From: a virus
Taxonomy: Duplodnaviria > Heunggongvirae > Uroviricota > Caudoviricetes
DNA length: 64,000 bases
IMG/VR virus record: IMGVR_UViG_3300042890_002891
Span: 194,831-258,830 of that record
Strand: one strand, 5' to 3'
Shown here: positions 1 to 64,000 of the stretch, piece by piece
Layout of the letters: each line of letters opens with the position of its first letter
How positions within the stretch are numbered: position 1 is the stretch's first letter
The notes under the pieces: model-generated
The model's database searches: none
What the model was told of the DNA's origin: nothing
The model's input: the letters and a program-made list of their open reading frames with translations, nothing else
Program-made: the position numbers and the translations under genes

Positions 1-20
1 TTTCCATAATGTATTTACTT

Positions 21-383
21 TCAGCCTCGCATGCTTTCCAGCGTGATCATCTTGCCCAGTTCACGTTCAAAATCCAGTTCATCAGGCACAATGTATAATT
101 TGTTGCTGCTGCGATCTGTTTTGGCATCATAGTGCCTGAACGTTATGATTTTGCCACCAATTGCTTTGCGTACTGTGATATTGAGTCCGGCATCGCTTTC
201 CACGTCGTCGCTGACCAGACCAATTAGATTCTTTCGACGATTTCCTGTGGGCATTGGATACGTTGCTGAGTCCTCAGAAGTACCTGCTTTGTCCCAATCT
301 TCTCGCACCCAACGAACGATCATGCGTTTGAACCATTTCATGTTGTTTTCCTTTGAATCAAATATTGTTCCCACTGCACCCAC
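21..383 (-). CDS. hypothetical protein (120 aa)
   Basis: ORF with balanced composition; overlaps the next gene by 46 nt; no recognisable motif. Confidence 0.4.
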   Translation of the reverse strand: MGAVGTIFDSKENNMKWFKRMIVRWVREDWDKAGTSEDSATYPMPTGNRRKNLIGLVSDDVESDAGLNITVRKAIGGKIITFRHYDAKTDRSSNKLYIVPDELDFERELGKMITLESMRG

Positions 384-790
384 TTGTTTTTTACAAGAAA
401 TCCCCAGTCACGTTGTTTGGCACCGGGCATGAACAAGGTCCAGCAAGTGACATCAGGATCAAGCTCGATCCTGTGATAGGTGTTGGCCCGTGCTGTGCGA
501 AAACTTCCTGCACCACACCAACGGGCTGTTTCACCTTGGCGACGACCTTGAGCGTCAAACAAGGGACGCCATTCCCAGTATCCACCTCGAAGAATCAGTG
601 TGGCAAACGGCCACGGATGGTCATGCACATCATCCGGATCACTTTTGAGAAACTTGTGAACAAAGATGTTGAATGGAAACCATGAGCGGTCCCGGAGAAA
701 CACATAGTAGCGTTCCAGGTAAGGTTCTCCATCCAGTCGATCCATGATCACGCGGTATCGACCCAGGCGTTTGAATAAGTTTTTTAGCAT
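338..790 (-). CDS. hypothetical protein with HxD...H cupin-like motif (150 aa)
   Basis: Motif DVHDHPW ... YHRIE resembles a metal-binding cupin/oxygenase core; weak. Confidence 0.4.
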   Translation of the reverse strand: MLKNLFKRLGRYRVIMDRLDGEPYLERYYVFLRDRSWFPFNIFVHKFLKSDPDDVHDHPWPFATLILRGGYWEWRPLFDAQGRRQGETARWCGAGSFRTARANTYHRIELDPDVTCWTLFMPGAKQRDWGFLVKNKWVQWEQYLIQRKTT

Positions 791-828
791 GTGTGTATTA
801 TACTACAAAAGTGAATATCAGTCAAGAG

Positions 829-851
829 AAAACCGGCATTGCACCGGTTTT
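829..851 (-). terminator. rho-independent terminator downstream of 894..1163
   Basis: AAAACCGG-CATTGCA-CCGGTTTT hairpin with a U-tract on the minus strand (also T-rich on plus). Confidence 0.55.
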
Positions 852-893
852 GTTTGCCTAGTGTCCGGTTTGAATCAGACAGCGCGGAATCTC

Positions 894-1163
894 TTAGAGA
901 GTGATTCCCATGGCCTGGGCTTTGTATCCCAATGCCACGAGTTTACGGCTTGGTTTGCCAATACGATATTCAGTTACCTTGACACCGTTGCCAGCCACAC
1001 GAGAGTTGGCATACACTGCAAAACCAGCTTGACGAATACGTGATACGTCAGCGGAAATGTTCTTGATGCCAAAACGCTTGGAAGCGACACTGGCGGATAC
1101 TTTCTCGCCTGCATTGAGAGCGGAGAAGAGTTTGTAGGTTTTAGTTTCTGGATTAAAGCGCAT
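894..1163 (-). CDS. small basic protein, possibly DNA-binding (89 aa)
   Basis: ORF followed by a terminator; K/R-rich; promoter-like TTGATT-17-TATACT sits upstream at 1215..1250. Confidence 0.5.
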   Translation of the reverse strand: MRFNPETKTYKLFSALNAGEKVSASVASKRFGIKNISADVSRIRQAGFAVYANSRVAGNGVKVTEYRIGKPSRKLVALGYKAQAMGITL

Positions 1164-1214
1164 AATTGTTACCTTTCAAAGTAAGTTAAATTAGCTGTTT
1201 GCGTCACAGCATGA

Positions 1215-1250
1215 TCATAGTATAACGCATGTGTGCGATATAATCAAGCA
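1215..1250 (-). promoter_or_regulatory. sigma70-like promoter (TTGATT-17-TATACT) for 894..1163
   Basis: Minus strand reads TTGATTATATCGCACACATGCGTTATACT. Confidence 0.35.
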
Positions 1251-1266
1251 TGTTTGGACGATCATG

Positions 1267-1294
1267 TTGCCATAATCTAGTGTTCTGATAAAAT
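1267..1294 (+). promoter_or_regulatory. sigma70-like promoter (TTGCCA-16-TAAAAT) for the plus-strand gene block
   Basis: Divergent from the minus-strand promoter in the same intergenic region. Confidence 0.3.
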
Positions 1295-1347
1295 TTCCTG
1301 ATCTGATGCCAATGATAAATAGCTGCACATAACCAACGGCGTAGATT

Positions 1348-1779
1348 ATGTTATACACAATTACTACAATTACTGAAGACCTGAACCAACTGATCCTGGA
1401 CGACCCTGTGCGACCAGAAATTCCGGTGACCGACCGAGTCAACGCCAACAGCAGAATCTACATGCTCAAAAGTGGTGATCAAACTCAAGCAGTGACCTGT
1501 GTGAAGTTCTTGTCTGTTATTCCTGCTGCGGTAGAGGACATGGTCAACATTGTGGAGAGTGCTACCATTGCTGTGTTTTACACCATCTGGAGTTACACTG
1601 CTGGCGCTGGCCGTAGCCTGATTCAAGAAGCACAACAGTCTATCCGATCCGAGTTTCCTGAAATACAGACCTATGTGACCTTGAGTCCCAAGACCCCAAT
1701 GGCTCGACGTTTCCATCTCAAGAACGGTGCTGTGGAATTGAGAGAAAATTCCAACACCATAAATTACATCTATAAGTAA
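1348..1779 (+). CDS. hypothetical protein (143 aa)
   Basis: Plus-strand ORF with protein-like composition; the antisense ORF 1351..1809 looks like junk (S/H/L-rich). Confidence 0.45.
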   Translation: MLYTITTITEDLNQLILDDPVRPEIPVTDRVNANSRIYMLKSGDQTQAVTCVKFLSVIPAAVEDMVNIVESATIAVFYTIWSYTAGAGRSLIQEAQQSIRSEFPEIQTYVTLSPKTPMARRFHLKNGAVELRENSNTINYIYK

Positions 1780-1851
1780 TAGGCTCGTGTAGCATTCTGC
1801 CAAAAGCATAGGGCAGTTGGCAGATTACACACACATACACAGGAGAAAAAC

Positions 1852-2079
1852 ATGAGCAAAACACCTTACGAGATTCGTCTCGAACTCTTACACTTGGCTA
1901 GAGAAATCCTTCAGACGCCAATCATCCAATCTCGAGACGCAAAGATGCAGGAATACCATTCCAAGCTGACTGATGCCAATCGAGAGTCTCATCCGTTCCC
2001 AACCTTACCAGATTTTCCGTCCAGTACGGACATTGTGGTCAAGGCCGAAGAACTCAAGAAGTTTGTAGACGCTGCGTAA
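1852..2079 (+). CDS. small protein (75 aa); N-terminus MSKTPYEIRLE faintly resembles a T4 capsid-targeting sequence
   Basis: Strong RBS (AGGAGAAAAACATG); terminator immediately downstream. Confidence 0.55.
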   Translation: MSKTPYEIRLELLHLAREILQTPIIQSRDAKMQEYHSKLTDANRESHPFPTLPDFPSSTDIVVKAEELKKFVDAA

Positions 2080-2085
2080 AAATGA

Positions 2086-2105
2086 AAGCCCCGAAAGGGG
2101 CTTTC
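2086..2105. terminator. bidirectional rho-independent terminator between convergent genes
   Basis: AAAGCCCC-GAAA-GGGGCTTT perfect hairpin with T-rich flanks. Confidence 0.7.
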
Positions 2106-2108
2106 TGC

Positions 2109-2357
2109 TTATTCTGTAGTGGATTTTTCAAGTTGCACACGGTATTCTTCCGCTGCTTCTTCATGCTTCAACTCCAGCAGCATCAACTCGTATATGATGG
2201 ATCCGACCCAGATCACCACTATGACAGAACACAGGGTCATCACTGCTCTGAAGCCATAAGTTTCCAGAGCCAGTACCATTGCAAAACCTGACACCGCAGC
2301 CATTACAAACACTGCCAGAGTCCTAAGAGCTGCACGAACACGAATATCTTTGAACAT
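2109..2357 (-). CDS. small membrane protein with 2 TM helices and a charged C-terminus (holin-like topology)
   Basis: Start chosen at the internal ATG with RBS AGGAAAAATT; the ORF extends to 2402 if the first ATG is used; two hydrophobic helices then an EEAAEEYR tail. Confidence 0.45.
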   Translation of the reverse strand: MFKDIRVRAALRTLAVFVMAAVSGFAMVLALETYGFRAVMTLCSVIVVIWVGSIIYELMLLELKHEEAAEEYRVQLEKSTTE

Positions 2358-2408
2358 AATTTTTCCTAAGTTAAAATAAAATAATATTTGACTCTGTGTC
2401 AAATTCCC

Positions 2409-2648
2409 CTACCGATAAAGCTTCACATCCGCATGTTTCACACGAATGTGATTGTAGATTCTGTCCTCATACTTGATGGGCAGGTCCAGTCGAACACTGA
2501 TCATGGGACCTTCTAGTTCGTTTACTACACTGTCATTGCCCACTGTGCCCACAAACGGAATCTTGTTCCAGCGACCGAACAGTCGTGTACCAATTTCATA
2601 CTGGCTCACGTAACGATTGGCAGCAAAATATTCAGCTAGTGTTCCCAT
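2409..2648 (-). CDS. hypothetical protein (79 aa)
   Basis: Start chosen at the ATG preceded by CAGGAGTAACACA (strong RBS); the ORF track extends to 2708. Confidence 0.5.
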   Translation of the reverse strand: MGTLAEYFAANRYVSQYEIGTRLFGRWNKIPFVGTVGNDSVVNELEGPMISVRLDLPIKYEDRIYNHIRVKHADVKLYR

Positions 2649-2835
2649 TGTGTTACTCCTGTCGAGGCACAGAGATCTTGTGACGTATGCACAAGGTTCC
2701 GGTGTCATTGTTGAATACCCGTACTATTGCGGACAACTGCAGGCACTCGGGCTCAGTTTGCATGGGACGTGATTGCTGAATCAGGCCTTCGCTGTTCAAG
2801 GTCAGCAGGCTCCAGATCCATAGCACTGTCATGGC

Positions 2836-3084
2836 CTAGGGCTCAATCCAGGTGGTGCTCACAGCATTCACTGTGGGTCGACTGTTCAAGGCAGCAATGT
2901 TCAGGGTGTGTTCTTTCAACATGTGTTCAAATCTGGCCATGTGTGCCAACTGAATGTTGTGGAGATACATGTACATCCTGGTCTCATCGGGCCAGTCACG
3001 AAATTTTTCCACCAAGTCCGGATCCACTTGAGATGCAAGTTCTCGCAGGTATTCATCTTGTGTCATCACTTGGTCCCTAGCCAT
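2836..3084 (-). CDS. hypothetical protein (82 aa)
   Basis: Protein-like composition; the competing plus ORF 2727..3080 is Cys/Ser/Trp-rich junk. Confidence 0.45.
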   Translation of the reverse strand: MARDQVMTQDEYLRELASQVDPDLVEKFRDWPDETRMYMYLHNIQLAHMARFEHMLKEHTLNIAALNSRPTVNAVSTTWIEP

Positions 3085-3207
3085 ACAAAAGGCAACAGCA
3101 TCAAAAACAAACCCACTGTGAACAACACCGCCATTAATATTTTATATTTCATTCTTCAACTCCAAAATGTATTATAACTGAATATTGATTTTTATGCAAC
3201 CTGTATT

Positions 3208-4434
3208 TCAAAGTTTTTGGGTGTAGTAGCCCCCGGTCACATGTTGCAGCATGTACATGCCTGAGGCGCCTCGATAAACAGTGGAAGACCACACACTCCA
3301 GTCTCTGACTCCGGGGTTGGCTCCCAAGGCACGTGCCATGGTCAAAAAGCTTTCTCGCAGGTACCCTAGAAATTGACCACCTTGGAGTCGGTACAAATTG
3401 CCATCTCCGTTGGCAGCATTGAAATGATAGTAACTGGACCCTTGATAGGCTAGGGCTTGAATGTCATAGCCGTTGCTGTAGCCACTGTCAATTGTGTATG
3501 CATATGAAAAGTTGTCTGCGCCGCGATTGAGCCAAACTTCTCTCCTGCCGCCTGCGCCTGCTAAAGGATTAAACACCAGCACAAAATCCATTAATCCATC
3601 TGCGTTGACATCAACACTGATGCTGTTGATCAAGTCATTGACTGCAGGATCTTGACTGGCCACACCGATTTGCGTGATTAAATTTAGGTTGGCGTCAAAA
3701 ATATTGATACTGTGACTAAATCCTGCTACTTGGTTGTTGTTGCCTTGAACCACTGCAATATGACCCGAGACTGGATCTTTGGCTACTGCACACGTTGCTG
3801 CACCATTTAATTGCGAGTTTGTTACAAAAGTAAACGCTCTATTGCCATTGTTCAAATAATATCCGTAGTTGTTTGTGGTTCCGTCCCAGACCCCGCGAAT
3901 AAGAAAATCCTTACGTCCATCGCCGTTGAGATCAGCAACACCTGCTCCATGACTATCTATGGCAGTAGCAAAAGTTTGCCGTGTAAAGATACCATTCGCA
4001 TTGCCCCAAAGCATGACACTTTGGGCAGAACAACCCGTGCAGTCATTGAATCCGGGCAGCCAAATATCCGCAAATCCATCGTTGTCCACGTCCAGTATGA
4101 ACATGCGCTGGCTACCGGAGTACTGATTAGTTCCTGCCAGCTGAACAGTTCGATCAGTTAGTGAACCGTTGGCATTTTGAATCAGCACAGCAAGGTATGA
4201 CGTGCCTGTGCCTGTCCACCCACCAACTACTACATCATCTAGTCCGTCGCCATTGAGATCACCTACAGCATAGGTTTCAACTCTGTTTCTCTCAGTAATT
4301 TGATTTAGCACTCTAGTAAATGCAACAGTCGGAGTTATCTGATTCTGATCTGAACTGGGCTGACCATTGTCTGAGCCGCCGCCGCAGGCTGTCAACACCA
4401 GGCTGATTGCTAGATATGCCCAAAGTTGGATCAT
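3208..4434 (-). CDS. secreted lipoprotein with FG-GAP/VCBS repeats (integrin-alpha-like beta-propeller)
   Basis: Signal peptide plus lipobox LTAC-GGGS. Repeated DxNGDGxxD motifs: DLNGDGLDDVVVGG, DVDNDGFADIW, DLNGDGRKDFLI, DVNADGLMDFVLV. Start at 4434 sits downstream of a consensus promoter, with RBS AAAGGA. Confidence 0.65.
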   Translation of the reverse strand: MIQLWAYLAISLVLTACGGGSDNGQPSSDQNQITPTVAFTRVLNQITERNRVETYAVGDLNGDGLDDVVVGGWTGTGTSYLAVLIQNANGSLTDRTVQLAGTNQYSGSQRMFILDVDNDGFADIWLPGFNDCTGCSAQSVMLWGNANGIFTRQTFATAIDSHGAGVADLNGDGRKDFLIRGVWDGTTNNYGYYLNNGNRAFTFVTNSQLNGAATCAVAKDPVSGHIAVVQGNNNQVAGFSHSINIFDANLNLITQIGVASQDPAVNDLINSISVDVNADGLMDFVLVFNPLAGAGGRREVWLNRGADNFSYAYTIDSGYSNGYDIQALAYQGSSYYHFNAANGDGNLYRLQGGQFLGYLRESFLTMARALGANPGVRDWSVWSSTVYRGASGMYMLQHVTGGYYTQKL

Positions 4435-4459
4435 GTTAGTCCTTTGTTGCTCTGTGTGT

Positions 4460-4488
4460 ATTATAGCACTTCGGGTAATATTGGTCAA
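4460..4488 (-). promoter_or_regulatory. consensus sigma70 promoter TTGACC-17-TATAAT (member of a 5-copy family)
   Basis: Minus strand reads GATTGACCAATATTACCCGAAGTGCTATAATACACACAG; drives the FG-GAP lipoprotein gene. Confidence 0.6.
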
Positions 4489-4554
4489 TCAAACTATCGA
4501 ATAAATGTCAAGATTGTATTTTTATGCTGGCAAAAATGCGTTACTAAATATTCT

Positions 4555-5679
4555 ATGCATTGCAAATTTCTAGACCACGGGGTTGCTATTTCTTATGACC
4601 AAGTGGTGAAACCATGTTGTGTTTGGAAATATGATTCTTCATGGACAGCACAAAATCAACTTGGTTCGGTCAATCTTGACACATGGCACCAATCTGATCA
4701 GATTATCAGAATTAAAAATCAACTGGCACAAGATTCTTGGCCCAGCGGTTGTGAGCATTGCCATTCTATAGAAAAAACAGGCAGGGGTGATAGCACTCGT
4801 CTCAACGGTGCTCGGTCCTATGCAGAATACAGCGGCAACGATATTACTTTGGAAATTCGTCCAGGGGCTGTGTGTAACTTTGCTTGTCAAACTTGTTGGC
4901 CTGAGGCCAGCACTCGAGTGGCGCAGTTTCATCATCAGGCTGGAATAATAGATATCAAAGATGTCAACAGTCAAAGCATCAGCAATTTTGATTTTTTGTT
5001 ACCGTTCGCTGATCGAATCCGTAATGTGGTATTGCTAGGCGGTGAACCGTTTTATGACAAAAATTGTTTGAAATTTTTAGACTGGGCTGCTGAACATTTG
5101 TCCGCCAACATTACCATGTTCACAAATGGCAGCATGATTCGATGGGACTGGATCAAAAACTATCAACATCCTATCACTGTGGTGTTCAGCATTGACGCTG
5201 TGGGGAGACCTGCAGAGTACATACGCTATGGTACTGAATGGGATACAGTGCATCAGAACTTTCAAGAAATCCAAAAATACTCTCATGTGGACTTGCGAGT
5301 GAACATTACCTCCTCAGCATACAATTACATTTATATAGAAGAGGTGTTAGATATGCTGCTGGCCAAATGGCCCAGTGTGGTTTCTTTTGGTGTCCCGAGC
5401 GATGCTTACTTGGGAACCCTGGTAGTGCCAGATCAATATCGAGCAGAGATTGTTGCTAGTTTAACTCGATCTATTGAAAAAATTAAATCAACTGCTATTG
5501 AAATAGGACAACAACAAAATGCGGTGAATGCACTGCAATCAATAGTCGATGCATTGGCGACCAACAACTATGATCATGTGTTGCATCAAAAGTTTAAAAA
5601 GTTTGTGGAAGACATGGACCGTGTGAAGAAAATCAACATCCTGGACTATTGCAAATTTACAGCAGATATGTTAGCTTAA
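4555..5679 (+). CDS. radical SAM enzyme
   Basis: CNFACQTCW = CxxxCxxC 4Fe-4S/SAM cluster motif. A GGEPF motif (LLGGEPFYDKNC) is present. No C-terminal Cys-rich SPASM domain seen. Start is uncertain: the ORF opens at 4426 but that would overlap the divergent promoter. Confidence 0.65.
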   Translation: MHCKFLDHGVAISYDQVVKPCCVWKYDSSWTAQNQLGSVNLDTWHQSDQIIRIKNQLAQDSWPSGCEHCHSIEKTGRGDSTRLNGARSYAEYSGNDITLEIRPGAVCNFACQTCWPEASTRVAQFHHQAGIIDIKDVNSQSISNFDFLLPFADRIRNVVLLGGEPFYDKNCLKFLDWAAEHLSANITMFTNGSMIRWDWIKNYQHPITVVFSIDAVGRPAEYIRYGTEWDTVHQNFQEIQKYSHVDLRVNITSSAYNYIYIEEVLDMLLAKWPSVVSFGVPSDAYLGTLVVPDQYRAEIVASLTRSIEKIKSTAIEIGQQQNAVNALQSIVDALATNNYDHVLHQKFKKFVEDMDRVKKINILDYCKFTADMLA

Positions 5680-6813
5680 TAACTGCTGTAGATTTCTCAT
5701 CACATTCCCAGTATTTTTTTGATTGCTCAGTGCTGAGGTCAGTCCTGGAACATTTTGTTCGATTAGTGTGCGGCTAACACTGCTGTTCATGATTTGACCT
5801 TTTGCCAGTTCTAAAGGCAAGCGCAGGCACAACTTAAACAATTCAAGATCTCTCAGAGGAGTCCAGGTCAGGGTGTTTCCAATATGCCAGTGTTGCCAAT
5901 CATTCACAACGGTATTGCACACTGACCAATTAAAATCTTGATCTGTGGCAGGTTGATAGTTACACATCTGATCAGAAAATACTTTCACATGCTTTTGTAA
6001 CTTGAAATATTCTCGATGTAAGCAATCGGGATGTTCCATTAGCAATTGCAAAACACTAGAGCCATGATGCATCAGGTACTGATTGGCAGTGACAGGGCTG
6101 CGTAGCATAAATTCGTCGCCGGGTGCACCTGATGCCAACACACACGGTTCTTGCCAGTGATGTATTTGTCGATATCCCCAATTTTTGCAAATATCAGCAT
6201 GGTTTGCCAACCAAAATGCATCATGGTCACAGTGCTCTGCCCAGACCAATTCATGCGGAATCTGATATCGGCAAAGATAACTATACACCAGTAATGTATC
6301 TACGCCACCACTTAAAAACACACGTATTGGCTCTGTTACCTGTTGCGCATACTGTTGAATTTTTTTACACAGCAAGATATCAATATCATCAACAGTTGAA
6401 TAACCAGTATCGATGCTGCCAATCACATCAAACTTGTGTTCGGTCACTGCAAGATCTGCATGTACTGTGATCAAGCTGTCAGTCCAGGCAGTGCGGTCAG
6501 TTGCAATCAAATTGTTTATGCCGGCGTCATTGATATAAATTGGGAATCCGCGATAGCGATCAGACTGAATTGTTAGTGTGTCATTTACAACAACCAGCGC
6601 ACAAAAATTGCCAGTCAGATGCGGCGTGCTCTGAAACATTATCTGACCAAGTAGCGATTCTAAAGGTCCTGCGTCTGCGTAGCCTTTGTACAAAATTTGC
6701 ACAGGACCAATAGCAAACTGTTTCCATCCGGGATCGGTACTGATTGCAAAACTACTCAGTTGCCACTGGCATGGGTAATTTTCTTGTGGCTGCTGGCTGA
6801 TATGGAAAAACAT
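5671..6813 (-). CDS. asparagine synthetase-like PP-loop amidoligase lacking the N-terminal glutaminase Cys
   Basis: SGGVDT PP-loop motif at about residue 160 of 380, as in the AsnB C-domain or lasso cyclase. The N-terminus is MFFHIS, with no Cys2. Start overlaps the clpP stop as TAATG. Confidence 0.6.
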   Translation of the reverse strand: MFFHISQQPQENYPCQWQLSSFAISTDPGWKQFAIGPVQILYKGYADAGPLESLLGQIMFQSTPHLTGNFCALVVVNDTLTIQSDRYRGFPIYINDAGINNLIATDRTAWTDSLITVHADLAVTEHKFDVIGSIDTGYSTVDDIDILLCKKIQQYAQQVTEPIRVFLSGGVDTLLVYSYLCRYQIPHELVWAEHCDHDAFWLANHADICKNWGYRQIHHWQEPCVLASGAPGDEFMLRSPVTANQYLMHHGSSVLQLLMEHPDCLHREYFKLQKHVKVFSDQMCNYQPATDQDFNWSVCNTVVNDWQHWHIGNTLTWTPLRDLELFKLCLRLPLELAKGQIMNSSVSRTLIEQNVPGLTSALSNQKNTGNVMRNLQQLLS

Positions 6814-7403
6814 TATCTAGTGGTCAGTATCTTGTCAGCAAGTCCGTAGTCTACGGCTTCTTGCGCACTCATGAAATTGTCGCGCTCCATGTCTGCTGTG
6901 AATTCTTCAAATGTTTTGCCTGCTGAGTTATGTTTGACATAGATCTCAGTCAGCACCTGTTTCATCTTGAGAATTTCTGTGACCTGGATCAGCATGTCTG
7001 TGGCCTGTCCACGTGAGCCGCCCGAAGGTTGATGAATCATGTGACGAGCGTTGGGCAAGATAAATCGCTTGCCTTTAGCACCAGAACTAGCCAGCAATGA
7101 TCCCATTGAGCAGGCCTGTCCCATCACAATGGTCTGCACATCAGGCTTGATAAACTGCAGGGTATCATAGATGGCCATGCCTGCTGTGACGCTGCCGCCG
7201 GGTGAGTTGATATACAAACTGATATCTTTGTCAGGATTCTCACTTTCAAGAAACAACATTTGTGCCACAATCAAACTGGCACTATGTTCGTCTACATCTG
7301 AGTCCAGCATGATAATGCGTTCTCGAAGCAAGCGACTGTAGATGTCGTAGCTGCGTTCGCCTTTGCTTGTGGATTCAACAACAATTGGTACTAGATTTGG
7401 CAT
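6813..7403 (-). CDS. clpP: ATP-dependent Clp protease proteolytic subunit ClpP
   Basis: 196 aa with a canonical Ser/His/Asp triad context ([23 protein letters not shown]); RBS AAAGGAATATC. Confidence 0.85.
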
Positions 7404-8380
7404 GATATTCCTTTTTGGATTTTTTGTTTCTGACTATGAACATAATCAGTGAAGTGATGTTTATTGTATAGTATTTTTTCACTAAGAGCAAGAAATTTGG
7501 CTTGCCAGTACTCAGGTGTCTGGTCACACAACACTCCAAGGAATCGGTGCATGGCCGCTGGCTCAGCAAGGTTCAAGTCGGTGATATCCGCAAAGTCTGC
7601 AACATACGGTTCAAACCCTCGATCTGTTAGCCAGCGGGTGCCGCCATCAGGATCATACACCAAAAACGGTCTACATCCTACTATGGGTTTGTAGATTTTT
7701 TCACTTACAAATCCAGTCTGATTGATATCGAAAAACGTTTCAGTCACAATGTTTACCAGGTGTCGTTGCCAATTTTGCATGTGGCCCAGACTCACTATAT
7801 CATTGGGTACGCCGTAATGTGTGGCAGCAGCGTTGGGTGCAAGATTGTCCGGCTCGCAATCAGTTGGCAAAGATCTTACTGCTGAACCAGTGCCTCCCAT
7901 GCTTACTATACCACGGTCCAACAAGTTACTGGCTTCAAGTCTTTGATACAGCTTTTGTCTATGCCAGTGTGGCTTGCGATTCAAACACATGTAGGCTGTA
8001 TCAATCAGAGACGGATCCATTAGAATATCCAATGATGGTGGATTTAAAAATTCATCCACGAACACTGCACAAAAATCCACAGCATGTGGTCCTGCATAAT
8101 ATCCCACAGTCGATATTTCACATTCAAACTCACTATACCAATCAGCAGCAGGAATAGCCGCATCTAACATGGCAATCAGCACAATACAATCAACTGGATT
8201 GTTACGCAACCATTCCAGTACTTGTTCATGATATTGTTTGGTATACCATACAGAATTGATAACAACAGTTCTAGAAGAGTCGGCAGATATGTGCGTGAGC
8301 ATGCGATCAACTATGTGTGTTTCAAACTTCTTGAGTGGAAACTGCAAGCCCCAGCCGTTGTCAAATCTTTGAATAATCAT
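7391..8380 (-). CDS. glycosyltransferase-like protein, paralog A (TEK motif, fucosyltransferase/GT10-like)
   Basis: C-terminal [17 protein letters not shown] is shared with two other genes in the window. Confidence 0.5.
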
Positions 8381-9386
8381 GGTCTAGTATATTGGTTTGA
8401 TTGTTACAAATGTCCGCAAGATGTTGCCGATTGTATTGAGCTATCTCATGTGCAAAACTTAATATTCGTTTTTGTTCTGCACGGCCGCACTCCAGCAAGG
8501 TGCGCATACTTTGTTGCATAAGTCGCCAACGATCGGCACCTTCATACAGGTCATAACTTTCATCCCAGATGCTGTGATATGTTTGGAACCCTATGCTGCG
8601 CAATCTTGCTAGATAGTAACGTGGTGCATATACCAACATGGGTTTGGCAGCCATGATAGGACGTATGGTTTTTTCAGTAGGAAAGAATGTATTTCCTAAG
8701 GTGTAAGTTTCACACACTATCTCCACAGCAAAATTGTGATAGTGCTGCAACAAACTAGTATTGGTTTCTGCTGATGATGCAGGAGTAGCAAATTGATCTC
8801 TTACTGATTTGTTGTCCACACTGGTCACAATCCGTTGATCATACCAAGCAAACATCCGGGCCTGATCATACAGTGATAACCAGTCTGATATGTTTTCTAA
8901 ATCGTGAACATCACCTATCTCTCGTTTCCAAGGAAATGGTTGTATGTGATTCATCATGCTGGCAAAAAGACTAGTGCTATGTGCTTGATACAGAATAGCA
9001 GCTCTGCTGAGTGTAATTCTTCCAACAAACAATCCAAAAGGTTGTTGATATTCTAGTTGTTGTTCTAGTGTGGGTTCTGTGTGTTGCCAATAATCCTGAA
9101 CCATGAAGAAAAAATGACTTATCTTGCTGCATTTCACACGCTGGTATGGCACAAATTCTACAGGATTGCTCCATCCTATTAACTGCACAGTATCAGGAGT
9201 TTGTTTCCTAGCCATGAGCCAGGCGTTGATTGATTTGGTTATGCCCAGTGCCGACAAGCTAGGACCCTCTCCACGTAGGTCCAAGACCAGTGGTTCTCCA
9301 GGTGGGTGCTGATTAAGTTGTTGTTGAAATTGAGTAGGATTATTCCAGCAATCGCCGCTGAATTCTATTGCTATAGGTTCTGTCAT
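8361..9386 (-). CDS. glycosyltransferase-like protein, paralog B
   Basis: TEKTIRPIMAAKPMLVYAPRYYLARLRSIGFQTYHSIWDESYD aligns with paralogs A and C. Confidence 0.5.
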   Translation of the reverse strand: MTEPIAIEFSGDCWNNPTQFQQQLNQHPPGEPLVLDLRGEGPSLSALGITKSINAWLMARKQTPDTVQLIGWSNPVEFVPYQRVKCSKISHFFFMVQDYWQHTEPTLEQQLEYQQPFGLFVGRITLSRAAILYQAHSTSLFASMMNHIQPFPWKREIGDVHDLENISDWLSLYDQARMFAWYDQRIVTSVDNKSVRDQFATPASSAETNTSLLQHYHNFAVEIVCETYTLGNTFFPTEKTIRPIMAAKPMLVYAPRYYLARLRSIGFQTYHSIWDESYDLYEGADRWRLMQQSMRTLLECGRAEQKRILSFAHEIAQYNRQHLADICNNQTNILDHDYSKI

Positions 9387-9416
9387 TCCAATACTTATGG
9401 TGTCACTAAATACACC

Positions 9417-10961
9417 ATGAGAGATTTAATCAACGTACTTGACAGCATAATAACTGAGGTGACCATCAGTAAACCCAAATATGGACCTGGCACTCAATTT
9501 TCTGTTTCCACAGGGTCAGAAGCTGGAAAAAAGTTACTGACATTGTTGCAGCAACAAGGATTTGATGCTACTCCGCCATTGACCAGGCAAGACGACACAG
9601 AATTGAGCGAAAAAGATATCTTAAATCTCCCCACAGTTACATATGGAAAAGGCGGCGACGGTTATATTTTTTCCAATAATGCTGGACAGTCTGTTTTGAT
9701 TGTTGGCAGTTCTAGTACCATTGGGGCAGCGTTTAATGTGTATACTGGAGCCACTGCCGACGACGATGTTGGGAAAATTGCCAATCGCGGCGAAACAGCC
9801 GAAGGTATTCTGGGCGCTGCTATGTTTGCTAAATTCACCAAACGTGAATCTGACGAAGATATCGGCACAGTGACCGCTCAGGACATCGGCAATGTGCTTG
9901 ACAGTTTAAAGCAAACCGGTGAGGATCAATATCAAGTGGAAGTGGAAGATTTTGATAATGAACATGCGGATGTGATTTCGTTTGTGCTGAGACTTAAATC
10001 CGGGCCGTATCAGGATCTCATGGATCCTGCCAAGCGACCGCTGTTGGCCAGTGAATTCTCCAGTGCCGCTGCTTATGTCAACAGTTCGGACGCTGAACGA
10101 TACAGCAAGTATTTTTATATCAATGGCAGGTCAGATCAGATCGTGATCATGGCCGATGGCGTCACAGGTGAAACAGAACAAAAGACCGATGTGTGGGTGT
10201 TTGTCACTGATGAAAATGGCCAGCCACGTAAACTTAGACTCAATACCAGTCTCAAGGTAGGTGGTATTAAACAGTTTGGACAAGTGGGTGGCGACAGTGC
10301 AGAAACCCAACAGATCTTGTGGAATTATTTTGGTGTTGATGCAAGTTCTGCGTTGGCCAAATTTACCAAGGCAATGAAATCCAATTCACCAACAGCAACA
10401 AGAGATGCATTCAAACAAATATATCAATATGCTGCTACCGAACTAGACAACAAATTGAAAAACGCCAGACCTGAAGATGAAGCCAACATAATTGATGCCA
10501 TTGCCACTGGTATCACACACTTTGCTACACTGGGCGATCCCAATGTTGAACTGGTGGACTTCAGCGATGGTGGATTCAAGATTTTGAGATTCAACAAGCT
10601 GGTTGAAAAATTAAAGAATACAGATCTTGAAGCCACTTACGTTGATAAAAAAACTTGGCCAGAAGTGGTCATTCATGAACGCGATAACCCTAATAATAAA
10701 CTGCTGACCATCAGGATGAAAGTAGAGAACAAACCCAAGGGCGGTATCTATGTTCGCACTTACATTGAAAAGGGTCCGCTGTTGGAAAAACTCACCGAAT
10801 ACCGAAAAGCCAGTTGGGACAATGCTCCAGCTGCTACTGGTGCCGAAGATCTAGATGCAGTTACCGGCACACCAAGACTATCGGGTCCTGGTGCACGAGC
10901 AGCAAAGACAAATCGCGAACCCAGAATGGATCGTGCCACCCTAGGGCGCGAGCGTCGTTAA
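9417..10961 (+). CDS. acidic 514 aa hypothetical protein ending in LGRERR
   Basis: Start set at the first ATG after the divergent gene start (the ORF track opens at 9306). The C-terminal ...ATLGRERR is shared with 48717..49601. Confidence 0.55.
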   Translation: MRDLINVLDSIITEVTISKPKYGPGTQFSVSTGSEAGKKLLTLLQQQGFDATPPLTRQDDTELSEKDILNLPTVTYGKGGDGYIFSNNAGQSVLIVGSSSTIGAAFNVYTGATADDDVGKIANRGETAEGILGAAMFAKFTKRESDEDIGTVTAQDIGNVLDSLKQTGEDQYQVEVEDFDNEHADVISFVLRLKSGPYQDLMDPAKRPLLASEFSSAAAYVNSSDAERYSKYFYINGRSDQIVIMADGVTGETEQKTDVWVFVTDENGQPRKLRLNTSLKVGGIKQFGQVGGDSAETQQILWNYFGVDASSALAKFTKAMKSNSPTATRDAFKQIYQYAATELDNKLKNARPEDEANIIDAIATGITHFATLGDPNVELVDFSDGGFKILRFNKLVEKLKNTDLEATYVDKKTWPEVVIHERDNPNNKLLTIRMKVENKPKGGIYVRTYIEKGPLLEKLTEYRKASWDNAPAATGAEDLDAVTGTPRLSGPGARAAKTNREPRMDRATLGRERR

Positions 10962-11530
10962 CGTCCCAGTGTGGATATTGCATCGCAGATGTGCAGTTCC
11001 AGAGCCTGAGTAGCATCAAGCCAAACATCATGTGGTGGCAACAGCTTGGCCCGAACAGTTTCATCATCAAGCCCGGTACAGTCCCGGTAGTGCTGTATCA
11101 TGCGCTTTTGTGTAAGCTCAAATTCACGCATGGTAGCAAACAATTCATGCACCTTGCCATCGCTGCCCCAGCTGAACTGGTGACTCAGGATACTGGTGTT
11201 GGGAGTAAGGATTCTACGTCCCGGGGAACCTGCTAGAAATATCAAGAGTCCTGCACTGGCAATCTGTCCCAGTCCCACTGTTTTGACCGCAATAGCACTG
11301 CTGCGCATGACATCAATTAGTGCAAAGGCAGCACTCATGTCTCCACCTTCTGAGCAGATCATCAGCAGGAGTTCTTTGCGCTTTTTCTTGACCACATAGT
11401 TTTCATGCAGAATCCACTCTATCACTGGTTTGATACTGTCATGGTCTATTTCACCCATGAGTACCAGCATGCCTGAGTCGGCCAGCCGTTGGGTGTGTGA
11501 TTGATCTAGATTTTCAGTTTCTGTGGCCAT
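10958..11530 (-). CDS. second ClpP-like protease subunit (ClpP2)
   Basis: 190 aa; GQIASAG (Ser), ILSHQFS (His) and PPHDVWLDA (Asp) align with the clpP triad; divergent from ClpP1. Confidence 0.65.
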   Translation of the reverse strand: MATETENLDQSHTQRLADSGMLVLMGEIDHDSIKPVIEWILHENYVVKKKRKELLLMICSEGGDMSAAFALIDVMRSSAIAVKTVGLGQIASAGLLIFLAGSPGRRILTPNTSILSHQFSWGSDGKVHELFATMREFELTQKRMIQHYRDCTGLDDETVRAKLLPPHDVWLDATQALELHICDAISTLGR

Positions 11531-11544
11531 AAATTTGTAGTGGA

Positions 11545-11570
11545 AAAAGCAGCCCGAGTGGACTGCTTTT
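11545..11570 (-). terminator. rho-independent terminator after 11594..12166
   Basis: AAAAGCAG-10 nt loop-CTGCTTTT followed by a T-tract. Confidence 0.45.
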
Positions 11571-11593
11571 ATTTATGCGTATATTATCGCAGA

Positions 11594-12166
11594 TTATTGC
11601 TTTTGTGTTACAGTGTCCAGTTCTTCAAACGCTTGTTGGCTACGACCCTGGGCTTGTGCTTGCAGTCGTATCTGATCCTGACGTTTTTTCAGCACATTGG
11701 CATCACCTGTTGGCAGGGCCACCAGCACATAGCTACGGAATCTGGTGCCATCAGCAACTCGCTTGATTTCTTTGGTTTCGACCCCGGTAATATCCACGCC
11801 TGGGCACATGCCGCGAATGGCAATTTCACTGGTTTCGTGGCTGGCTTCAGATGTGTCCATCATAAAAATCTTGGATTGCTGACTGACTTTTCCGCCTGCT
11901 GCCATGCAAATCTTGCCATACGCAAACAGCTTGGCCTTGTAGTCTGCCATGCTCATGTCTGTGCTGACTGCACTGCCATTGGCATACACTGCACTGTTAC
12001 TCACAGGCAGTTCAGTCATCCATTTAGGTGCTCGATCAATAGCAGATGTCACTGCTTTTTCTTGTCGCTGACGTTCTTCATAGGCACGCCGTTCGTACTG
12101 TTCTTTGGGGGTTGAGCCACATGCGGCCAACAAGGCCACAGTAACCAATGCAATAAAATATTTCAT
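11594..12166 (-). CDS. lipoprotein (190 aa)
   Basis: Signal peptide plus lipobox LLAAC-GS; hydrophilic mature region. Confidence 0.55.
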   Translation of the reverse strand: MKYFIALVTVALLAACGSTPKEQYERRAYEERQRQEKAVTSAIDRAPKWMTELPVSNSAVYANGSAVSTDMSMADYKAKLFAYGKICMAAGGKVSQQSKIFMMDTSEASHETSEIAIRGMCPGVDITGVETKEIKRVADGTRFRSYVLVALPTGDANVLKKRQDQIRLQAQAQGRSQQAFEELDTVTQKQ

Positions 12167-12174
12167 ATTGATCC

Positions 12175-12297
12175 TTATTTAGATTTAATCCACTCGCCGG
12201 CCTTGCCAAGATCAGCCCCAGCTCCACTTACTGCTCCACCCACTGTGCCGCAGGCACAAAGAACCAGAGCAACCATGCATGTCAAAATGTATTTCAT
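12175..12297 (-). CDS. small lipoprotein, entericidin-like (40 aa)
   Basis: Not in the ORF track (<60 aa). MKYILTCMVALVLCACGTVGGAVSGAGADLGKAGEWIKSK: lipobox then a Gly/Ala/Ser-rich amphipathic tail, as in EcnA/EcnB. RBS AGGATTTTGT. Confidence 0.35.
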   Translation of the reverse strand: MKYILTCMVALVLCACGTVGGAVSGAGADLGKAGEWIKSK

Positions 12298-12363
12298 ACA
12301 AAATCCTAAAAAGTTATTGATACGTAACTATAACACAAGATTGAATTTAGGTCAAGTCTGATT

Positions 12364-12927
12364 CTAAAATTTGTCAATCACTACCCATTTTGAGTCATGG
12401 ATTTTACAAATAATACCTTGCCATGTACGCACATCACGCACGATATATCCTGTGTCCAGGAACCAACGACACTGGGTTCCGTTGTGCCAGAATTCAGTGG
12501 CATAGTCTGGGTGTGGTCTGAATTGTGCCAGTTCTCCGGTGACACCTGGATTCACTTGTCGCAGAGTATTTAGAGTAGGATCATCCCGGCAAATCAAAAC
12601 CTTTTCCGAAATTACTCTGCTGGAACTCACTTGTTCTCTTACTGAATCATCGGCTCGACGTGTGGCTGCTGCACAGGCTTGATCTCTTGGTGTGTCTCCA
12701 GACCAGGCATATTCACCAAATGCGGTGTACCAGATGGCACCAACTCTGGCCTGAAAGTTTACCAGACATCTTTTGCCACCTGTGGGTTCGGGCACAACTG
12801 TGGCCGTGATCTTGGTGCGTTCTGCCACAGTCACGGCACTGTGTAAAACTGTTTTGTCTTGCAGCACACACTGGTCGGCTTGTGCTGCTGCTGTGACCAG
12901 CGCCAGGCCATATATTATGGTTTTCAT
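12364..12927 (-). CDS. secreted protein (187 aa)
   Basis: Start MKTIIYGLALVTAAAQA (signal peptide) overlaps the upstream stop as ATGA; several Cys in the mature part. Confidence 0.5.
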   Translation of the reverse strand: MKTIIYGLALVTAAAQADQCVLQDKTVLHSAVTVAERTKITATVVPEPTGGKRCLVNFQARVGAIWYTAFGEYAWSGDTPRDQACAAATRRADDSVREQVSSSRVISEKVLICRDDPTLNTLRQVNPGVTGELAQFRPHPDYATEFWHNGTQCRWFLDTGYIVRDVRTWQGIICKIHDSKWVVIDKF

Positions 12928-13259
12928 GGACATTGTGCTAACTCCATGAGTTTCTGATTCAGCAGCCAATCTGTACGACTTGACCCACGTGATATATTTT
13001 CATTGTACTGACCTGGGTTGGTAATTATCAACCAGGGTTGTAGTGCATTGCTGGCCCGTGCAAACAGTCTGTCATCTCTGGTGCTGCGCATACTTTGCAA
13101 CATGGCAATCTGTTGTGCCTTTTGGGAACATGTGATCTGAAAATAATCCAGGTCATATGCGGCCATGGGCTGCTGTGAGTTTGAAGCACATCCGCTACAC
13201 AGGATTGCAAGTGTAACGAAGATGCCAAATACGTGCTTTGATTTGAGCGACTTGTTCAT
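12924..13259 (-). CDS. membrane/secreted protein (111 aa)
   Basis: N-terminal hydrophobic segment VFGIFVTLAILCSGCAS; overlaps the next gene by 65 nt in another frame. Confidence 0.45.
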   Translation of the reverse strand: MNKSLKSKHVFGIFVTLAILCSGCASNSQQPMAAYDLDYFQITCSQKAQQIAMLQSMRSTRDDRLFARASNALQPWLIITNPGQYNENISRGSSRTDWLLNQKLMELAQCP

Positions 13260-13419
13260 TCCATTCTCCTCGGCTTTGATTTTCTAACCAGCGCACAATA
13301 CGCTGTTGATTGGCACAATCATTGGGTATCAGACTCACATCCACAGGAGGTGATCTTTGCACAATGGACATGCAGCCACTTAGAACCAGAGCTGCTATGG
13401 GTATCAAGAGTTTTTTCAT
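13195..13419 (-). CDS. small lipoprotein (74 aa)
   Basis: MKKLLIPIAALVLSGC is a canonical lipobox; Pro-containing mature region. Confidence 0.4.
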   Translation of the reverse strand: MKKLLIPIAALVLSGCMSIVQRSPPVDVSLIPNDCANQQRIVRWLENQSRGEWNEQVAQIKARIWHLRYTCNPV

Positions 13420-13754
13420 GGGCTCCACCGTAGTAAAAACATCACAAGGTCTTGGTCAGTTGCAAGTTCAACAGTGGCTCCTTCAAGGATAGCATTGTTG
13501 CGCTCACACCAGGCAACCAGTTCAGCATCATGCTCAACCCAGTACGCAAAGTCACTGAGTATGACCAGCCTGTGGCCAAAGCCCAGTTCTGACGGTGCCA
13601 CAGCAAAGCGGCGCCCTGCACCTAGATCTTGATTGAGGTCTTGTTCAGCGATCAAGATCTTGTCCCGGATGTTTGGCACGGCGCTGATATTGCACACGGC
13701 TTTTTTCTGTTCGGCTACGAAACGGCGTGTCGCGACTATACAGTTCCACAGCAC
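13416..13754 (-). CDS. hypothetical protein (112 aa)
   Basis: ORF immediately downstream of the promoter/operator at 13813..13859. Confidence 0.4.
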   Translation of the reverse strand: MLWNCIVATRRFVAEQKKAVCNISAVPNIRDKILIAEQDLNQDLGAGRRFAVAPSELGFGHRLVILSDFAYWVEHDAELVAWCERNNAILEGATVELATDQDLVMFLLRWSP

Positions 13755-13812
13755 GTCTGCGCTGTCTAGGCAACTGTATCACAAAAGATAAAGGTTTCAT
13801 AAGTTCAAAAGA

Positions 13813-13850
13813 AATCCGGTTAGTGCTGTTATTATAACACTAACCGGATT
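13813..13850. promoter_or_regulatory. candidate operator: perfect 13 bp inverted repeat AATCCGGTTAGTG-N12-CACTAACCGGATT bracketing the -10 hexamer
   Basis: Read directly from the sequence; one half-site lies in the promoter spacer and the other spans the predicted transcription start. Confidence 0.5.
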
Positions 13851-13859
13851 ATTGGTCAA
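13831..13859 (-). promoter_or_regulatory. consensus sigma70 promoter TTGACC-17-TATAAT (family member) overlapped by a 13 bp palindrome
   Basis: Minus strand reads GTTGACCAATAATCCGGTTAGTGTTATAATAACAG. Confidence 0.55.
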
Positions 13860-13875
13860 CTCTGCTGTGACCTGT

Positions 13876-14067
13876 TTAGAGCATGCCTCTTTTCATGAGC
13901 ACTTTTATTCTACGTTCAACGTCGGCATGATCAATTGATTGTGCCAGATACGTGTTGATTTCGTCCCGGTAAGGGTCAGTGAACGTGCGCTTTACCCAGA
14001 TCCAAAACTCAGACAGCCCTGTAGGCTGCTGGTCTTGTGCAGTCGATACACTGGCGTCTAGCAGCAT
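13876..14067 (-). CDS. hypothetical protein (63 aa)
   Basis: ORF; its start codon directly abuts the upstream stop (TAAATG). Confidence 0.4.
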   Translation of the reverse strand: MLLDASVSTAQDQQPTGLSEFWIWVKRTFTDPYRDEINTYLAQSIDHADVERRIKVLMKRGML

Positions 14068-14352
14068 TTAGGCTCCTTTGGCAGGCTTTTGTGTGGTCTG
14101 GTAGGCCTTCATGATACCTTCACCAAACTTGCTGTAGTCAAATTTGGTAGCTTGTTGCATGGTCTTGACCATTTCGCTGGCCAACACTGCGGCAGTGTCT
14201 TGACCAACCTTGACTGCTTTTTTGGTGTATTCAGCTTGAGTGTCAACAAAGTTGACCATGGCTTCTTTCACAGCTTCGTTTGTGACGAATGTGTTGACGA
14301 AAGTTTTTTTACCGTTTTGTACGGCGTCGATGATTGCTTCTGATGTAAACAT
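14068..14352 (-). CDS. hypothetical alpha-helical protein, phasin-like composition (94 aa)
   Basis: Start chosen at the second ATG with RBS TAAAGGAAAAATT; A/K/E/T/Q-rich helical sequence. Confidence 0.45.
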   Translation of the reverse strand: MFTSEAIIDAVQNGKKTFVNTFVTNEAVKEAMVNFVDTQAEYTKKAVKVGQDTAAVLASEMVKTMQQATKFDYSKFGEGIMKAYQTTQKPAKGA

Positions 14353-14411
14353 AATTTTTCCTTTAGACAAAATTTACTAGCCGGACCCGCCCTATGCAGC
14401 ATCCTAGCATG

Positions 14412-14450
14412 CTATTATATATGACAAATTGCTGCAGGGCAACATTTTAC
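14412..14450 (-). promoter_or_regulatory. possible promoter TTGCCC-17-TATAAT for 14068..14352
   Basis: Minus strand reads GTTGCCCTGCAGCAATTTGTCATATATAATAGC. Confidence 0.3.
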
Positions 14451-14482
14451 GGCGGTATTATGCCAATTTGGGTAAATAAAGT

Positions 14483-14914
14483 ATGACATTAAACAATGCC
14501 CTTCCTGAAATTCAACACTGTGCATTGCCCGAATGTAATAAACCTTTTTCTAATTGGCGGCGTAACTGCTGCTGTACAAGTCATCAGGCTAGGTATTCTG
14601 CAAAAATGAGATGGGGGACACTTAATGAGCCCGACCGATCAAAAGAAGAAATTGTTGCATACCATCGCCAATGGTCAATTGAAAAACAAAAAAGAACTAA
14701 AAACGCTATGCCAGCTTGGGCAAATAAAACAGCAATTCGATCAATATATGAAGAAGCGGCAGGATTAACTATTTCAACTGGTGTAAAACACGAAGTTGAT
14801 CACATTGTGCCATTGACTAATAAATTAGTGTGCGGACTGCATGTAGAACATAATTTACGAGTAACAACTTTTACTGAAAATCGACAAAAATCAAATAAGT
14901 TTGTTATACAATGA
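14483..14914 (+). CDS. HNH homing endonuclease
   Basis: HEVDHIVPL...CGLHVEHNLRVTTFTENRQKSN HNH motif plus an N-terminal Cys cluster; one of the few plus-strand genes. Confidence 0.75.
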   Translation: MTLNNALPEIQHCALPECNKPFSNWRRNCCCTSHQARYSAKMRWGTLNEPDRSKEEIVAYHRQWSIEKQKRTKNAMPAWANKTAIRSIYEEAAGLTISTGVKHEVDHIVPLTNKLVCGLHVEHNLRVTTFTENRQKSNKFVIQ

Positions 14915-14943
14915 ACGTTGGTAAATATTTCATAGGAGAACTT

Positions 14944-15147
14944 ATGTTTACAAAAATCAAACAATTCTTTCTGGGCAAACCTGCTCCAGAAGCCCAGGCA
15001 CCGTACAAGATAGAAGCACCATGGACACACGCCGAAGTTGCACCAGTCACTGCGCCAATAGTTGCTGAACCAGCGGCTGCAAAGAAAGCTGCTCCCAAGC
15101 CCAAAAAGCCAGCTGCAAAAAAGCCTGCTGCCAAAAAGCCAGTCTAA
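14944..15147 (+). CDS. small histone H1-like protein with KPAAKK repeats (68 aa)
   Basis: Start at the ATG after AGGAGAACTT; C-terminal AAKKAAPKPKKPAAKKPAAKKPV. Confidence 0.5.
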   Translation: MFTKIKQFFLGKPAPEAQAPYKIEAPWTHAEVAPVTAPIVAEPAAAKKAAPKPKKPAAKKPAAKKPV

Positions 15148-15164
15148 TTATCAACTGAACTTTT

Positions 15165-15186
15165 GATAACCCCGCAAGGGGTTATC
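15165..15186. terminator. stem-loop GATAACCCC-GCAA-GGGGTTATC between convergent genes (no clear U-tract)
   Basis: Perfect 9 bp stem with a GCAA tetraloop. Confidence 0.4.
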
Positions 15187-16083
15187 TCACGATTGTACCG
15201 TGGGTGTGTTGATCTTGTCCCACTTGTCCACCATGGCATTTTTGAGTGCAACAGTGGTTGGGAATTTGTTCTTACGCATGTAGTTGTTGATCTTGACTGC
15301 TGTGGGATAGTCTGAACTGTTGGGCTTGCGAGCATTGCCCATGTCCACTCCCAGTCCGCTATCCTCATCAGGATATCTTGATCCATAGTACACCAGATCA
15401 TGTCGTAGTTTTTCTGCACGTGGAGACAATTCTGACTTGTTGTTTTTGTAGATCAGTTCCAGCCACGGTTCCAGATACATAGTTGGTGGCCTGCTGGGTG
15501 TAACACCCCTGGGTTGTGCGCCCTTGAGTACGGCCGCTGCTGAGGCTGGGCTCACCGTCTTGCGTGTGTCTTGCAGACGCCAGGCAGTTTCGTCTGTGTA
15601 AAAATACGCAGGGATACCACGCTTCTTTGCAGCAATCAACACTGTTCTGGCTTCAGGGCTGCGATATTCACTTTGTTCTTTCAGCAGCACATGTACCGCT
15701 GTCACACCTTCAATTGAGATTTCGGGCTCACGACTAAACACACGGTCTTCGCTTTCGCGACTTCTAGCACCGTCGCTGTGCAACCACGCACGTTCCCAGT
15801 AGTCCATAGGTCGAGTCTTGTAGTTGCGATTCAACCAGGTGCCGTCGATCACAAACATCACACCGCCTGTGCCAACATATCTATGATAGTCGCCCACTCG
15901 ACTGCGTGTGGTACTTAAAAAATAAAGATATCCCGGGGGAGCATACATTTCTTCACTCTTGTTGCCGGTCACGCTGCTGAGTTGAAATACACCGCTGGTG
16001 AGTATTTTGGCTGCTGCACCTATACCTGCATAATGGTACACCACTGCGGTGGCTGCTTCTGCTAGGAATTCTTGTGCTCTCAT
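15187..16083 (-). CDS. putative capsid-targeted internal protein (298 aa) with T4 CTS-like N-terminus MRAQEFLAEA
   Basis: The N-terminal decapeptide resembles the T4 IP capsid targeting sequence MKTYQEFIAEA, including an LxE cleavage context; the rest is novel. Confidence 0.5.
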   Translation of the reverse strand: MRAQEFLAEAATAVVYHYAGIGAAAKILTSGVFQLSSVTGNKSEEMYAPPGYLYFLSTTRSRVGDYHRYVGTGGVMFVIDGTWLNRNYKTRPMDYWERAWLHSDGARSRESEDRVFSREPEISIEGVTAVHVLLKEQSEYRSPEARTVLIAAKKRGIPAYFYTDETAWRLQDTRKTVSPASAAAVLKGAQPRGVTPSRPPTMYLEPWLELIYKNNKSELSPRAEKLRHDLVYYGSRYPDEDSGLGVDMGNARKPNSSDYPTAVKINNYMRKNKFPTTVALKNAMVDKWDKINTPTVQS

Positions 16084-16724
16084 GTGTACACCAAACTGTC
16101 TATGCGTTTGTAACGAATATTAAACGCATTCATCAACAATTCAACTTCTCGTAAACATTGATCTCTAGCACCGCCTACCAGGTAAGCACCACTAAATCGT
16201 TTTAATTGTGCCACACTAGTCCAGTTTACTGTCAGAGGTTCATCATTTAATTCTTCCATAGCACCCTGGATCAAGGACTGCTGTGGCGTGCGTTTGTTGA
16301 ATGGAGGAAACTGCAATTCTCTGCTGTCGCTTTTGTGTTGTTGATATAACTCACGTATGGTAGCAATAATAGTAGCCGGTTCTATACCAGCATCCATCCA
16401 TCCACGGAAGTATCCATAGCCTTTGTCCACTATTTGAAAGCGGCTCCAGTTAATGGGATTAACATCAGGGTTGTTGTCGTACCAGTCTGGATCAATGGTA
16501 TCTTCCCAGTATGTTTGAATCGCAGCCACAGTATCACCACTGAGTCCTTGATCTTCTGCATTGACAAACATCAACACAGGGCCAGTTTGCTTGTTGACAA
16601 AGTTTATAATTTGCGGAAAAACAGCACTTTCATCCCCATCATGCATGCCTGAATACTCGGGTTGCACATCCACTACAATAACTGGATGTGCGGTACCTTC
16701 ATTAAGAAATTCGTTTGCTCTCAT
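16080..16724 (-). CDS. putative capsid-targeted internal protein (214 aa) with N-terminus MRANEFLNEG
   Basis: Start at the ATG (the ORF track upstream start is TTG); shares the first 9 residues with the adjacent gene; ATGA overlap with the downstream gene. Confidence 0.5.
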   Translation of the reverse strand: MRANEFLNEGTAHPVIVVDVQPEYSGMHDGDESAVFPQIINFVNKQTGPVLMFVNAEDQGLSGDTVAAIQTYWEDTIDPDWYDNNPDVNPINWSRFQIVDKGYGYFRGWMDAGIEPATIIATIRELYQQHKSDSRELQFPPFNKRTPQQSLIQGAMEELNDEPLTVNWTSVAQLKRFSGAYLVGGARDQCLREVELLMNAFNIRYKRIDSLVYT

Positions 16725-16764
16725 AGAGCTATTTAGCTGCAAAATCGCTAAACAATACTCAATT

Positions 16765-17475
16765 TCAACTCCAGTACTTGCTGTTGTCTAGGCTGTCCCA
16801 GTATTGTTTGTTGTTGCGATTCACAAAGTTTTTCACAAGGTACTTGGCCATGCCCATGTAGCCCATCTTTTTGAATCTACGACTATCCTGTCCAAGGTGG
16901 TGTCGGATGATTCTAAACTTTCGAGGGCTGTATTTTCTGGACAAAAAGTAATCTTCGCTGGTGGAAAAGTTTTCAGGGAAACCGCCATATTCTTCAAACC
17001 GATCTCTACGTGTGAGCATGAACGCTCCAACTGCAAAAGGAGAGAAATATTTCAGCGCATGATTTATGGTGTTGAACACAACAAATCCTGCTTTTGCTCT
17101 AAGGTCTTGATCATAACACTTGATGTTCAGACCCACAAGATCCAGGTTCATAGATTCAATTTTATCCACAGCATCACGGATCACATCGTATTTGAAAAAA
17201 CGCACATCAGCATCAATGAACAAGATGTATGGGGTAGTGGCTAGTCGTGCTCCGTTGTTCTTGGCCATAGACACAGGACCGCCGTCGATTATTTCAACAT
17301 TCAATTCCCAACTGTTGTCCTGTATAACTTGTCTAGTTGTATCAGTTGAACAGTCAGCAATGATAACTCTAGTATCACCTATGTTCTGTGCTCGCAAAGC
17401 ATCTAGCAAATGATGAATATATGCCTCTTCATTCTTGCAAGGCACTACTATAGTGATTTTGTCACTGATTTTCAT
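16765..17475 (-). CDS. family 2 glycosyltransferase (GT-A fold)
   Basis: IVVPCKNEE N-terminal Rossmann-like start and a DAD (DxD) motif. Confidence 0.7.
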   Translation of the reverse strand: MKISDKITIVVPCKNEEAYIHHLLDALRAQNIGDTRVIIADCSTDTTRQVIQDNSWELNVEIIDGGPVSMAKNNGARLATTPYILFIDADVRFFKYDVIRDAVDKIESMNLDLVGLNIKCYDQDLRAKAGFVVFNTINHALKYFSPFAVGAFMLTRRDRFEEYGGFPENFSTSEDYFLSRKYSPRKFRIIRHHLGQDSRRFKKMGYMGMAKYLVKNFVNRNNKQYWDSLDNSKYWS

Positions 17476-18226
17476 GGTCTGTCTCCCGGGTCCAAGTAAC
17501 TATTTCCCATGCACCATCATGATGTTCTACCAGGGCTGTGCATGATTCAACCCAGTCGCCATCATTCATGTATGTAACTCCGTTGATCTCTTTGATCTCT
17601 GCGTGGTGTATGTGTCCACAGATGACTCCATCAAAGCCACGCTTCTTGCAGTAGCCTGCTAGATTTTCTTCAAACTTGAACATGAAGTCTACTGCTTTTT
17701 TGACCTTGTGCTTAAGAAACTTGCTAAGGCTAAAGTACCCAAAACCCATACGGCGACGTATCCAATTGAACTTGCTGTTGACAGAAAGAATGATATCATA
17801 TGCTCGATCTCCAAGAAATGCTATCCAGGGCGCCAGTCTGGTGATGCCATCAAACAAGTCACCATGCACCACCAGATAATGATTGCCATCTGCACCTATG
17901 TGTTCTATCTGATTGTGTATTTCAACATGTCCGAAACTAAATCCATATGGTATCATGGGCCTTAGAAATTCGTCATGGTTGCCGGCCACATACACAACTC
18001 TAGTACCACGCTTGGCATGACCTAGCACTCTGCGTACCACGTTGGTATGGCTCTGTTTCCAACGCCACTTGTTTTGTTGTATGCGCCAGGCATCTATTAT
18101 GTCTCCCACAAGATACAGGGTCTCGCAGGTGTTGTTTTTTAGAAAGTTGTTGAGTTTCTCTGCTTGGCAGTCTCTGGTACCAAGATGTACATCTGAGATA
18201 AAGATACTGCGATAAGTTTTCTGCAT
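17462..18226 (-). CDS. calcineurin-like metallophosphoesterase, LpxH-like
   Basis: DVHLG, GDIIDAW, GNHDEF, GHIH motifs; C-terminal GDWVESCTALV resembles UDP-2,3-diacylglucosamine hydrolase. Confidence 0.6.
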   Translation of the reverse strand: MQKTYRSIFISDVHLGTRDCQAEKLNNFLKNNTCETLYLVGDIIDAWRIQQNKWRWKQSHTNVVRRVLGHAKRGTRVVYVAGNHDEFLRPMIPYGFSFGHVEIHNQIEHIGADGNHYLVVHGDLFDGITRLAPWIAFLGDRAYDIILSVNSKFNWIRRRMGFGYFSLSKFLKHKVKKAVDFMFKFEENLAGYCKKRGFDGVICGHIHHAEIKEINGVTYMNDGDWVESCTALVEHHDGAWEIVTWTRETDHENQ

Positions 18227-18274
18227 GGGGTATTTAAGCAGAAGTTCGCCCCAATAATGTTACAGTTGTGTTAC

Positions 18275-18433
18275 ACTATATCTGTACCAGAGTCCATCGG
18301 GCAGTAAATGCCTTGCCAGCAGCCTTGTGTTTCAGAATTTTTCGATATTCTTCTTGACGAAGTTGTTGAATCTTCTTGTCATCGTGGTCAACGCAGGCTC
18401 GGTATAATTTTGTGATCAATTTTGATTGTTTCA
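18275..18433 (-). CDS. small basic protein (52 aa), not in the ORF track
   Basis: [52 protein letters not shown]; RBS AAGGATGGG; promoter-like TTGGCA-16-TATAAA upstream. Confidence 0.3.
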
Positions 18434-18484
18434 TAAGTTGCCCATCCTTGAAAACTATTTATACCGTTAGTGAAATAATTGCCA

Positions 18485-18509
18485 ATAAAAAAGAGCCCTT
18501 GGGGCCCTT
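18485..18509 (-). terminator. rho-independent terminator after pstS
   Basis: Minus strand AAGGGCCC-CAA-GGGCTCTT followed by TTTTATT. Confidence 0.5.
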
Positions 18510-18554
18510 AGTGCTGGTTACGAGTTCCAGCCTCCGCTCAATCTTGCGGTCGGT

Positions 18555-19550
18555 TTAGTGTAGTGCCAACCGTTTCCAGTCTGCACGAATCTTGTTCTTC
18601 ACTGCTAAAGGCAATGCCACATAGTCTAGGTCATCTGCTGCTCGATCTCCACTGGCAAATGCCCAGTCAAAGAAAGCAATAGCAGTTTTGGATTTAGCAG
18701 CATCTTCGGGTTTCAAATACACTAGGATAAATGTAGCACCTGAGATGGGCCATGCTTCTTTGCCTGCTTGATTGGTTAGAATCTGAAAGTATGTTCGGTT
18801 CCAGTCAGCATTTGCGGCAGCTGCCTTGAATGATTCTTCTGTGGGTGCCACCCAGGTGCCAGCAGCGTTCTGTACATTGACCCAGTTCATCTTGGTTTGT
18901 TTTACATAAGCAAATTCAACATAGCCCAGTGTTCCTGGAAGTTGTCTAACCATGGCAGCAACACCTTCGTTGCCTTTGCCGCCTGCTCCAACTTTCCAGT
19001 TGACTGCTGTGCCTTCACCAATGGTGTCTTTGAATTCTTTAGATACCTTGCTGAGATAGTTGGTCCAGATAAATGTAGTTCCTGATCCATCTGCTCTGCG
19101 AACCACAGTGATTGCTTGGTCAGGTAATGCTAATGAGGGGTTTAGTGCCCGGATAGCAGCGTCATCCCAGCGAGTAATTTTGCCTAGAAAGATATCAGCA
19201 AGCAATGTGCCTGTGAGTTTCATTTGTCCAGGTTCGATGCCCTTGACGTTGATCACAGGAACCACGCCGCCAATTGCTGTGGGGAACTGGAATAGTCCCA
19301 GATCTTTTAGTCGATCATCTGTGAGTGGCATATCACTTGCACCAAACGTGACTGTCTTGGCTTCAATCTGTTTGATACCTGCACCTGAGCCAACTGACTG
19401 ATAGTTGATTTTGATGTTGGTCACGCGGTTGTAGTCACTAGCCCACTTTGAATACAACGGAGCCGGAAATGTTGCACCGGCTCCTGTAACTTCTTGTGCT
19501 GTTGCAGAAACTGCAACAACTGATAATAGAATAGCTAATAATTTTTTCAT
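18555..19550 (-). CDS. pstS: phosphate ABC transporter substrate-binding protein PstS
   Basis: Signal peptide. GAGATFPAPLY, SGTTF and the overall sequence match proteobacterial PstS (about 330 aa). RBS AAGGAGTCAAG. Confidence 0.9.
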   Translation of the reverse strand: MKKLLAILLSVVAVSATAQEVTGAGATFPAPLYSKWASDYNRVTNIKINYQSVGSGAGIKQIEAKTVTFGASDMPLTDDRLKDLGLFQFPTAIGGVVPVINVKGIEPGQMKLTGTLLADIFLGKITRWDDAAIRALNPSLALPDQAITVVRRADGSGTTFIWTNYLSKVSKEFKDTIGEGTAVNWKVGAGGKGNEGVAAMVRQLPGTLGYVEFAYVKQTKMNWVNVQNAAGTWVAPTEESFKAAAANADWNRTYFQILTNQAGKEAWPISGATFILVYLKPEDAAKSKTAIAFFDWAFASGDRAADDLDYVALPLAVKNKIRADWKRLALH

Positions 19551-19588
19551 CTTGACTCCTTGTTAGTACATTTATTTAATGACTAAAA

Positions 19589-19606
19589 TGTTACAATTTT
19601 GTTACA
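19589..19606 (-). promoter_or_regulatory. Pho-box-like direct repeat (TGTAACA-AAAT-TGTAACA) upstream of pstS
   Basis: Two 7 bp direct repeats at 11 bp periodicity, 39-56 nt upstream of the pstS ATG, with an AT-rich -10 region downstream. Confidence 0.4.
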
Positions 19607-19898
19607 CAATTTGCAGAATCATGCGAACCAGTCCCACCATGTCTATGCTCACCAACAGGATGTAGTTAGCCAGCATACCAAAAGATTTCCTAGTATAACT
19701 AGCCCAAGCATACATGGCACAACCAGTGATCCAGATAGGATACATGTACAACAACGGAGGGTTTGGGACGGTGATCGCCATTGTGATCGAGCAGCCAATA
19801 GACACTGCCCAAGCCACAATCTCAACTGCAAAACGCACAGGGTAAGTTTTATAGTCATCTCGTATCCAAGAAAAAATGTTGGGTAGTATATCGTTCAT
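19602..19898 (-). CDS. integral membrane protein (98 aa, about 3 TM)
   Basis: Hydrophobic helices; ATGA overlap with the upstream gene. Confidence 0.5.
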   Translation of the reverse strand: MNDILPNIFSWIRDDYKTYPVRFAVEIVAWAVSIGCSITMAITVPNPPLLYMYPIWITGCAMYAWASYTRKSFGMLANYILLVSIDMVGLVRMILQIV

Positions 19899-20932
19899 GT
19901 CTGGGCCAGTCGCTGATTGTACACCTGCTCACTGGCAAGATTCTTGCCCTTGGCCTCACACTGAATATCCCACTGATCACCAAATGTCAGGGCCCATTCA
20001 TTGCAGGCAGTGTTCCACATCATATCGCTGTGTGCCCGGAGCTTCTGCTTTTTAAAACCTGCTGCAAGTAGTCCAGCAAGATCGGGTCGAACTCGGTGAT
20101 CGTGACCCACCAAAATATCTTCACGGCTAACACTGTAGTGAAGAGCAGGACGAACACCACGCCAAGACTCAACAACCCGTTGCGCACGAGGGTCCGCAGG
20201 CGTGATGTATTCTCCGGAGTTGATCCAGTGATGGTGTATGTCCAGCACAAGAGCCACATGCTCAGCCACAAGTAAAGTAGAATCGATGCCATTTGTCATT
20301 TCGTCATTTTCGATGGAGATAAGATTCCTGGCCTCGGAACTGAGGCGACCCAAGGTCTTTAGGAATTTAGTGACACCACCTTTGCCACTTAAATGTACAT
20401 TTATCTTGAATCCCGAGTCATGCCAACTTTTTCCATAGCCCATCCAGCGGGCCATGTCTGCATGATACTCAAATTCCAGGATACTGCGTTCCACAATCAC
20501 GTCATGCTCGCTGGCCAGCACACAAAACTGTCCGGGATGGAAGCTGAGTCGCACACCCAGTCTGCGGGCAGTTTCGCCCACAGGAGCAAAGATCCGTTCA
20601 CAGTGATCTTGTATCTCTTTGCGCTGCCACCAGTCGATCCATGAAGGTTCAGTATAGCCTTGCAGCATTTCTGAACCCAGCCGTACCATTCTACGACCTT
20701 CAGGCAGGGTAGCCACTCGTTCAATCATGCGAACTGCTGCTGTGGCATTGTGATTCATTATGTCCCATTGCCGCTGTTCAGCTTCATCCTTGTGCTCTCG
20801 AAGCCAGCGCATGGTGGTTGATCGGCCGTTTAGTTCACGGTCCACAGCATTGACTTTCATGCCGCCGCATTCGGACGGATCATTGAGCCATTTGCAACAA
20901 AAACCAATTTGGGGTATAGTCATATCAATCAC
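19895..20932 (-). CDS. TIM-barrel sugar-phosphate isomerase/endonuclease superfamily protein, possibly a UvdE-like UV damage endonuclease
   Basis: 345 aa; ISIENDE and HH motifs typical of the xylose-isomerase-like/UVDE fold; the assignment is tentative. Confidence 0.4.
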   Translation of the reverse strand: MIDMTIPQIGFCCKWLNDPSECGGMKVNAVDRELNGRSTTMRWLREHKDEAEQRQWDIMNHNATAAVRMIERVATLPEGRRMVRLGSEMLQGYTEPSWIDWWQRKEIQDHCERIFAPVGETARRLGVRLSFHPGQFCVLASEHDVIVERSILEFEYHADMARWMGYGKSWHDSGFKINVHLSGKGGVTKFLKTLGRLSSEARNLISIENDEMTNGIDSTLLVAEHVALVLDIHHHWINSGEYITPADPRAQRVVESWRGVRPALHYSVSREDILVGHDHRVRPDLAGLLAAGFKKQKLRAHSDMMWNTACNEWALTFGDQWDIQCEAKGKNLASEQVYNQRLAQT

Positions 20933-21473
20933 TGTTGTTGTTCAGTAATTGTAACACATTTGGTAATAAATCTCTAGTGATATTGGAGAGTTTTTGGATA
21001 GGCTCGTCAAGATTTTTTGGATGATCCACTATCACCCACTGTTTTCCGCTGTCACGAATCGACTGCGCTAACAATCCAATATAGTTGTTTCGGCTGACCT
21101 TTGCGTTGGGTTTGGATTCCAGGTCAAACCCCACCATGATTATGACATCTGCCACACTGGCCGATAAATGAGCAGCCACAATGTCATCCACAGAATCCAC
21201 AACAAAATCAAATGCTCCGCCAAACACATTAACACGCGGCGGTTTGTGCAGAGTTTCATAAACAGTTTCTGGAATGTAAAGATTGCATACATCAGCGTAG
21301 CCTTGCTCGATCAACACCGCTGCTTGGTCGGCATCCCAGCACACCACATTGTCAGTTTGATATGCTCGTTGAGTGCGCCAGCTGCCCCAGATGGGTGCAA
21401 TGTCACGCATGGGTTGTGTGTCCTGACCCGGCGGCAACAGAGTATTTTCAGCCAACAGCCAGGCTATATTCAT
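20925..21473 (-). CDS. hypothetical protein (182 aa)
   Basis: ORF in the sugar cluster operon. Confidence 0.45.
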   Translation of the reverse strand: MNIAWLLAENTLLPPGQDTQPMRDIAPIWGSWRTQRAYQTDNVVCWDADQAAVLIEQGYADVCNLYIPETVYETLHKPPRVNVFGGAFDFVVDSVDDIVAAHLSASVADVIIMVGFDLESKPNAKVSRNNYIGLLAQSIRDSGKQWVIVDHPKNLDEPIQKLSNITRDLLPNVLQLLNNNSD

Positions 21474-22399
21474 GGCTCTCTATGCAGATCTAGAGTCACA
21501 CAATGAAAACCGCCGCCCAGCGTTCTGCTGTGACGCAGTTCTAGCGGAATAACTGTCATGCCCATGCCCTGTTCCAGAGCCTGTATCATGGCTTGTTGTT
21601 TGGCATCAACTATGACTGTATGAGGATCAATGCTCAACATGTTGAGTCCAATCCATTTTGAAGCATACGGATATTGATAGAATCCTTGTGCCACCACTTC
21701 GTCAACAAAAAATATCTCTTTGCCCTTGAGATGTCGTGGTAGATCTTTTCTATTCCGATCTAGCCTGCTGCCATTCACAACAAATTGTTCTGCATTCAAG
21801 GCCACAATAGTCGAATCAATATGCACACCAGCATAGAAGTTGCACAGTTCAATATCCACATCAGGAAACTGATTGCACAACCATTCGTATGCTGCTCGAT
21901 TGCCTGAGGCTGATTCAAGAAACAACCACTTGTGTTGTGTCACACGCAAAATATTAGCAGCGTCTAGAACCATGCCTGCAGCTCGTGGCATTGTGATAAC
22001 TTGATCTGCTGCTTGTAAAATATCATGATAACACTGTAGTTCCATATCTCTACAAGGATACATCATGGCAGGATCGACCACAATTGACCCATGCACAATT
22101 AGTCTATCACGCGGACAGTAGTTGTAGAGGCCATCGTGGACCTGAAAATTCAGTGGATCCGGACGTACTACTTCAACACCGTGTGCTGTCAACGTGTCTG
22201 CCAGCGTTTGCAGGTCTTGATTGGCTTCGTCTATGATCCATTGTGGCACAGGACCAGCAGGTAGAGGTGTTTCTTTCCAGAGTGTACGCTCTGCTTCTGA
22301 GCTAAACACCGGATCGTTGACAGGCCAGTTTGCATGACTAGCGTCGCCGACCACTATGCTCTTGAGTGTACTGTATTCATCGTGACTGAAAATTTTCAT
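21470..22399 (-). CDS. amidinotransferase-superfamily enzyme
   Basis: C-terminal GGGFHCVTLDLHR, the catalytic Cys context of the glycine/inosamine amidinotransferase and arginine deiminase fold. Confidence 0.55.
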   Translation of the reverse strand: MKIFSHDEYSTLKSIVVGDASHANWPVNDPVFSSEAERTLWKETPLPAGPVPQWIIDEANQDLQTLADTLTAHGVEVVRPDPLNFQVHDGLYNYCPRDRLIVHGSIVVDPAMMYPCRDMELQCYHDILQAADQVITMPRAAGMVLDAANILRVTQHKWLFLESASGNRAAYEWLCNQFPDVDIELCNFYAGVHIDSTIVALNAEQFVVNGSRLDRNRKDLPRHLKGKEIFFVDEVVAQGFYQYPYASKWIGLNMLSIDPHTVIVDAKQQAMIQALEQGMGMTVIPLELRHSRTLGGGFHCVTLDLHREP

Positions 22400-22917
22400 G
22401 CGGTCCCGGTTAATTGTAGAGTATAGCGATCAGTTTTGCCAACGTTGGCGGCCAGGTGTAAGAAATCATCGCGCCAGCTGACCCAATCACCAGCACGCCA
22501 ATTGGTAATAGGAGCACCGTTCATTTCCAGGTAATGCCCACTGTCCCAGTCTTCTAAGAACACAATGGTACGAACCACTGACTGTGTTGATTCAAGCCCG
22601 TGTATGAGTTTGAATCTGTTGTAGCTGTCTCTGTGTGCTGGTAATACTGTACCTGGCGACATACAATACACACTCCATCCTAGCTTGGTCCAAGGAAACT
22701 TGTCACAGATAGATTGCATCCAGACAGGCTCAGGGAAACGCATGTCATACATGTCCCCGGTAAATTTACTTTGCGTATATCCCAGCTGACGCCATTCTGC
22801 TAGACTTTCTCGATCATTGAACTGTTCGTTTATATAGACAAGCTCACGATGTTGTAGACCCCAGGTAACATCTATATGCCCCTGGACCCAGATGTTATTT
22901 TGGTCGAGTGTTGCCAT
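22396..22917 (-). CDS. cupin / Fe(II) oxygenase-like protein
   Basis: PAHRDSY (HxD) ... FLHLAANVG (distal His) arrangement. Confidence 0.4.
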   Translation of the reverse strand: MATLDQNNIWVQGHIDVTWGLQHRELVYINEQFNDRESLAEWRQLGYTQSKFTGDMYDMRFPEPVWMQSICDKFPWTKLGWSVYCMSPGTVLPAHRDSYNRFKLIHGLESTQSVVRTIVFLEDWDSGHYLEMNGAPITNWRAGDWVSWRDDFLHLAANVGKTDRYTLQLTGTA

Positions 22918-24133
22918 AGTGAACGACTTCGTACTCCGCAGTTGAAGTCAGTTTGCGCCAAGGATCAACAATAATGCTGCCCGGTTTGATAGCACAGTAG
23001 GGTTGGGTATCCAATTGGTCGCCAGTGTATTCATACGTGATTTTGCGATTGTGTGCCCAAAGAAACACCGCAGGGTAATCCACACTGTCAACCACGTGGG
23101 TTCGATCATCTGCAAGAGGATCAATATAGACCACTTGGTGCCCTGCTTGTTCTAGATAAAATCCAACCAGGGTACTGTAACTGCCAATGCAATAAGGAAC
23201 GTCTGGCTTGTATGCTTTGCCATGAATCACCACAGGCAGACTGTGCAATGCAGCTTGATCAATCAGGAACTGAGCCAAGTTTTTGGCTTGTATTTCTCTA
23301 GCATGCATCACAGTATCAAACAAATCGTAGCCAATGTTGTATTCTTCTGCTAACCAACGCAGAGCAATGTTATCACGTGGATGACAAGCACCTGCATCGC
23401 CCATGCCCGCTGTCATGTACTTGGGTCCCATGATACGCATGGTACTACGAGCCAAGGCATCTGTGACCACATCAACATTGATGTGTCCAATACGTAGAGC
23501 AAAGTCCTGAATCATGTTGACCAGACCAACTTTGGCACTGATGAATGTGTTGTAGAAAATTTTAATGGCTTCGCATTCGTCCCAGGTGCCAATTTCGTAG
23601 CGTGGATTGTTTGCCATAATAGTCTTGTACAGATCAATCAGTTCGCCTGCTAGAGCATTGGGGTTGCCATCTTCGGTGCCAATCATGACCATTTCTGGGT
23701 TGACCATGTCCCATTTGACCGATCCCATGGCAATTAGATAAGGGTTATACAGGAACTGATGCTGTGGATCCAGCAGTGGGAAAAACTTGCGGCGTGTGGT
23801 CCCGGGCAATACTGTACTGATCAACACAATCTTTTTTGGACTAGTTGCATATTTGTTTATGTTCTTGATAGCGTCAATCACAGCATCGTGACCAAAGTCT
23901 TTGGGTTTCATATGGCTGCTTGGAACAGATCCATCGTAACCTTCCTGGTGTGGAGTTGGCACAGCAATAAAGATCCACTCGCTTTGATTCACAAGTTCGT
24001 CTATGTCACAAACTTTCACTGAGTCACTGATTCGCGGGTAAATATCATATCCCCGTACTGTGTGCTGTTCAGCAAAAACTTCTGCACAGTCCAGGCCCAA
24101 TTTTCCAATTCCAATAAATCCAATATTCTTCAT
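22895..24133 (-). CDS. nucleotide-sugar 6-dehydrogenase (UDP-glucose/GDP-mannose dehydrogenase family)
   Basis: N-terminal MKNIGFIGIGKLG Rossmann motif and the catalytic-Cys motif GACHPRD. Confidence 0.65.
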   Translation of the reverse strand: MKNIGFIGIGKLGLDCAEVFAEQHTVRGYDIYPRISDSVKVCDIDELVNQSEWIFIAVPTPHQEGYDGSVPSSHMKPKDFGHDAVIDAIKNINKYATSPKKIVLISTVLPGTTRRKFFPLLDPQHQFLYNPYLIAMGSVKWDMVNPEMVMIGTEDGNPNALAGELIDLYKTIMANNPRYEIGTWDECEAIKIFYNTFISAKVGLVNMIQDFALRIGHINVDVVTDALARSTMRIMGPKYMTAGMGDAGACHPRDNIALRWLAEEYNIGYDLFDTVMHAREIQAKNLAQFLIDQAALHSLPVVIHGKAYKPDVPYCIGSYSTLVGFYLEQAGHQVVYIDPLADDRTHVVDSVDYPAVFLWAHNRKITYEYTGDQLDTQPYCAIKPGSIIVDPWRKLTSTAEYEVVHYGNTRPK

Positions 24134-24135
24134 AT

Positions 24136-25428
24136 ATGTCAGTTCCTTTAGATAGATTATACAACTTTTTGCATGACGTTGTCAATCATGATATAACAAT
24201 TTATCGCTTTTGGCCACATGGCTCAAAAAAACTTGAAGATCTAACGCCGTTATATTCATACGTAGATTGGTCTAAAATGATGACCAGGCCACCAACAATT
24301 TTTCATGACCAGGAGCCGCTGAATTTTTGTTATTGGAATCTAGATGATTTTGCTCGACTATGTGTGGACAAACACCAATCGAATTCTTTATATTTAGAAG
24401 ACAAATATATTGAGTACCAAAAATCACGGCACCTTAAAGGATCAATTCATACCAGTCTGTATGATTATGTTTTGCTTGTGCATTCGGAAAAAAATAGCTC
24501 AGAGGCAGATATCTACCTCCAACATGGATTCTTACCTGTGTACTACTGGAGTCATGCTGTGATTGCAGCTGATTGGTTTAGATATGCTGCGCATGATCCT
24601 GTGTTGCAATATAATACCGCCACGTTTATGCAAGATTTTTTAATATACAATCGTGCTTGGTCAGGTACTAGAGAATATAGACTAGCATTTGCTGATCAAT
24701 TGATTAAAGCAGGTTTAGTGGAATATTGCCGCACCAGTTTTGCACCTGTGGATTCAGACATGCACTATAGTCAACACAAGTTTGAGAATTCCAATTTGGC
24801 AATCACTAATGCAAATCTAGAAACAGTATTGCCTGCAAACACACATAATTCTCATGCCAGTGCCGATTACAACAATCAGGATTATGCTCAAACAGGCATG
24901 GAAATTGTGCTGGAAACCTTGTTTGATGATTCACGATTGCATCTCACAGAAAAGGCGCTGCGCCCTATTGCGTGTGGCAAACCCTTTATGCTGGTTGCCA
25001 CTACCGGTAGCTTAGAATATTTGCGCAGTTACGGATTTGAGACCTTTGGAGATCTTATTGATGAGTCTTATGATCTTGAAACAGATCCGGTGGCTAGATT
25101 GGCCGCTGTGATTCAGGAAATCACCAGGATTGCTGCCATGTGTCCAGCGGATAAAATCATACTATGGAATCAACTGCACAAAATTGCTGAGAGAAACAAG
25201 CAGAGATTTTTTTCAGCTGCCTGGCAAGCCAGCATAGTACAAGAATATGTTGACAATATGAATCAAGCCATAATTACTGTCAATCAACATTGTACCGGAA
25301 AACACTGGAAGAAATTTCAAGAACTAGATCGTATCTTGGGAATCAACGATACTCGTTCACAAAAAGAAATAGATCAGGTATTGAATTACCTAGCTCTTAA
25401 GAACAGTTCCGGACCAGTGGTCGGGTAA
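24136..25428 (+). CDS. glycosyltransferase-like protein, paralog C
   Basis: LTEKALRPIACGKPFMLVATTGSLEYLRSYGFETFGDLIDESYD aligns with paralogs A and B; its start lies 2 nt from the divergent dehydrogenase start. Confidence 0.5.
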   Translation: MSVPLDRLYNFLHDVVNHDITIYRFWPHGSKKLEDLTPLYSYVDWSKMMTRPPTIFHDQEPLNFCYWNLDDFARLCVDKHQSNSLYLEDKYIEYQKSRHLKGSIHTSLYDYVLLVHSEKNSSEADIYLQHGFLPVYYWSHAVIAADWFRYAAHDPVLQYNTATFMQDFLIYNRAWSGTREYRLAFADQLIKAGLVEYCRTSFAPVDSDMHYSQHKFENSNLAITNANLETVLPANTHNSHASADYNNQDYAQTGMEIVLETLFDDSRLHLTEKALRPIACGKPFMLVATTGSLEYLRSYGFETFGDLIDESYDLETDPVARLAAVIQEITRIAAMCPADKIILWNQLHKIAERNKQRFFSAAWQASIVQEYVDNMNQAIITVNQHCTGKHWKKFQELDRILGINDTRSQKEIDQVLNYLALKNSSGPVVG

Positions 25429-25746
25429 TGATTCGGTCTTTAGCCGTTGAATACGGGTGTTCAACTCGGTATAAAAAGTGTCCAAGTCTCCATTCCATTT
25501 GCCCTGTAAATGTTCCATGGCGTCTTCACAATACTTCCAGTTGCGTTTGCGGTATTCAACCATGAGATTGGTGTGCAGATCATGAAAGTGATTCATTGTG
25601 GGCATGTCCTGTAATGGCACATGCTCTACAAGAGCGTATGCAGTCATTGGAGATTCTTTTCCTTTGATCTCAAATGTATCCAGTTCCAGAACAATGTACT
25701 TTTCTGCGGCGGCTTGGCCAATCTCTTCTCCAAATATTATGTGCAT
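25390..25746 (-). CDS. hypothetical protein (118 aa)
   Basis: ORF convergent with paralog C. Confidence 0.4.
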   Translation of the reverse strand: MHIIFGEEIGQAAAEKYIVLELDTFEIKGKESPMTAYALVEHVPLQDMPTMNHFHDLHTNLMVEYRKRNWKYCEDAMEHLQGKWNGDLDTFYTELNTRIQRLKTESLPDHWSGTVLKS

Positions 25747-25770
25747 GTCAATTCCTTTTAAATATGTATC

Positions 25771-26574
25771 ATGAGCATGACCTTTGATTTAATTTCTGAT
25801 CTACATTTGGACACCTGGTCTGAAGAATTCAACTGGAGTGGTCAGCCCACCAGTCCTGTTTGTGTGGTAGCAGGTGACATAAGTCCAGATCCCAAAATAG
25901 TAAGAAACACACTGAAACATCTGTCAAACTGTTATGCTGCTGTGTTTTATATCGACGGCAATGATGAACACCGATACAGATATCATGAGCTAGGAGAAAG
26001 CTATCGCGATCTGGCCAGAACAATAGGCAAATTGCAGAGAGTGACTTATCTCCAGGAAAACGTGATAATAATCGACGGTGTGGCTATTCTAGGAACCAAT
26101 GGTTGGTGGGGCTACGATCTGGACACATCCATCAGTCGAGACGAGGGCAAACAACGCATGGTAGATTGGTATGAACGATTCATGCCCGGACACTCAATTG
26201 ACCCTGAAGAACTTAGCAATTGTGCCAGAGCTGACGCTGCTTATCTGATCAACAGTGTACAAAAATTACAAACGCACAACGATGTCAAAAAGATTGTGAT
26301 TGTCACGCACACAGTACCGGGTGCAAATTTGATACAACATGATATTGTACTAGCCGGTACTGTACAATTTAATCACATGGGCAATCGACTCATGAATCTA
26401 GTACGCACCAATGACACTGAGCACAAAATACATACCTGGTGTTTTGGTCACTATCACGGGGCCGTGGATCAAAATGTAAATGGGGTGAGATTTGTCAACA
26501 ACTGTCGGGGCCGAGGCGACACCCCTTACAAACAGGCACCTTATTTTCCCAAAAGAATTGTTGTAGAAACGTGA
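25771..26574 (+). CDS. calcineurin-like metallophosphoesterase
   Basis: DLHLD, GDISPD, GNDEH, VTHTVPG, GHYHG motif series. Confidence 0.6.
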   Translation: MSMTFDLISDLHLDTWSEEFNWSGQPTSPVCVVAGDISPDPKIVRNTLKHLSNCYAAVFYIDGNDEHRYRYHELGESYRDLARTIGKLQRVTYLQENVIIIDGVAILGTNGWWGYDLDTSISRDEGKQRMVDWYERFMPGHSIDPEELSNCARADAAYLINSVQKLQTHNDVKKIVIVTHTVPGANLIQHDIVLAGTVQFNHMGNRLMNLVRTNDTEHKIHTWCFGHYHGAVDQNVNGVRFVNNCRGRGDTPYKQAPYFPKRIVVET

Positions 26575-26582
26575 TCCCGAAC

Positions 26583-26891
26583 TTATTCGGCGTCAGGCTC
26601 TAGTTTGATCTGTAATGGATACTGCTGCTTTCTTGCACTTTCAGTAACCTCTACGCCTTTTTGTTCGGCGATTTCATAAGGCAACACTGCAACAATAGCT
26701 GATCCGTGCTCATGTATGCTTACAGTGAGTTCTGTGGCAGTTTCTTCAGTATAACCAAAAAATTCCACTAGACTCTCTATCACAAATTCCATGGCAGTGG
26801 TGCTGTCATTGATATAGATCACACGGTAAAGAGACGGCTCCTTGATGGCTTTTTTTGTTTTTGAAATAGTTGCTGCTTCTGCGTTTGCCAT
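26583..26891 (-). CDS. clpS: ClpS, the N-end-rule adaptor of ClpAP
   Basis: Core YRVIYINDSTTAMEFVIESLVEFFGY...ELTVSIHEHGSAIVAV matches ClpS (about 100 aa). Start at the ATG after AAGGAACAAC. Confidence 0.75.
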   Translation of the reverse strand: MANAEAATISKTKKAIKEPSLYRVIYINDSTTAMEFVIESLVEFFGYTEETATELTVSIHEHGSAIVAVLPYEIAEQKGVEVTESARKQQYPLQIKLEPDAE

Positions 26892-26945
26892 GTTGTTCCT
26901 TATGGAGTGGTGGAACAGTTCCACCACTGTATTTACACAATTATA

Positions 26946-27392
26946 TTATACTGCGTATGTGATTGCAATACTTTTAGGCTTGGCTGACTCAGGAACTTTG
27001 CGTTCCAGATACACAGTCAAGATACCATTGCTGATGCTTGCGCCGTTTACTTCCACATGCTCACTGAGTGGGAATGTTTGTTTAAAGTCGCGTTGTGAAA
27101 TACCACGATGTAGATATTCGTGAGCTTGATCTTGTTCTGTTGCTTTGGCACCAGAGATCACCAACTGACGTTTATCCAGACTGATATCAATTTCTCCTTC
27201 AGCAAATCCAGCCACAGCAACTTCAATGGTGACAGTGTCGTCGCCAGTTTTGATCACATTGTGGGGAGGATAGTTTGTAGTGGCTTGATGCTGTGTGACA
27301 CGCATAAGGTCGTCAAATAGATTATCAAATCCAATTCCAAACTTGTGAATTGCAGGAATATCGAAACTACGAAGGGTGAGAGTTTTTGTCAT
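26946..27392 (-). CDS. ibpA: small heat shock protein Hsp20 (IbpA-like)
   Basis: AIGFDNLF, YPPHNV, AVAGF, GILTV alpha-crystallin domain; about 148 aa. Confidence 0.85.
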   Translation of the reverse strand: MTKTLTLRSFDIPAIHKFGIGFDNLFDDLMRVTQHQATTNYPPHNVIKTGDDTVTIEVAVAGFAEGEIDISLDKRQLVISGAKATEQDQAHEYLHRGISQRDFKQTFPLSEHVEVNGASISNGILTVYLERKVPESAKPKSIAITYAV

Positions 27393-27475
27393 GTTTTTCT
27401 CCTATTAAGCAAGATGACTAGTGTAGACCCCACCATGGGCATCTACCGCAGTATTTATTATACTACAGATCAGAA

Positions 27476-27736
27476 TTATATTTTGTTATTTAGGTCAGAT
27501 ATCAGTCGGTAATTTGTCCAGCTTGGGTACTTTGGGTCCAAGACCCAGGTCAGCCCAAACAATGTGTAATACTCGTCCAAATCAAAAGTTACTCGTAACT
27601 TGCATTTGATTATTTTTGTCTTGTACTCGACGTTGTACTTGTTTGCCCAGGTGGCCAGTTTTTTAGAAACTGTGCCCACTGCATGTGCTGCTGTCTGACC
27701 GCCACCATCCTTTGACCATGCAAATTCAATGTACAT
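27476..27736 (-). CDS. hypothetical protein (86 aa)
   Basis: ORF directly downstream of clpX. Confidence 0.4.
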   Translation of the reverse strand: MYIEFAWSKDGGGQTAAHAVGTVSKKLATWANKYNVEYKTKIIKCKLRVTFDLDEYYTLFGLTWVLDPKYPSWTNYRLISDLNNKI

Positions 27737-27737
27737 T

Positions 27738-28949
27738 TTAGCTGTTTACAACCCGGAGTTCCTCGGGTTCTGCCACCTGATCCGTGTCAATTGACAGCAC
27801 AGCAATGCCTTGCTGGCGGTATTGTGCAAGATGAAACATGTGCGGCAACAGCACACGTTCTAGTTCGCTGTGCAGACCACGTGCACCAGTTTGATTGACC
27901 AAGGTGCGCTCCGCAATCTCATCCAGTGCCGCCACAGTAAACGTCAAGTCCACGCCATCTTCAGAAAATAGCCAACGATACTGATCCACATAGTTATTCT
28001 TGATCTCTGTGAGAATTCTAATCAGGTCCGCTTTGCTGAGTTGTTTCAAACTGACCCAGTTGGGAAAACGTCCAACAAATTCCGGAATCATGCCAAACTT
28101 CACCAGGTCATCTGGTGTGGTCATGTCCAGATCGGTATCAATAGATGTTTTTGCAACCTTGGCGTTAAAGCCAATGGAGGTTCCTTGCACACGATTTTTC
28201 ACTATGGTATCTAGCCCCACAAATGCGCCACCAGCAATAAACAAAATGTTGCGAGTGTCAATTTCAATCATGTCACCACCAGGATGCTTTCTGCCACCAC
28301 CTGCTGCTGGAATACGACACACAGTGCCTTCTACCATTTTTAACAGGGCCTGTTGTACACCTTCGCCTGACACATCTCTAGTGATCGACGAGCTTTCGCC
28401 CTTGCGAGCAATTTTGTCAATCTCATCCACAAACACAATACCCTGCTGTGTCTTGGCCACATCGTTGCCTGATGCAGCATACAATCTAGTGATTAGACTT
28501 TCCACATCGTCACCCACATATCCTGCTTCAGTGATACTTGTGGCATCAGCAATGGCAAATGGCACATCAAGATAACGTGCCACTGACTTGGCCAACAAAG
28601 TTTTGCCTGAGCCAGTGGGTCCTAACATCAAGATGTTGGCTTTGTCCATTTCTGGATCAGTTGTGGTCTTGCTGATGCGTTTGTAATGATTCACAATGGC
28701 CACACTGATCATGATCTTGGCAGCGTCCTGACCAATCACATACTGATCCAGATAGTTCTTCAGGATCATTGGATCTAGTTTGGCTGATGGTGGTTCGGGT
28801 GGCACAACTGGTTCGTCAGTTGACAACAGTCCCTGACAAAAATCCACGCACTCGTTGCAGATGCCTGCATACTCGCCAACAATAAGTTTACGCACGTCAT
28901 CTTTATTTTTGCCACAGAAGCTGCATGAGGAATGGGTTTCTTTGATCAT
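27738..28949 (-). CDS. clpX: ATP-dependent Clp protease ATP-binding subunit ClpX
   Basis: N-terminal C4 zinc finger CSFCGK...CNECVDFC, Walker [12 protein letters not shown]+ motifs. Start placed after the upstream stop (TAAAATAATG). Confidence 0.9.
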
Positions 28950-28953
28950 TATT

Positions 28954-30366
28954 TTATTCTGGAAGTTGTTGTATGCGTTGTTCGATTTGATCACGTTCAC
29001 TGTCACTCAAAAGCTCAGGATCATACAATCCTTTTTCAATTTGAACAATCAAGTGATCTATGTATGCTATGTCGTAAGTATACTGGTCTTTTATAGAATT
29101 GTCAACTTTGATCCAGCCGGAGCCGTTGAATTTATACAACACATTGGGAATCGTTGTGGTCAACACATAGCTGTCACCTTTTACAGCAGTGTCGGGCAGG
29201 TGTGTTCCAAATCCAGATGTAGGTTCATGTGATGGCAAAAACTTTAGCCAAGGCAGTTCTTCTATCTGCCCAGAGTCAAATAATTTTCGTTGATGTTTGA
29301 GTGTGTCTGTGGGATTCTCGGCCTTCCATTGTGTCATGGCTGCTTTGAGTTCAGGACTTTCTTCGTCGGAGTCATCATCGTCGGGCAGTGTTGTTTCTGC
29401 TGCTTGTGGCACTGGCTGTGGGTCGGGCTCAAACATCCAACCGGCTGGATGCGGGTTCTCAGGAAATAGTTCTTGCCGGCTCACAAGTTCGCCAGTGGGC
29501 AAGTCTTGTTGTGCTCTAGCACGTAACTGTTCCAGTACTTCTGGATCAATGGGACCATCATCAGGTTCATATGCTGGTGGCTCAGGTTCAAGCACTCGAC
29601 TGGTGCGACCTTCACGTGCCCACTTGAGACTTTCTGTAGATGCCAACAGCATCATGATAGCTAGTGGATCAAATACACAAACCAACAACATGATCACCCA
29701 GCGTACTGCACGTTCCAGAACATTGGCATCAGGATTGTCACCGTAGATCAAGGCTGCAATGTACTTGATTGGACCTACTTCAGCTTCGATCTTGCGAAAT
29801 TCTGCTCGGAGTGGTGCTGCTTCTTCGTTCAGCTTGGCCACGGTTTTCTGCTCAGTGTCAATTTCGGCTATGAGACGAGCACGTTCTTTATTTTGAGATC
29901 TGCGGATCTGAACAGCTTTCTCAGCACCTTTCTCATCGGCACTGCGACCCATGACCTGGTCCACAGCTTCATCCATCTGTTTAAGTGCCCGACGGTTGGC
30001 GTCAATGTTGTCTTTGGATGTTCGAATTTTTTCATCAAAGATCAAAACCTTGGCCTGACTGTCGCCACTCACAAGACTCTGATCACTGTGTGCTTTTGAC
30101 AAGAAACCAAAGATGCCCATGCTGGTGATCAACATTAGCATGATCACAGCAGACACCAGGTATATTTTCATCAACCATCTGGCTCGTGGCCAGTACTCGT
30201 GCAGCCATATGGTCACAACCACCTTGGCCAATTCCAGGATGGATCCCATGATCATGATGGGTATCACTGCGGCTGCAAATATAGCTGCCAGGCCGGCAAT
30301 GCTGTAGTAGGCAGCAATAACGCTGAGACTCAGAGCCACGGCTAGAGTTATAAGACTAAGAAACAT
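28954..30366 (-). CDS. multi-pass membrane protein with a coiled-coil and an acidic Pro-rich C-terminal domain (470 aa)
   Basis: 4 N-terminal TM helices, a central coiled coil, one more TM, then [12 protein letters not shown]...DDDDSDEE. Confidence 0.5.
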
Positions 30367-30370
30367 AAGA

Positions 30371-30688
30371 CTATTTACCGGATTTTATCTTGGCACTCAC
30401 AGCGTACTTTACCGAGATCCAGGATGCAAAAGACTGTTCAGGCACATCAAACCAAACTGGATAGGATGTTTGATTGCCCCAGATGTTGTCTAGTTTGCGC
30501 TTGACTCGTGACTGGCTTTTCCAACCTGTGCCATAGAGTGTTTTTGCTTCACGCTGGATTGAGTACCAGACGTCGGTGCTTGAGATATCAAACCAAATAC
30601 GGTGCATGACCAAGGGCGTTGATTCAAGAGAGCTGAGTGACTCGGACATGCTCAACGCAGCGGCCCCAATTTCAACAGACATATACAT
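30371..30688 (-). CDS. hypothetical protein (105 aa)
   Basis: RBS AAAGGATATGT; lies at the end of a 160 nt leader from a consensus promoter. Confidence 0.45.
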   Translation of the reverse strand: MYMSVEIGAAALSMSESLSSLESTPLVMHRIWFDISSTDVWYSIQREAKTLYGTGWKSQSRVKRKLDNIWGNQTSYPVWFDVPEQSFASWISVKYAVSAKIKSGK

Positions 30689-30863
30689 ATCCTTTCACTG
30701 TGTTAGTCCTTATTGGCATACCCCCAGGTACCAGCCGGGTTTTGATTTTATTCAAGGACAGTGTCTCAACCTACGTGACTTATGTTCACATGCCACAGTA
30801 GCAGTGGGCCTAGGAATTCCACCGCACTATCGAACAGCACCATCTCCTTGGTCATGCACAGTA

Positions 30864-30892
30864 ATTATACAGGCACTGTGGCCTGTTGTCAA
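30864..30892 (-). promoter_or_regulatory. perfect consensus sigma70 promoter TTGACA-17-TATAAT
   Basis: Minus strand reads TTGACAACAGGCCACAGTGCCTGTATAAT; long leader before 30371..30688. Confidence 0.55.
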
Positions 30893-30893
30893 A

Positions 30894-31577
30894 TTATTTG
30901 GCAGGATCCTCGGCCAGTCCACGCCAGGCCGAGGGGTTGATTGCAAAGCCTTCTCGTTGCCAGGCACGTCCATTCCAGTCAGCAAACATCACAAACGGCC
31001 AGGTCATTGTGATAACTTCGTAGCTGCCTGTTCGCGCAGGAAGAGTATCACTGTCATACCACTCAGTCATCGCAGGTGTTTTCACAGCATAGTCTGGAAT
31101 GCCTGGCATTTCAGCAATCAATTCGTCAAGTTCGGCTGCCAACTGTTGAGCAGTTTTTTCTTGTGATTCTTCTGCCAGGCCTGAAAACTCTTCACCAGTG
31201 GTTTCATTGGTCATAAGCAAGGGACCATGAAACCAGTATTCAGTATCATTGTGACTCCAGCCCAGTGCTTCAAGTCCGTCTGAGAAATCCTGGTCCCAGG
31301 CAGCTTCAATCTGCTCACGTTCTGCTGCGCTCATATCCTCAGGAAATGTCCAGTCACTCCAGCAACCATCATCCAGGCTGTCCAGTTCCCAGTCATAGCC
31401 GTAGAGTTCGTAGCCGTCTGGGTTGGCAAGATCAACATCAGGCATTTCATCACTTTCGCAATAGAACGTGCCCCAACGATAGCCTTCTTCCTTGCTGATT
31501 GTCACACCATCCTTGTACCAGAGCTGTTTTTCAACTGCTGACTTTTTGTAATGTGTTGATAATCTCCAGACTGCCAT
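30894..31577 (-). CDS. acidic hypothetical protein (227 aa, Trp/Asp/Glu-rich)
   Basis: ORF with no recognisable motif. Confidence 0.45.
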   Translation of the reverse strand: MAVWRLSTHYKKSAVEKQLWYKDGVTISKEEGYRWGTFYCESDEMPDVDLANPDGYELYGYDWELDSLDDGCWSDWTFPEDMSAAEREQIEAAWDQDFSDGLEALGWSHNDTEYWFHGPLLMTNETTGEEFSGLAEESQEKTAQQLAAELDELIAEMPGIPDYAVKTPAMTEWYDSDTLPARTGSYEVITMTWPFVMFADWNGRAWQREGFAINPSAWRGLAEDPAK

Positions 31578-31592
31578 GATAGTTCCTTTGGG

Positions 31593-32396
31593 TTATTTTG
31601 CGCTGTTGGTCTGTACTGTGGGAGTCACAACACCGTTGATGACCAAGGTTTGACCTTTGAAGTTGGCAATAGCATCTGGCAACTTACGCATGGCATCTGC
31701 TTGTGCTTCGGCCATCAGCAAGGGAATTGCCATTGGGTTGGCCTGCATTGACTCATTACGCTTGCGAGCAGTGGCCACTTTGACTTCTTCGGTCTTGAAC
31801 TCGTTCTTGGCCTTGACCAATTCGTTAGCACTGGCCACAACTGAGTCAGCTGGTACAATATTACGGATTAGCACTTGACTAATACTGATACTACCGTCCA
31901 GTTTTTCTTCGGCAAGATTGCGAACAATTTCTTCCTTGATAAAGGTTTCCATGTCGCTACGGGCATCTGCCATGTCCAGGGCCTCATACTTACGAGCGGC
32001 CTTGTAGATAGCGTTACGAGCATTCTGCACAATGTAATTGTACATCACATAGGTATCACCTTTGAACTCGGTATGGAAGCTCTTGTTCTTGGTTGCATAC
32101 AATTCACTTACTTGCTGGGGGTTGATGTTGTAAACAACCACTGCATCAAAGTCTTTCATGGTGCTGTTGTCTCGGGCAACAGGAGTCATATTCTCCAGCA
32201 CCACGTTTACGTCCTTGATGGGGAACGTAAGAACCTCACCAATGATTGATTGATTGAAAGACCCAGGAAGTAGTTCACCACTCTGGACCTGTTTATCAAA
32301 ACCCACTCGCACACCAACTTCACCAGTTTCAATACGAGTACAACCTGTTGCCAGTACAGCAGCAGCCAAGATAGAGAGAGTTAAAATACGCTTCAT
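31593..32396 (-). CDS. SPFH/band-7 domain lipoprotein (HflC/prohibitin-like)
   Basis: Lipobox LATGC, then a beta-rich N-domain and a long A/E/K-rich coiled coil typical of SPFH proteins. Confidence 0.5.
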   Translation of the reverse strand: MKRILTLSILAAAVLATGCTRIETGEVGVRVGFDKQVQSGELLPGSFNQSIIGEVLTFPIKDVNVVLENMTPVARDNSTMKDFDAVVVYNINPQQVSELYATKNKSFHTEFKGDTYVMYNYIVQNARNAIYKAARKYEALDMADARSDMETFIKEEIVRNLAEEKLDGSISISQVLIRNIVPADSVVASANELVKAKNEFKTEEVKVATARKRNESMQANPMAIPLLMAEAQADAMRKLPDAIANFKGQTLVINGVVTPTVQTNSAK

Positions 32397-32457
32397 TGTG
32401 TTTCCTTAAAATAAAATTACAATCACTGTCATTACCATTACCACTGCCAGTGACACA

Positions 32458-32486
32458 ATTATACTGTAACCTATACTTTTTGTCAA
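32458..32486 (-). promoter_or_regulatory. perfect consensus sigma70 promoter TTGACA-17-TATAAT upstream of the SPFH gene
   Basis: Minus strand reads TTGACAAAAAGTATAGGTTACAGTATAAT. Confidence 0.55.
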
Positions 32487-32586
32487 GGCTAATTGTTCCT
32501 TGCCGTCCATCTTTCTAACAGCAGTGATGCCAAAGTGTATGAGAACAGCAATAATAGCAAACGCTAACCAAAGTTTAATCATGATA

Positions 32587-32799
32587 TTAAACGTCCAGGT
32601 CCATCTCGCAGGCTTCTTTCACAAGAGCCAGCACTTCATCCAGTGTGTTGCACAAGATCTTGGCAGTGACATAGTCACCTTTTTTGTTGCGTCCACTTGC
32701 CTCTACCATGAAACCGTTGTCATAACGATTCACAGTGTATGATTCATTTACCTTGGTCAGCTTATCGCTGAGTCGATTTACTGTTTTTGCTGTTGCCAT
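32587..32799 (-). CDS. hypothetical protein (70 aa)
   Basis: Preceded by the conserved about 35 nt leader element. Confidence 0.4.
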   Translation of the reverse strand: MATAKTVNRLSDKLTKVNESYTVNRYDNGFMVEASGRNKKGDYVTAKILCNTLDEVLALVKEACEMDLDV

Positions 32800-32834
32800 T
32801 TGATTTCTCCTAAAAAATTACTATTCATGATTGA
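32800..32834 (-). repeat. conserved 5-prime leader element, copy 1 (TCAAYCATGAAYAGTAATTTTTAGGARAAATCA)
   Basis: About 88% identical to copy 2 at 33063..33099; contains the RBS. Confidence 0.45.
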
Positions 32835-33062
32835 TTAAATGATGCGTCCAGTCACAGCATACACCAACTGATCCAATGGTGCATCATAGTTTTTACCGTT
32901 GCGTCGAAGCATCCAGATTTGTTCCACTAGCTCTTTAGCATCATATGGGCCATGACTCGAGGGTAATTCGTCACGACTTTCTAGTTCTTCGATCAGGTCC
33001 TCTGTTTCAAAATCTCCAAGATTAACATCAACTTCAACTTCTGTGTAAACTGTTTTGTGCAT
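32835..33062 (-). CDS. acidic hypothetical protein (75 aa)
   Basis: Preceded by copy 2 of the leader element. Confidence 0.4.
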   Translation of the reverse strand: MHKTVYTEVEVDVNLGDFETEDLIEELESRDELPSSHGPYDAKELVEQIWMLRRNGKNYDAPLDQLVYAVTGRII

Positions 33063-33099
33063 GATTTTTCCTAAAAATTACTGTTCATGGTTGACCCGG
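33063..33099 (-). repeat. conserved 5-prime leader element, copy 2
   Basis: See copy 1. Confidence 0.45.
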
Positions 33100-33300
33100 C
33101 TAGGCCATTCTATCTATGTTTTGTCCCGCACGGTTCATTCTACGATTCATTTCAATTCTTGCTTGTTCATCAACTTTGGCATCGGCCTGTACACGTCGTT
33201 CTTCTAGTCTAAGTTCTTCGTGACGCTTGTCCACCTTTTTGATTTCCATCTGTCGATACACTTCTGCATTTTGTGCAGATATTCTGCTGACTTCTGTCAT
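33100..33300 (-). CDS. coiled-coil hypothetical protein (66 aa)
   Basis: R/E/Q-rich helical ORF; ATGA-type coupling with the ligase gene. Confidence 0.4.
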   Translation of the reverse strand: MTEVSRISAQNAEVYRQMEIKKVDKRHEELRLEERRVQADAKVDEQARIEMNRRMNRAGQNIDRMA

Positions 33301-34664
33301 AGTTTTTCTCCTGCTTCAAATCCACGAAAGCGTACAAAGCGCGGAAATCTCAATGAGTATGATCCGTCTTGGTTTTGTGTGACTGCGTCCGCTTCGACTT
33401 CAACCACGTCACCAAGTAGCTCATTCCGACTGGCCCAATACTCATCACGAAGAGTATCGCTAAACCCACTGCCAACATTAACGCAAATTCTACGGTCATC
33501 ATCAACTCCTTCACAAATTATAGCACCCAACCGGCCCTGATTGCGACCGGTACCTTCTTCAAAACCCACAATATTAAGATCAACTGTGATTGTGGGTTTC
33601 CATTTCATCCAAAAACTAGATCGCTTGCACTCATATGGTGCGCCAAGATCCTTGATCATGATACCTTCAAATCCGTTGGCCACAGCATCCTGTGCATATC
33701 GATTCATGATGTCATGCCCTTCGGCTGTGTCCAGATCCACAGTGATACCGTCCATGAGACGCAGACAATCTGTAGCATCAAACCGTGCTCGAGATCCTGT
33801 TAAAATATCAAGTCGCTTGCTCTGTTGTGCATTATAGTGTCCTTCTTGAAAACTGTCAAGTGGAATGATATCAAACACATGATACACCATGTCCGTGGTT
33901 TCGGCATTTGTTTTGCGTTGTGCCTGCCGCATGAGTTGTTGAAAGCTGGCACCTACAATCTCGCCGTCCAGCACATATCGTCCGCCAAACGCACCAATCA
34001 GTTTGCGGTTGGCAGCAATGGCTTCGGCCACGTGCGGAAAGTTTTCAAACGGCTTGCCATTGCGGCTGTACAGTGTAACACTGGCACCTTGTACCACTGC
34101 CAGAACTCGCACACCATCCAGTTTGACCTCCAGGCGTTTGATGCCTTTCATCTTGGCCGGACGATCAGTTGAATCTTGCGCCAGCTGGCAGGTAAAGGTA
34201 GGTATCTTCCAGGATGTTTTGCCCAGAACCTTGTTGAGTGTTTTCTCACTGATGCCGCAGCGCAGGTCCTTGATCAAGACTCGTCTACACATGCCATTCC
34301 ACTGCTCCGAATCAAACAGTTCACTCACTTGTTCAATGCGATCTCTAGCAGCATGCCCGGTTACTCCGCGAGTTCTCAAGTCCTCACACAAGCCCCAGAA
34401 TATAGGCCACGGGTTGGGCTGTCCGGTTAGACCCTCAGTCTCCGGCACCTGGCGAACATTGTACACATAGAAAGGATTGTATGCCAGGTAACAGTTGAAC
34501 AAAAAACCCTGTGCGCCGGCACTGCCCAATTTTGAAGCCATCAAGGCTTTTTCAATCACTCGTTCTTTGTGCAAGCGGCTGTCGCTGGATTCAAGGTCGC
34601 GAATCCAGTCAGCTACCACTACGTGTTTCCAAAACTCATTGTTGTCAAAGTCAATGTCATGCAT
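33297..34664 (-). CDS. ATP-dependent DNA ligase
   Basis: KLDGVR adenylation motif I (KxDG), DGEIV motif and an OB-fold C-terminus; 455 aa. Confidence 0.8.
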   Translation of the reverse strand: MHDIDFDNNEFWKHVVVADWIRDLESSDSRLHKERVIEKALMASKLGSAGAQGFLFNCYLAYNPFYVYNVRQVPETEGLTGQPNPWPIFWGLCEDLRTRGVTGHAARDRIEQVSELFDSEQWNGMCRRVLIKDLRCGISEKTLNKVLGKTSWKIPTFTCQLAQDSTDRPAKMKGIKRLEVKLDGVRVLAVVQGASVTLYSRNGKPFENFPHVAEAIAANRKLIGAFGGRYVLDGEIVGASFQQLMRQAQRKTNAETTDMVYHVFDIIPLDSFQEGHYNAQQSKRLDILTGSRARFDATDCLRLMDGITVDLDTAEGHDIMNRYAQDAVANGFEGIMIKDLGAPYECKRSSFWMKWKPTITVDLNIVGFEEGTGRNQGRLGAIICEGVDDDRRICVNVGSGFSDTLRDEYWASRNELLGDVVEVEADAVTQNQDGSYSLRFPRFVRFRGFEAGEKL

Positions 34665-34667
34665 TAT

Positions 34668-35126
34668 TTAATTCTCCTGCGGGCGGGCCAAAGCACATAC
34701 TAATAGAAATTGTTCATAGGCTGCACGAACACTGGCATGTGTCATGAGTTTGTCTGCTTCCGTCTGCAGGGCACGAATACCTGCTTCGGCAATATCGTGT
34801 GAACTGGCTCCGCTCAACGTACAAAGTTCATCACCAAACTCTTTAGCCAATTTCTTCCATGCCTTTTGTTGTGCAGGTGTGATAGGAGTGCGAACAGGCC
34901 GCATTTCACTGGCTTTATGCATTGCCCGAATCATAGCCTCTTCGGCTACTCGGCTGGCCGCCATCATGGCCGCATAGTTAGGGTCAATGTTGTATCGGCG
35001 ACTAGCACCCCCTGGGTAAACCATCACAAGATGAGTACCTTTAGAAAAACTATCCGCAAGATCGTTGTCATACTCAGACACAGGAACATATCTGCGGCCA
35101 CGTTTTTCGTAGTAGATTTTTTTCAT
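34668..35126 (-). CDS. hypothetical protein (152 aa)
   Basis: Start at the ATGA overlap with the upstream stop. Confidence 0.45.
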   Translation of the reverse strand: MKKIYYEKRGRRYVPVSEYDNDLADSFSKGTHLVMVYPGGASRRYNIDPNYAAMMAASRVAEEAMIRAMHKASEMRPVRTPITPAQQKAWKKLAKEFGDELCTLSGASSHDIAEAGIRALQTEADKLMTHASVRAAYEQFLLVCALARPQEN

Positions 35127-35476
35127 TCTTTTAACTTCTTCCAAACAAATCTTTTTTCAGCATCAATAGCAAACTCAGTGCGCGACCCATTAACATCATT
35201 GCACCAGTTACTGACTATATCATAACTACCCCAACTTCCTTCGGGTGCATTTTCCCTAATCCAAGTTGCTATAGCCCAAAACATTTGACGATTGGCAGTA
35301 TCAGCAACAGCCAATGCACGGTCGTAATCTTTTGCTAACATTGATTCGCAAAACCCACATGGCGTAAACCCCTTAATCAAATAGTTTTGAAGTGTTTCGC
35401 GGGTATGCAATGGGATTTCCATACCCATGTATCTCAAATCATCCTCGGCTTCACTAAAATCAATCAATGTATTCAT
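35123..35476 (-). CDS. hypothetical protein (117 aa)
   Basis: ORF; contains a CGFCES motif. Confidence 0.45.
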   Translation of the reverse strand: MNTLIDFSEAEDDLRYMGMEIPLHTRETLQNYLIKGFTPCGFCESMLAKDYDRALAVADTANRQMFWAIATWIRENAPEGSWGSYDIVSNWCNDVNGSRTEFAIDAEKRFVWKKLKE

Positions 35477-35832
35477 TACCAGCTACTGTTATAAAAAACT
35501 TTTAGTCCCAAAAACACTTCTGCTTTGGCTGCTCGGACAAACGCAAGATCACTGTCTCGATATTCGTCGTCGCTGTCCTGCCCAAAAAAGAATCCGCTAG
35601 TGGCAGGCAATTGTTTGTGAGTAACTGCCTGTTCCAGAGCTTCAAGATCTTCCCAGGCGAGTTCTAGTTCAACGCCGTTGAATGAGTCGTACTCTAAATC
35701 TTTTGATTCAGCAAGTCGCTCCATCCAGCCATGCAGGTTAGGATGTTTACGCCAGTAGGCAATTTCACGCTGTCCAGTTTCGTCATTTGTTGCTGCCTTG
35801 GCGGCAGCATAAGCATACATGTCCAGTCCCAT
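35476..35832 (-). CDS. acidic hypothetical protein (118 aa)
   Basis: ORF. Confidence 0.45.
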   Translation of the reverse strand: MGLDMYAYAAAKAATNDETGQREIAYWRKHPNLHGWMERLAESKDLEYDSFNGVELELAWEDLEALEQAVTHKQLPATSGFFFGQDSDDEYRDSDLAFVRAAKAEVFLGLKVFYNSSW

Positions 35833-36077
35833 TACATTACCTTTCTAATTGCAGCCATTGCTTCGGGAAAACGTTTCATGGTGTCAGTTGCACTGTCCAG
35901 CTCAAGCAAGGCAGCTTGTTCCAGCAAACTGATGGCATAGGCCACATCCGCTGCACCCACTGCCACCATCCAGTCCTGAATTTCTTCTGGAGTCTTCAGG
36001 TTCATCACAATGTTCATGTCTGACACTTGGTATCGATTAAAACCCAATTGAGCAAAGTCAATTTTGCGATTGGTCAT
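35832..36077 (-). CDS. hypothetical protein (81 aa)
   Basis: Start placed right after the upstream stop (TAACATG). Confidence 0.4.
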   Translation of the reverse strand: MTNRKIDFAQLGFNRYQVSDMNIVMNLKTPEEIQDWMVAVGAADVAYAISLLEQAALLELDSATDTMKRFPEAMAAIRKVM

Positions 36078-36078
36078 G

Positions 36079-36462
36079 TTACCTAACTCCAAATACTGCT
36101 GCCATCAAGGCGTCAACTTCTGCTTGAGTAACAACCACTGGCTCAGTGCGGCGAACACGAGCAGGCTTTGCAGTCTTGACACGAACAGTTTTGGTGAGAT
36201 GTTTTTTTGCAGTTTTAGCAGGGCGGAGTTTGACTGCCACTTCGCCTGCCAGTGCTTCACGCACCGCATCAGTGTCAGCAAAGCCTGCTAGATTCTGCAG
36301 ATAACACACAGCACCGGCCTTGTCCATTGCACTTGGCAACGGCACAATATTCACATCAGTGTCGCCCAGCTTGGCCAATTGCTTGCCCCGAGCTTCTGAG
36401 TTGGCAAAACGAACTTTGACAGCGCCTTTGAGAACGGAAGTACCAGCGAAAGTATAAAGCAT
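36079..36462 (-). CDS. hypothetical protein with a basic C-terminal tail (127 aa)
   Basis: Immediately downstream of family promoter 36491..36519. Confidence 0.45.
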   Translation of the reverse strand: MLYTFAGTSVLKGAVKVRFANSEARGKQLAKLGDTDVNIVPLPSAMDKAGAVCYLQNLAGFADTDAVREALAGEVAVKLRPAKTAKKHLTKTVRVKTAKPARVRRTEPVVVTQAEVDALMAAVFGVR

Positions 36463-36490
36463 CTAAAACTCCTTTTGTGTTTAAGCGTTA

Positions 36491-36519
36491 ATTATAACAG
36501 ATTGGCGAATATTGGTCAA
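36491..36519 (-). promoter_or_regulatory. consensus sigma70 promoter TTGACC-17-TATAAT (family member)
   Basis: Minus strand reads GGTTGACCAATATTCGCCAATCTGTTATAATTAAC. Confidence 0.55.
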
Positions 36520-36866
36520 CCGTTTTGTTTTGTGTGCTTGCACTGGCCGCGGAATCGAAATCCCGAGCAAGTGCAGCTCAAGTTGCCGTTTAACCGAGTC
36601 ACGGTATAAACCTCACCCTTGCTGCCGGCCACGGTCCAGGTCTCACCTGCAGGTGGTGCCACGTCAACAGAAACATTCCATTGATCAGGCACAATTTTGA
36701 ATTTGCGTCCACGGATGTCAATCCGCATGGGCGTACGAAATTTGTGTGCTGCTCCTGTGCCAAACTTCACATAGGCATACATCTTGCTCTTGCCATCGTC
36801 CATCAGGTACACATGATTGGGTGCCGTGTCACCGGACCATTCAGTTGTTTCAGCAAACCATTTCAT
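36516..36866 (-). CDS. SWIM-type zinc-finger protein (116 aa)
   Basis: C-terminal CTCSGFRFRGQCKH = CxCx(n)CxH SWIM signature. Confidence 0.5.
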   Translation of the reverse strand: MKWFAETTEWSGDTAPNHVYLMDDGKSKMYAYVKFGTGAAHKFRTPMRIDIRGRKFKIVPDQWNVSVDVAPPAGETWTVAGSKGEVYTVTRLNGNLSCTCSGFRFRGQCKHTKQNG

Positions 36867-37054
36867 TTTTCAGCCTTTGCAATCAGGCTCATACCTTTGT
36901 TCATGACTGTTTGCAGGGCCACTCGCTGTTCAGCAGTGAGTTCGTTGCGTTGTTTTGCAGCCAGCATGGATTCCAGAGTTTCTAACAAAAACCCGCTGAC
37001 GCTGTGATCAATGCGATACTGTTCACAGATTGAGATAGCTTGAGTAATGTCCAT
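36863..37054 (-). CDS. hypothetical protein (63 aa)
   Basis: RBS AACAGGAGCAGAGA; downstream of family promoter 37084..37112. Confidence 0.45.
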   Translation of the reverse strand: MDITQAISICEQYRIDHSVSGFLLETLESMLAAKQRNELTAEQRVALQTVMNKGMSLIAKAEK

Positions 37055-37073
37055 TCTCTGCTCCTGTTTTGCT

Positions 37074-37226
37074 CTATGTGTGTATTATAGCATTTCGAGC
37101 AATATTGGTCAACCAACCCAAAATAGCCAACCACACAATCCATTCTACCACTGTAAATTCGCTGCGATGATAGTACAACAACATCTTTCGTTTGAACTTT
37201 TCATAACGGGCAGCAGCTGGTTGCAT
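37074..37226 (-). CDS. possible leaderless small membrane protein (50 aa) between tandem promoters
   Basis: MQPAAARYEKFKRKMLLYYHRSEFTVVEWIVWLAILGWLTNIARNAIIHT. The ATG lies 6-7 nt after the -10 of promoter 37233..37261; not in the ORF track; speculative. Confidence 0.2.
   Translation of the reverse strand: MQPAAARYEKFKRKMLLYYHRSEFTVVEWIVWLAILGWLTNIARNAIIHT
37084..37112 (-). promoter_or_regulatory. consensus sigma70 promoter TTGACC-17-TATAAT (family member)
   Basis: Minus strand reads GGTTGACCAATATTGCTCGAAATGCTATAATACACACAT. Confidence 0.55.
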
Positions 37227-37232
37227 GTGTGT

Positions 37233-37261
37233 ATTATAGCATCATGGGTATTATTGGTCAA
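37233..37261 (-). promoter_or_regulatory. consensus sigma70 promoter TTGACC-17-TATAAT (family member, tandem with 37084..37112)
   Basis: Minus strand reads GGTTGACCAATAATACCCATGATGCTATAATACACACAT. Confidence 0.5.
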
Positions 37262-37292
37262 CCAAAAGAAAACCCGCCTCAGCGGGTTTTTG
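37261..37292 (-). terminator. rho-independent terminator after the porin gene
   Basis: AAAACCCGC-CTCA-GCGGGTTTT hairpin followed by TCTTTTGG on the minus strand. Confidence 0.7.
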
Positions 37293-37318
37293 TTGTACTG
37301 CGTTATACAGTGCAGGAT

Positions 37319-38200
37319 TTAGAAGTTGACTTCTAGACCAGCACCAAATTTCTGTACATTGGTTGCAGAATCTTCTTTGACATAACGTGCATGAACCAAA
37401 GTGTTCTTGCTCAGTGCATAAGATGCGCCAACATTGTAGGCCTTGACAGTGTCATTCTCACCGTAGCCAGCAAGCAAAGTCACTGCACCAACAGCCTGGT
37501 TAACACCAACTGATTTACCAGTGGTTGATGCACCAGATACTTTGTCTTCAGAATACATCGCAAATACTTTTGTGCCAGATGCCAGAGCTAGTCTAGCACC
37601 AACGATGCCTGAATAGCTGTTGGTACCAGTGGTCAAACGAGCAGCAGTTGCGCTCACAGCACCTACAGTGTACTCAACACTGCTGGCTTGTGATTCTGTA
37701 GTGCCACCAGCAACTTCACTGTTGGCAATTGCATACGTAGCAGAAAGTCCAGCAACAGGCTTGGCAGTCAAGAACACTGCATTTTGCAAACGTGAACCTT
37801 GTGCAGCATGAATAACTGCGGTGCTGGAACCAAAAGCATTGCCCATGGCGTCATAGTTGTCAAGTGTGCGAGCAATGGTGTGTTTGTCACGACCCATGGC
37901 CACGGAACCCAACTTGTGAGACAAGCCAACAACAGCAGTGCGGTCACCCAGTGTGGTTGCTGCAGGAGCGTCGCCACCGTAGCCAGTTTCAAGCACAACG
38001 CCAGCAGTGATGCCGCCAGCAAGTGCTTCTGTGGCTTTGATACCGAAACGGCTGGAATCGTTTGTCAACGCGGTTACACCTTCGGCGGTGCCGGTCTTGG
38101 TGTTTTCTTGGTACACACGAGCTTTACCGTAAACGGTGGCGTCAGCTTGTGCTAGGGAGGCGGCCAATGCTAGGGCCATTACTAAAGCATATTTCTTCAT
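37319..38200 (-). CDS. outer-membrane porin (beta-barrel)
   Basis: Signal peptide MKKYALVMALALAASLAQA; alternating beta-strand pattern; C-terminal ...GAGLEVNF ending in Phe; RBS AAGGAAAAACC. Confidence 0.6.
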   Translation of the reverse strand: MKKYALVMALALAASLAQADATVYGKARVYQENTKTGTAEGVTALTNDSSRFGIKATEALAGGITAGVVLETGYGGDAPAATTLGDRTAVVGLSHKLGSVAMGRDKHTIARTLDNYDAMGNAFGSSTAVIHAAQGSRLQNAVFLTAKPVAGLSATYAIANSEVAGGTTESQASSVEYTVGAVSATAARLTTGTNSYSGIVGARLALASGTKVFAMYSEDKVSGASTTGKSVGVNQAVGAVTLLAGYGENDTVKAYNVGASYALSKNTLVHARYVKEDSATNVQKFGAGLEVNF

Positions 38201-38271
38201 GAGGTTTTTCCTTAAAATTAATTTTTGTGCTATTCACACTAGTTACTTAGCGGATTGTGATGCATCCAGGG

Positions 38272-40200
38272 TTATTTTACCACTAGATTGGCTGCTTCTG
38301 CGTCTGAATAGGTGGATGGTATGAGATTGGCCTGCGGAACTACGCCTGCATACTCGCTGGGTATGGCAGTATCTTGCCCAATGCCCACGCCGTTTAGCAC
38401 CAAGAGATTACGTCCTTCTCTCAGGCAGGCCACAATAGCTTGTCCGCCTTGGGTGGTAAGATCAGCCACTGTTTCGATAAACTGTGCTGGACCATTGGCT
38501 TCTGTATTGATTCCGTAGTCAGGCAGATTTTGCACAAAACTCATGACTGGTCCGCGACCCGATGCGTCAAGATTGGCAATGTCTATGCTGGCCAGTGCAA
38601 GATTGGTATTTTCAGAAATCAATTTTGCTGCCATCGAGTTGAAGTCAGAATTTAAAACGCCTGATTGGGTAGGGTATGTTGCGGATATGTTAGAAACCTG
38701 CACTGTGGCATTGGCTATTAGTTGTTGTAATGCTGCATCAGCATTGGCATACACTCCAACACCTGTGCCTGCAGGAATCGTAACTGGTCCGGCAACAGCA
38801 TTGCCGTACACTCCGTTGACAGTATTTTGCATTCTGCCATAGGTGTCGGTCAACCCGGCCAGGATACCTGCACTGGTCATACTGTTGATTGTGACTGTGG
38901 TGTTGCTCAGCACACTTGTATAGTCAACTCCGACTGCTGCGCCAAGAAGATCAGTAATTACCAGTGTTCCGTCTGGTCCTGAGCCGGTAGCATATGAATT
39001 AGAATAGTATGCAGCCACGCTAGCAGGCACAGCCTGTTCTAGTGCAGATATAGATGGCAGATCTCTCGTGGTCTGCATGAAAGCAAATGCTACTGCCAGT
39101 TGAGATAAATTGAGATTGCTTATATTTTTTATTTGTTGTAGACTAACTTGTATGGCCTTGCAGGCCAGAGCCTGGTCTGCTGGTATGATTCTGGCAAGTC
39201 TTTCGTAGCTGATTATATTCAGAGTACCCAAGGTCAACACATATCTTGGCAAGTAAATCAACAATTTTGAATTCACTGTGCCTTGTGTGTTGTCGTAGAT
39301 GGCCCGTAGCACTGACGTGGTATCTTGATTGTAGGTGCGTACTGTGAGACTGGCAATGCTGTTGGGGAATATTTTTGCAGGATTCAACAGGTCTGCCATG
39401 GTGTTTATGTTCTTGGTAGTCACACCAAAAATAGCCAACACCTGTTCTAGGTCAGTACCTGTGACATTCAGCAGGCCCAGGTATGCCAGATGTTGTACAC
39501 TATCACTTACATTGACATTGGGAGTGGTTAGATTACCAATGCTGGCTTCGTCAAGTCCTGCTTGAATCAAGATAGCTTGAATGTTTGGTGTGAGATTGGT
39601 CAGTGTAACCAATTGTCGTAGCAGTGCTGCTGGAGAACCAAAATTACCAAGATTGTCAAGATCAATCAATTGTCCCAGTGCTTCTAGGTCTAGTCCAAAT
39701 GTTGTCATGGCCAAGGTGGTGTCACTGAGATTGCCAGTGACAAGACTGTTCATGGTGGTAAACGTTGACCCAAGATAGGTCTGACTGTTTACGCTGGTGT
39801 TGATAAATTGATTGACCGAAGTTATGTAACCTTGTGCTGCACCAAACACCTGCGCAAAAACTGCAACATTGCCATTGCCAAGATAGCTAGAGCCCTGGGC
39901 AGTAATTATGCCAGTAAATCCAGATGTGGTGTTTGTGCCTAGAGACGCATACGCAGCAGGTGTGTTGTCAGCTAGTGCAGGCACAGTGTTTGCACAAAAT
40001 GTAAACATGCTGGTCAGTGTGTTTCCACTGATGTTGGCAGCAGCACTATTACCCACAGTATTAAAAAATGGCGTCAATAGTGATGTGCTGGTGTAGGCTG
40101 TTACTGCTGCTGTCCAGGTGTTGGCAATGGCCACTCCACCGTTGTTGCTTAACGTGGCGCCGGCAATCATTTGTAATGGAGTCAACACACTTATGGCCAT
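38272..40200 (-). CDS. tail fibre / receptor-binding structural protein (642 aa)
   Basis: Extremely T/N/S/G/A-rich with low charge, typical of fibre proteins; lies immediately upstream of the PAAR gene. Confidence 0.55.
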   Translation of the reverse strand: MAISVLTPLQMIAGATLSNNGGVAIANTWTAAVTAYTSTSLLTPFFNTVGNSAAANISGNTLTSMFTFCANTVPALADNTPAAYASLGTNTTSGFTGIITAQGSSYLGNGNVAVFAQVFGAAQGYITSVNQFINTSVNSQTYLGSTFTTMNSLVTGNLSDTTLAMTTFGLDLEALGQLIDLDNLGNFGSPAALLRQLVTLTNLTPNIQAILIQAGLDEASIGNLTTPNVNVSDSVQHLAYLGLLNVTGTDLEQVLAIFGVTTKNINTMADLLNPAKIFPNSIASLTVRTYNQDTTSVLRAIYDNTQGTVNSKLLIYLPRYVLTLGTLNIISYERLARIIPADQALACKAIQVSLQQIKNISNLNLSQLAVAFAFMQTTRDLPSISALEQAVPASVAAYYSNSYATGSGPDGTLVITDLLGAAVGVDYTSVLSNTTVTINSMTSAGILAGLTDTYGRMQNTVNGVYGNAVAGPVTIPAGTGVGVYANADAALQQLIANATVQVSNISATYPTQSGVLNSDFNSMAAKLISENTNLALASIDIANLDASGRGPVMSFVQNLPDYGINTEANGPAQFIETVADLTTQGGQAIVACLREGRNLLVLNGVGIGQDTAIPSEYAGVVPQANLIPSTYSDAEAANLVVK

Positions 40201-40203
40201 GTG

Positions 40204-40491
40204 TTATCCTGCAAAAACGGTTGGACTTCCGGAAGCTATAAAAGTACATGCGGCCAAGGGATCGCCCAGTCGTGCCAAAGGTCTAAGATTAACAAACACA
40301 GTTGGACTTCCTGAAGAAATTGGCGCCACATGCCCTCGACACGGATTACCGGGTCGTAAATGCGCTGTGCTAATATCACCTAATCTTGCAGCAGGTTTTA
40401 AATTGACAAATACCGTGGGACTGCCGTTGGCAATAACGTAGGGAGAACAATGTGGAACTCCGGGATCACCTAATCTTGCTACTGGTCGCAT
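40204..40491 (-). CDS. PAAR-repeat tail-spike tip protein (gp5.4-like)
   Basis: Three repeats of ARLGD...GSPTVFVN(L); 95 aa. Confidence 0.8.
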   Translation of the reverse strand: MRPVARLGDPGVPHCSPYVIANGSPTVFVNLKPAARLGDISTAHLRPGNPCRGHVAPISSGSPTVFVNLRPLARLGDPLAACTFIASGSPTVFAG

Positions 40492-40681
40492 ATGCCTTTT
40501 CCATAAGTTTTAAAAAAAGACCACACCAGGCATCTATCTCTTCGTGCTGCTGTTGAGTGTGTGGTTCAGGTGGAATTTCGGGCAGAAATTCTATCACATG
40601 ATCTAGATCGTCAGGAATATCTTTGTATTGATCATACACAAAAAGCTCAGTGCCTTTCATGATTACAAATCTATGCCCCAT
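40466..40681 (-). CDS. hypothetical protein (71 aa)
   Basis: ORF. Confidence 0.35.
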   Translation of the reverse strand: MGHRFVIMKGTELFVYDQYKDIPDDLDHVIEFLPEIPPEPHTQQQHEEIDAWCGLFLKLMEKAYATSSKIR

Positions 40682-40712
40682 GCTGTATTTATGGATGTGA
40701 AATACTGGGCTG

Positions 40713-41012
40713 TTAACCCATTATCAATTTCTTTTCCGGCACTCGGATTCCAGTCAATGCTTCGATGTACTTCATCTTGACTGCATCATCTGTCAATGCG
40801 TAAATTGCCACGTTGTTGATGTTTAGTTTGACTGGCTCATCTGCATCAGCAGTAAACATGCTGGGCACTAGTCCCAGGCCCTGCGGTCCAGGTGCTACAC
40901 TAACTGGTGCACTGATTTCCAGCCAATCTCCGTCGGCCCGTGTTAGTTTGGCAATGAGTTCTTCGCCAGAGTTCAATTTAAAAGTTACTGTGCTGCCTTC
41001 GAGATGTTTCAT
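40713..41012 (-). CDS. hypothetical small beta-rich protein (99 aa, Sm-like pattern)
   Basis: TVTFKLNSGEELIAKL resembles an Sm/PRC-barrel strand pattern; weak. Confidence 0.4.
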   Translation of the reverse strand: MKHLEGSTVTFKLNSGEELIAKLTRADGDWLEISAPVSVAPGPQGLGLVPSMFTADADEPVKLNINNVAIYALTDDAVKMKYIEALTGIRVPEKKLIMG

Positions 41013-41236
41013 TCTGTTAATTTCTTTCTAAGTTCTGTAAATCCGCCCACAAGTTCTTCATCCAGGAAGATCTGTGGTAATGTTCGAGCATTTGGTACTG
41101 CTTCTAGTAGTTGTTCACGTGTCCAGTCCTGGCTCACGTTGCGTTCTTCATATTCAATGCCTCGAGATTCCAGTAGCGTTTTGGCCTGGTCGCAATAGGG
41201 GCATTGGTCTTTTGACCATACAATTGCGGTTGTCAT
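41009..41236 (-). CDS. glutaredoxin (NrdC/NrdH-like reductant for RNR)
   Basis: CPYC active site; 75 aa; immediately downstream of nrdB. Confidence 0.8.
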   Translation of the reverse strand: MTTAIVWSKDQCPYCDQAKTLLESRGIEYEERNVSQDWTREQLLEAVPNARTLPQIFLDEELVGGFTELRKKLTE

Positions 41237-41424
41237 GCTTTTTCTAATTCCTTTTGTAGTTCTATTGACTCTCTAATTTGTGAACATTCAGTTTGATATT
41301 GACATTCATGCACTGTATTTGCTAACTGATATACAGGAAGCAGTGAGCAAAATTGTGTGTAATGTGAGCCCTCTAGTGGGCAGATCGTGCATTGAGTTTT
41401 CATTTTATAACTCCGGTAGTGCAT
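41233..41424 (-). CDS. small Cys-rich protein (63 aa)
   Basis: CTIC...C...C pattern; possible Zn-ribbon. Confidence 0.35.
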   Translation of the reverse strand: MHYRSYKMKTQCTICPLEGSHYTQFCSLLPVYQLANTVHECQYQTECSQIRESIELQKELEKA

Positions 41425-42505
41425 CGTAGTCCAGCTGATCGCTCATGACTCCAATAACATAGTTAGTGCTTTCAGACTCTTGCAGTGCAGTTTGTTTGTT
41501 TGATGTGTTCACATGCTTGTTGAACCAAGGAATAGGTGTCGAGCGAGGTGCAGGTTCCTGATACTTGATACCAATTTCCTTGAGTGCGCCCACGGCTGTG
41601 TAGTCCACAAAGTCTTTGAGAATGTTGGCATTGAGTCCAATCACAGGTCCCTTGTTGAACAGGTAGTCTGCCCAGCCCTTTTCTTCACGGATCACATCCA
41701 GATACAACTCATACACTTCAGCTTCGCACTCAACCTTGGCTGCGGCAAAGCGTGGATCTTCTTTGATGACCTGATTGATCATATAAGCAGTCCACTCCTT
41801 GTGCAAGATCTCGTCTTGCAGGATCAAACTAATGATATTGCCATTGCCCATGAAGATCTTGTTCTCTACCATGGCCAGGCTTGTGGCAAAGCTGACCATA
41901 AAGCGGAACGCTTCCAGTGCATAGCTGGCATGCAATGCCATCCAGATTGCTCTCACATGTTCTACTTCTTCCACAGGTTGGCCTAGTTCTTTGGCACAGT
42001 TGATTCTGTGTAGGTCATCATAGTATTTGCCAACACTTGATGCCATGTCGATGATCTGTTGCGTGTCGTGAATGGTGTTAAACACATCCTTGGGCACGTT
42101 GTAGATGTTGCGAATGATGTGACTGTAGCTCTTTGAATGAATGTTGGTTTCAAAGAATGTCCAGTTGTAGATTAGAGCTTCTAGTTCTGGCAATGATACC
42201 ACAGGCATAAAGATCTGACTGGGTCCACGACCTTGCAAACTGTCTAGAGCTGTTTGTCTCAACAAGTTGCTGGTAAAGATATGCTTAACTGTTTCGCTGG
42301 CATCCTTGAAGTCATTTGAATCTTTGGTAAGACTGACTTCTTCGGGTTGCCAAAAGAAGCCACGTGCTGTGGCTTCATAGTCTGCAATCTTTTTGTATTT
42401 GACTTCTTCAAAGCGTTGAATAGTTACAGGACCTGCAGGGTCCAGGAACATCTTGCGATTGAGGTAATCGGTTCGTGTTGCCAAGTTATATTGTTGTTTT
42501 GACAT
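41405..42505 (-). CDS. nrdB: ribonucleotide reductase class Ia small subunit NrdB
   Basis: Diiron ligand and tyrosyl-radical context conserved; 366 aa, with the E. coli NrdB-like C-terminal tail. Confidence 0.9.
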   Translation of the reverse strand: MSKQQYNLATRTDYLNRKMFLDPAGPVTIQRFEEVKYKKIADYEATARGFFWQPEEVSLTKDSNDFKDASETVKHIFTSNLLRQTALDSLQGRGPSQIFMPVVSLPELEALIYNWTFFETNIHSKSYSHIIRNIYNVPKDVFNTIHDTQQIIDMASSVGKYYDDLHRINCAKELGQPVEEVEHVRAIWMALHASYALEAFRFMVSFATSLAMVENKIFMGNGNIISLILQDEILHKEWTAYMINQVIKEDPRFAAAKVECEAEVYELYLDVIREEKGWADYLFNKGPVIGLNANILKDFVDYTAVGALKEIGIKYQEPAPRSTPIPWFNKHVNTSNKQTALQESESTNYVIGVMSDQLDYDALPEL

Positions 42506-42526
42506 TTGTTTTATATTTCTATTTTG

Positions 42527-44842
42527 TTAAAGTTTGCACGACTCACAGTCGTCTTGATCGTCAAAGTCAATCACTTCAAGCGGGGCATCTTCTGTGACAT
42601 TCTTGCTGCCTGTTTTGTTGATCAGGCTGTAGTAAAAAGTTTTCAGGCCCCAGTGGTGTGACTGCATCAAGTTTCGTGCAATCAGGGTGGTCGGAACCTT
42701 ACGGTCTGCAAAGTGTGCAGGATTGTAGAATGTGTTGGTGCTGATACTCTGATCAACATAAGCAGCAATAACAGCCGCAGTCTTCAAGTAACCATCACAA
42801 TCTTTCTGTTCCCACATCAGTTGATATTTGTTCTTGAGTTTGTGGTACTCTGGAACCACCTGTGTCAGGCTTCCGGCTTTGGATTCTTTAACACTGATCA
42901 AGCTCATAGGCATTTCAATACCGTTGGTTGAGTTGATTACAACTGAACTGGATTCCACAGGAGCCACTGCCATTTGTGTGGCATTGCGTACCCCATGCGT
43001 TTTCATTTCTGTACGCAGGGCTTCCCATGGCAGCTCTGGAGCAAAGTCTGCAAGTTCATTCACACCCTGAGCTCGTAGTTCCCAGGGGAATGTTCCTTGA
43101 CCGTAGCGTGTGTGATCGCTGCCTAGACACTTGCCGCGTTCCTTGGCCAGTTCTACACTGGCTTCGGTCAAGTAAAATGCCAGGTGTTCCATCCAAGTTT
43201 TGACTTCACCTAGTGCATCCTTTTCACCATATTGCAAGCCACGCTTGGCGTGCCAGTATGCCAGGTTGGTAATACCAATACCTAGCGGACGAATCTCGTC
43301 ATTGCTTAGTTTGGATTGAATTGATAAGAAATCTTGATAGTCCAATATATTATTGAGGCTTCTATGTAAAATGCGACAAGCCCTGCGCATATCTTCAGGA
43401 TTACGGAAGGCACCCCAATTAATGGAACCAAGAGTGCATAAAGCGATGCGGCCATCAGCATCATCGAGGCGCTTAAAAGACTTAGTAGGTAAAAGTATTT
43501 CACAACATAGATTACTCTGATAGATTGTATGATACTCAGGATCAAATGGACCCTGCTTCATCACATTGTCAATGAACACTAGATAGATACGGCCAGTGTC
43601 TGTGCGTTCTTTCAAGATGCCACCCTTGAATACTTCTTCTGCACTCATGGTCTTCTTGCGAAGGTCCTTGCGCTTTTCGTATTTGACATAGAGTTCTTCA
43701 AACAGTTCTGTATTGCTGTAGAATGCCTGATACAGATCTGGCACTTCATTAGGATCAAAGAATGTGATCATCTCTTTATTCTTAAATCGTCTCCAGAAGA
43801 AGGCGGAGAGGACCACTCCATAATCCATGTGTCTGACTCTAGTTTCTTCTGTGCCTTGGTTGTTCTTGAGTACAATAAGGTCATCAAACTGATGATGCCA
43901 GATGGGATAGAACACTGTGGCTGAGGCATTGCGAATGCCACCTTGTGAGCATGAGCGCAGGTCACCAAACCATTTTTTTAAGAATGGTATCATACCTGTG
44001 TGCATGATTTCGCCACCGCGAATGGGTGAACCCAACGGACGTAGTCTACCAATCTCTAAGCCAATGCCAGCACGTTTGCTGGCATACTTGGCCATCATTT
44101 CGCCCGAAGCAAATATACTATCGAGGTCGTCATCGCTGCGTATAAGGACGCAACTCGAAAATTGTTTAGTAGGAGTCCCCAGGCCAGCCAGAACAGGAGT
44201 AGCAAGAGTAAAAAGACCATCACTCGCTGCATTGTAATATTCTTTGATATAGCGCATTCTCGCTGTGTTCGGTTCTTCTGAGTGAAATACAGTAGCGGCC
44301 GCGACCATGTATCTAATTTGTGGAGTTTCATAAGTTTGTCCTGTTGAACGATTTTTTACCAGGTACTTTTCAATCAGCTGCTCAATAGCTGCATAACTGT
44401 ATTGTTCGTCCTTGGCATGATCCAGCATGTCATTCATGCGGTTCCAGTCATCTTCGGTGTACCACTCTAACAACTCAGGAGTGTACAAGCCTGTGGCCAC
44501 ATTGGTCTTCACAATGTCATACAGGTGAGGAGGTGTGTAGGTACCATAAACGTCTTTTCTCAACATTGATAGTCGTTGCTTGCCGGCCACAAACTGATAG
44601 TTGGTGTGCCCAACTCCGGGATTTGATTCCACGTCAATCAAGTCAACAATGGCTCTAAGCGTGATACCGTCTATTTCTCTAGTGGTGATGCCATCATAAA
44701 AATGCAATTGTGCCTTGATTTCTACCATGCTTTGACTAACATCTGCAATGCCTGCGCATACTTTTGCAATCTGTGTCTGCCATTTTTCCAACGCCAACGG
44801 CTCACGAAGGCCATTGCGCTTTTGTACTGTGATTGTTTTCAT
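42527..44842 (-). CDS. nrdA: ribonucleotide reductase class Ia large subunit NrdA
   Basis: 771 aa; ATP-cone N-terminus, catalytic Cys/Asn/Glu region and C-terminal redox Cys pair CESCKL; no intein. Confidence 0.9.
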   Translation of the reverse strand: MKTITVQKRNGLREPLALEKWQTQIAKVCAGIADVSQSMVEIKAQLHFYDGITTREIDGITLRAIVDLIDVESNPGVGHTNYQFVAGKQRLSMLRKDVYGTYTPPHLYDIVKTNVATGLYTPELLEWYTEDDWNRMNDMLDHAKDEQYSYAAIEQLIEKYLVKNRSTGQTYETPQIRYMVAAATVFHSEEPNTARMRYIKEYYNAASDGLFTLATPVLAGLGTPTKQFSSCVLIRSDDDLDSIFASGEMMAKYASKRAGIGLEIGRLRPLGSPIRGGEIMHTGMIPFLKKWFGDLRSCSQGGIRNASATVFYPIWHHQFDDLIVLKNNQGTEETRVRHMDYGVVLSAFFWRRFKNKEMITFFDPNEVPDLYQAFYSNTELFEELYVKYEKRKDLRKKTMSAEEVFKGGILKERTDTGRIYLVFIDNVMKQGPFDPEYHTIYQSNLCCEILLPTKSFKRLDDADGRIALCTLGSINWGAFRNPEDMRRACRILHRSLNNILDYQDFLSIQSKLSNDEIRPLGIGITNLAYWHAKRGLQYGEKDALGEVKTWMEHLAFYLTEASVELAKERGKCLGSDHTRYGQGTFPWELRAQGVNELADFAPELPWEALRTEMKTHGVRNATQMAVAPVESSSVVINSTNGIEMPMSLISVKESKAGSLTQVVPEYHKLKNKYQLMWEQKDCDGYLKTAAVIAAYVDQSISTNTFYNPAHFADRKVPTTLIARNLMQSHHWGLKTFYYSLINKTGSKNVTEDAPLEVIDFDDQDDCESCKL

Positions 44843-44844
44843 TA

Positions 44845-45270
44845 TTATTTAATTTGTTGTTTTATTTCTTGTAGCGAAACACTATGATGAACTTTATAAG
44901 GTCCTGGGTTGATATTTAACACTTGTTCCGGCCCCCAATTCAATATATATTTCTTTTGGGTAACTAGGACTAAATTGTCACTTCCAGTGTCTACTAGATG
45001 GGAATCCTGCATTTCCGAGTGGTCCAGCATAGCTATAGTATACATGATTCCCAGTCCGCGAGCAAGGCCGCAGTACATGTTGTCGCTCAATAGTTGCCAG
45101 GGATCTGGCCAAGTGGGCCGATCATCCCAGTGCAAATGGTAAGCACGCCACGGAGCGCAAAACCACCAGGCATTAATCAGGTGCAGTGCAGATTCTGAAT
45201 CGACCTGTGCGGCTTGGGCCCGGAGTTGTGACCAACTGTCGAGCCGTTGAGCAAAAGTGGGGAGCCACAT
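44845..45270 (-). CDS. hypothetical Trp-rich protein (141 aa)
   Basis: ORF immediately upstream of nrdA in the same operon. Confidence 0.45.
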   Translation of the reverse strand: MWLPTFAQRLDSWSQLRAQAAQVDSESALHLINAWWFCAPWRAYHLHWDDRPTWPDPWQLLSDNMYCGLARGLGIMYTIAMLDHSEMQDSHLVDTGSDNLVLVTQKKYILNWGPEQVLNINPGPYKVHHSVSLQEIKQQIK

Positions 45271-45276
45271 CGCTTT

Positions 45277-46878
45277 TTATGCTAGGTGGGTTATTGAATA
45301 TTGAATAGTACCAGCATTACCGGTACTGGAAGTGGTTGCAGTCCAGGATACCACACTGGCTGTTTCGCTCACAGCAAATGTCACACCCGGACCTGTGCCA
45401 TTATTTACACTGGTATCTTGTCCAGTTAATCCTGTGCCCGAGCTAGTTGTGCCTGCCACAATAAAATACACTCCGGTTTGAATGTCAACTGTTCTCACAA
45501 TAGTGTAATTGATTTGTACTGCACGAATTTTGGTCGCATCAAATGTGGTTATAACTTGACCGGCAGTGTTGTCCACCAAGGTCAGTGCCTGACCCGTTTC
45601 TCTTACATAGGTGCCTTGTTTGATTTGGTCAGCACTTTCATACGCAAGATTAACTCCATCATTTATGTTGATTCGTGGATAGGTGGTAGCATAAACAGCA
45701 GTACGTTCAAACATGTCACCTATGCTGACATTTTGTTCACCCAGGAAGTTGATTACTGATGTGGCTGGACTTGTGGTTCCATTAAAGTGGTTGCCAACGT
45801 CATAGAACACATTGTAGCCCGAAGCATTGAGTCCGGTGTTGGCAGCAATTTTGATACCTTCAGCATAGATGTTATCAAAGCTGTTGCCCAGGATTCGGAA
45901 TCCAGTTGGTCCACCATTCACAGGCGTCGGGTCACCCAACAGCACACCTTGGAACAATGTGTCAAATTGGCTTTCAGTTACCACACACCCTTGCGTTTCG
46001 TTGGCAGTGTTGAATGCCCAGGTGGCGCCTGTAAAACTGCATCTACGGAAGGTGATGTTGTTGCAGATCAAACTCAGAGTTGAGTCAAACCGCACACATG
46101 CCATATTGTCAGCATCTGTCACAAGATCGGCCTGAACCAACGGTCCGTTAAAACCAACATCGGTAAATGTGCAAAAACTAGCATCCTGTACCAGCATGAT
46201 GTCTGTGATTGCCAATGACTGGAATCCTAGGAAAGCAATTTCAATATTGGTAGGTGCAATAGCACCGTTATTTCCAATGTTTACACCTGTCTGTTGTAGA
46301 CTGTCGCCAAATCTGGCCACGTATTCACTCAAGGTACTTGTAGGGCTTGAAGTGTCCAGCGTAATAACACTAGAGTTTGCACCTTCGCCGTAGAGTCTGG
46401 CATAAGGCGGAATTATGATTGATTCAGTAACCAAGTAAACGCCGGCCGGGAAGAACAACGACCGGCGAATTTGTGGATTGATTTCTCTACAGAACAACTG
46501 GTACAATGCGCGATTGATAGCAGCCGTATCGTCTGTGACACCATCGCCTACTGCACCAAAGTCCAGGACGCTGGCAAATTGATCCAACCAGTTTTGTAAA
46601 CTCAAACTAACTGGACTGCCTGACGTGGCACCAGTTTGCACAGTGTATCCAGCAGCAGCACCTTGGTAGGTGTATGCTCCATTTACCAACAGCAAATCTG
46701 AGAACTCTGTGAGAACTTCAGTATTGCCAACAACCGGTGCGCCATCCTGAAGGGTGCCATTGCCGATGTATAATTTGCGTTCGTCAATAGCCCAGCCCAA
46801 TTCTGCACCGGCCAATTGCGGCAGATTTTCTGCTAGACCTTTACGGTTTGTGATGCGACTAACTTGTACAATTGCCAT
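45277..46878 (-). CDS. tail spike/fibre with a pectate-lyase-like right-handed beta-helix
   Basis: LDFGAVGDGVTDDTAAINRAL N-terminal beta-helix signature; 533 aa; RBS AGGATTC. Confidence 0.65.
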   Translation of the reverse strand: MAIVQVSRITNRKGLAENLPQLAGAELGWAIDERKLYIGNGTLQDGAPVVGNTEVLTEFSDLLLVNGAYTYQGAAAGYTVQTGATSGSPVSLSLQNWLDQFASVLDFGAVGDGVTDDTAAINRALYQLFCREINPQIRRSLFFPAGVYLVTESIIIPPYARLYGEGANSSVITLDTSSPTSTLSEYVARFGDSLQQTGVNIGNNGAIAPTNIEIAFLGFQSLAITDIMLVQDASFCTFTDVGFNGPLVQADLVTDADNMACVRFDSTLSLICNNITFRRCSFTGATWAFNTANETQGCVVTESQFDTLFQGVLLGDPTPVNGGPTGFRILGNSFDNIYAEGIKIAANTGLNASGYNVFYDVGNHFNGTTSPATSVINFLGEQNVSIGDMFERTAVYATTYPRININDGVNLAYESADQIKQGTYVRETGQALTLVDNTAGQVITTFDATKIRAVQINYTIVRTVDIQTGVYFIVAGTTSSGTGLTGQDTSVNNGTGPGVTFAVSETASVVSWTATTSSTGNAGTIQYSITHLA

Positions 46879-46902
46879 ATGAATCCTGATTCTGTGCTGT
46901 AT

Positions 46903-47613
46903 TTAGCGTGTGGCGTAATACAGCTCAACTCGTTTCATCCACTCATTGGTCCAGTGTGCAAACTCGTCTCCCTCAATCACGTACTCGGTGTATATGGGCT
47001 TGCCCAGGCTACCGTCTGCTAGTACATCGGGCTGTTGAGCCATCAAAATAACGCCGCAGTCAATGGCAGTACCGTGGGTTTCGTTGTGTGCTGCTGCATA
47101 CGCTGCCAACTGCACAAAATAATCATCAATCCATTCACGTTTTTTGGGTTTGTTGGTCTGTTTGAAATCCATGATAGCAGGCTTGTTTTTCCATACGCCC
47201 AAACAGTCTGTGGTTCCGGCATATAACCCACTATAATACACAGGAACTTCTGCACCCCAAAATTCATTCACATGGCACAGTCCTTGTAGAATAACTTCTG
47301 CTGCCATGAACCATGAAGGATGTGCAAAAGGATTGCCGGGCAAGGGTTTCATGTCATCATTCAACATGTAGTGCTCAAGATACGCATGCATGCGTGTGCC
47401 ACGGTTGGCTGCTTCTGTGGTAATTTCTTGTGCTTTTTGTTCGCCCACCCGCCGGCGCCAGTTGGCCAGGACCTGACGTTTTTCTTCTGACTTGGTTCGG
47501 TCCAGTATTGTGGTTACACTGGGTACCTTGCTGCCGTCGGGCAAACAGTAGTGTCGTTTGCCGTCTATGGTTTCTCTATTGATGGGCGTGTAGTTGTATC
47601 GGTTGACTATCAT
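46903..47613 (-). CDS. PD-(D/E)XK-family nuclease (Cas4/RecB-like exonuclease)
   Basis: TDCLGVW...IMDFKQT matches a D...(D/E)xK core; tentative. Confidence 0.45.
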   Translation of the reverse strand: MIVNRYNYTPINRETIDGKRHYCLPDGSKVPSVTTILDRTKSEEKRQVLANWRRRVGEQKAQEITTEAANRGTRMHAYLEHYMLNDDMKPLPGNPFAHPSWFMAAEVILQGLCHVNEFWGAEVPVYYSGLYAGTTDCLGVWKNKPAIMDFKQTNKPKKREWIDDYFVQLAAYAAAHNETHGTAIDCGVILMAQQPDVLADGSLGKPIYTEYVIEGDEFAHWTNEWMKRVELYYATR

Positions 47614-47934
47614 TTAAACTCTAAAACTTTCTCCACAACCACAGCGGTCGCGTTCGTTGGGATTTGAAAATTCAAATCCTTCATTGAGACCTTGTCTTGT
47701 GTAGTCTACTTCAAGTCCTTGAAGATAGGCACAACTTTTGGGATCAACAAACAATTTGCAGTTGGCACAGTCAATGCAGATATCTTCAGGTTGTGCTGTA
47801 TCTACATATTCCAACACATAAGCAAGTCCTGAGCAACCTGTGGTTCTTACACCAACACGAATACCAATACCATGGCCGCGACGTTGAATGGTTTGAGTTA
47901 TTTTTCTAGCAGCATCATCAGTTAAGGAGATCAT
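47614..47934 (-). CDS. iscA: Fe-S cluster A-type carrier IscA/ErpA/HesB
   Basis: C-terminal CGCGESF and an upstream Cys; 106 aa. Confidence 0.8.
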   Translation of the reverse strand: MISLTDDAARKITQTIQRRGHGIGIRVGVRTTGCSGLAYVLEYVDTAQPEDICIDCANCKLFVDPKSCAYLQGLEVDYTRQGLNEGFEFSNPNERDRCGCGESFRV

Positions 47935-48310
47935 GCTTGCTTTTGTAATCTGCTACTGCGGCCTTGATGGCATCTTCAGCCAGGATGCTACAGTGGATCT
48001 TGACCGGAGGTAATGCTAGTTCTTCGGCAATGTCGGAGTTTTTGATTGTTCCTGCTTTGTCGATGTGCATTCCTTTGACCCATTCGGTAATGAGGCTCGA
48101 ACTCGCAATAGCCGATCCGCAGCCATACGTTTTAAATTTTGCATCTGTAATAATACCTGTATCATTGTCAACCTTTATTTGTAACTTCATTACGTCACCG
48201 CAGGCAGGTGCTCCTACCATGCCTGTGCCAACGTCTACATCGCCTTTTTCAAAGCTGCCCACATTGCGTGGATTTTCGTAGTGATCGATTACTTGATTTG
48301 AATAAGCCAT
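47918..48310 (-). CDS. iscU: Fe-S cluster scaffold IscU
   Basis: Almost residue-for-residue IscU: VIDHYENPRNVGSF, GAPACGDVMKLQIKV, YGCGSAIASSS, LPPVKIHCSILAEDAIKAA. Start at MAYSNQ with RBS AAAAGGAACC. Confidence 0.9.
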   Translation of the reverse strand: MAYSNQVIDHYENPRNVGSFEKGDVDVGTGMVGAPACGDVMKLQIKVDNDTGIITDAKFKTYGCGSAIASSSLITEWVKGMHIDKAGTIKNSDIAEELALPPVKIHCSILAEDAIKAAVADYKSKHDLLN

Positions 48311-48366
48311 ACAGGTTCCTTTTGTTGAGTATACTACCAACAGGCTGACTAGTCAACCAGTTTGAA

Positions 48367-48717
48367 TCAACCGAGATTACGGTCTTTGTTCATGGCCGAT
48401 TTTGCAGCCTGTGCCACAATATTTTGTGCTTGATTTACCGGCATAGCAGTGGGTCCAGGTTGTTCGCCGCCTTTGAATATCAATTCAGTAGCATCTGGCG
48501 ACATGGGTTCTATTATGCCACTCAAGGGCGGTTGGCCAACTAGGCTTTGCAAAGTATCAGGAGTGATATCAATCCCAATATTTTTAGCACGATTGATAAA
48601 TGCCTGAACAGGCATTTGTAGTTTTGCAGAAGTATCTGTGGCACGGCCCACAGCAAATTGGGCCAGGGCCAGTAATTTGTCTGCGGTGTCGTCTACAGCT
48701 ACTTCATCAATTCGCAT
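48367..48717 (-). CDS. hypothetical protein (116 aa)
   Basis: ORF. Confidence 0.45.
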   Translation of the reverse strand: MRIDEVAVDDTADKLLALAQFAVGRATDTSAKLQMPVQAFINRAKNIGIDITPDTLQSLVGQPPLSGIIEPMSPDATELIFKGGEQPGPTAMPVNQAQNIVAQAAKSAMNKDRNLG

Positions 48718-49601
48718 TATCTGCGCTCTCGTCCTAGAGATGCTGCAGGGCCAACGGCTGCTGCATCTAGTTCTTCTTCAGGAGAGGGTGCAGTCATGCT
48801 CACGTCAATTTGTTCTTCGCCGGCTGGTGGAGGTGGAGCCATTTCAGCTCCGGGCATTTCAACAGGGCCTTGACCAGTTACCACACCAAGAGCTTGTTCC
48901 AGCTGTTGTTTGCTGCCTTGCAGATTCTGAACCAGTCCGGTCAATGCTGCTTGTGCATCATTGTTGAACTGAGCTGCTTGATCTGCACCAATTTGATTTT
49001 TAATTGAATCAACCAAGGCTGGCAATTCTTTGAACTGCATCTCAGTGGTGTCTTCAATCATGCCTTGCATTTTGTCAACCATGTCTTGTGCAGCCAGAAC
49101 TACTTGGGCTTGCTGAACTTCGCTTTCGCTAAGATAGTATCCATAAGTTTGAGCACGACGACGTTCTTGCACTGAGGTAGTGCTGCTGAGATTGGTAAGT
49201 TCGTTCTGCTTGTCGGTCACTTGTTTTTTCAGATCTTCAAGTTCTTTTTGTATCTGTGTCTTCTGGTCCATCTTTTGCTTGGCAGCCATGGCAGCAGCCT
49301 GTTGGGGATTTACTCCCGGTGCAGGGGCAGCAGTGTTGGCAGCGGCCATTTCATCTTCGTAGATTTTTTCTGCAAGTGCCTGTTCCATCATCATCAATTT
49401 CAGGTAAGCAGGGTCACGCTCACTGGTGTGACGTGCAGGGCCGCTTCTGTGTTCAGATAATACCCCACGTACCTTGCGATACATGTTGTGCAGTTGACCG
49501 CGATTCATTGAGTCAAATTGAACTTGTTGATCAAAATGACTCTCGAATACCTTAGCGATTTGTTGTGTGGGGCGTGTTACGGCCAGTTCGTTTAGTTTCA
49601 T
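48717..49601 (-). CDS. Q/A/E-rich coiled-coil protein ending in LGRERR (scaffold- or internal-core-like)
   Basis: 294 aa; long coiled coil; C-terminal ...ASLGRERR is shared with 9417..10961. Confidence 0.5.
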   Translation of the reverse strand: MKLNELAVTRPTQQIAKVFESHFDQQVQFDSMNRGQLHNMYRKVRGVLSEHRSGPARHTSERDPAYLKLMMMEQALAEKIYEDEMAAANTAAPAPGVNPQQAAAMAAKQKMDQKTQIQKELEDLKKQVTDKQNELTNLSSTTSVQERRRAQTYGYYLSESEVQQAQVVLAAQDMVDKMQGMIEDTTEMQFKELPALVDSIKNQIGADQAAQFNNDAQAALTGLVQNLQGSKQQLEQALGVVTGQGPVEMPGAEMAPPPPAGEEQIDVSMTAPSPEEELDAAAVGPAASLGRERR

Positions 49602-50043
49602 TTGAGTTTCCTCGTAGTTGCCAGTATTTAGCCAAATTTATACATTTTGTCAACTCTTGTTCCAGCAGTTGACTTTGGTCTTGTCGGTAGGATACTTTGG
49701 TTATTACAGTTTCCCAGGCAGTTCCCGACATACGATCTGCAATGTTCTTACGGATGTAAATATCATTGCGCAATCGTGTGAGTGATTGATCTAGCTCTTG
49801 TATTTGTCTAGCAAGATTAAAATAGTTTAATCTGTCGGCTATGCACCAGGCAAGTGCAGATTTAGTAGTGCTAAATTTGCCCACAGCATCGTCTCTTATG
49901 GAAACGTCAAATCCCGGATCTCTGGGCTGTATTGTGTATTTGCCAAAAGCACGATATTTTTCCCCGTCTTCTACAATGACGTTTTCCAGCAGATGAGGCA
50001 GTTCTCTTTCGGCCAGGGCGGCCAATTTGCGGCTGGCTTTCAT
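49552..50043 (-). CDS. hypothetical protein (163 aa)
   Basis: Start at the ATGA overlap. Confidence 0.4.
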   Translation of the reverse strand: MKASRKLAALAERELPHLLENVIVEDGEKYRAFGKYTIQPRDPGFDVSIRDDAVGKFSTTKSALAWCIADRLNYFNLARQIQELDQSLTRLRNDIYIRKNIADRMSGTAWETVITKVSYRQDQSQLLEQELTKCINLAKYWQLRGNSNETKRTGRNTPHTTNR

Positions 50044-50300
50044 TTGAATACGTAGTGTGATAACAACCAACCAACAGTGGCCAACAAGAACCCAATAGAT
50101 CCAAGTCCCCAGTTTATCAATTGATTGTTTCGATTGTCCACAATTTTATGCATCATGGCATGAACTTCTTCTGTCATGTCTTTTAGTCGACTGATAGCAG
50201 AATTGGCAGAATCTAGTTGCAGTTCTAGATGGCGATAACGTTCGGCGCAGAGCTCTACATGCGCTTCCAGGCTCTTCTTTTCGATTTCTGTTGTGTCCAT
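50040..50300 (-). CDS. tail-anchored membrane protein (coiled coil plus C-terminal TM)
   Basis: ...LINWGLGSIGFLLATVGWLLSHYVFK C-terminal helix. Confidence 0.45.
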   Translation of the reverse strand: MDTTEIEKKSLEAHVELCAERYRHLELQLDSANSAISRLKDMTEEVHAMMHKIVDNRNNQLINWGLGSIGFLLATVGWLLSHYVFK

Positions 50301-50303
50301 GAA

Positions 50304-50714
50304 TTATTTATGGCCTTTTGGATAGAACCAAATGTTCACGTCTGGTTGTAGTAGTGTGGTCAGTTGTTGCTGAACATAGTTGATGATTGGAACGCCGCGG
50401 CATGCCTGTTTGAGCAAGCCCACTGGATCTTCATCGAGTCTGAACACATCATCAAACTCTGTTTCAAACTCAAATTCCCAACGACCGTTTTGCATTCGTA
50501 TGTTAGATATGTGCTGCGGCTGTGTGTACAGTCCTATCAATTGCAATATAGTTTCCCAGTTGCGTTGTTGATTTCTACTGCTGTTCCAGGATTCAAAATT
50601 GGTTATTGATTGATCTGCTCGGTCCACAAACGGCAAGACGCTTGTTCGAAAATGTCCTGTAACACCAGTGGGTCTACAATCAAAATCAGTCAATACACAA
50701 ATACTATATGCCAT
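50304..50714 (-). CDS. hypothetical protein (136 aa)
   Basis: ORF downstream of the terminator. Confidence 0.45.
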   Translation of the reverse strand: MAYSICVLTDFDCRPTGVTGHFRTSVLPFVDRADQSITNFESWNSSRNQQRNWETILQLIGLYTQPQHISNIRMQNGRWEFEFETEFDDVFRLDEDPVGLLKQACRGVPIINYVQQQLTTLLQPDVNIWFYPKGHK

Positions 50715-50730
50715 GGAGTATTTACGGCCA

Positions 50731-50758
50731 AAAAAAAGCCCCGGAAATAAACCAGGGC
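50731..50758 (-). terminator. rho-independent terminator after 50784..51215
   Basis: Minus strand GCCCTGG-TTTATTT-CCGGGGC followed by T8. Confidence 0.65.
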
Positions 50759-50783
50759 CTTGATTTTTTACTACTATCTAGTA

Positions 50784-51215
50784 TTAGACAGGAGCAAAGT
50801 TGGTAGCAGCAGTAGTGAACACTGCATTGCCGGCTGCTGAACTCAATTCCAAGTTCTGACCACCAGATGCCACTGTGGCACTGGTATTAGCAGTGGTCAA
50901 CAATGTGGCAGCAGTGTATGCGCCTGTTGGATAGATAGCCAAGTTCAACACTGTTGGTGCTGCTGGACTAACTTGATACATGGCCACAGTGCCCTTGGTC
51001 TGAATAGCTTGCAACACATTGTTGATATAGCCATTCACGTTTGCTGATGTAGTCAACGCACCATTGGCAACCAAGCTGAAGAAATCCAGCTTGGGACCTT
51101 GGAAGTTAACTGAACCAGTTGCAGCAATGTTAGCTGTTCCGCCAATGTTGCCATTGGCTGTATCCATGTTGAATACTGGTTGATTCGTGCCGTTTGTTTT
51201 TGTAAATCCTGACAT
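50784..51215 (-). CDS. abundant virion structural protein candidate (143 aa, T/A/N/G-rich)
   Basis: Optimal RBS TAAGGAGACTTTAAATG plus its own strong terminator; composition typical of capsid decoration or tail proteins. Confidence 0.5.
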   Translation of the reverse strand: MSGFTKTNGTNQPVFNMDTANGNIGGTANIAATGSVNFQGPKLDFFSLVANGALTTSANVNGYINNVLQAIQTKGTVAMYQVSPAAPTVLNLAIYPTGAYTAATLLTTANTSATVASGGQNLELSSAAGNAVFTTAATNFAPV

Positions 51216-51277
51216 TTAAAGTCTCCTTAAGTAAGTGGGCTACTTGCCCTACTTTTATTTATCGATCTTGATAAAAA

Positions 51278-53227
51278 TTAAGGGCTTGGTGGGTTGTTTC
51301 GAGCTTTGTTTCTGGCTGTGAAATCAAAGCGATTTACTGCTTTACCATAGCCTGCAGGGGTTGCAAACACCCATCCTTCGTTGCCGGGCACTTGTGCATC
51401 CAGCTTGGTCAACAGGTCCAGTTTCAGATCATGCAGCAATTCAAACAACACAAAGGCAGCAGCCAAGGCTTGTTCATTGCTGGTAGGGCTGCGCAGATAT
51501 TGCAGAATGTTGTTGTACTTTTGCGGTGTTTGAGTCTGTTGCAGCCAGGCTAGAAATCCCGGCACAAGATCACTAAAATTGCCAGTGTATGCTGCATGGT
51601 TTGGATCCACACGTTTGTTGATGTAGTCTATTGCCAGCTTGGCCAAGTCAGTTATTTTCATGGCACGTAGTTCAGCAGGATTAAACAAGGTGTTCATGAC
51701 TGCTCGGTTTTGGCGCAACAGTGACTTGATTTGTTTGACAATGGGATCTGCTGTTTCCACAGGCTTAGCATATATGGGTTCGATCAACAACAGGCCGGGC
51801 ACAGGATTAAACTTGACTCTGCTGAGTGGCTGCTTGGCAGCGCCTGCATCTTCGTACATGGTATGCACAGCAACACCAACTTGAGATCCTGCAATGTCCT
51901 TGCCCAGTTTGCTGGCAACTGGAATTCTGTATTCCACAGTGTTTGGTTTGAATTCCACCAGACCTGCGTTTATTTCCCAGGGCTTTTCGGGACTGTACAA
52001 CAGGTCGCCCTTGACATAGCCACGAAAGTTTTCTGGAGTAGCAGCTTCCAAATATGGCCAGATACTCTGATACACTGGCAACAGTGTCTGCACTCGGGTG
52101 GCCTGATTGCCTTTGGCAGCAGCATTGGCATCACGCTGTGCCATGTGGTCAGCCACAGCATCGGTACTGGTAAACAGGCCATCATATCCAACTGCACCGA
52201 ATCCTGCATCATCTGTGAGCACAAATTCTCCGGTTTCGGGCTTGCGACCAAATACCACAGCAGGCTTTCCGTCCCATTTGACTGACCCTTGTTTGGGCTG
52301 TTTGTAAAAAGAATCAGCAATGGCCAGCGCACGGTCAACACCCGCGGTTCCTTGACGGAACACATAGTCTTCCAGATGCTCAATACCCTTGGCTTGGCCG
52401 CCCACCGCAGTGGGCTCTTGTTCGTATATCTGATACAAGGGCTTGGCTTCGATCAATTGCTGCATGCCTTGATTTACTATTCTGTCCCGTAGTCTGGCCA
52501 AGAAGTTAACATCATTTTCTTTTACAGGCATTTCGGGTTCTTTAAGGCCTTCACGGGCTAGATATTCACGAAAGTCTTTGAGCTTGGCGTCACGGTCGGG
52601 GTCCTTTGCTAGAGCAGCATAAATTGATTCTACATTCTTTAGTGCAGCTCGGTCCTGAGTGCCGCCCAGCAATACCGCAGACACATAGTCTGGATCTTGA
52701 CCGCCTCGGACCAGTTCATTTGTGGTGCGGCTGATCATGCCATTTGCGCCCACCTTGAGTCCGGCTTGTTTGGCCAAGCTGCTCAGCAGCACATTGCGAT
52801 TCATGCCCTTGTAGGCTGATCCTTCAGATCCACCATAATAGAATGTGCCCCAATCCAGGTTGGGAAAGAACATAAAATCAGTCTGTACAAATCCTTTTTC
52901 GGGATCTCCGCCGATGGGAGTTCTAAGATGCACTTCGCCTGATTTACGAACCCATTCACGAGGGTCGAGTCCTTGACTGGTGGCCCATTGTGTTAGCCCG
53001 GCTGCCACCTGTTCTTTGGTTGTTTCTCCAAGATCCACAGCTAGATCCAGGTCACCAGATGTGGCCTTGCGGCCAGTGCTGCCCAACCAACGATCTTCAG
53101 GAAATTCAATACCTGTAACTTGTTCCACCCAGGCAATGGTAGCGGCAACGTCAGCTTGATTGATGCGTTGTGTCAGTGGTTGGCCTTGGGGGTCTTTGAA
53201 TACATTGCCGCCTTCGAAAATTTTCAT
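51278..53227 (-). CDS. nucleotidyltransferase-superfamily protein with a KxDG motif (putative RNA ligase / second ligase)
   Basis: SVKWDGKPAVVF covalent-nucleotidyl-transferase motif I at about residue 330 of 649. Start at the ATG after ACAGGATCAAG. Confidence 0.45.
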   Translation of the reverse strand: MKIFEGGNVFKDPQGQPLTQRINQADVAATIAWVEQVTGIEFPEDRWLGSTGRKATSGDLDLAVDLGETTKEQVAAGLTQWATSQGLDPREWVRKSGEVHLRTPIGGDPEKGFVQTDFMFFPNLDWGTFYYGGSEGSAYKGMNRNVLLSSLAKQAGLKVGANGMISRTTNELVRGGQDPDYVSAVLLGGTQDRAALKNVESIYAALAKDPDRDAKLKDFREYLAREGLKEPEMPVKENDVNFLARLRDRIVNQGMQQLIEAKPLYQIYEQEPTAVGGQAKGIEHLEDYVFRQGTAGVDRALAIADSFYKQPKQGSVKWDGKPAVVFGRKPETGEFVLTDDAGFGAVGYDGLFTSTDAVADHMAQRDANAAAKGNQATRVQTLLPVYQSIWPYLEAATPENFRGYVKGDLLYSPEKPWEINAGLVEFKPNTVEYRIPVASKLGKDIAGSQVGVAVHTMYEDAGAAKQPLSRVKFNPVPGLLLIEPIYAKPVETADPIVKQIKSLLRQNRAVMNTLFNPAELRAMKITDLAKLAIDYINKRVDPNHAAYTGNFSDLVPGFLAWLQQTQTPQKYNNILQYLRSPTSNEQALAAAFVLFELLHDLKLDLLTKLDAQVPGNEGWVFATPAGYGKAVNRFDFTARNKARNNPPSP

Positions 53228-53243
53228 CTTGATCCTGTTGAGT

Positions 53244-53492
53244 TTATGTGCTTGTTGGAGTTTTTCTAACGGTTCTAGCAAAACGTCCTGCGTCCCGGGT
53301 ACGGATAGAATTCAGCAGTTTGCGTGTGAGATTTTCTGCTTGCTCGGGTGTGTATGTAGCATCAATCTGCTCCAGCAAGTTGATAGCACTGGCTATGACA
53401 TTTGATGCCCGACTCTCAATCACTAGATCGCGTTCACGCTCGATATACATGGAATCTAATTCTTCTAACAAACTACGGGTGCGTTTTTGCAT
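53244..53492 (-). CDS. hypothetical protein (82 aa)
   Basis: ORF. Confidence 0.4.
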   Translation of the reverse strand: MQKRTRSLLEELDSMYIERERDLVIESRASNVIASAINLLEQIDATYTPEQAENLTRKLLNSIRTRDAGRFARTVRKTPTST

Positions 53493-53546
53493 GATTTTTA
53501 TTGCAGACCTTTGACATTATTTATCGGTTTTTGATTTCAACTAGAG

Positions 53547-54275
53547 TTAGTTAGACTTGAGTCGATTATTTATTTCTGCCCAGATTGATTCTCTATCCAG
53601 ATCATATGGAATCCACTGTGTTTGATTGATTAGTGACTCTAATTCTTTTTGTAAATTTGGATCAATAGTAACATTGATCTGAGGAATAATTTGTTCTATT
53701 AACCAATGAAAATGTACAATCGGCGACGGTTGCACTTCTGCTTGCCTAGTTGTGCTAAATTGATTATTTTTACTAAAAAAATTTTCTGAGTCTGTGCTTG
53801 TATGAACTATTTGGCAATTTAAATTTTCAGCTGTTTGCGATACTAGTGCATGATATACTTGTTGTCTACGATTGTGTTGGCTTTGTTGTACATAAAGGCT
53901 GTGGTAATGCTGGACCTCCTGAACTTTGCTAGCACTACTTAACCACCAGTTTTTTCCTTGCAAATCTACATTGACGTTGAAATGATACGTTGGGTCGTTG
54001 GCAATAATCTCTTGCCAGGAGTCATCTTCGATTATCTTATCAAATCTGTCAGCGGTCGGCCACTGAAAGATTACTATGCTATCATGCATCTGATCTAATA
54101 GATCAACAAATCCTGAGACTAAAAATTCAGTACCTGCTCCAATTCCTGCGGTATTGATTACTTGATGTTCGGGCACCAGCGTTTGTAAAATCTGAGGCCA
54201 CTCTGGCCATATATGCCCGGTTGCAAATCCGTCACCAAAACAAAAGATTTTCTTCATATCAAAATCTTTGATCAA
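53547..54275 (-). CDS. SGNH/GDSL hydrolase-like protein (paralog of 57459..58190)
   Basis: MKKIFCFGDGFATGH block-I-like motif; same length and N-terminus pattern as the other SGNH gene. Confidence 0.5.
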   Translation of the reverse strand: MIKDFDMKKIFCFGDGFATGHIWPEWPQILQTLVPEHQVINTAGIGAGTEFLVSGFVDLLDQMHDSIVIFQWPTADRFDKIIEDDSWQEIIANDPTYHFNVNVDLQGKNWWLSSASKVQEVQHYHSLYVQQSQHNRRQQVYHALVSQTAENLNCQIVHTSTDSENFFSKNNQFSTTRQAEVQPSPIVHFHWLIEQIIPQINVTIDPNLQKELESLINQTQWIPYDLDRESIWAEINNRLKSN

Positions 54276-55065
54276 AAGTTTTTAAGTGTTGATCCACAAT
54301 GTTCCATATCTGACAGGTGGATGTAGGATAATTATTATTATCAAACAACTCTCCATCAAATATTCCAATGGACTTTGACAACAAACTATTGATTAATGCC
54401 TGAGATATTTCATTACTAAAAAATTCAATATTGTTTCCTGCAATTGCGGCATGTGCCAAGTGTTTGCATTCTTTGTAATATTGCCATCCTTGGTTTCTAG
54501 TTAAAAATTCTTCCAATAAATCACTTAGCTCCCGGTCGGGTACGAATGTTATTTCTAAAAAATTGGCCAGGCGATACAGTTCATTATAAAATTCCACTAG
54601 ATCAAACAAACTTTCCATGTTAAATTCAAAAACTACTGCGTCGGGCCAGCGCCAATTATCTGGCAAAGAATATCCATCAACAGTTGAATTAAATTTAGCA
54701 TACCACTCATTTCTAAGTTTTACAGGACTATGTCTCACTGATTCTGGGGTTAGTTTTATTTTTTTTTCTAAAGGTATATCGCCGGCTCGGCTCATGACAT
54801 TGATTTGATATATCCAGTTGGCCCAGTCCTGACTAATGTTGATTCTAACTACCTTGGTTGGAGTATTTTGTGATATATCAAACTCAGTATAATGTGCAGC
54901 TTCTACTATCCTGTGCGCCATGTAATTTTTGTCATTGCGAATTTGATGGCAAGATCCGTGCTCAGTAAAAATATTATGTACCCTTGGACCCTTGTGTAGC
55001 CAGGTGTTTATCACGTATTCTAAAAAATGTCCATGGCTTCCAGAAAAAAAATCTAGGTATATCAT
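54259..55065 (-). CDS. hypothetical protein (268 aa)
   Basis: ORF. Confidence 0.45.
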   Translation of the reverse strand: MIYLDFFSGSHGHFLEYVINTWLHKGPRVHNIFTEHGSCHQIRNDKNYMAHRIVEAAHYTEFDISQNTPTKVVRINISQDWANWIYQINVMSRAGDIPLEKKIKLTPESVRHSPVKLRNEWYAKFNSTVDGYSLPDNWRWPDAVVFEFNMESLFDLVEFYNELYRLANFLEITFVPDRELSDLLEEFLTRNQGWQYYKECKHLAHAAIAGNNIEFFSNEISQALINSLLSKSIGIFDGELFDNNNYPTSTCQIWNIVDQHLKTFDQRF

Positions 55066-56549
55066 GCAGCTTTGATTTGCCCCAGCAACTGCTTGAGTTT
55101 GTTGCTTTGTACATCTGCTGTGACTCGACCACTCAAAGGATCATGACCGTCTCGTGGTCTGGGCTTTTCCCAGGGCTGCGAACTACTGCCGCTGTCAGCA
55201 GGCGCGACTTGACTGCGGGCCTTAATTGAGTCCATGATTGAACTTTGTGGTTTGTTATGACCGTTTTCGTCCCCACCTTCATCAGTAATGCGCATGGTTT
55301 CAATGTTGTACTCCAAATCAATTTTTTGACCAACGCCGGTCGAGCTTCGAGATTTCATACACTGTATCTGATACTTGCCACGCTCTTTCATGGAGCGACT
55401 GGTAAAGATACCAAACACATTGTCTGCTGTGTTGATTTTACTGATACCACCTGAAATGTGGCTGTGATCAAATTCCATTTCTTCCACTGCTGATCTGTTC
55501 AACTGACTTGCTGTTACCAACAACACGCCCAGTTCCTTAGCCAGGTTACGCAGCTCTTCCGATACATACTTGTCTTTCACAAACAAGTCATTGGGACTAA
55601 CTTTAGCACTCACAGGCATGACCAAGTCAAGATAATCCACCATCACAAAGTCCACTTTGATGCCTGTTTGTATCTGTACTTCTTTTAGATATGCACGGAT
55701 ATCATTCACATTGCTCTGTGCCGGCAAGCCTTTCACACGATACTGTCCGGATTTCTTGGCCACCATCTTGACCTTGAGTTCTGTTGAGTCAATGTCACGG
55801 CGTATTTCTTTGGTGCTCATGTTTGTGAGCATGGCGTCTGTTCTCAAACTTGTGAGTTCTTCTGATAGTTCCAGTGTGATATACACGCCACTCATGCCCT
55901 GCTGCAACCAGTTCAGGGCAATGTTCATCATGACTAAGGATTTACCCGAGCCCGAACCACCTGCAAAGATGTTGAGTTCACCACGACTGAATCCACCATA
56001 CAGCAGTCGATCCATTTGCGGCCAACCTGTGCTAACTTGTCCACCTGAATTGAAATACTTGTTGATCCTGGCTGCTGGATCTGCAAAGTAATCTGTACCC
56101 ATGTCCTTGGTCAGGGAAATCTGCACAGCATCCTTGATCAGTTTTTCCACAGGATCATAGTCGCCTTTTTCCAGCAAGTCTGCTGCTTTTAGAATGGCAC
56201 GTTCTAGTTCCTGGCGTCGTGTAAATGCTTCAAACTCAGTCATGAACCAGTCATAGTGACCTTCGTTCAAGTCTGGCACTGCATTCAACTTGATGCCTGT
56301 GGCCGCAGCGATCTGTGCTCGATCTGGCAGAGTCTTGAACTGTTCTGAATGCTCCTTGATAAACGCCGCAGCGGTTCTTAGATTGCGATCAAAATTTTCT
56401 GGATTGTAGATGTTCTGCACCCGAACGTAGCTGGCGGCGTCCTCCAGCATCATTTCTAGGAATAGTTTCTGAACATCAGTGCTGTAGTCTTTTAACAAGT
56501 TGTTTCTTTCGTAATTCAATTTTGATCTTGGATGTTTCTCTAGCGTCAA
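55062..56549 (-). CDS. DnaB-family replicative helicase (T4 gp41-like)
   Basis: Walker A GGSGSGKS within a RecA-like domain, Walker B VMVDYLDL, N-terminal helical domain. The start may lie downstream, since it overlaps the primase by 74 nt. Confidence 0.75.
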   Translation of the reverse strand: MTLEKHPRSKLNYERNNLLKDYSTDVQKLFLEMMLEDAASYVRVQNIYNPENFDRNLRTAAAFIKEHSEQFKTLPDRAQIAAATGIKLNAVPDLNEGHYDWFMTEFEAFTRRQELERAILKAADLLEKGDYDPVEKLIKDAVQISLTKDMGTDYFADPAARINKYFNSGGQVSTGWPQMDRLLYGGFSRGELNIFAGGSGSGKSLVMMNIALNWLQQGMSGVYITLELSEELTSLRTDAMLTNMSTKEIRRDIDSTELKVKMVAKKSGQYRVKGLPAQSNVNDIRAYLKEVQIQTGIKVDFVMVDYLDLVMPVSAKVSPNDLFVKDKYVSEELRNLAKELGVLLVTASQLNRSAVEEMEFDHSHISGGISKINTADNVFGIFTSRSMKERGKYQIQCMKSRSSTGVGQKIDLEYNIETMRITDEGGDENGHNKPQSSIMDSIKARSQVAPADSGSSSQPWEKPRPRDGHDPLSGRVTADVQSNKLKQLLGQIKAA

Positions 56550-57456
56550 TTATAGTTAGCAATGTGCCCAGGCGCCCATACAGTTTGACAGCATCATTCA
56601 CATCCTTGACTTCCCGGGGCCATGCGGGCATGCTCACAGCCCAGCCCAGTTCCACAGCACGATCCACCAGTTCCATACCTGCTAGATCTTGATCGGGTAC
56701 CACTGTGATTTCTCGACCAAGATTGCGAATCAATCTAGCTTGAGCATCACTTATGGTGTTGTGCATCAAGGCAACACCGCCAATGCTAAGTGCATCAAAG
56801 ATACCTTCAGTCACAATCACCTGAGTCCAGTCAGGACGCAACAGGTCTGTGCCAAACACATAGCCTGGCTGCATGTCATTGATGTAGCGTGGATTACGAT
56901 CATCCAGAAATCTAACAGTGTGTCCCACAATGCTGTTGTGATGTGTGAATGGTATGATCACTTGATCACGGGCGGGCCAGGCTTCTGGATTTGTTTGTGT
57001 CATCACAGGATAATCATCTGGCACACATCTTGATCTCACATAGTCGCGATGCAGTCCTGTGCTACCAATCAGTTCAGCGAATGGCGGCAGGTCTCGTTCT
57101 TCAAACTTGATATCTGCTAGAATATCCACGGTGCGTTGTCTATCATCTAGAATGCCGTGTATGCTCCGGTGCCGCAGACTTTCAAGATTCAACATTTCTA
57201 TTTCACGTTCGGGCACACCCATCCAGCTCAAGAGCCTGCGGGCCTTGAAACTTACAGTACGGCCAAGGATAAAGCTAGCGGTGTAGTTGCAGTTGAAGCA
57301 GTGATAACTCCAGCCCTGTTCAGATGTTTTGATTCCGCCGCGGCTTCTGCGATCTGGTGTGTCGCCGTTGTGTTCACAACACACAGCATTAAAACTGATC
57401 CACCCCGATGCACTAGATTTTCGTTTGGCGGGTAAGTATCCAAGAATGTCGAGCAT
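56476..57456 (-). CDS. DNA primase (T4 gp61-like, Zn-ribbon plus TOPRIM)
   Basis: CCEHNGDTPD...HCFNCNY zinc ribbon; VIVTEGIFDALS and VVPDQD TOPRIM acidic motifs. Confidence 0.7.
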   Translation of the reverse strand: MLDILGYLPAKRKSSASGWISFNAVCCEHNGDTPDRRSRGGIKTSEQGWSYHCFNCNYTASFILGRTVSFKARRLLSWMGVPEREIEMLNLESLRHRSIHGILDDRQRTVDILADIKFEERDLPPFAELIGSTGLHRDYVRSRCVPDDYPVMTQTNPEAWPARDQVIIPFTHHNSIVGHTVRFLDDRNPRYINDMQPGYVFGTDLLRPDWTQVIVTEGIFDALSIGGVALMHNTISDAQARLIRNLGREITVVPDQDLAGMELVDRAVELGWAVSMPAWPREVKDVNDAVKLYGRLGTLLTIIDARETSKIKIELRKKQLVKRLQH

Positions 57457-57458
57457 TC

Positions 57459-58190
57459 TTACATTGTAACATCATCTATGGTAGAAATCAACTTTTCTGC
57501 AATCATTTTATGCCCTATTTCGTTGGGATGACCTCCGGGCATGACCAGTTCTCGTTGTTGATTGTCGGGATGGTTACGAAACCACATGGTAGTAGAGAAG
57601 CCGGGCCATATCTGGGTGGGCAGATCCAGTTTGACATCTTCAGGCATGATCTGGAACTGCATCATTTGAAGATTGCGTCTAGCAGCAATACCATCAAAGC
57701 TCAGCAGGGTTTGCTGATAATTTAGTTTTGCTAGTTTTGAACAGTTGGTCAGCACCAGCTGTTGTTTGACCATGTTTCTAAATTCCTGCGGAACCACACT
57801 GCTGCCGTATTCCACCCAGGTTGAGTGTATGAATCGATTCCAAGGAGGATCGTTGGCATAGCTCACATGATTGGGATTGTAAAAGCTCAGACGATCTGAG
57901 TCTGTGTGTCCAATCAAGATCAGGCACTGTTCTGGCTCGGGCTCGTGATCCAACCACCATAAAAATGTCCACATGGAACTTTGCATGCTGCCTCCGGCAA
58001 TTCCAAAGTTTTCCATGGGCACACCGTAGTGTTGTGCTGTCAGCCCCAGAAAGTTGTGACTTTCACGATAGGCGTTGTTTTGATGCCAGCATGTGTGTGC
58101 ATCTGAATGTTGTCGTTGTAGTTCTGGATCCAGTAGTTCATCGCCGAACATCCAGGAATCACCAAACCCTACAATTTTTTTAAATTTCAT
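57459..58190 (-). CDS. SGNH/GDSL hydrolase (esterase)
   Basis: VGFGDSWMFGDEL canonical GDS(L) block I; a GxND-like and a DxxH-like region follow. Confidence 0.6.
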   Translation of the reverse strand: MKFKKIVGFGDSWMFGDELLDPELQRQHSDAHTCWHQNNAYRESHNFLGLTAQHYGVPMENFGIAGGSMQSSMWTFLWWLDHEPEPEQCLILIGHTDSDRLSFYNPNHVSYANDPPWNRFIHSTWVEYGSSVVPQEFRNMVKQQLVLTNCSKLAKLNYQQTLLSFDGIAARRNLQMMQFQIMPEDVKLDLPTQIWPGFSTTMWFRNHPDNQQRELVMPGGHPNEIGHKMIAEKLISTIDDVTM

Positions 58191-59266
58191 CTAACTAGTA
58201 TACTTGTCACGGCTCCGGTATTGATGCTTATTGCAGCCACTTGATTGGTAGCTGGGTTGGTCACATATCCTGTTCCGCCGTTTATAACATTTATGGCAGA
58301 TACTGAGGTGCCAGCAATTACTGCTTCAGCAACAGCGCCCGCACCAAGTCCAATGATGTTGACTCTGGGTGGGGCCAGATATCCGTAACCACCTTGATTC
58401 ACAGTGATAGAAGTGATCACTCCATTTGCTCCATTTGCTGTGGCTGTGGCCAATTGAATTTGTGCTGTGCCCGGATAGGAGTCAAGACTTAGACGTAGCA
58501 AAGGATGATATCCTGGCACTGTGATGGGTTCTGTTCCGGTGCGATTATAGTATTGATAGATGTCCGAAACATCTGCCCAGATTGATTCATAAGTTTGTGC
58601 TGCCTGTGCCTTGATGTTGCCAGTGAAATGATCCATTTCCAACTGGAATGTGGTCAGGCTTGCACCTGTGGTTGACACAAAACTCGAGTATCTCTGAGGA
58701 TTTGCATTGGTATTGCCCGGTGGCGGGTTGAGTGCCCAGTCAGGATAGTTGCCCTGCAACACAGGATTTATATATACCTCTGGACCATAAATGGTAGGAA
58801 TGCTTAGTAGGCCGCTGGGCACAAACTGTGGCTGCACAGAATCCACAATGTCCACATCAGCACGGGCCAGAGCCTGTGCATCCACAAACACTGCTTCAAC
58901 TAGGTCGCCGCTGGCACGTTCAATTGCATAGCTCGACGGTTCTGCAGGAAACTCTGTGGTTTCAGCAGCACTGAGTGTTACCTTGGCACGACCAAATTGA
59001 GCATTGATTATGACCATTTCTTTTTCAATCAGCTGTTGATTGCCAGCCAAATTGATCAGTCTAAACTTCAGTGCCGACCCTGTGATATTCACAGGTTTTT
59101 GATCTTGGTTCACAAACTCAAACAAGATCACATTGTCAACACCTTTGTTGACAGTTAATTTTTTTGCATACACAGGATCCCACCTCCGGTCAAAATAAGC
59201 GCCGCTGGTATCTACTAATAAAATTCGCTGAACTTGCTGATAAAGATAAACAGGGGTTGAATACAT
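58187..59266 (-). CDS. virion structural protein with a C-terminal fibre-like G/A/T/V-rich domain
   Basis: Start at the ATG after TTTGGAGCGTCCT (the ORF track start is TTG); C-terminal repeats resemble Ig-like/fibre modules. Confidence 0.5.
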   Translation of the reverse strand: MYSTPVYLYQQVQRILLVDTSGAYFDRRWDPVYAKKLTVNKGVDNVILFEFVNQDQKPVNITGSALKFRLINLAGNQQLIEKEMVIINAQFGRAKVTLSAAETTEFPAEPSSYAIERASGDLVEAVFVDAQALARADVDIVDSVQPQFVPSGLLSIPTIYGPEVYINPVLQGNYPDWALNPPPGNTNANPQRYSSFVSTTGASLTTFQLEMDHFTGNIKAQAAQTYESIWADVSDIYQYYNRTGTEPITVPGYHPLLRLSLDSYPGTAQIQLATATANGANGVITSITVNQGGYGYLAPPRVNIIGLGAGAVAEAVIAGTSVSAINVINGGTGYVTNPATNQVAAISINTGAVTSILVR

Positions 59267-59299
59267 AGGACGCTCCAAACAATATTTACCTAAGGAGCC

Positions 59300-59311
59300 T
59301 TGGTATAAATA
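59300..59311 (+). promoter_or_regulatory. extended -10 promoter (TGGTATAAAT) for plus-strand gene 59328..59705
   Basis: TGn-TATAAA motif 17-28 nt upstream of the ATG. Confidence 0.3.
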
Positions 59312-59327
59312 TCCAAACTAATACTAT

Positions 59328-59705
59328 ATGGGCAAAGACTTATTTCAAAAACTAGCTGACAAATATCCGTTTATTACCTTGTGCGTTTACGCCAGCAATG
59401 AATATGTGGGGATTGTGCAAAACAGAGATGATGTTATCACAACCATCTATGACTTTGGAACTGTCAAAGATTCAGAACAAAAACGACGTTATCTTGATCT
59501 GGCCAACACCTGGTGGTGGGAAAGCAACAGAAGTATTCCGATCAACATATTCCTGCGTGGAGAATGGGATGAATTTCGTCTGTGCCTTCGCACATTTGTC
59601 AACAAAGATCTGGAAATCTTGCACGGTCCTGTGTGCAGCCTAAATGACATTGCCCGTAGAAAAGGCAAGAGAAAATCTATTACTCTTGTGAGACGCCTAG
59701 ACTAA
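59328..59705 (+). CDS. hypothetical protein (125 aa); isolated plus-strand gene (moron-like)
   Basis: ORF with protein-like composition embedded in the minus-strand block. Confidence 0.4.
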   Translation: MGKDLFQKLADKYPFITLCVYASNEYVGIVQNRDDVITTIYDFGTVKDSEQKRRYLDLANTWWWESNRSIPINIFLRGEWDEFRLCLRTFVNKDLEILHGPVCSLNDIARRKGKRKSITLVRRLD

Positions 59706-60266
59706 TAGATTCATGTGCAAGGCTACCAGAGCCGCATAACCTAGAGCATGTGCTTTCTTGAATGTGTAGCCTCGACTGGTATCGCCATCCCAGACTGAAT
59801 CAAACACCGTGGGCCAATCTAACCCTTGTAGGTGTGCCTTGCCTGGGCGTATGATTGATATAAATGCTGCCATTCTAGGTATACTGTCAGGTCTCATGGT
59901 CGCCAGCAAGTGTCCATAATTGCCCACGTGAACCAACTGCTTGGCCCATTCAGGATCTTGCCATAGTCTTGCCCATGGTGGTGTGGCTGCAAGCACAGCG
60001 TCGTAGTGCTCGGGACTCTGTATCAACTGATACACACTCATGTTCAAGAAGTCCAGTTTGAAATAGCCACGAGCTTCTGCTGACTCGTAGTCTATGGCAG
60101 CACAGTTATTCACAGGATCTTGTGGAATGTCTGTGACATACACTCCTGAATTGTGACGTCTAGGTCTACCATCTGTGATCTGCCGTGCAGGGGTGTGCTG
60201 AATCAGTTTCAGTACATGTTCGCGATCAGCAAAGTCAATGTCAATGTCTGCGCTCATACTGTACAC
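59697..60266 (-). CDS. hypothetical protein (189 aa)
   Basis: ORF. Confidence 0.45.
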   Translation of the reverse strand: MYSMSADIDIDFADREHVLKLIQHTPARQITDGRPRRHNSGVYVTDIPQDPVNNCAAIDYESAEARGYFKLDFLNMSVYQLIQSPEHYDAVLAATPPWARLWQDPEWAKQLVHVGNYGHLLATMRPDSIPRMAAFISIIRPGKAHLQGLDWPTVFDSVWDGDTSRGYTFKKAHALGYAALVALHMNLLV

Positions 60267-60592
60267 AAGGCCACAACTGTTTTCAATTGCTGCTCAGCTA
60301 GACGCACAGCCTCCAGTGCATCTGCCACAGCAGGATACTTTTGTGCCAGGTCCTGGGCTGCTTTCTCTTGTGCCATCTTTAGCCATGCCCAGGCAAGTGC
60401 TTCTTCAGCATTGGAGGTAAGGCCCACACTGGATCCGCCGCCCATAGCGAGCCAGGCGTTGCCATCATACACCTGTGTTTGATTGTTGTGGTATCGCAAC
60501 ATGCCTGCACTGGCAGCACCTGGACTGATGTATGGTCCAACAGGATTGGTTGTTGTGACCCATGTACTTGTGGGGTAAACGCTGGTGATCAT
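60254..60592 (-). CDS. hypothetical protein (112 aa)
   Basis: ORF. Confidence 0.4.
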   Translation of the reverse strand: MITSVYPTSTWVTTTNPVGPYISPGAASAGMLRYHNNQTQVYDGNAWLAMGGGSSVGLTSNAEEALAWAWLKMAQEKAAQDLAQKYPAVADALEAVRLAEQQLKTVVALCTV

Positions 60593-60596
60593 TATG

Positions 60597-61271
60597 TTAC
60601 CATCCTGCTTGTTTCAAAATATTCTTGGCATATGCCTGATCCTGGGGTCTATCCTGAAATTGCTTTTGCCAGGCATCGCTGTCAATATAGGGCCATATCA
60701 TAGCAACCTGTGTGGCATCTAGTTCGCTTAGAAACTTCTGTCCCGATTCTGAATTGTAAATTACCCAGGCACTTATTCTACCTGCGGTCACAGCATAGCA
60801 CAGGACATTGGCATTGCCATATCTCATGCAATCATGTGCAGGGCTGGTGTTTTTTTCTGACCAGTCTATGCCAAACTCTATGGCTCGTGTGAGTGCATCA
60901 TCCACGGCTTCTACTTTCAGGTGATCTACTAGATATTCTGTGTACACCTTGTCACTGCACCAGTGGTCAATCTTGCGATTGTGTTTCAACAACCAGGCCA
61001 TGAATCTGTCTGGGTTGATCACTCTGGTGTTCACACAGTAGTGCCCAAACTTCACAAATGCACGATAGTAACTGCTTTCACAAAAGGTATCGTGTGTTTT
61101 GTTTCTGGCTGATCCTGCCATGCTTTCATAAAAGCGAATGTAGGCCTGAAATCCCAGTCTTGGACCCGGCTCGTCACGCTCGCGACGACGACGTTTGGGT
61201 TCGCACATGTGCGCTTGTATAGATGTTTCTCTCACAAACTCTTTTTTGCAATATTCGCACACATGGGTCAT
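60597..61271 (-). CDS. zinc-finger protein (224 aa)
   Basis: N-terminal CEYCKKEF...HMC C2H2-like motif followed by a KRRRRER basic patch. Confidence 0.45.
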   Translation of the reverse strand: MTHVCEYCKKEFVRETSIQAHMCEPKRRRRERDEPGPRLGFQAYIRFYESMAGSARNKTHDTFCESSYYRAFVKFGHYCVNTRVINPDRFMAWLLKHNRKIDHWCSDKVYTEYLVDHLKVEAVDDALTRAIEFGIDWSEKNTSPAHDCMRYGNANVLCYAVTAGRISAWVIYNSESGQKFLSELDATQVAMIWPYIDSDAWQKQFQDRPQDQAYAKNILKQAGW

Positions 61272-61276
61272 GCTGA

Positions 61277-61723
61277 TTACTTTTTGGTGTTACCCGAGTC
61301 TCGATTGTATACGTCTAGTTCTTTTTGTGTAACCAATTCGGCCATTACGTCAATTTCGTCGTCTTTGTAGGTGGGATATATTTCCATCAAGGCTTTACGT
61401 TTGGCACTGAGTCCTGCTTCTTTTTTCTTGGGAGCAATCCAGGGATGTCGCATTGTGCCCATGCCCGGACTCATTGCAGTAGCACACAGCCATTGCAGTT
61501 TGGGATGACGGCCTATGTCAAAAAAGTGCTTGTTGAGATAGTGGTTGCAGCTCTGCACATAGTATTCTTGCAGTTCCTGAGCACCATCTACTGCTGAGCC
61601 CCAGCGCAACATCAGGAACGTAGAGAATTTCTTGCGCTCATCTGAGTCAAGTTCATCATAGAAGTTTCTGTTCTTGACGTCCAGTTGGCGCATCTCGTTT
61701 GAAATGTGTAGTTTATCACTCAT
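61277..61723 (-). CDS. hypothetical protein (148 aa)
   Basis: Start at the ATGA overlap with the upstream stop; the longer ORF to 61816 is less likely. Confidence 0.45.
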   Translation of the reverse strand: MSDKLHISNEMRQLDVKNRNFYDELDSDERKKFSTFLMLRWGSAVDGAQELQEYYVQSCNHYLNKHFFDIGRHPKLQWLCATAMSPGMGTMRHPWIAPKKKEAGLSAKRKALMEIYPTYKDDEIDVMAELVTQKELDVYNRDSGNTKK

Positions 61724-62001
61724 GTGGTCTTGCTCAGTTGATAGATCATTATAGCACGTTCCAGGGCGTCTTGTAAAGTGGGATTGGTCCGGGCCGTTCG
61801 CCGAATCTCTCCCCACATTTTATCTTCCTGTATATGGTCATACACAGGTCTGCCATCACTGGTCCTAGGATCATGATCATGGCCCACCACTGTGCGAGCA
61901 AGTTCTCCCACACGTCTGGAGTACACCGTGCCGTCCACACGTTCGTAGATCAAGGGCACACCAGGCACAAGGCTACCCATACTGATACCCGTACTGAACA
62001 T
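61720..62001 (-). CDS. hypothetical protein (93 aa)
   Basis: ORF. Confidence 0.4.
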   Translation of the reverse strand: MFSTGISMGSLVPGVPLIYERVDGTVYSRRVGELARTVVGHDHDPRTSDGRPVYDHIQEDKMWGEIRRTARTNPTLQDALERAIMIYQLSKTT

Positions 62002-62115
62002 GTGCCCAACGCAGGAATCGTTCCAGACCTTCGCGGTCTTCGGGGTAGCTTTCTAAAAACAGTCTAGCCAATCGATTGATTGTTACAAATACTTCAGGTT
62101 CTGTGTAAGCCATAT

Positions 62116-62616
62116 CTACCAGGCCTTGTTGTAGTCTACTATTTCACAATTGCGACTGACGTCTTTCACAAAGTACACACAGTCAGGTTGTTCGGCATCG
62201 TTGATAGGTACACACAGCATCTGTCCATTCTTGAGTTTGGGAGCATACCAGGATACTTCTTGATAAACATCAATAATCTCAATGGGTGGAAAACTGGGTC
62301 TAAAGCTGCTGAGAGGATTGAACTGGAACACATTGAAGCCACGATCATTGATACTGGTCAAGGGCAGCATTTCTAGGTCACCCAGGTCTGGTTCACCAAT
62401 TAAAATTTGCCAGTCCACGGGCATTTTAATTCTGGCATCCCCTATCTGCAGCACCAGGGCAGGTGCGCTGAAGCTTTCTAAAAATATCAAAGGAATGTAG
62501 TGATAATCTGGATCTTGTGGATTGCTGTTGTCCAGGATGGCAAAACGCATATCATCCACTTCGTCGGGCAAATGATCTAGATCATAGGGTTTGTTGTCAA
62601 GTGTTAAAATTCTCAT
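62116..62616 (-). CDS. hypothetical protein (166 aa)
   Basis: ORF. Confidence 0.45.
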   Translation of the reverse strand: MRILTLDNKPYDLDHLPDEVDDMRFAILDNSNPQDPDYHYIPLIFLESFSAPALVLQIGDARIKMPVDWQILIGEPDLGDLEMLPLTSINDRGFNVFQFNPLSSFRPSFPPIEIIDVYQEVSWYAPKLKNGQMLCVPINDAEQPDCVYFVKDVSRNCEIVDYNKAW

Positions 62617-62654
62617 GTGTTAATAATACAGTATTTGTAAAGTAAAGTCAACCA

Positions 62655-63935
62655 TTATTTGATCTTCATCCACTCTAGTTTCTCTGCTGAGAATGGATAG
62701 TTGGCTTCCTTATAAAAGGCCTTGCGCTTGGTCAGATGACGCTTGGCAAACTTGCATGTGCTGGTTATGTCCCAGATTTCCACATGATCTTTGTCTTCGG
62801 CTTTTCTAATACCGCGTCCAATACTCTGTATCACACGCACAAAGCTCTTGCCTGGCTCTACCAGCACAAGATTAAAGATGCGTGGTATGTTGATACCCAC
62901 CGCAGCCACACCATAAGTGGCCACAATAATCTTGTCAGTGGCATCGGCTACCTGATTGTATTCGTCCTGGCGGGTTTTTGACTTGGTAGCACCAGACACA
63001 AACACTGCCTTGTCGCCCAGGCGTTCTACCAGTTGTCGTCCACATTCAGTCCTGTCTACCAACACCAGAGTATTGCCTGTTTCGTTTACCTTGCGTATCA
63101 GTTCTGCCATGGTGTCCAGTCTTCCGGACTCTTCCAGCAGGTACTTGAGCTCGCTTTGATAGTCAGCGTATTCCACATGATCCACCAGTTGCACAATGTT
63201 CACATGGCACTGTGCTAGGACGCCTGCGTCTTGTAGTGTGCTGGCACTGAGTCGACTGACCACAGGACCCAGGCTGACCAACAGGGCCTGGCTTTCAAAC
63301 AGTTCTTTTGGCACTGTCCCGGTTAGTCCCCATCTCAAGGGAATCTGACTCATGGCTCCGGTCAGCAGGGTCTTGAGTGCATCAGCCTTGGCCATGTGAA
63401 CCTCGTCCACAATCACACACACCACATCTTGTATAAACTCATGAATGGTTATTTCTGCTTCACCAGTCTTGGTCAGCTTCATCATGTTGTTGAGACTCTG
63501 CCAGGTGCATATGGTATGCTGACGATTGTATTCTTTTCTGTCGCCAAAATACACGCCCACATCCAGTCCCATGTTGATGTAGTCTGCCTCGGTCTGCGTT
63601 ACTAGACTCTTGTTGGGCACAATCACAATACTTCGACCATAGGCACTGACAGCATCACTCAAGGCTGCTGTGATAATGGTCTTGCCTGCTCCGGTGGCCA
63701 CTTCTTGTATGCACTGCGGATTGGTCAGAAACTTGTTGATAATTTCCACTTGATAGTCACGCAGCACCATGGGCTGGCCAGCAGCTGGATGGGTTTTGGG
63801 CCACAGCACATGACTGTAATGATTTTCTGACACTGCTGCAAAGTCAAAAGAAGTGGCATACTCACGCTGATCATCTAGTACTGGACTATAGTCGAACTTG
63901 TCAAGTATGGGCATGATCTCGGGCAAGAGATTCAC
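62655..63935 (-). CDS. superfamily II DNA helicase (UvsW-like)
   Basis: Walker A ATGAGKT, DEVH box, SAT-like TGT motif, QSIGRGIR motif VI. Start is GTG at 63935 (GTGA overlap) or ATG at 63914. Confidence 0.65.
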   Translation of the reverse strand: MNLLPEIMPILDKFDYSPVLDDQREYATSFDFAAVSENHYSHVLWPKTHPAAGQPMVLRDYQVEIINKFLTNPQCIQEVATGAGKTIITAALSDAVSAYGRSIVIVPNKSLVTQTEADYINMGLDVGVYFGDRKEYNRQHTICTWQSLNNMMKLTKTGEAEITIHEFIQDVVCVIVDEVHMAKADALKTLLTGAMSQIPLRWGLTGTVPKELFESQALLVSLGPVVSRLSASTLQDAGVLAQCHVNIVQLVDHVEYADYQSELKYLLEESGRLDTMAELIRKVNETGNTLVLVDRTECGRQLVERLGDKAVFVSGATKSKTRQDEYNQVADATDKIIVATYGVAAVGINIPRIFNLVLVEPGKSFVRVIQSIGRGIRKAEDKDHVEIWDITSTCKFAKRHLTKRKAFYKEANYPFSAEKLEWMKIK

Positions 63936-64000
63936 ATAGGTGCTGCCACCCAGTTGGAAGTAGGCAATCTTGCCGTCCCATCGGCCCAGCCGTACCGCAG
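63932..64000 (-). CDS. 3-prime end of an upstream gene (partial; continues beyond the window)
   Basis: Open minus-strand frame entering from the window edge and ending ...NWVAAPM-stop. Confidence 0.3.
   Translation of the reverse strand: MRYGWADGTARLPTSNWVAAPM

Follow-up and report, generated by a model that had tools for sequence, protein, structure and literature searches.

A virus-only, glutaminase-dead relative of asparagine synthetase linked to ClpP and a radical-SAM enzyme in an uncultured giant phage

Genes and features at the locus

The window, a 64-kb stretch of DNA, is part of the ~350-kb genome of an uncultured giant phage and covers a replication and nucleotide-metabolism region (RNR, ligase, DnaB, primase). 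Four of its genes were singled out in an earlier, sequence-only reading, and inspection of the ORFs confirmed each at its coordinates (Table 1): a clpP gene, a gene for a relative of asparagine synthetase (AsnB) that we designate X, a radical-SAM gene and a gene for an FG-GAP repeat lipoprotein. The X and radical-SAM genes are convergent and share 9 nt at their 3′ ends, and the divergent radical-SAM and FG-GAP genes are separated by a 120-bp spacer. The clpP stop and the X start overlap by a single base (TAATG, in AGA TAATG TTT TTC), as previously described. ClpP1 is probably co-transcribed, and probably also translationally coupled, with X. The window additionally encodes an IscU-like Fe–S scaffold, which could support the radical-SAM enzyme.

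Table 1. Features of the X locus and of the associated Clp genes in the window
Feature	Position	Strand	Remarks
X, 380-aa AsnB-fold, glutaminase-dead PP-loop amidoligase	5671..6813	-	module's constant core
Radical-SAM enzyme, NF033640	4555..5679	+	optional, tightly linked partner of X
ClpP1, canonical ClpP proteolytic subunit	6813..7403	-	PF00574 1e-80; PRK00277 309.5 bits (cutoff 249)
FG-GAP repeat lipoprotein	3208..4434	-	PF13517 8e-19; LTAC lipobox
Putative sigma-70-like promoter for the FG-GAP gene	4460..4488	-	TTGACC, 17 nt, TG-TATAAT; 11/12 matches
ClpP2, divergent second ClpP subunit	10958..11530	-	PF00574 1.4e-27
ClpX unfoldase, phage-encoded	27738..29006	-	AAA_2 1.5e-30; zf-C4_ClpX 9e-13

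ClpP1 carries the motifs CSMG, MIHQP and ERDNF, with the catalytic Ser, His and Asp in their usual places, and scores 297 on TIGR00493, slightly under the cutoff of 308.6. The phage-encoded ClpX is the likely partner of both ClpP1 and ClpP2. The FG-GAP protein scores 68.4 bits on PF13517 (cutoff 26.9). Its ORF extends to a TTG at 4488, and translation from the ATG at 4434 yields the signal peptide MIQLWAYLAISLVLTAC, which contains an L-T-A-C lipobox (LVLTAC). The near-consensus promoter claimed ahead of this gene is present as a putative site with an extended -10, a single consensus match upstream of the ATG; promoter-like matches taken together are no commoner in the region than in shuffled sequence. 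An FG-GAP homologue recurs near X in just one other locus (L006). The lipoprotein is thus an incidental neighbour outside the conserved module, to which it had earlier been assigned.

X founds a virus-only family with the AsnB fold

X is a previously undescribed relative of asparagine synthetase that is incapable of using glutamine. It combines an N-terminal Ntn-type domain with a C-terminal PP-loop ATP-pyrophosphatase domain, the architecture of the AsnB superfamily at the level of the fold. Sequence similarity is much harder to find: no Pfam or NCBIfam profile matches X at E<=0.01, PF00733, the profile suggested earlier for its detection, misses it, and searching PDB sequences with the profile of its family recovered no AsnB relative. 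Residue equivalences, given here in the mature numbering of E. coli AsnB, are based on motif-level alignment together with a weak hhalign match to that protein (probability 14%). The PP-loop motif SGGxD[ST] is found as S168-G-G-V-D-T173, corresponding to S234GGLDS of AsnB; across 27 sequences, G169, G170 and D172 never vary, and conservation of S168 is 90% or higher. By motif-level alignment, the S228-G-[AT]-P-G-D233-E234 motif and K366 would match the D351 and K449 motifs of AsnB: S228GAPGDE aligns with S346GEGSDE (D233 and E234 being invariant) and the invariant K366, in NQKNTG, with K449 in RQKEQF. In the same way, TPLRD aligns with VPFLD.

The glutaminase residues, by contrast with the PP-loop, are gone. 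AsnB Cys1 is replaced by Phe2 in the invariant N-terminus M-F-F of X, and N74-G75-E76 reads K43-G44-Y45. This bears out the earlier assignment of X as a glutaminase-less, AsnB-like PP-loop amidoligase and rules out a functional glutamine-dependent AsnB, which would need the Cys nucleophile and the glutaminase residues R49, N74-G75-E76 and D98. Where AsnB has its aspartate-binding residues, the X family has an invariant motif of its own, NDWQHWH, and the substrate of X is therefore not aspartate.

The closest relatives without glutaminase activity are beta-lactam synthetase (beta-LS; 1jgt) and the carbapenam synthetase CarA (1q15), at 11–15% identity. Compared to these, X is ~110–120 residues shorter, as its N-domain lacks ~50 residues and its PP-loop domain is without the ~40-residue helical segment that follows the second strand. 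X further differs from both in having the NDWQHWH substrate-binding region and in its occurrence on viral or metagenomic contigs only. A beta-lactam or carbapenam synthetase was rejected, because the position of the catalytic Tyr348 (of a dyad with Glu) is Ala or Thr by motif alignment. AsnB-like proteins of phages and giant viruses in BFVD, such as the asparagine synthase of Achromobacter phage Motura, have the AsnB fold in common with X (Foldseek E 1e-10 to 1e-12); they are ~12% identical to X, longer (426–846 aa), annotated as glutamine-hydrolysing, and belong to a different family. None of 185,579 species genomes contains a member of the X family, which was found solely on viral or metagenomic contigs no longer than 350 kb. 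X is the founding member of a virus-only family, a new family of a known kind of enzyme.

The radical-SAM partner

The radical-SAM assignment of the convergent gene was upheld. Its product carries CNFACQTC (CxxxCxxC) and LLGGEPF and scores 197.2 bits on NCBIfam NF033640 (cutoff 170), covering positions 12–394 of the 398-position model; on Pfam Radical_SAM it scores 27.3, just below the cutoff of 29.5. NF033640 describes N_Twi_rSAM, a twitch domain-containing radical SAM protein, a family name to which the library attaches no function. Invariant residues are C107xxxC111xxC114 and C21, C22, C66 and C69, the latter four in a Cys-rich, twitch-like N-terminal domain. A SPASM domain (TIGR04085/PF13186), for which a profile search had been suggested earlier, gave no match in Pfam and NCBIfam searches, and the extra Cys cluster lies at the N-terminus instead. 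The last 120 residues form helices and include a single near-invariant Cys (C366). A divergent version of the partner, type B, is only 22% identical to the window protein, yet scores 184 bits on NF033640. On other viral contigs, NF033640 radical-SAM genes occur in tandem arrays interspersed with a small PP-loop protein; these arrayed paralogues score 228–406 bits and, like the window protein and type B, all belong to NF033640.

Linkage of X, the radical-SAM gene and clpP

Of 30 distinct X loci, 20 have the radical-SAM gene as a neighbour, and conversely X is the neighbour at all 27 testable loci of close radical-SAM homologues. The two genes can be convergent with overlapping tails, X can precede the radical-SAM gene on the same strand, or the radical-SAM gene can lie upstream; adjacency is kept through all three arrangements and even where type B takes the place of the partner. 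We know of no earlier description of such an obligatory pairing of an NF033640 sub-lineage with an AsnB-fold enzyme. The remaining 10 of the 30 loci have X without a radical-SAM neighbour, and in at least one of them (L010, a 251-kb contig) a pattern scan gave no close radical-SAM match. X can therefore work by itself or with a different partner.

The link between ClpP and X is likewise real. At 17 of 24 distinct loci the gene immediately upstream of X encodes ClpP, and in 15 of these 17 the genes overlap by one base (TAATG or TGATG), so the overlap seen in the window is a conserved trait. The conserved block reads ClpP2, p551 (opposite strand), ClpP1, X; the ClpP1-X pair is retained without ClpP2 and p551 in three loci (L019, L022, L028). 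L025 aside, six distinct X loci lack the radical-SAM gene and have an upstream region that could be judged, and all six keep ClpP. Conversely, in L111-L113 an NF033640 radical-SAM gene lies immediately upstream of a ClpP1-like gene, with X absent.

As X nearly always adjoins the radical-SAM enzyme, a ClpP gene or both, this looks like a real modification pathway. The trio of X, radical-SAM enzyme and ClpP is not a fixed unit: ClpP is missing next to X at 7 of 24 and the radical-SAM gene at 10 of 30 distinct loci.

Comparison with known systems

The resemblance to lasso-peptide biosynthesis lies in the cyclase (McjC-type). This AsnB-like enzyme activates a side-chain carboxylate by adenylation and turns it into an amide, its glutaminase domain is dead, and its gene lies next to that of a protease. 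The X locus differs in having no precursor gene, transglutaminase-type leader protease or RRE, its protease being a canonical ClpP, and X shows no sequence-level similarity to PF00733. A lasso-peptide cluster was rejected, as the genes overlap or are separated by the 120-bp spacer, no small ORF is shared across the 30 loci, and the neighbours lack the corresponding Pfam matches.

QueE and QueC are likewise such a pair, frequent in phages: one is a radical-SAM enzyme, the other an ATP-dependent PP-loop enzyme that uses ammonia to turn a carboxylate into an amide. QueC is a single-domain protein with a Zn site, whereas X has the two-domain AsnB fold, and the radical-SAM enzyme has an N-terminal Cys-rich domain in addition to what is found in QueE. 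It scores 19 bits on TIGR03963 (QueE; cutoff 260), with QueE models at E 8e-4, X matches no QueC model, and the window showed no further deazaguanine genes. The pair is thus not QueE/QueC, as the sequence-only reading had held, and its view that the module is unassigned also stands.

Possible functions of the module

From these folds, motifs, family memberships and gene linkages we infer an adenylation chemistry, a substrate common to both enzymes, and the class of that substrate. The reading that we favor, with somewhat better than even confidence, is that X forms amides at the expense of ATP, optionally together with a radical tailoring partner, on a substrate that is probably not a nucleic acid. 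The functional unit would be X, usually accompanied by the radical-SAM enzyme. Its Ntn-like domain would have lost the glutaminase machinery, and its PP-loop domain would still be equipped to bind ATP and Mg2+ and to activate a substrate carboxylate as the acyl-adenylate. Attack by an amine, which could be free ammonia or belong to another molecule or to the same substrate, would then give an amide or a lactam. The NF033640 enzyme may perform radical tailoring of the substrate of X or of a pathway intermediate, a step presumably accessory to the core reaction, as the radical-SAM gene always travels with X and X also occurs without it. Both proteins are acidic (pI 5.2–6.5 for X, 5.3–6.9 for the radical-SAM enzyme) and a precursor-peptide gene is absent; the substrate is therefore most likely not DNA or RNA but a low-molecular-weight metabolite, for instance a carboxylate linked to an amino acid, a sugar acid or a nucleotide, or else the carboxylate of a protein. 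ClpP1 would be an ordinary ClpP working with the phage ClpX and ClpP2. Three observations sit less comfortably with this reading: a third of the X loci lack the radical-SAM neighbour, the X family has Ala or Thr (SG[AT]PGDEF, by motif alignment) where AsnB has Glu348 and beta-LS the Tyr348 involved in nucleophile activation, and the conserved ClpP1-X overlap may hint at a role at the protein level.

Such a role is the basis of an alternative that we consider unlikely. Here, the target of X would be a protein carboxylate, at a C-terminus or on an Asp or Glu side chain, and its amidation or ligation would be tied to ClpXP proteolysis: degrons would be created, masked or edited, or ClpP or a partner modified, and the coupled message would fix the ClpP1:X proportion. 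The frequent upstream ClpP with its one-base overlap, the pair that outlasts ClpP2 and p551, the retention of ClpP in radical-SAM-less loci, and the NF033640–ClpP1-like neighbours lacking X all point this way. Moreover, lasso cyclases and thiopeptide C-terminal amidotransferases are AsnB-fold enzymes that act on peptide carboxylates. However, seven of the 24 loci lack an adjacent ClpP, overlaps of one base are frequent where phage genes are densely packed, and ClpP1 itself is ordinary, also in its catalytic motifs. Most ClpP-linked loci also have a long syntenic block in common, so part of the ClpP-X signal reflects shared ancestry.

A glycan-related role is similarly doubtful. By analogy with the AsnB-type WbpS, X could form uronamides, and the radical-SAM enzyme could modify sugars like BlsE, together tailoring a sugar acid or nucleotide-sugar. 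The margin of BlsE over other radical-SAM enzymes is small, though, and sugar genes are not consistently adjacent: a dehydrogenase lies 16 kb off, epimerase genes are limited to one sub-lineage, and the GT-like character of two neighbours (329 and 341 aa) is putative. This role is a sub-case of the favored amide-forming reading and does not contradict it.

It is quite unlikely that the module hypermodifies a nucleobase or nucleotide of phage DNA or tRNA. The model here would be the radical-SAM enzyme QueE with its PP-loop partner QueC, which takes a carboxylate through an amide to a nitrile. The pairing logic is the same, the small PP-loop protein of the NF033640 arrays has a C-terminal CxxCxxC and is encoded beside ThyX and DNA polymerase genes, the window is rich in replication and nucleotide-metabolism genes, and the radical-SAM enzyme gives weak, partial matches to the nucleotide-acting viperin, MoaA and QueE. 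Against this, both proteins fall far under the QueC/QueE thresholds and are acidic. The scanned ORFs include no DpdA/TGT, FolE, QueD, dUMP/dCMP hydroxymethylase, 5-HMUDK or aGPT-Pplase, which counts as weak evidence because they cover 64 kb of the ~350-kb genome. Amidation of a nucleotide or a sugar, as proposed earlier, is possible, with slight evidence in its favor.

Even less probable is the other earlier proposal, RiPP-like maturation, in which a ribosomal precursor peptide would be cyclized or amidated by X, cross-linked or epimerized by the radical-SAM enzyme, and freed of its leader by ClpP. It draws on the intramolecular amide formers beta-LS and CarA among the closest folds to X, the AsnB-like architecture that lasso cyclases and X share, the maturases among the fold neighbours of the radical-SAM enzyme (SkfB, ChlB, SuiB, CteB-type enzymes, PqqE) and the adjoining protease gene. 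The overlapping genes leave no room for a precursor gene, the sole spacer being the 120-bp promoter region, and no small ORF beside X is shared across the 30 loci. RRE, PqqD-like and SPASM domains were not found in Pfam and NCBIfam searches, and some X loci lack either the radical-SAM gene or ClpP. ClpP1, a canonical and processive ClpP encoded along with ClpX and a second ClpP, is no leader peptidase.

A last speculation, which we regard as a long shot, is that X, with or without its radical-SAM partner, is a phage device controlling Clp proteolysis. ClpX recognition of ssrA-type tags requires their free C-terminal carboxylate, so in one version X would rewrite degrons by amidating or ligating protein carboxylates. 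In another, X would make a lactam-type small molecule that hits host ClpP, with the co-translated ClpP1 as a matched or insensitive protease. Either version, if true, would extend the AsnB fold to a new class of reaction and be a new viral route to reprogram host protein turnover.

Gene layout of the module

The radical-SAM gene and the gene of protein X, a 380-aa AsnB-like PP-loop protein, lie between a gene for an FG-GAP protein and the clpP gene encoding ClpP1. On the ORF map, the positions of all four genes agree with those of the sequence-only reading, and TAATG, in which the stop codon of clpP runs into the start codon of X, was found again in the sequence itself (context ...AGA TAATG TTT TTC). 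X converges with the radical-SAM gene, their 3′ ends having 9 nt in common, and a 120-bp spacer separates the divergent radical-SAM and FG-GAP genes. The FG-GAP ORF (PF13517, 8e-19) is open as far as a TTG at 4488; translation from the ATG at 4434 gives a signal peptide, MIQLWAYLAISLVLTAC..., whose lipobox is L-T-A-C. A TTGACC-17-TG-TATAAT site in the spacer (11/12 matches) is directed at this gene. Since promoter-like sites across the region are no more frequent than in shuffled sequence, it counts as one good match and not as statistical evidence. The lipoprotein had earlier been described as a neighbour of the enzyme genes. Elsewhere it recurs near X only in L006 (L-numbers denote loci on other viral contigs that carry relatives of X or of the radical-SAM enzyme), and it is judged incidental to the module.

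Coordinates of the module, its neighbours and further genes of the window, with one gene from another locus
Feature	Position	Strand	Remarks
FG-GAP gene	3208..4434	-	ORF map
Radical-SAM gene	4555..5679	+	ORF map
X, 380 aa	5671..6813	-	ORF map
clpP (ClpP1)	6813..7403	-	ORF map
329-aa gene	7391-8380	-	no family assignment; overlaps the 341-aa gene
341-aa gene	8361-9386	-	no family assignment
514-aa protein	9417-10961	+	phrog_3560; between the two clpP genes, opposite strand
ClpP2	10958-11530	-	second, divergent ClpP
PstS-like phosphate-binding protein	18555-19550
UvdE	19895-20932
UDP-glucose/GDP-mannose dehydrogenase-family protein	22895-24133
ClpX	27738-29006	-	with zinc finger
Gram-negative porin	37319-38200
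Pectate-lyase-like protein	45277-46878
IscU/NifU_N-type Fe-S scaffold	47918-48340	-	PF01592, 6.9e-54
GGACT-like gene	L026:5991-6476		PF06094

Identity and predicted activity of X

Neither its single sequence nor its family profile gives X a match in Pfam, NCBIfam, PHROGs, PADLOC or PDB, also with phmmer, and PF00733, the profile suggested for it in the sequence-only reading, does not detect it. Fold comparison alone succeeded in identifying it, and the AlphaFold model, built from 27 homologues, is confident (pLDDT 89.4, pTM 0.88). The hhalign alignment with Escherichia coli AsnB is weak (probability 14%), yet its register is right, pairing GNFC with GMFAF, DRYRGFPIY with RDHLGIIPLY and FLSGGVDT with LLSGGLDS.

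Residue equivalences between the two proteins are predicted from motif anchors and follow mature E. coli AsnB numbering. S234GGLDS of AsnB corresponds to S168GGVDT of X (conserved in the X family), S346GEGSDE352 to S228GAPGDE234 (D233 and E234 invariant), VPFLD401 to TPLRD318 (P319 and D322 invariant), and K449 in RQKEQF to the invariant K366 in NQKNTG. With these motifs retained, the ATP/Mg2+ adenylation apparatus of X appears intact. In contrast, other AsnB features are each replaced: Cys1 by Phe2 within an invariant M-F-F N-terminus, N74-G75-E76 by K43-G44-Y45, Glu348 (Tyr348 in beta-lactam synthetase) by Ala or Thr, and the Asp-binding D384/R387 stretch by an invariant NDWQHWH motif. The N-domain is moreover shorter by ~50 residues. 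Because these residues are lost or changed, X is predicted to be no asparagine synthetase and to be unable to use glutamine, in keeping with the glutaminase-less architecture recognized earlier. Most plausibly, X adenylates a carboxylate other than that of AsnB, forming an amide or a lactam.

A family found in viruses

A search of 5.8 billion clustered proteins gave 889 relatives of X at E<=1e-3 (about 900 clusters at 90% identity), all unnamed and from metagenomic contigs of up to 351 kb. When 1.8 billion representatives were searched exhaustively with an HMM, 374 related clusters at 50% identity emerged, the best 150 of which are mostly 350-410 aa long. IMG/VR contains 31 X loci, whereas none turned up in 185,579 species genomes scanned by a pattern combined with tblastn. 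Nor did cultured-phage records yield a relative of X, at either the DNA or the protein level; in 50,697 such records, neither a nucleotide search with window positions 3000-9500 nor tblastn with X produced a match. As far as found, the family is restricted to viruses, on contigs of giant-phage size, and the phage of the window comes from a lineage without cultured members, whose contigs reach about 350 kb.

The radical-SAM partner

The radical-SAM protein carries the motifs CNFACQTC and LLGGEPF, which bears out its earlier assignment from CxxxCxxC and GGEP, and belongs to NF033640 (NCBIfam, "twitch domain-containing radical SAM protein"), with 197.2 bits (cutoff 170) and a match to almost the whole model. 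Seven cysteines are invariant in its alignments: C21, C22, C66 and C69 in an N-terminal domain of ~95 residues, and C107, C111 and C114 in the cluster motif. The SPASM domain suggested as a check is missing from the protein, whose C-terminal 120 residues are helical. Models of QueE, NrdG, MoaA and viperin give weak, partial matches far under their cutoffs, consistent with the earlier exclusion of QueE, and fold comparison places BlsE on top. Cultured phages hold distant relatives only (KVP40-like Vibrio phages and Ralstonia phage RsoM2USA), in uninformative neighbourhoods, and the 185,579 species genomes only remote 520-aa relatives with a different architecture.

An NF033640 gene adjoins X for 20 of 30 distinct X proteins (from 39 loci), and X adjoins the close homologues of the window's radical-SAM gene (>=42% identity, sequence available on the relevant side) in 27/27 loci. 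The two genes may converge with their ends overlapping, which is the arrangement of the window; X may lie upstream on the same strand (L060, L064, L065, L067-L070); or the partner may be a type B radical-SAM gene, found downstream of X in L006 and L017 and upstream in L023. With only 22% identity, type B still belongs to NF033640, at 184 bits. Because adjacency outlasts both rearrangement and deep divergence, there is good evidence for functional coupling. As the radical-SAM gene always accompanies X, and X does not always accompany the radical-SAM gene, X forms the core, to which the radical-SAM enzyme adds an accessory step. We favour, with moderate confidence, a pathway in which X would use ATP, but no glutamine, to form an amide or a lactam, with the radical-SAM enzyme as an optional tailoring partner, on a substrate that is probably not a nucleic acid.

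The link to ClpP

ClpP1 is a canonical ClpP with intact Ser, His and Asp motifs (PF00574, 1e-80; PRK00277, 309.5 bits versus a cutoff of 249), its TIGR00493 score of 297 falling just below the cutoff of 308.6. Together with ClpP2 and ClpX it makes up a complete phage-encoded ClpXP1P2 set. Of the 24 distinct loci with enough upstream sequence, 17 have a ClpP1-type gene directly before X on its strand, with a one-base overlap (TAATG or TGATG) in 15 of these 17 and a 2-nt gap in the other 2. Distinct loci lacking the radical-SAM gene, with enough upstream sequence and L025 excluded, keep ClpP in 6/6 cases; loci lacking ClpP keep the radical-SAM gene in 6/7, and L025 is the sole locus without both.

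The main rival to an amide- or lactam-forming pathway is a protein-level role of X tied to ClpXP. The link is too conserved to dismiss, the ClpP-X pair being kept in two or more contexts that are otherwise unlike (ClpP2 and p551, the opposite-strand gene of the conserved block ClpP2 - p551 - ClpP1 - X, are missing from L019, L022 and L028). It is, however, partly shared synteny within one phage lineage, with no evident mechanism, and we hold this role to be unlikely. In a different phage lineage (L111:5881-7799, L112, L113), a distant NF033640 gene (228 bits) is directly followed by a ClpP1-like gene (1e-69 to 1e-72), without X.

Other neighbours and radical-SAM arrays

Most loci keep the 514-aa protein, of phrog_3560 (a family with no assigned function), in its place between the clpP genes; among cultured phages, the closest relatives are from Synechococcus phage ACG-2014f (31% identity). 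Only in the window, L006 and L035 do the 329-aa and 341-aa genes separate ClpP1 from p551, and relatives of the 341-aa protein occur a few kb from X in L022, L028, L034, L063, L066, L073 and L074. A glycosyltransferase identity for the two, considered for a likeness in C-terminal motifs, was set aside, since Pfam, PDB and homologue annotations gave nothing.

At about ten loci, a GGACT/AIG2-like gamma-glutamyl(amine) cyclotransferase (PF06094, 3.8e-12) is encoded <= ~2 kb from the X/radical-SAM pair (L014, L015, L018, L021, L025, L026, L031-L033, L049-L055, L058, L059). None occurs in the window; the enzyme may be a third one of the pathway. In one sub-lineage (L026, 2490-3681; L031; L033), cytidylyltransferase-like and NAD-dependent sugar epimerase/dehydratase genes precede X, replacing ClpP. 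Such neighbours, the BlsE fold match, and the UDP-glucose dehydrogenase-family and GT2 genes of the window would suit tailoring of a glycan or sugar acid; no supporting point is consistent across loci, however, and this too seems improbable.

On other viral contigs, NF033640 paralogues stand in tandem, 2-7 to an array (up to 406 bits; L075, L081, L084, L089, L091, L093-L098, L105, L108, L115, L122; for example L081:1691-10773). Between the paralogues lie genes for a PP-loop protein of ~285 aa (SGGADS, C-terminal CGHCWWC), a Cys-rich protein of ~150 aa and a second type of radical-SAM protein. The arrays are often adjoined by ThyX and DNA polymerase genes, and lack X. Membership of the array PP-loop protein in the X family was rejected: hhalign aligns the PP-loop alone, and with only this part in common the two are separate families. 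A pairing of N-twitch radical-SAM enzyme and PP-loop ATPase does recur.

Genomic context and remaining readings

The window has phage character (RNR, DNA ligase, DnaB-like helicase, primase, UvdE, ClpX, a porin, a PstS-like protein, IscU, HSP20 and many small ORFs). Its auxiliary genes, for the PstS-like protein, UvdE, the UDP-glucose/GDP-mannose dehydrogenase-family protein, the porin and the pectate-lyase-like protein, are typical of an aquatic giant phage with a Gram-negative host; HSP20, Band_7 and GT2 matches occur besides among the ORFs scanned. The radical-SAM enzyme might be served by the phage IscU. The 64-kb window contains neither tRNAs nor Rfam families.

Modification of DNA or tRNA would fit the analogy with QueE/QueC and the replication-region context. 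Companion genes, however, were not seen among the ORFs scanned, and X and the radical-SAM enzyme are acidic (pI 5.2-6.9 across both families), which leaves this role quite improbable. RiPP-like peptide maturation, proposed from sequence, is very doubtful: there is no precursor gene, since the genes overlap or leave only a promoter spacer and the search for a precursor peptide gave no conserved small ORF; RRE, SPASM domain and dedicated leader peptidase are all absent; and ClpP1 is canonical and accompanied by phage ClpX and ClpP2.

Implications

Enzymes of the asparagine-synthetase fold are known to make beta-lactam rings, lasso peptides and uronamides. The enzyme kinds of X and its radical-SAM partner are known. 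Absent from the libraries and literature searched are the X family itself, its confinement to viruses, the altered pocket, the fixed partnership with NF033640 and the coupling to phage ClpXP. No relevant account of this gene combination was found in the literature; a paper on thymidine hypermodification mentions unassigned amidoligases, the X family not among them. X founds a large family that current family libraries fail to recognise, extends the asparagine-synthetase fold, fitted with a new substrate pocket, to phages, and is the first consistent enzymatic partner of NF033640, an uncharacterised radical-SAM family. The radical-SAM/PP-loop arrays suggest a wider viral pathway, and the coupling of X to phage ClpXP might indicate a novel form of host takeover. 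The value of the finding hinges on the substrate of X; the product of its pathway, if found, would likely be new chemistry.

Follow-up and report, generated by a model that had tools for sequence, protein, structure and literature searches.

The nearest cultivated relative of the phage analysed here, the Pseudomonas jumbo phage PA5oct, is rifampicin-sensitive and uses the host RNA polymerase (RNAP), and 32 TTGAC/TATAATA promoters have been placed at its RNA-seq start sites (PMC7318152). The early promoters (Pe) of T4-like phages have been described as 'uber' UP/-35/TGn/-10 promoters (PMC2988021), and promoter-early stem-loop (PeSL) cassettes are known from RB49/phi1, PST/T4 and nt-1/KVP40 (PMC2839356, PMC4122927). 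No leaderless phage transcript was seen by dRNA-seq in phiKZ, and the 5' UTRs of AR9 are 26-491 nt long. The lambda cI message made from PRM is a leaderless phage mRNA, and such mRNAs were reportedly treated by Brock and co-workers in 2008 (cited in PMC5312081).

The window, by which we mean the whole stretch of 64,000 nucleotides analysed, comes from an uncultivated jumbo phage and is a region of replication and nucleotide metabolism. The nearest relatives of this phage, PA5oct and Atu_ph07, are distant, with about 45% helicase identity. The window carries a set of sites that can be likened to the promoters of PA5oct in their TTGAC/TATAATA boxes and probable dependence on host RNAP. With a probability of about 0.8, we read them as strong host-sigma70 promoters that would need no phage factor and would form the core of a portable cassette set ahead of small accessory genes.

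Probable promoter sites in the window

A pattern search for TTGACC-N17-TATAAT returned exactly five matches in the window, at 4460..4488, 13831..13859, 36491..36519, 37084..37112 and 37233..37261, each on the minus strand; these are the very sites of the original prediction. Dinucleotide shuffles averaged 0.02 matches and never attained five. All five also have a TGn (extended -10) directly 5' of the -10 box, which that prediction had missed. Its shared upstream flank, GGTTGACCAATAWT, is exact at three of the five, the other two reading GA-TTGACC and AG-TTGACC, and its shared downstream flank, TATAATACACACA, does follow three sites (4460, 37084, 37233) and stands also 3' of a further site at 797..825, the sixth of the set and a more degenerate one. 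In the output of a repeat finder the sites make up families D1 to D3, the top-ranked by size in the window. The three repeats of about 45 bp reported before correspond to D3, with three 48-nt copies of 79-81% identity at 4452, 37076 and 37225, and the tandem pair given as about 150 bp apart is spaced by 149 bp.

Sites matching the sigma70 consensus at 11 or more of 12 positions numbered 12 on the gene strand of the window and 0 on the opposite strand. We also scanned the window with a PWM built from relatives picked independently of the motif. It scored the site at 37233..37261 (TTGACC, 17-nt spacer, TGC-TATAAT) at 47.5, followed by those at 37084 (43.1), 4460 (41.6), 36491 (40.8) and 13831 (25.7), and added members at 797..825 (TTGACTGATATT...AGTATAAT; 24.6) and 50703..50731, as well as two weaker ones at 3171..3199 (TTGCAT...AGTTATAAT; 20.1) and 62623..62651 (TTGACT...TGTATTAT; 18.1), all on the minus strand. 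A possible degenerate minus-strand member at 12327..12355 (TTGACCTAAATT...TGTTATAGT) fell under the PWM threshold. The set is as homogeneous as had been claimed, but its membership exceeds five and is clade-wide.

The sequence evidence and the comparison with relatives support the main reading of the original prediction, probable phage promoters of homogeneous housekeeping-sigma consensus with one leaderless ORF. The host housekeeping (sigma70-type) RNAP holoenzyme would read the sites without a phage factor; their strength would come from four features, namely a -35 matching at 5/6 positions (TTGACC), an optimal 17-bp spacer, the TGn and a perfect TATAAT, and transcription would start at the A 7 nt past the -10 box. 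A phage-encoded sigma factor or phage-modified polymerase could instead read the cassettes, as jumbo phages such as phiKZ and AR9 often encode their own transcription machinery, the genome, at roughly 300-345 kb as estimated from relatives, is far longer than the 64-kb window, and the GG and spacer preferences are atypical of sigma70. We give this alternative a very slim chance, given the essentially perfect match to every sigma70 element, the reliance of the closest cultivated relative on host RNAP, and the lack of a sigma or RNAP subunit among the window proteins scanned. A search with the porin yielded no host, and the only genome match was a Bacteroidota-labelled MAG, which evidently holds binned phage contigs.

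The sites resemble T4 Pe in their many genomic copies, excellent -35/TGn/-10 elements, extra consensus beyond these, position ahead of small non-essential genes and, here as a sequence-based expectation, use of unmodified host sigma70 RNAP. They differ in that T4 has a GTTTAC-like -35 and a clear A/T-rich UP element, whereas the cassettes have GGTTGACC as the -35 and no UP signal. The suggestion that the conserved upstream flank might be a UP element found no support: positions -40 to -60 show no A/T-rich conservation, and the 'ttt' further 5' comes from the tail of a facultative terminator. Early timing has been shown for T4 Pe, whereas for the cassettes we infer it only by analogy with T4.

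A cassette conserved across a clade

Exact copies of TTGACCAATAWT-N8-TGYTATAAT occur in more than 116 IMG/VR contigs, and DNA identity to the window is 68-91% in 52 of 116 motif-bearing contigs. In an independent sample of 80 loci (1.4 Mb of relatives), selected solely by ligase homology, TTGAC-N18-TATAAT had 221 occurrences on the gene strand and none on the opposite one. The clade consensus is tttGGTTGAC...TGcTATAATA..aTAg..AAGGAG..ATG; in this sample, defined by the hexamers only, the conserved positions that had not been selected for were tttGG 5' of the -35, the A past TATAAT, an aTAg where transcription would start, and AAGGAG, and TGn was present in 68% of the sites. The sites adjoin gene 5' ends, and an SD follows about 30 nt further on. 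Conservation takes in a whole cassette of about 70 nt, comprising promoter, leader of about 24 nt and SD, and so extends beyond the promoter first noted. A large uncultivated jumbo-phage clade would set this portable unit before single small accessory genes, many of them for envelope proteins. One form has the conserved leader, whose strong SD precedes an ATG about 30 nt past TATAAT; the other would have no leader and an ATG at +1, its leaderless mRNA being translated without an SD.

The conserved GG 5' of the -35 and the conserved spacer (CAATAAT..CCC) are left unexplained by sigma70 contacts as known. A phage-encoded or host regulator could bind at the extra positions, which comprise GG at -37/-36, the ACACACATA start region, CAATAAT directly 3' of the -35 and a C-rich stretch in mid-spacer, and so turn the entire family on or off as one, for instance in early-gene shut-off. 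Such an arrangement could hold alongside recognition by host sigma70. Information is retained at spacer and flank positions in the hexamer-only sample, the similarity of spacer and leader (about 42-47% pairwise identity) is clade-wide and not genome-specific, and the shut-off mechanism of T4 early promoters is still unexplained. On the other hand, inspection of the sequences revealed no clear dyad symmetry, no candidate regulator was found, and T4 early promoters too have extra consensus for which no binding factor is known. As the exact TTGACCAATAWT form is present in only 16% of hexamer-defined sites, the extra positions look like soft preferences, and we consider an operator unlikely.

As strong host-type promoters, the window sites would drive minus-strand genes. 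The leader ACACACAGAGCAACAAAGGA leads from the promoter at 4460 to the ATG at 4434 of an FG-GAP-repeat lipoprotein gene (3208..4434; lipobox LTAC), and ACACACATAGAGCAAAACAGGAG from that at 37084 to the ATG at 37054 of a 63-aa ORFan with an SD (36863..37054). The promoter at 36491 is followed by AAGGAG and the ATG at 36462 of a 127-aa ORFan (36079..36462), and the TGA within its TTGACC ends the SWIM-like ORF that lies upstream (36516..36866). Downstream of the candidate at 3171..3199 is a 28-aa hydrophobic ORF (3066..3152), and two small lipoprotein genes follow the possible member at 12327..12355. Some cassettes lie partly within the 3' end of the preceding gene, and promoters therefore stack along gene arrays; in relative L080, five small genes in a row each have their own cassette.

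An intrinsic terminator precedes about 17% of the cassettes (about 1 in 6; 2/7 in the window) and would insulate them from upstream transcription. On the minus strand of the window, the terminator ending the porin gene (37269..37290; AAAACCCGCTGAGGCGGGTTTT and a T-run; -17.8 kcal/mol, z = -2.5) lies immediately 5' of the promoter at 37233, and a terminator hairpin at 829..851 (AAAACCGGTGCAATGCCGGTTTT; -19.5 kcal/mol, z = -3.4) immediately 5' of that at 797. At the 13831 promoter, a minus-strand 15-bp hairpin followed by a U-run (13813..13850; -26.5 kcal/mol, z = -7.1) has the promoter spacer as its 5' arm, the -10 box within its loop and the transcript start as its 3' arm. This hairpin is predicted to be a terminator for read-through RNA, one that should be unable to form in RNA initiated at the promoter itself. 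Its sequence is kept in relatives, where a T-to-C variant changes a G-U pair to G-C.

Leaderless copies

The distance d from TATAAT to ATG in the relatives has two sharp peaks, with 119 sites at d=30 and 75 ATGs at d=6. At least 40 codons are opened by 63 of these 75, and the neighbouring distances d=7 and d=5 have 1 and 13 ATGs. Where ATH stands at d=6, 216/230 sites have an SD together with a start codon, as against only 8/63 where ATG stands there (Fisher p = 2e-37). About 12-14% of the cassette copies (about 1 in 8), a class that sets the family apart from T4 Pe, would be leaderless, their mRNA starting at the start codon. The form is found at 51 or more distinct N-termini in the clade, a GIY-YIG-like nuclease family among them.

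Three such genes were found in the window, all on the minus strand. In the first, a 50-aa membrane-protein gene (37074..37226), the -10 box of the promoter at 37233 is followed by ACACAC and the ATG, and the promoter at 37084 is encoded within its last 12 codons (WLTNIARNAIIHT). All nine orthologues start exactly 6 nt 3' of TATAAT and embed the next promoter in their last codons. The leaderless ORF that had been proposed here is real, given the leaderless/SD dichotomy at d=6 and the nine leaderless orthologues. The second is a 150-aa gene (338..790; 'cysteine dioxygenase'-like by PHROG label), whose ATG follows the -10 box of the 797 promoter by 6 nt (ACACAC), a distance retained in L138 and L122 despite different six bases. 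In the third, a 166-aa gene (62116..62616), the promoter at 62623 is followed by TAACAC and the ATG, the PHROG match runs from residue 1 and profile position 1, and the L125 orthologue is also at d=6.

The leaderless mRNAs would be translated from these starts. Against this, leaderless translation at high efficiency is unusual in well-studied Gram-negative hosts. As in lambda cI, transcription would start at the A of AUG, with an ATG start codon and no SD; unlike lambda, where a single regulatory gene is concerned, the form appears as a routine alternative across a jumbo-phage clade, and it differs from phiKZ and AR9. The first 50 kb of PA5oct contain three perfect hexamer pairs only, with no GG flank, TGn or ATG at d=6, which makes the extended cassette and the leaderless form look like features peculiar to the environmental clade.

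Cassettes and gene exchange

Cassettes lie ahead of small ORFan and envelope genes within variable regions, and the genes they precede sit at different loci among related phages, an arrangement that resembles the T4-type PeSL cassettes. Shared with these are a composite conserved unit, a sigma70-like N17 promoter, an end in SD and ATG, clusters in hyperplastic regions ahead of ORFans, and whole-gene swaps beside the cassettes between close relatives. Unlike PeSLs, the defining stem-loop is found at only a minority of sites, the leaderless form exists, and the window phage is not T4-like.

As has been suggested for T4-type PeSLs with their mini-circles, the repeats could mainly be homology patches for the exchange, insertion and excision of gene cassettes between variable regions, their uniformity arising from that role or from repeated gene conversion. 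The homology of L080, a 90% relative, to the window ends 7 nt past the -10 box of the 37233 promoter, and about 1.1 kb of window genes is swapped there for the different, five-cassette array; genes g1, g3 and g5 of the L080/L143 array are at another locus in the MAG phage (94-98% aa identity), and the SWIM-like gene is in another variable region in L122 and L101. Of 31 breakpoints, five are no more than 40 nt away from a cassette, an excess when the whole window is the background (p = 1e-4), but, unlike in PeSLs, the enrichment vanishes against intergenic DNA alone (p = 0.94). One of the cassette-edge breakpoints is an Endonuclease VII gene insertion and another an ordinary gene indel, and cassettes within a locus are no more alike than those between loci, although this test is confounded. 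A pure exchange site would need no perfect -35/TGn/-10 geometry, absolute strand bias or fixed distance to the start codon, and we judge exchange quite improbable as the main role. At the 13831 site, the 51-aa basic ORF immediately 3' of the promoter (13645..13800, minus strand) is missing in L130, a 91-96% relative, where the same promoter and leader adjoin the next lipoprotein gene.

A predicted promoter family shared by the window and its relatives

The original prediction placed five TTGACC-N17-TATAAT promoters on the minus strand, at 4460..4488, 13831..13859, 36491..36519, 37084..37112 and 37233..37261 (P4460, P13831, P36491, P37084 and P37233, named by window coordinate), and an exact count returned these five where dinucleotide shuffles expect 0.02. 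All combine a −35 of TTGACC (5/6), a spacer of exactly 17 bp and a −10 of TATAAT (6/6), and TGC or TGT (TGn) upstream of the −10 in 5/5 assigns them to the −35/extended −10 class. The upstream flank GGTTGACCAATAWT, described as common to them, is exact in three sites and off by one base in the remaining two, and TATAATACACACA follows three of the five, as described. The three repeats of about 45 bp correspond to family D3 of the repeat finder (three 48-nt copies, 79–81% identity), and the tandem pair, put at about 150 bp apart, is spaced 149 bp. The three largest direct-repeat families of the window in the repeat finder ranking are these promoter sites. Of the sites agreeing with the consensus at 11 or more of its 12 positions, 12 lie on the minus strand, home to 82 of about 92 genes, and 0 on the other.

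A pattern specifying 20 bases, TTGACCAATAWT-N8-TGYTATAAT, was found in at least 116 IMG/VR loci, contigs of 300–345 kb among them, against a chance expectation that we estimate at less than one match; 52 of the 116 listed motif-bearing loci have 68–91% DNA identity to the window. The sites selected by this motif have the consensus ttt..GGTTGACCAATAATTcCCaAt.TGCTATAATA...aCATAg..AAaaaGGAGCC....ATG. To remove ascertainment bias, we picked 80 loci by ligase homology alone (69–97% amino acid identity, 1.4 Mb), sampled from at least 300 ligase-bearing relatives in IMG/VR. TTGAC-N18-TATAAT occurred there 221 times on the ligase strand and 0 times on the opposite strand, and conservation extended to positions that had not been selected: tttGG ahead of the −35, an A following TATAAT, aTAg where transcription is predicted to start, and AAGGAG. 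TGn was present in 68% of the hexamer-defined sites of these relatives and the exact TTGACCAATAWT form in only 16%. The clade-wide consensus is thus soft, and the five sites of the window are near-consensus members of a broader family. A search of the accessible literature for the motif string gave no relevant match, only unrelated plant W-boxes and primers.

A position weight matrix (PWM) built from the ligase-anchored sites, with the best shuffle score as threshold, gave nine matches in the window, all on the minus strand, adding 797, 3171, 62623 and 50703 to the original five. It replaced a stricter PWM from the motif-selected sites, which recovered only the five known sites because its ascertained columns were fixed. 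TTGACA-N17-TATAAT at 24156, 30864, 32458 and 33831 scored below the threshold, lacks the flanking consensus and was not counted in the family; the perfect match at 33831..33859 (−) lies inside the DNA ligase ORF and may be either a promoter internal to that gene or a coincidence.

The sites lie upstream of genes and co-oriented with them, with the start codon at a fixed distance from the promoter. The arrangement is clearest in L080, a relative at 90% identity, in which each of five consecutive small genes is preceded by GGTTGACCAATATTCACCGAAATGCTATAATACACACATACACAGCAACAAGGA-N-ATG and the stop codon of the preceding gene lies 0–15 nt upstream of each copy; the conserved unit is therefore the promoter, about 24 nt of leader and the Shine–Dalgarno sequence (SD), which we call the cassette. 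An SD core is found downstream of 300 of 458 unique sites, the remainder including the leaderless form. A terminator-like hairpin with a T-rich tail directly precedes 78 of the 458 sites in comparison with 16 of 458 control positions, and is thus enriched yet facultative; in the window an upstream stem-loop terminator is found at P797 and P37233 only. At P13831, a 15-bp hairpin followed by a U-run (13813..13850 (−); −26.5 kcal/mol, z = −7.1) overlaps the promoter: the spacer supplies the 5′ arm, the −10 falls within the loop and the bases transcribed first make up the 3′ arm; a T-to-C variant in a relative turns a G–U pair into G–C. This is an overlapping terminator and promoter: read-through RNA would terminate at the hairpin, whereas RNA begun at P13831 would lack the 5′ arm.

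These observations are best explained by very strong promoters that would be read by unmodified host housekeeping-sigma RNA polymerase (RNAP) and would act as portable units of expression, in an SD-led and a leaderless form; we infer sigma70 recognition, the start site, early timing and leaderless translation. RNAP with sigma70 would bind these sites and initiate about 7 nt after the −10, for which a sharp peak of ATGs exactly 6 nt after TATAAT may be taken as indirect support. Context in support comes from the jumbo phage PA5oct, which is sensitive to rifampicin and whose RNA-seq start sites coincide with TTGAC/TATAATA promoters (PMC7318152); its first 50 kb, however, lacks the extended consensus, the cassette and the 6-nt peak of this clade. 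Sequence and comparative evidence together support the proposed set of sigma70-consensus phage promoters, with the exception of its suggested UP element: positions −40 to −60 show no A/T-rich signal and no conserved column, A+T being 0.54–0.61 at −60 to −46 (0.56 overall) and reaching 0.67 in a T-rich 5-nt bin just before GG. Consensus beyond the RNAP hexamers is family-wide: GG precedes the −35, the spacer shows preferences, TATAAT is followed by A, and aTAg lies at the start. The conserved non-contact positions comprise GG, CAATAAT, CCC in the spacer and ACACACATA in the start region. As known RNAP contacts do not explain the spacer and GG preferences, a regulator site superimposed on the promoter is possible. 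Concerted evolution was considered and set aside, since cassette similarity did not differ within and between loci, in a test confounded by the orthologous promoters that the loci share.

Predicted leaderless and SD-led starts

The distance from TATAAT to ATG (d), tallied over 457 unique hexamer-defined sites, is bimodal, with peaks at d = 30, where messages would be SD-led, and at d = 6. The first peak comprises 123 ATGs, 119 of them opening ORFs; at d = 6 there are 75, of which 63 are open for at least 40 codons, falling to 5 of 13 at d = 5 and 0 of 1 at d = 7. The leader consensus reads CATA, and CATG could be a by-product of it; we therefore compared sites with ATH and with ATG at d = 6. 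An SD and a start codon followed downstream in 216 of 230 ATH sites and in 8 of 63 sites with an open ATG (Fisher P = 2e-37). The two forms are alternatives, and the leaderless set holds 51 distinct N-termini. By their geometry, messages of this set are predicted to start with the ATG itself, with no SD and no 5′ UTR, as leaderless mRNAs do. Among other jumbo phages, dRNA-seq of phiKZ found no leaderless phage transcripts, and AR9 has 5′ UTRs of 26–491 nt.

The leaderless 50-aa ORF proposed behind P37233 (37074..37226 (−)) stands up well: it has a positive coding score, and its nine distinct orthologues, the window copy included (L005, L020, L023, L068, L081, L140, L145, L146 and the window; 42–50 aa), begin without exception 6 nt downstream of TATAAT, and identity over the aligned part is about 37–54% for the most distant. 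In 9/9 the next promoter, P37084 in the window (37084..37112 (−)), lies within the last roughly 12 codons; FWLT...AII of the protein is encoded by TTTTGGTTGACC...GCTATAATA, and these bases double as coding sequence and promoter. The tandem pair is therefore a conserved module. Two further cases retain the distance: the ORF at 338..790 behind P797 keeps d = 6 in two relatives (L138 and L122) despite different bases at the six intervening positions, and ORF166 (62116..62616) behind P62623, with a PHROG alignment beginning at residue 1, has an orthologue in L125 also at d = 6.

The conserved core of the 50-aa family is R-T-N-FTVVELLVIVGLL. Its likeness to a type IV prepilin N-terminus (Glu at position 5 after Phe) is a resemblance only; Pfam gave no match, and the assignment was dropped. 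A recurrent family of about 110 aa beginning MxRKKRxDR is GIY-YIG-like, one member scoring 23.1 bits against a Pfam cutoff of 22.6 and another 19.3. Its copies (L014, L018, L025, L028, L029, L033, L042, L058, L061, L069 and others) were gathered by the leaderless cassette, so that every collected copy is leaderless; the window has none.

A bolder reading, which we consider improbable, is a two-mode expression system across the clade. One promoter would give either SD-led or leaderless messages, the leaderless class (small membrane proteins, GIY-YIG-like nucleases and others) would be separately controlled in translation, a phage regulator would use the conserved non-contact positions as a shared switch, and genes would in addition be relocated between variable regions by the cassettes. 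Phage alteration of host ribosomes or initiation factors is one condition that might then favor leaderless messages.

Variable regions and related systems

Relatives at about 70–75% identity keep the ligase, 35488–35770, 40705–41227 and nrdB, and 35.8–40.7 kb is not conserved. Homology to L080 ends 7 nt downstream of the P37233 −10, at 37226, and restarts at 36081; the four genes of the window in this gap are swapped for the five of the L080 array, and L143 has an L080-type array there. A phage of about 90% identity from a metagenome-assembled genome (MAG; L140) has window-type genes at this locus and carries the array genes g1, g3 and g5 (94–98% amino acid identity) on another contig, beside a homologue of the left end of the window. 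The SWIM-like gene at 36516–36866 is found in L122 and L101 within the region syntenic to 0.3–7.4 kb. Cassette genes do move between regions.

Gains and losses are also seen at single promoters. In L132, 2.3 kb upstream of P4460 is missing and the promoter directly follows ClpP, and about 376 bp behind the P13831 leader (a 51-aa ORF and its 3′ flank) is missing in L130. L138 carries a Recombination endonuclease VII gene (438..746 (−) of that locus; PF02945, E = 1.4e-23), on the opposite strand and without counterpart in the window, at the counterpart of P797, where its insertion separates terminator and −35 precisely; in L125 the insert is a 215-aa gene, 5 nt upstream of P62623. The breakpoints do not show the cassettes to be preferred recombination junctions: of the 31 distinct breakpoints, 5 fall no more than 40 nt from a cassette, an enrichment against the whole window (P = 1e-4) that vanishes against intergenic DNA, 5.8% of the window (P = 0.94), and one of the junctions is the Endonuclease VII gene insertion. 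As a separate observation, the 117-aa gene at 35123..35476 (−) is cleanly missing in L140 and has an unrelated 118-aa gene in its place in L023 and L095, a one-gene swap in which neither junction carries a cassette.

Among known systems, the nearest are the early promoters of T4 (PMC2988021) and the promoter-early stem-loop (PeSL) cassettes of T4-type phages (PMC2839356, PMC4122927). The former share the −35/TGn/−10 type with additional consensus regions, although the A/T-rich UP element expected at −40 to −60 is lacking in the present family. PeSLs share the composite unit running through the SD to the ATG, hyperplastic regions, ORFan cargo and gene swaps beside cassettes, and the cassettes in the variable 35.8–40.7 kb region likewise stand before ORFans. 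The stem-loop terminator that defines PeSLs is, however, facultative here, and the leaderless form and promoters embeddable in an upstream ORF set the family apart, as does a lineage that is not T4-like. Regulatory cassettes in hyperplastic regions, a concept from T4-like phages, thereby extend to a distant jumbo-phage lineage. The family gives a rule for annotating promoter, start site and translation start in a large environmental jumbo-phage group that has no cultured member, implies that a phage otherwise using strong SD sites can resort to leaderless expression routinely, and offers compact, well-defined and putatively very strong cassettes as testable candidates for synthetic-biology parts; none of this overturns current understanding.

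Host and cassette cargo

Large ORFs of the window encode the ribonucleotide reductase large subunit, an ATP-dependent ligase, a DnaB-like helicase and a second helicase; other products are ClpP, a UDP-glucose-dehydrogenase-like protein, an SPFH protein and a Gram-negative porin. The region has no megablast match among GenBank phages, and the nearest annotated relatives by protein are the jumbo phages PA5oct and Atu_ph07 (helicase identity about 45–47%). The porin gene (37319..38200 (−), 293 aa; Pfam Porin_4, E = 8.6e-24) is of Gram-negative type, and together with lipoprotein signal peptides it indicates a diderm host.

A host search through porin homologues returned unnamed environmental proteins only, with 51–97% identity among the 120 listed from 283 proteins of comparable length, which presumably belong to this phage clade. 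A search of the genome collection gave no host, only singletons and one MAG with binned phage contigs, RefSeq Haliscomenobacter sp. EUL_031 (NZ_JBBAKG01 contigs 1, 31, 36, 49, 57 and 110; loci L122, L125, L127, L128, L130–L133, L136–L138 and L140). Some of its contigs are about 90% identical to the window and others, from a second relative, about 72–77%, indicating at least two phages. The jumbo-phage contigs appear to be a binning artifact; the sigma70 consensus and the heavy reliance on SDs make a Bacteroidota host seem unlikely.

Directly after P13831, with no obvious SD, lies a very basic 51-aa ORF (MKPLSFVIQLPRQRRR...; 13645..13800 (−)). L053 has this ORF and L130 lacks it; visual inspection suggested a likeness to ArfA, for which Pfam and PHROG gave no support. 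Cassette cargo consists mostly of ORFans, without family matches in Pfam or PHROG, and envelope proteins, including an FG-GAP lipoprotein, several small lipoproteins and hydrophobic peptides of 28 and 50 aa. The genes at 12175..12297, 11594..12166, 13195..13419, 3208..4434 and 3066..3152 (−), which follow these promoters, encode lipoproteins (lipoboxes LCAC, LAAC, LSGC and LTAC) or tiny hydrophobic peptides. This cargo suggests an envelope-directed early program, possibly superinfection exclusion.

Follow-up and report, generated by a model that had tools for sequence, protein, structure and literature searches.

What use would a large phage have for a Clp system of its own? The DNA that we analysed (the window, 64,000 nucleotides) is a fragment of an uncultured jumbo phage whose genome is roughly 340 kb. 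Its lineage includes over 400 viral contigs, some of them up to 365 kb long, and the phage context in the window comprises genes for RNR, DnaB, primase, ligase, and PstS, as well as tailspike-like genes. A sequence-only reading had identified ClpP, a second ClpP, ClpX, ClpS, and an IbpA-like Hsp20. All five open reading frames lie at the positions it gave, on the minus strand, and the identities hold: ClpP1, ClpP2, ClpS, and Hsp20 score above their Pfam cut-offs, and ClpX above that of an NCBIfam equivalog. These genes and the associated features are:

6813..7403, minus strand: ClpP1, a canonical ClpP proteolytic subunit of 196 amino acids with no propeptide (PF00574, NF001368)
9417..10961, plus strand: orf551, a syntenic neighbour of the ClpP genes (phrog_3560, E = 5.7e-38)
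10958..11530, minus strand: ClpP2, a divergent and near phage-specific ClpP paralog of 190 amino acids (PF00574, catalytic triad)
26583..26891, minus strand: ClpS adaptor, 102 amino acids (PF02617)
26946..27392, minus strand: Hsp20, an IbpA-like small heat-shock protein of 148 amino acids with a C-terminal I-x-I motif, here IAI (PF00011)
27387..27453, minus strand: two-hairpin 5' leader of Hsp20, a candidate short ROSE-like RNA thermometer (ROSE_3, covariation)
27476..27736, minus strand: orf86, a small conserved protein that is specific to the lineage and encoded between ClpX and Hsp20 (109 homolog clusters)
27738..28949, minus strand: ClpX unfoldase, 403 amino acids, with a zinc-binding domain and an AAA+ module (NF003745, TIGR00382)
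28954..30366, minus strand: membrane and coiled-coil protein of 470 amino acids, a conserved upstream neighbour of ClpX (homolog in locus L119)

The Clp genes had been described as lying in three places, but they form two modules: ClpP2...ClpP1 (6813-11530) and ClpX-orf86-Hsp20-ClpS (26583-28949). ClpP2 and ClpP1 are on the same strand and at most 5 kb apart in 71 of 80 loci that we anchored on ClpP2, and in 74 loci in total; their neighbourhood persists in these 74 loci despite variable inserts and altered gene order, and in some loci nothing separates the two genes. The order ClpX-(orf86)-Hsp20-ClpS is retained in 75 of 80 related loci, across proteins that have diverged to 55-60% identity. 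Hsp20 is immediately upstream of ClpS in 79 of the 80; the two were correctly called as an operon. In one locus (L119), a single cluster contains all of the Clp and chaperone components. Every locus that we compared belongs to one lineage, so the synteny partly reflects shared descent. We conclude that this phage carries a proteostasis island of two conserved modules.

We propose, with moderate confidence, that the island encodes a phage protease of ClpX, ClpP1, and ClpP2, a ClpS that acts on ClpA, and an Hsp20 that is controlled by its leader. The likely net effect would be to control protein quality and turnover during a long, protein-heavy infection.

ClpX and ClpP1 would together make an autonomous ATP-dependent protease. 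ClpX scores 505 bits against the NCBIfam equivalog NF003745 (cut-off 359) and 485 bits against TIGR00382 (cut-off 371). Its zinc finger matches PF06689 (48 bits, cut-off 27), and it aligns to E. coli ClpX with E = 8e-120; the full architecture of zinc finger plus AAA+ module that had been ascribed to it is correct. The protein in the window has the CxxC...CxxC zinc finger, Walker A and Walker B, GYVG, RKH, and IGF motifs. Among 57 unique ClpX sequences from the lineage, IGF and GYVG are present in all 57, the zinc finger in 56, sensor-2 in 55, Walker A in 54, RKH in 52, and Walker B in 51. ClpX in the window has every motif that is required for unfolding substrates and for docking to ClpP.

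ClpP1 is a canonical ClpP with an intact catalytic site. It scores 270 bits against PF00574 (cut-off 20.2) and 309.5 bits against NF001368 (cut-off 249), and it falls slightly under the cut-off of the equivalog TIGR00493 (297 bits versus 308.6). Its sequence shares 65% identity with mature E. coli ClpP, and the Ser, His, and Asp of the two line up, which bears out the earlier claim of an intact triad; these residues (Ser99, His124, and Asp175) do not vary in 66 unique relatives. The gating hairpin motif at the N-terminus is conserved. In the pocket for docking of IGF/IGL loops, L48, F49, Y62, F82, I90, and L114 are retained, and Y60 is replaced by S. ClpP1 might also be able to work by itself.

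ClpP2 is only 26% identical to ClpP1. It matches PF00574 (97 bits, cut-off 20.2) but is under every NCBIfam cut-off; its best score against a ClpP subfamily is 92 bits, versus a cut-off of 228. Its Ser92, His117, and Asp168 align with the catalytic residues, as had been claimed, and neither the triad nor the oxyanion Gly varies among 67 unique relatives. Its N-terminus is 8 amino acids shorter and does not have the gating-hairpin motif, and it has conserved changes in the docking pocket (F49H, Y60L, Y62M, F82S, L114T, and L189S). As judged from these alignments, ClpP2 is a catalytically intact paralog that does not have the features for docking to an unfoldase. Outside phage and metagenome sequence, ClpP2 is nearly absent: in cellular genomes we found only seven matches among 185,579 species, and every one is on a MAG contig. 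The predicted structure of ClpP2 is poor (pLDDT of 62, and under 50 in the handle region), and the top 50 PDB neighbours of this low-confidence model in Foldseek are all cellular ClpPs. Its best match among solved structures is ClpP1 of Listeria (4jcr/4jcq, E = 2.5e-15), which pairs with a second subunit in a known heterocomplex.

Do the two ClpPs form one core? The sequence-only reading suggested a heteromeric P1/P2 protease. This is plausible, as ClpP2 resembles the atypical subunit of bacterial systems in having neither the gating hairpin nor the docking pocket, and the synteny described above gives comparative support; but the pairing is not obligatory. Like Pseudomonas aeruginosa and Listeria monocytogenes, 74 syntenic loci encode two paralogs together, one standard and one atypical without docking features. 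In P. aeruginosa, the greatest divergence of the atypical subunit is at its N-terminus, and ClpX does not dock on it, which leaves only singly capped complexes (PMC13056064). The asymmetry between the phage proteins at the N-terminus and the docking pocket matches this description. ClpP2 might therefore be an accessory ring, as in P. aeruginosa, giving a singly capped ClpX-ClpP1(7)P2(7) with an altered cleavage output. There are also differences from the bacterial pairs, whose hetero-oligomers are established where that of the phage pair is our inference. ClpP2 is only about 25-27% identical to their atypical subunits, so it represents an independent phage clade; and its triad is complete, unlike that of wild-type Listeria ClpP1, which has Asn at the Asp position.

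If the phage makes no P1P2 heterocomplex, then ClpX would work with homo-tetradecamers of ClpP1, and ClpP2 would act elsewhere, perhaps by capping a ring of host ClpP (to re-specify or dampen it) or as a stand-alone peptidase. ClpP1 is similar enough to E. coli ClpP that it might mix with host subunits. Also, the two genes do not always occur together: in 11 loci, all from one sub-lineage, ClpP1 is found near ClpS but ClpP2 is missing; conversely, three loci whose flanks are complete (L075, L076, and L079) lack a ClpP1 close to ClpP2, as do BUCT-ZZ01 and RsoM2USA for their ClpP2-like gene. On the other hand, ClpP1 and ClpP2 are neighbours in 74 loci, with less than 200 bp between them in six, and in the known ClpP1P2 systems the atypical subunit is inactive by itself (PMC13056064). 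We consider separate roles for the two ClpPs to be rather unlikely, and we favour the mixed core.

ClpS would dock on a ClpA, probably the host's, and redirect ClpAP from its usual substrates to those that are aggregated or carry an N-degron. The gene product matches the ClpS profile (PF02617, 87.7 bits, cut-off 23), as the earlier reading expected, and scores 89 bits against NCBIfam equivalog models, short of the 149 required. We prefer the ATG start, which has AAGGA 7 nt upstream; the longer open reading frame, from a GTG at 26927, is less likely. We take the N-degron pocket to be N34, D35, D36, T38, M40, and H66 of E. coli ClpS (Erbse 2006, Schuenemann 2009) and the contacts to the N-domain of ClpA to be E79, E82, and K84 (Zeth 2002). 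All of these are retained in the window except D36, which is S. N34, D35, T38, H66, E79, E82, and K84 show no variation among 60 unique relatives; M40 is mostly retained; position 36 is not conserved (N in 52 of the 60); and M62 is T in all of the relatives. ClpS is thus predicted to retain most of the N-degron pocket and all of the residues that contact ClpA. We found no ClpA in the window, in the 10 kb beyond each end, or in 2.85 Mb of DNA from the lineage, but about three quarters of this type of genome lies outside the DNA searched. The earlier suggestion that the phage relies on the ClpA of its host is plausible, given the invariant docking residues and the lack of ClpA in that DNA, but it is unproven: ClpS-bearing jumbo phages in culture tend to encode ClpA as well, and the DNA at hand covers the smaller part of a genome of about 340 kb.

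Hsp20 would hold unfolded proteins. It scores 59.6 bits against PF00011 (cut-off 20.8) and 135.7 bits against phrog_432. In NCBIfam it comes closest to IbpA (118 bits) but stays short of the equivalog cut-off of 212, so we describe it as IbpA-like and not as an ortholog of IbpA. The leader in front of it consists of hairpin I followed by a UUGCU anti-Shine-Dalgarno (anti-SD) motif that pairs with the AGGAG SD. It aligns to the full length of the Rfam model ROSE_3, but its 17.4 bits (E = 0.084 for 101 nt) fall well short of the gathering score, 43; ROSE_3 ranks first of 4227 Rfam families on this stretch. Hairpin I is 98% paired across the lineage, with compensatory changes at five of its seven pairs and a covariation of 0.265, versus 0.137 in shuffles (none of 500 reached the observed value) and at most 0.052 in slid controls. 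The anti-SD:SD helix is 97.9% paired. Both motifs occur in 56 of 57 unique leaders (the anti-SD is U(U/C)GCU in 55 and UUGCC in one; the SD is AGGAG in 55 and AAGAAG in one). A custom covariance model recovered the element ahead of Hsp20 at virtually every locus, and a second copy ahead of an inserted DnaK in exactly the seven loci that have DnaK. In ViennaRNA, which does not model non-canonical pairs, pairing of the SD has a small excess over controls (0.64 versus 0.53), and nearest-neighbour folding from 15 to 45 C gave no clear temperature dependence.

Short ROSE-like thermometers lie in the 5' UTRs of small heat-shock genes and have U(U/C)GCU imperfectly paired to the SD in a 3' hairpin (PMC3669281). 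Like the ibpA thermometers of Pseudomonas (RF02523, ROSE_3), the phage leader is in the 5' UTR of an IbpA-like gene, is about 60 nt long, and folds into two hairpins; the first (hairpin I) is rich in GC and has about seven conserved pairs, one of which flips between G-C and C-G; and U(U/C)GCU is opposite the SD in hairpin II (PMC3669281). Unlike those elements, its hairpin II is shorter, AU-rich, and without G-C pairs flanking the SD core; its AUG region may be paired to a GUCAU further upstream, while the Pseudomonas elements leave the start codon free; and it resides in a phage genome, with a second copy ahead of a phage DnaK. The leader is a candidate ROSE-like thermometer, whose hairpin would conceal the ribosome-binding site of Hsp20 and raise translation with temperature or stress.

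Three other genes accompany the modules. orf86 is present at 41 of 80 loci. Its N-terminal YIEF (Y2-F5) is invariant, M1 is nearly so, and the C-terminal DLNNK is nearly invariant. It has no Pfam domain, and its AF2 model is a ferredoxin-like fold (pLDDT of 90.4) with no significant neighbour in the PDB. Upstream of ClpX, whose ATG at 28949 is 4 nt past the stop codon of the preceding gene, the 470-amino-acid protein had no match in Pfam or PHROG, and a homologous open reading frame of 480 amino acids is immediately upstream of ClpX in L119. A promoter-like site lies inside this gene (29105-29077, TTGACA-17-TATACT, 11 of 12 positions), but promoter counts overall were at chance. orf551 has matches with at least 35% identity at 32 of the 80 ClpP2 loci, and its homolog in L119 sits between ClpS and ClpP1; its link to the Clp system is unproven.

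The island could instead be a set of loosely coupled passengers from a host, which supply extra Clp and chaperone activity of a generic kind and reprogram nothing in a phage-specific way; the leader would then combine a strong ribosome-binding site with a hairpin for transcript processing or termination. All of the components except ClpP2 do closely resemble bacterial housekeeping proteins, their genes are scattered in cultured relatives, and the leader is below the ROSE_3 threshold and is not predicted to respond to temperature. We find this improbable, given that a tight operon order has outlasted so much protein divergence, that ClpP2 is near phage-specific and has conserved substitutions of its own, that the same leader was duplicated before a second chaperone gene, and that the anti-SD motif is retained in nearly every leader.

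We find it very improbable that ClpP2 stands outside any ATP-dependent protease and serves as a prohead (head maturation) protease of the ClpP-like kind: it does match PHROG families of head maturation proteases (phrog_94, E = 2.9e-19) and NCBIfam Clp_rel_HeadMat (NF045542, 52 bits), and a distant homolog in RsoM2USA is followed by a highly charged, scaffold-like open reading frame, but the NF045542 score is far under the cut-off of 120 bits and lower than that for ClpP subfamilies, neither in the window nor in the 80 related loci is ClpP2 next to portal, capsid, or scaffold genes (it is found beside ClpP1, a lipoprotein, and orf551 instead), a C-terminal scaffold extension is missing, the structural neighbours of its low-confidence model are cellular ClpPs, and the ClpP2-like gene of phage Phosso lies by MutT and IF-1.

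Our preferred explanation, a coordinated phage proteostasis system, has precedents among annotated genomes. The remark that complete phage Clp systems are barely characterised is true of their function, but it overstated the novelty, as similar sets are annotated in Atu_ph07, Phosso, and phage G. Agrobacterium phage Atu_ph07 was reported to have ClpX, ClpP, a Clp-protease-like protein, ClpS, ClpA, ClpB, and Hsp20 (PMC6102473, PMC7824862). Sinorhizobium phage Phosso has the same inventory as the window, with identities of 69.5% for the ClpP1-like protein, 49.7% for the ClpP2-like protein, 46% for ClpX, and 43% for ClpS. In both of these phages the Clp genes are scattered singletons (for instance, ClpX is by topoisomerases), unlike the two conserved modules of the window's lineage, which are one cluster in L119. 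Both also encode ClpA, which did not turn up in the lineage DNA that we searched, and the structured leader of Hsp20 is a further difference from their sets. Phage G has a ClpP-ClpX pair, and its paper describes no second ClpP paralog, ClpS, or Hsp20 module. What this lineage adds is the conserved modules with their atypical second ClpP; the conserved protein orf86; and the covarying, two-hairpin, ROSE-like leader before Hsp20, which in some relatives is duplicated before an inserted DnaK.

All five genes that the sequence-only reading named are present, all on the minus strand, and a profile search confirmed each of them. With orf86, a small ORF between ClpX and Hsp20, they lie in the window as follows:

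6813-7403, minus strand: ClpP1 (PF00574, 270 bits; NCBIfam NF001368, 309.5 bits against a cut-off of 249)
10958-11530, minus strand: ClpP2 (PF00574, 97 bits; under every NCBIfam ClpP cut-off)
26583-26891, minus strand: ClpS (PF02617, 87.7 bits)
26946-27392, minus strand: Hsp20 (PF00011, 59.6 bits; the best NCBIfam model is IbpA, 118 bits against a cut-off of 212)
27476-27736, minus strand: orf86
27738-28949, minus strand: ClpX (passes both ClpX equivalog models, with 505 and 485 bits)

We prefer the start codons of that reading over the maximal ORFs: the ATG of ClpS at 26891 has AAGGA 7 nt upstream, the ATG of ClpX at 28949 lies 4 nt past the preceding stop, and the start of Hsp20 has an AGGAG site. 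The expected motifs were also found. ClpP1 shares 65% identity with mature E. coli ClpP, and its Ser, His, and Asp align in place with those of solved structures, as do Ser92, His117, and Asp168 of ClpP2. ClpX contains the CxxC...CxxC zinc finger, Walker A and B, GYVG, RKH, and IGF; across the lineage, IGF and GYVG are each kept in 57 of 57 sequences and the zinc finger in 56 of 57. The alignment of ClpS with its E. coli counterpart extends across the whole core.

On balance, we lean towards reading these genes as a phage proteostasis island, with ClpXP1, an accessory ClpP2, ClpS, and an Hsp20 under a ROSE-like leader all taking part; the motifs, triads, and synteny are observed, and we infer every assembly and every substrate. 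ClpX and ClpP1 would form an autonomous protease, and ClpP2 would be an optional accessory ring that alters capping and cleavage. ClpS would re-specify a ClpA, probably the host's, and Hsp20 would act as a holdase. We also considered a broader proposal, which we think rather unlikely: a self-contained, stress-gated programme of proteolysis and chaperones that tunes the turnover of the host proteome to the environment. A ClpP2 ring invented by the phage would then cap the ring of phage ClpP1, or even one of host ClpP; the resulting ClpX protease would be singly capped and have a new cleavage output, and ClpS would take over the host's ClpA. A phage ROSE-like thermometer would couple the synthesis of Hsp20 (and, in some relatives, of DnaK) to temperature, and orf86 would be a new accessory factor for ClpX or for the small heat shock protein.

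The catalytic triad is invariant across 66 unique ClpP1 sequences and 67 unique ClpP2 sequences, and the oxyanion glycine of ClpP2 is also invariant across those 67, so ClpP2 is under selection as an active peptidase and not as a ClpR-like dead subunit. In the alignments, the two proteins contrast sharply at the predicted unfoldase-docking sites. ClpP1 keeps the N-terminal gating hairpin and the pocket residues L48, F49, Y62, F82, I90, and L114, whereas the N-terminus of ClpP2 is 8 residues shorter, without the hairpin motif, and its pocket has conserved non-aromatic residues (F49H, Y60L, Y62M, F82S, L114T, and L189S). The best solved match to ClpP2, in an alignment that includes the short N-terminus, is Listeria ClpP1, which is known as the partner subunit in a ClpP1/P2 heterocomplex. 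The atypical ClpP2 of P. aeruginosa forms only inactive heptamers when alone and is active within ClpP1(7)P2(7); it does not bind ClpX, and it diverges most from ClpP1 at the N-terminus (PMC13056064). Judging from sequence, the pair in the window fits this pattern.

It is also possible, but we think unlikely, that ClpP2 acts with the host's ClpP or alone, in favor of which ClpP2-like genes stand alone in BUCT-ZZ01 and RsoM2USA. In the lineage itself, ClpP1 is on the same strand and within 5 kb of ClpP2 in 71 of the 80 ClpP2-anchored loci, and the exceptions are mostly contig ends. When all related loci are counted, 74 have both genes, in either order and with gaps of 25-4959 bp (under 200 bp in six loci). 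Eleven loci of a more divergent sub-lineage have ClpP1 near ClpS without ClpP2, and three loci with full flanks have ClpP2 without ClpP1; the pair is common, not obligatory. As for BUCT-ZZ01, this is a cultured T4-like Synechococcus cyanophage, and its ClpP2-type protein (UTS52046.1; L337:4959-5525) is 49.7% identical to the window's, has an intact triad, and is annotated just as "hypothetical protein," with no canonical ClpP nearby.

The Clp genes had been described as lying in three places, which was not borne out: they form two modules, one with ClpP2 and ClpP1 (6813-11530) and one with ClpX, orf86, Hsp20, and ClpS (26583-28949). The order ClpX-(orf86)-Hsp20-ClpS is kept in 75 of 80 ClpS-anchored loci, and Hsp20 directly precedes ClpS in 79 of them. 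In L119, a locus from the divergent sub-lineage, every part is in one cluster (a membrane protein, ClpX, Hsp20, ClpS, a phosphoesterase on the other strand, a homolog of the phrog_3560 protein orf551, ClpP1, and ClpP2). The neighbours are the same as in the window, so the window's two modules look like one older cluster that was split by insertions of ~15 kb. Scans for promoters and terminators in both modules gave chance-level results, so we place the operon boundaries solely by gene spacing and synteny.

Several other genes lie in, near, or between the modules. The orf551-type protein (~510-550 amino acids; 9417-10961 on the plus strand of the window and L119:11392-12921) remains beside the ClpP genes in loci with a rearranged gene order too. 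Directly upstream of ClpP2 is a 190-amino-acid ORF (11594-12166, minus strand) with a lipoprotein-type signal sequence (MKYFIALVTVALLAACGS) and no Pfam match, which is conserved at this position in about 31 of 80 loci. The start of another ORF without a Pfam match (5671-6813, minus strand) overlaps the stop of ClpP1; its SGGVDT motif resembles that of PP-loop ATP-pyrophosphatases, and it adjoins a radical-SAM protein on the opposite strand (4426-5679, plus strand). A few genes upstream of ClpX is an SPFH/Band-7 protein (31593-32396, minus strand; PF01145, 56.9 bits), from a family to which the HflK/C regulators of FtsH protease also belong. Between the modules lie a sugar-modification cluster (15187-24133, minus strand; a family-2 glycosyltransferase, a UDP-glucose dehydrogenase-like protein, a metallophosphoesterase, and an Asp/Arg-hydroxylase-like ORF) and a nutrient-uptake auxiliary gene, which encodes a PstS-like phosphate-binding protein (18555-19550, minus strand; phrog_5385, E = 2.2e-70). 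In L081, Hsp20 (4517-4966) is just 50% identical to the window's, while ClpX and ClpS from the same contig are 98% identical, which points to replacement of Hsp20 by another allele in an operon that is otherwise almost unchanged.

The 67-nt 5' leader of Hsp20 (27387-27453) has ROSE_3 as the region's best Rfam match, over the full model length, but scores only 17.4 bits where the gathering score is 43; no Rfam family reached its gathering score within the window. Lineage-wide, an anti-Shine-Dalgarno sequence (U(U/C)GCU in 55 leaders, UUGCC in one) lies a few bases before the Shine-Dalgarno sequence (AGGAG in 55, AAGAAG in one) in 56 of 57 unique leaders. All of these form hairpin I, from 40 distinct sequences. 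In an alignment fitted to a purpose-built covariance model, hairpin I is 98% paired with compensatory changes at 5 of 7 pairs, and its covariation score is 0.265, as compared to 0.137 for shuffles (0 of 500 reached 0.265) and at most 0.052 for slid controls. An independent run of RNAalifold on a MAFFT alignment found double changes at 4 of 6 pairs. The helix between the anti-Shine-Dalgarno and Shine-Dalgarno sequences is 97.9% paired and invariant, so it gives no evidence from covariation. The architecture matches that of the short ROSE-like thermometers with two hairpins in Pseudomonas ibpA, and flipping of a hairpin I pair between G-C and C-G is common to both (PMC3669281). Unlike those thermometers, the leader has no G-C pairs flanking the core of the Shine-Dalgarno sequence.

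It is quite unlikely, we believe, that the Clp and chaperone genes are loosely coupled passengers and that the leader is not a thermometer. Partition functions from ViennaRNA did not show temperature-dependent opening of the Shine-Dalgarno sequence, and the folding energies predict no clear temperature dependence. A second copy of the leader lies directly before a phage DnaK gene that is inserted between orf86 and Hsp20 in seven related loci, and these are exactly the loci with DnaK. That two chaperone genes share the leader supports a role in stress-type regulation. (DnaK/Hsp70 is at L103:7458-9410, with 629 amino acids, and in L106, L108, L110, L125, L129, and L153.) In a limited literature search, we found no phage with a reported ROSE-like element.

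That ClpP2 is a prohead protease is very unlikely, as this is weakened by its profile scores, its neighbours, and its structural matches (the top 50 neighbours of a low-confidence model are all ClpPs, with zero prohead proteases). This AlphaFold model (pLDDT of 62, and under 50 in the handle region) is too poor for judging the ring-ring interface.

Within the proposed island, orf86 is a real, conserved, lineage-specific protein with 109 homolog clusters. Across 41 aligned homologs, the N-terminal YIEF (Y2-F5) is invariant and DLNNK near the C-terminus is nearly so. Its predicted structure is a confident ferredoxin-like fold, and a fold search returned nothing but generic proteins with a ferredoxin-like fold and de novo designs, at E = 0.09 or worse, with no informative neighbour. 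It may serve as a docking tail or as an accessory factor.

Across 60 unique relatives of ClpS, N34, D35, T38, and H66 are invariant, as are E79, E82, and K84; at the position of D36, the window has S and most relatives have N. The roles of these residues, including E79, E82, and K84 as contacts for ClpA, are those described for E. coli. ClpS is a specificity switch on ClpA, which requires the N-terminal extension of ClpS (PMC9663308). It had been suggested that the phage's ClpS would work with the host's ClpA, and in the DNA that we searched, which covers about one quarter of this ~340 kb genome type, we found no ClpA or other Hsp100: not within the window, not in ~10 kb past each end, and not in 2.85 Mb of DNA from the lineage, where the sole matches were weak cross-matches to ClpX. 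Probing viral contigs with ClpA from E. coli and from Phosso gave no contig of the lineage among the best 80 of 211 and 262 matches, which is a weak result. However, cultured jumbo phages with ClpS generally encode ClpA too (the PA5oct group, Phosso, and Atu_ph07). Action of the phage's ClpS with a host ClpA is plausible.

The source of the window is an abundant, uncultured lineage of jumbo phages that is very common in public metagenomes. At least 423 viral contigs in IMG/VR carry relatives of ClpP2, and many of these contigs are 200-365 kb long; relatives of ClpS are in at least 570. Large contigs of the lineage include IMGVR_UViG_3300031787_007614 (364 kb) and 3300023184_000024 (352 kb). 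One protein of the window is indexed in 429 blocks of a public assembly collection. Against 50,697 phage records, the ClpX region had zero megablast matches, so no near-identical phage is deposited there. The window also encodes a class Ia ribonucleotide reductase, DnaB helicase, primase, an ATP-dependent ligase, a PstS-like protein, a radical-SAM enzyme, a pectate-lyase-like tailspike fragment, and many ORFans. Almost all of these genes lie on the same strand, and the window has no tRNA genes. A 293-amino-acid ORF (37319-38200, minus strand; Pfam Porin_4, a Gram-negative porin family, 85 bits, E = 8.6e-24) looks like a phage-encoded outer-membrane porin, which implies a Gram-negative host.

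We rejected bacterial contamination or a mis-assembled host fragment because of the phage-like context, the viral related contigs, and the absence of ClpP2 from cellular genomes: across 185,579 species there were just seven relatives, all on MAG contigs of scattered phyla, which indicates mis-binned phage DNA. Two of these (L242, NZ_JBBAKG010000031.1, and L243) are from a MAG labelled Haliscomenobacter, with ClpP2 at 97% and 71% identity, and the remaining matches are spread over MAGs from five further phyla. Such contigs probably belong to phages and were mis-binned into bacterial MAGs. For Haliscomenobacter, we read the match this way because the genes have strong Shine-Dalgarno sites and the window has a Gram-negative porin.

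Genome papers have listed Clp components of phages, but their function is not known to have been studied. This lineage is an abundant and experimentally tractable case, with a module that is compact and small enough to synthesise. It holds a standard ClpP, an atypical but catalytically intact ClpP, a full ClpX, ClpS, and a small heat shock protein behind a candidate RNA thermometer. If ClpP2 is part of a heteromeric core, then the ClpP1P2 principle would extend to viruses, and if the leader senses temperature, it would be a new case of environmental sensing by a phage. If the parts merely supplement the host's housekeeping, then the finding would be an ordinary one.

Overall, the observation made from sequence was confirmed and its interpretation partly supported, but its claim that such systems are barely characterised overstated the novelty, as Atu_ph07 and Phosso have the same inventory. 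ClpX, a ClpP, a Clp-protease-like protein, ClpA, ClpB, and ClpS were reported from Atu_ph07 in 2018 (PMC6102473). A comparative review from 2021 described ClpP, ClpS, ClpX/ClpA, and Hsp20 in jumbo phages and proposed that phage ClpS feeds the host's ClpAP (PMC7824862). Phosso has ClpP1-like, ClpP2-like, ClpX, ClpS, and ClpA genes, scattered over 469 kb. Given these precedents, the inventory of Clp genes is not new. We found no paper on a ClpP1/ClpP2 pair in phages; what we add to the known systems is the conserved modular layout and the asymmetry between ClpP1 and ClpP2.
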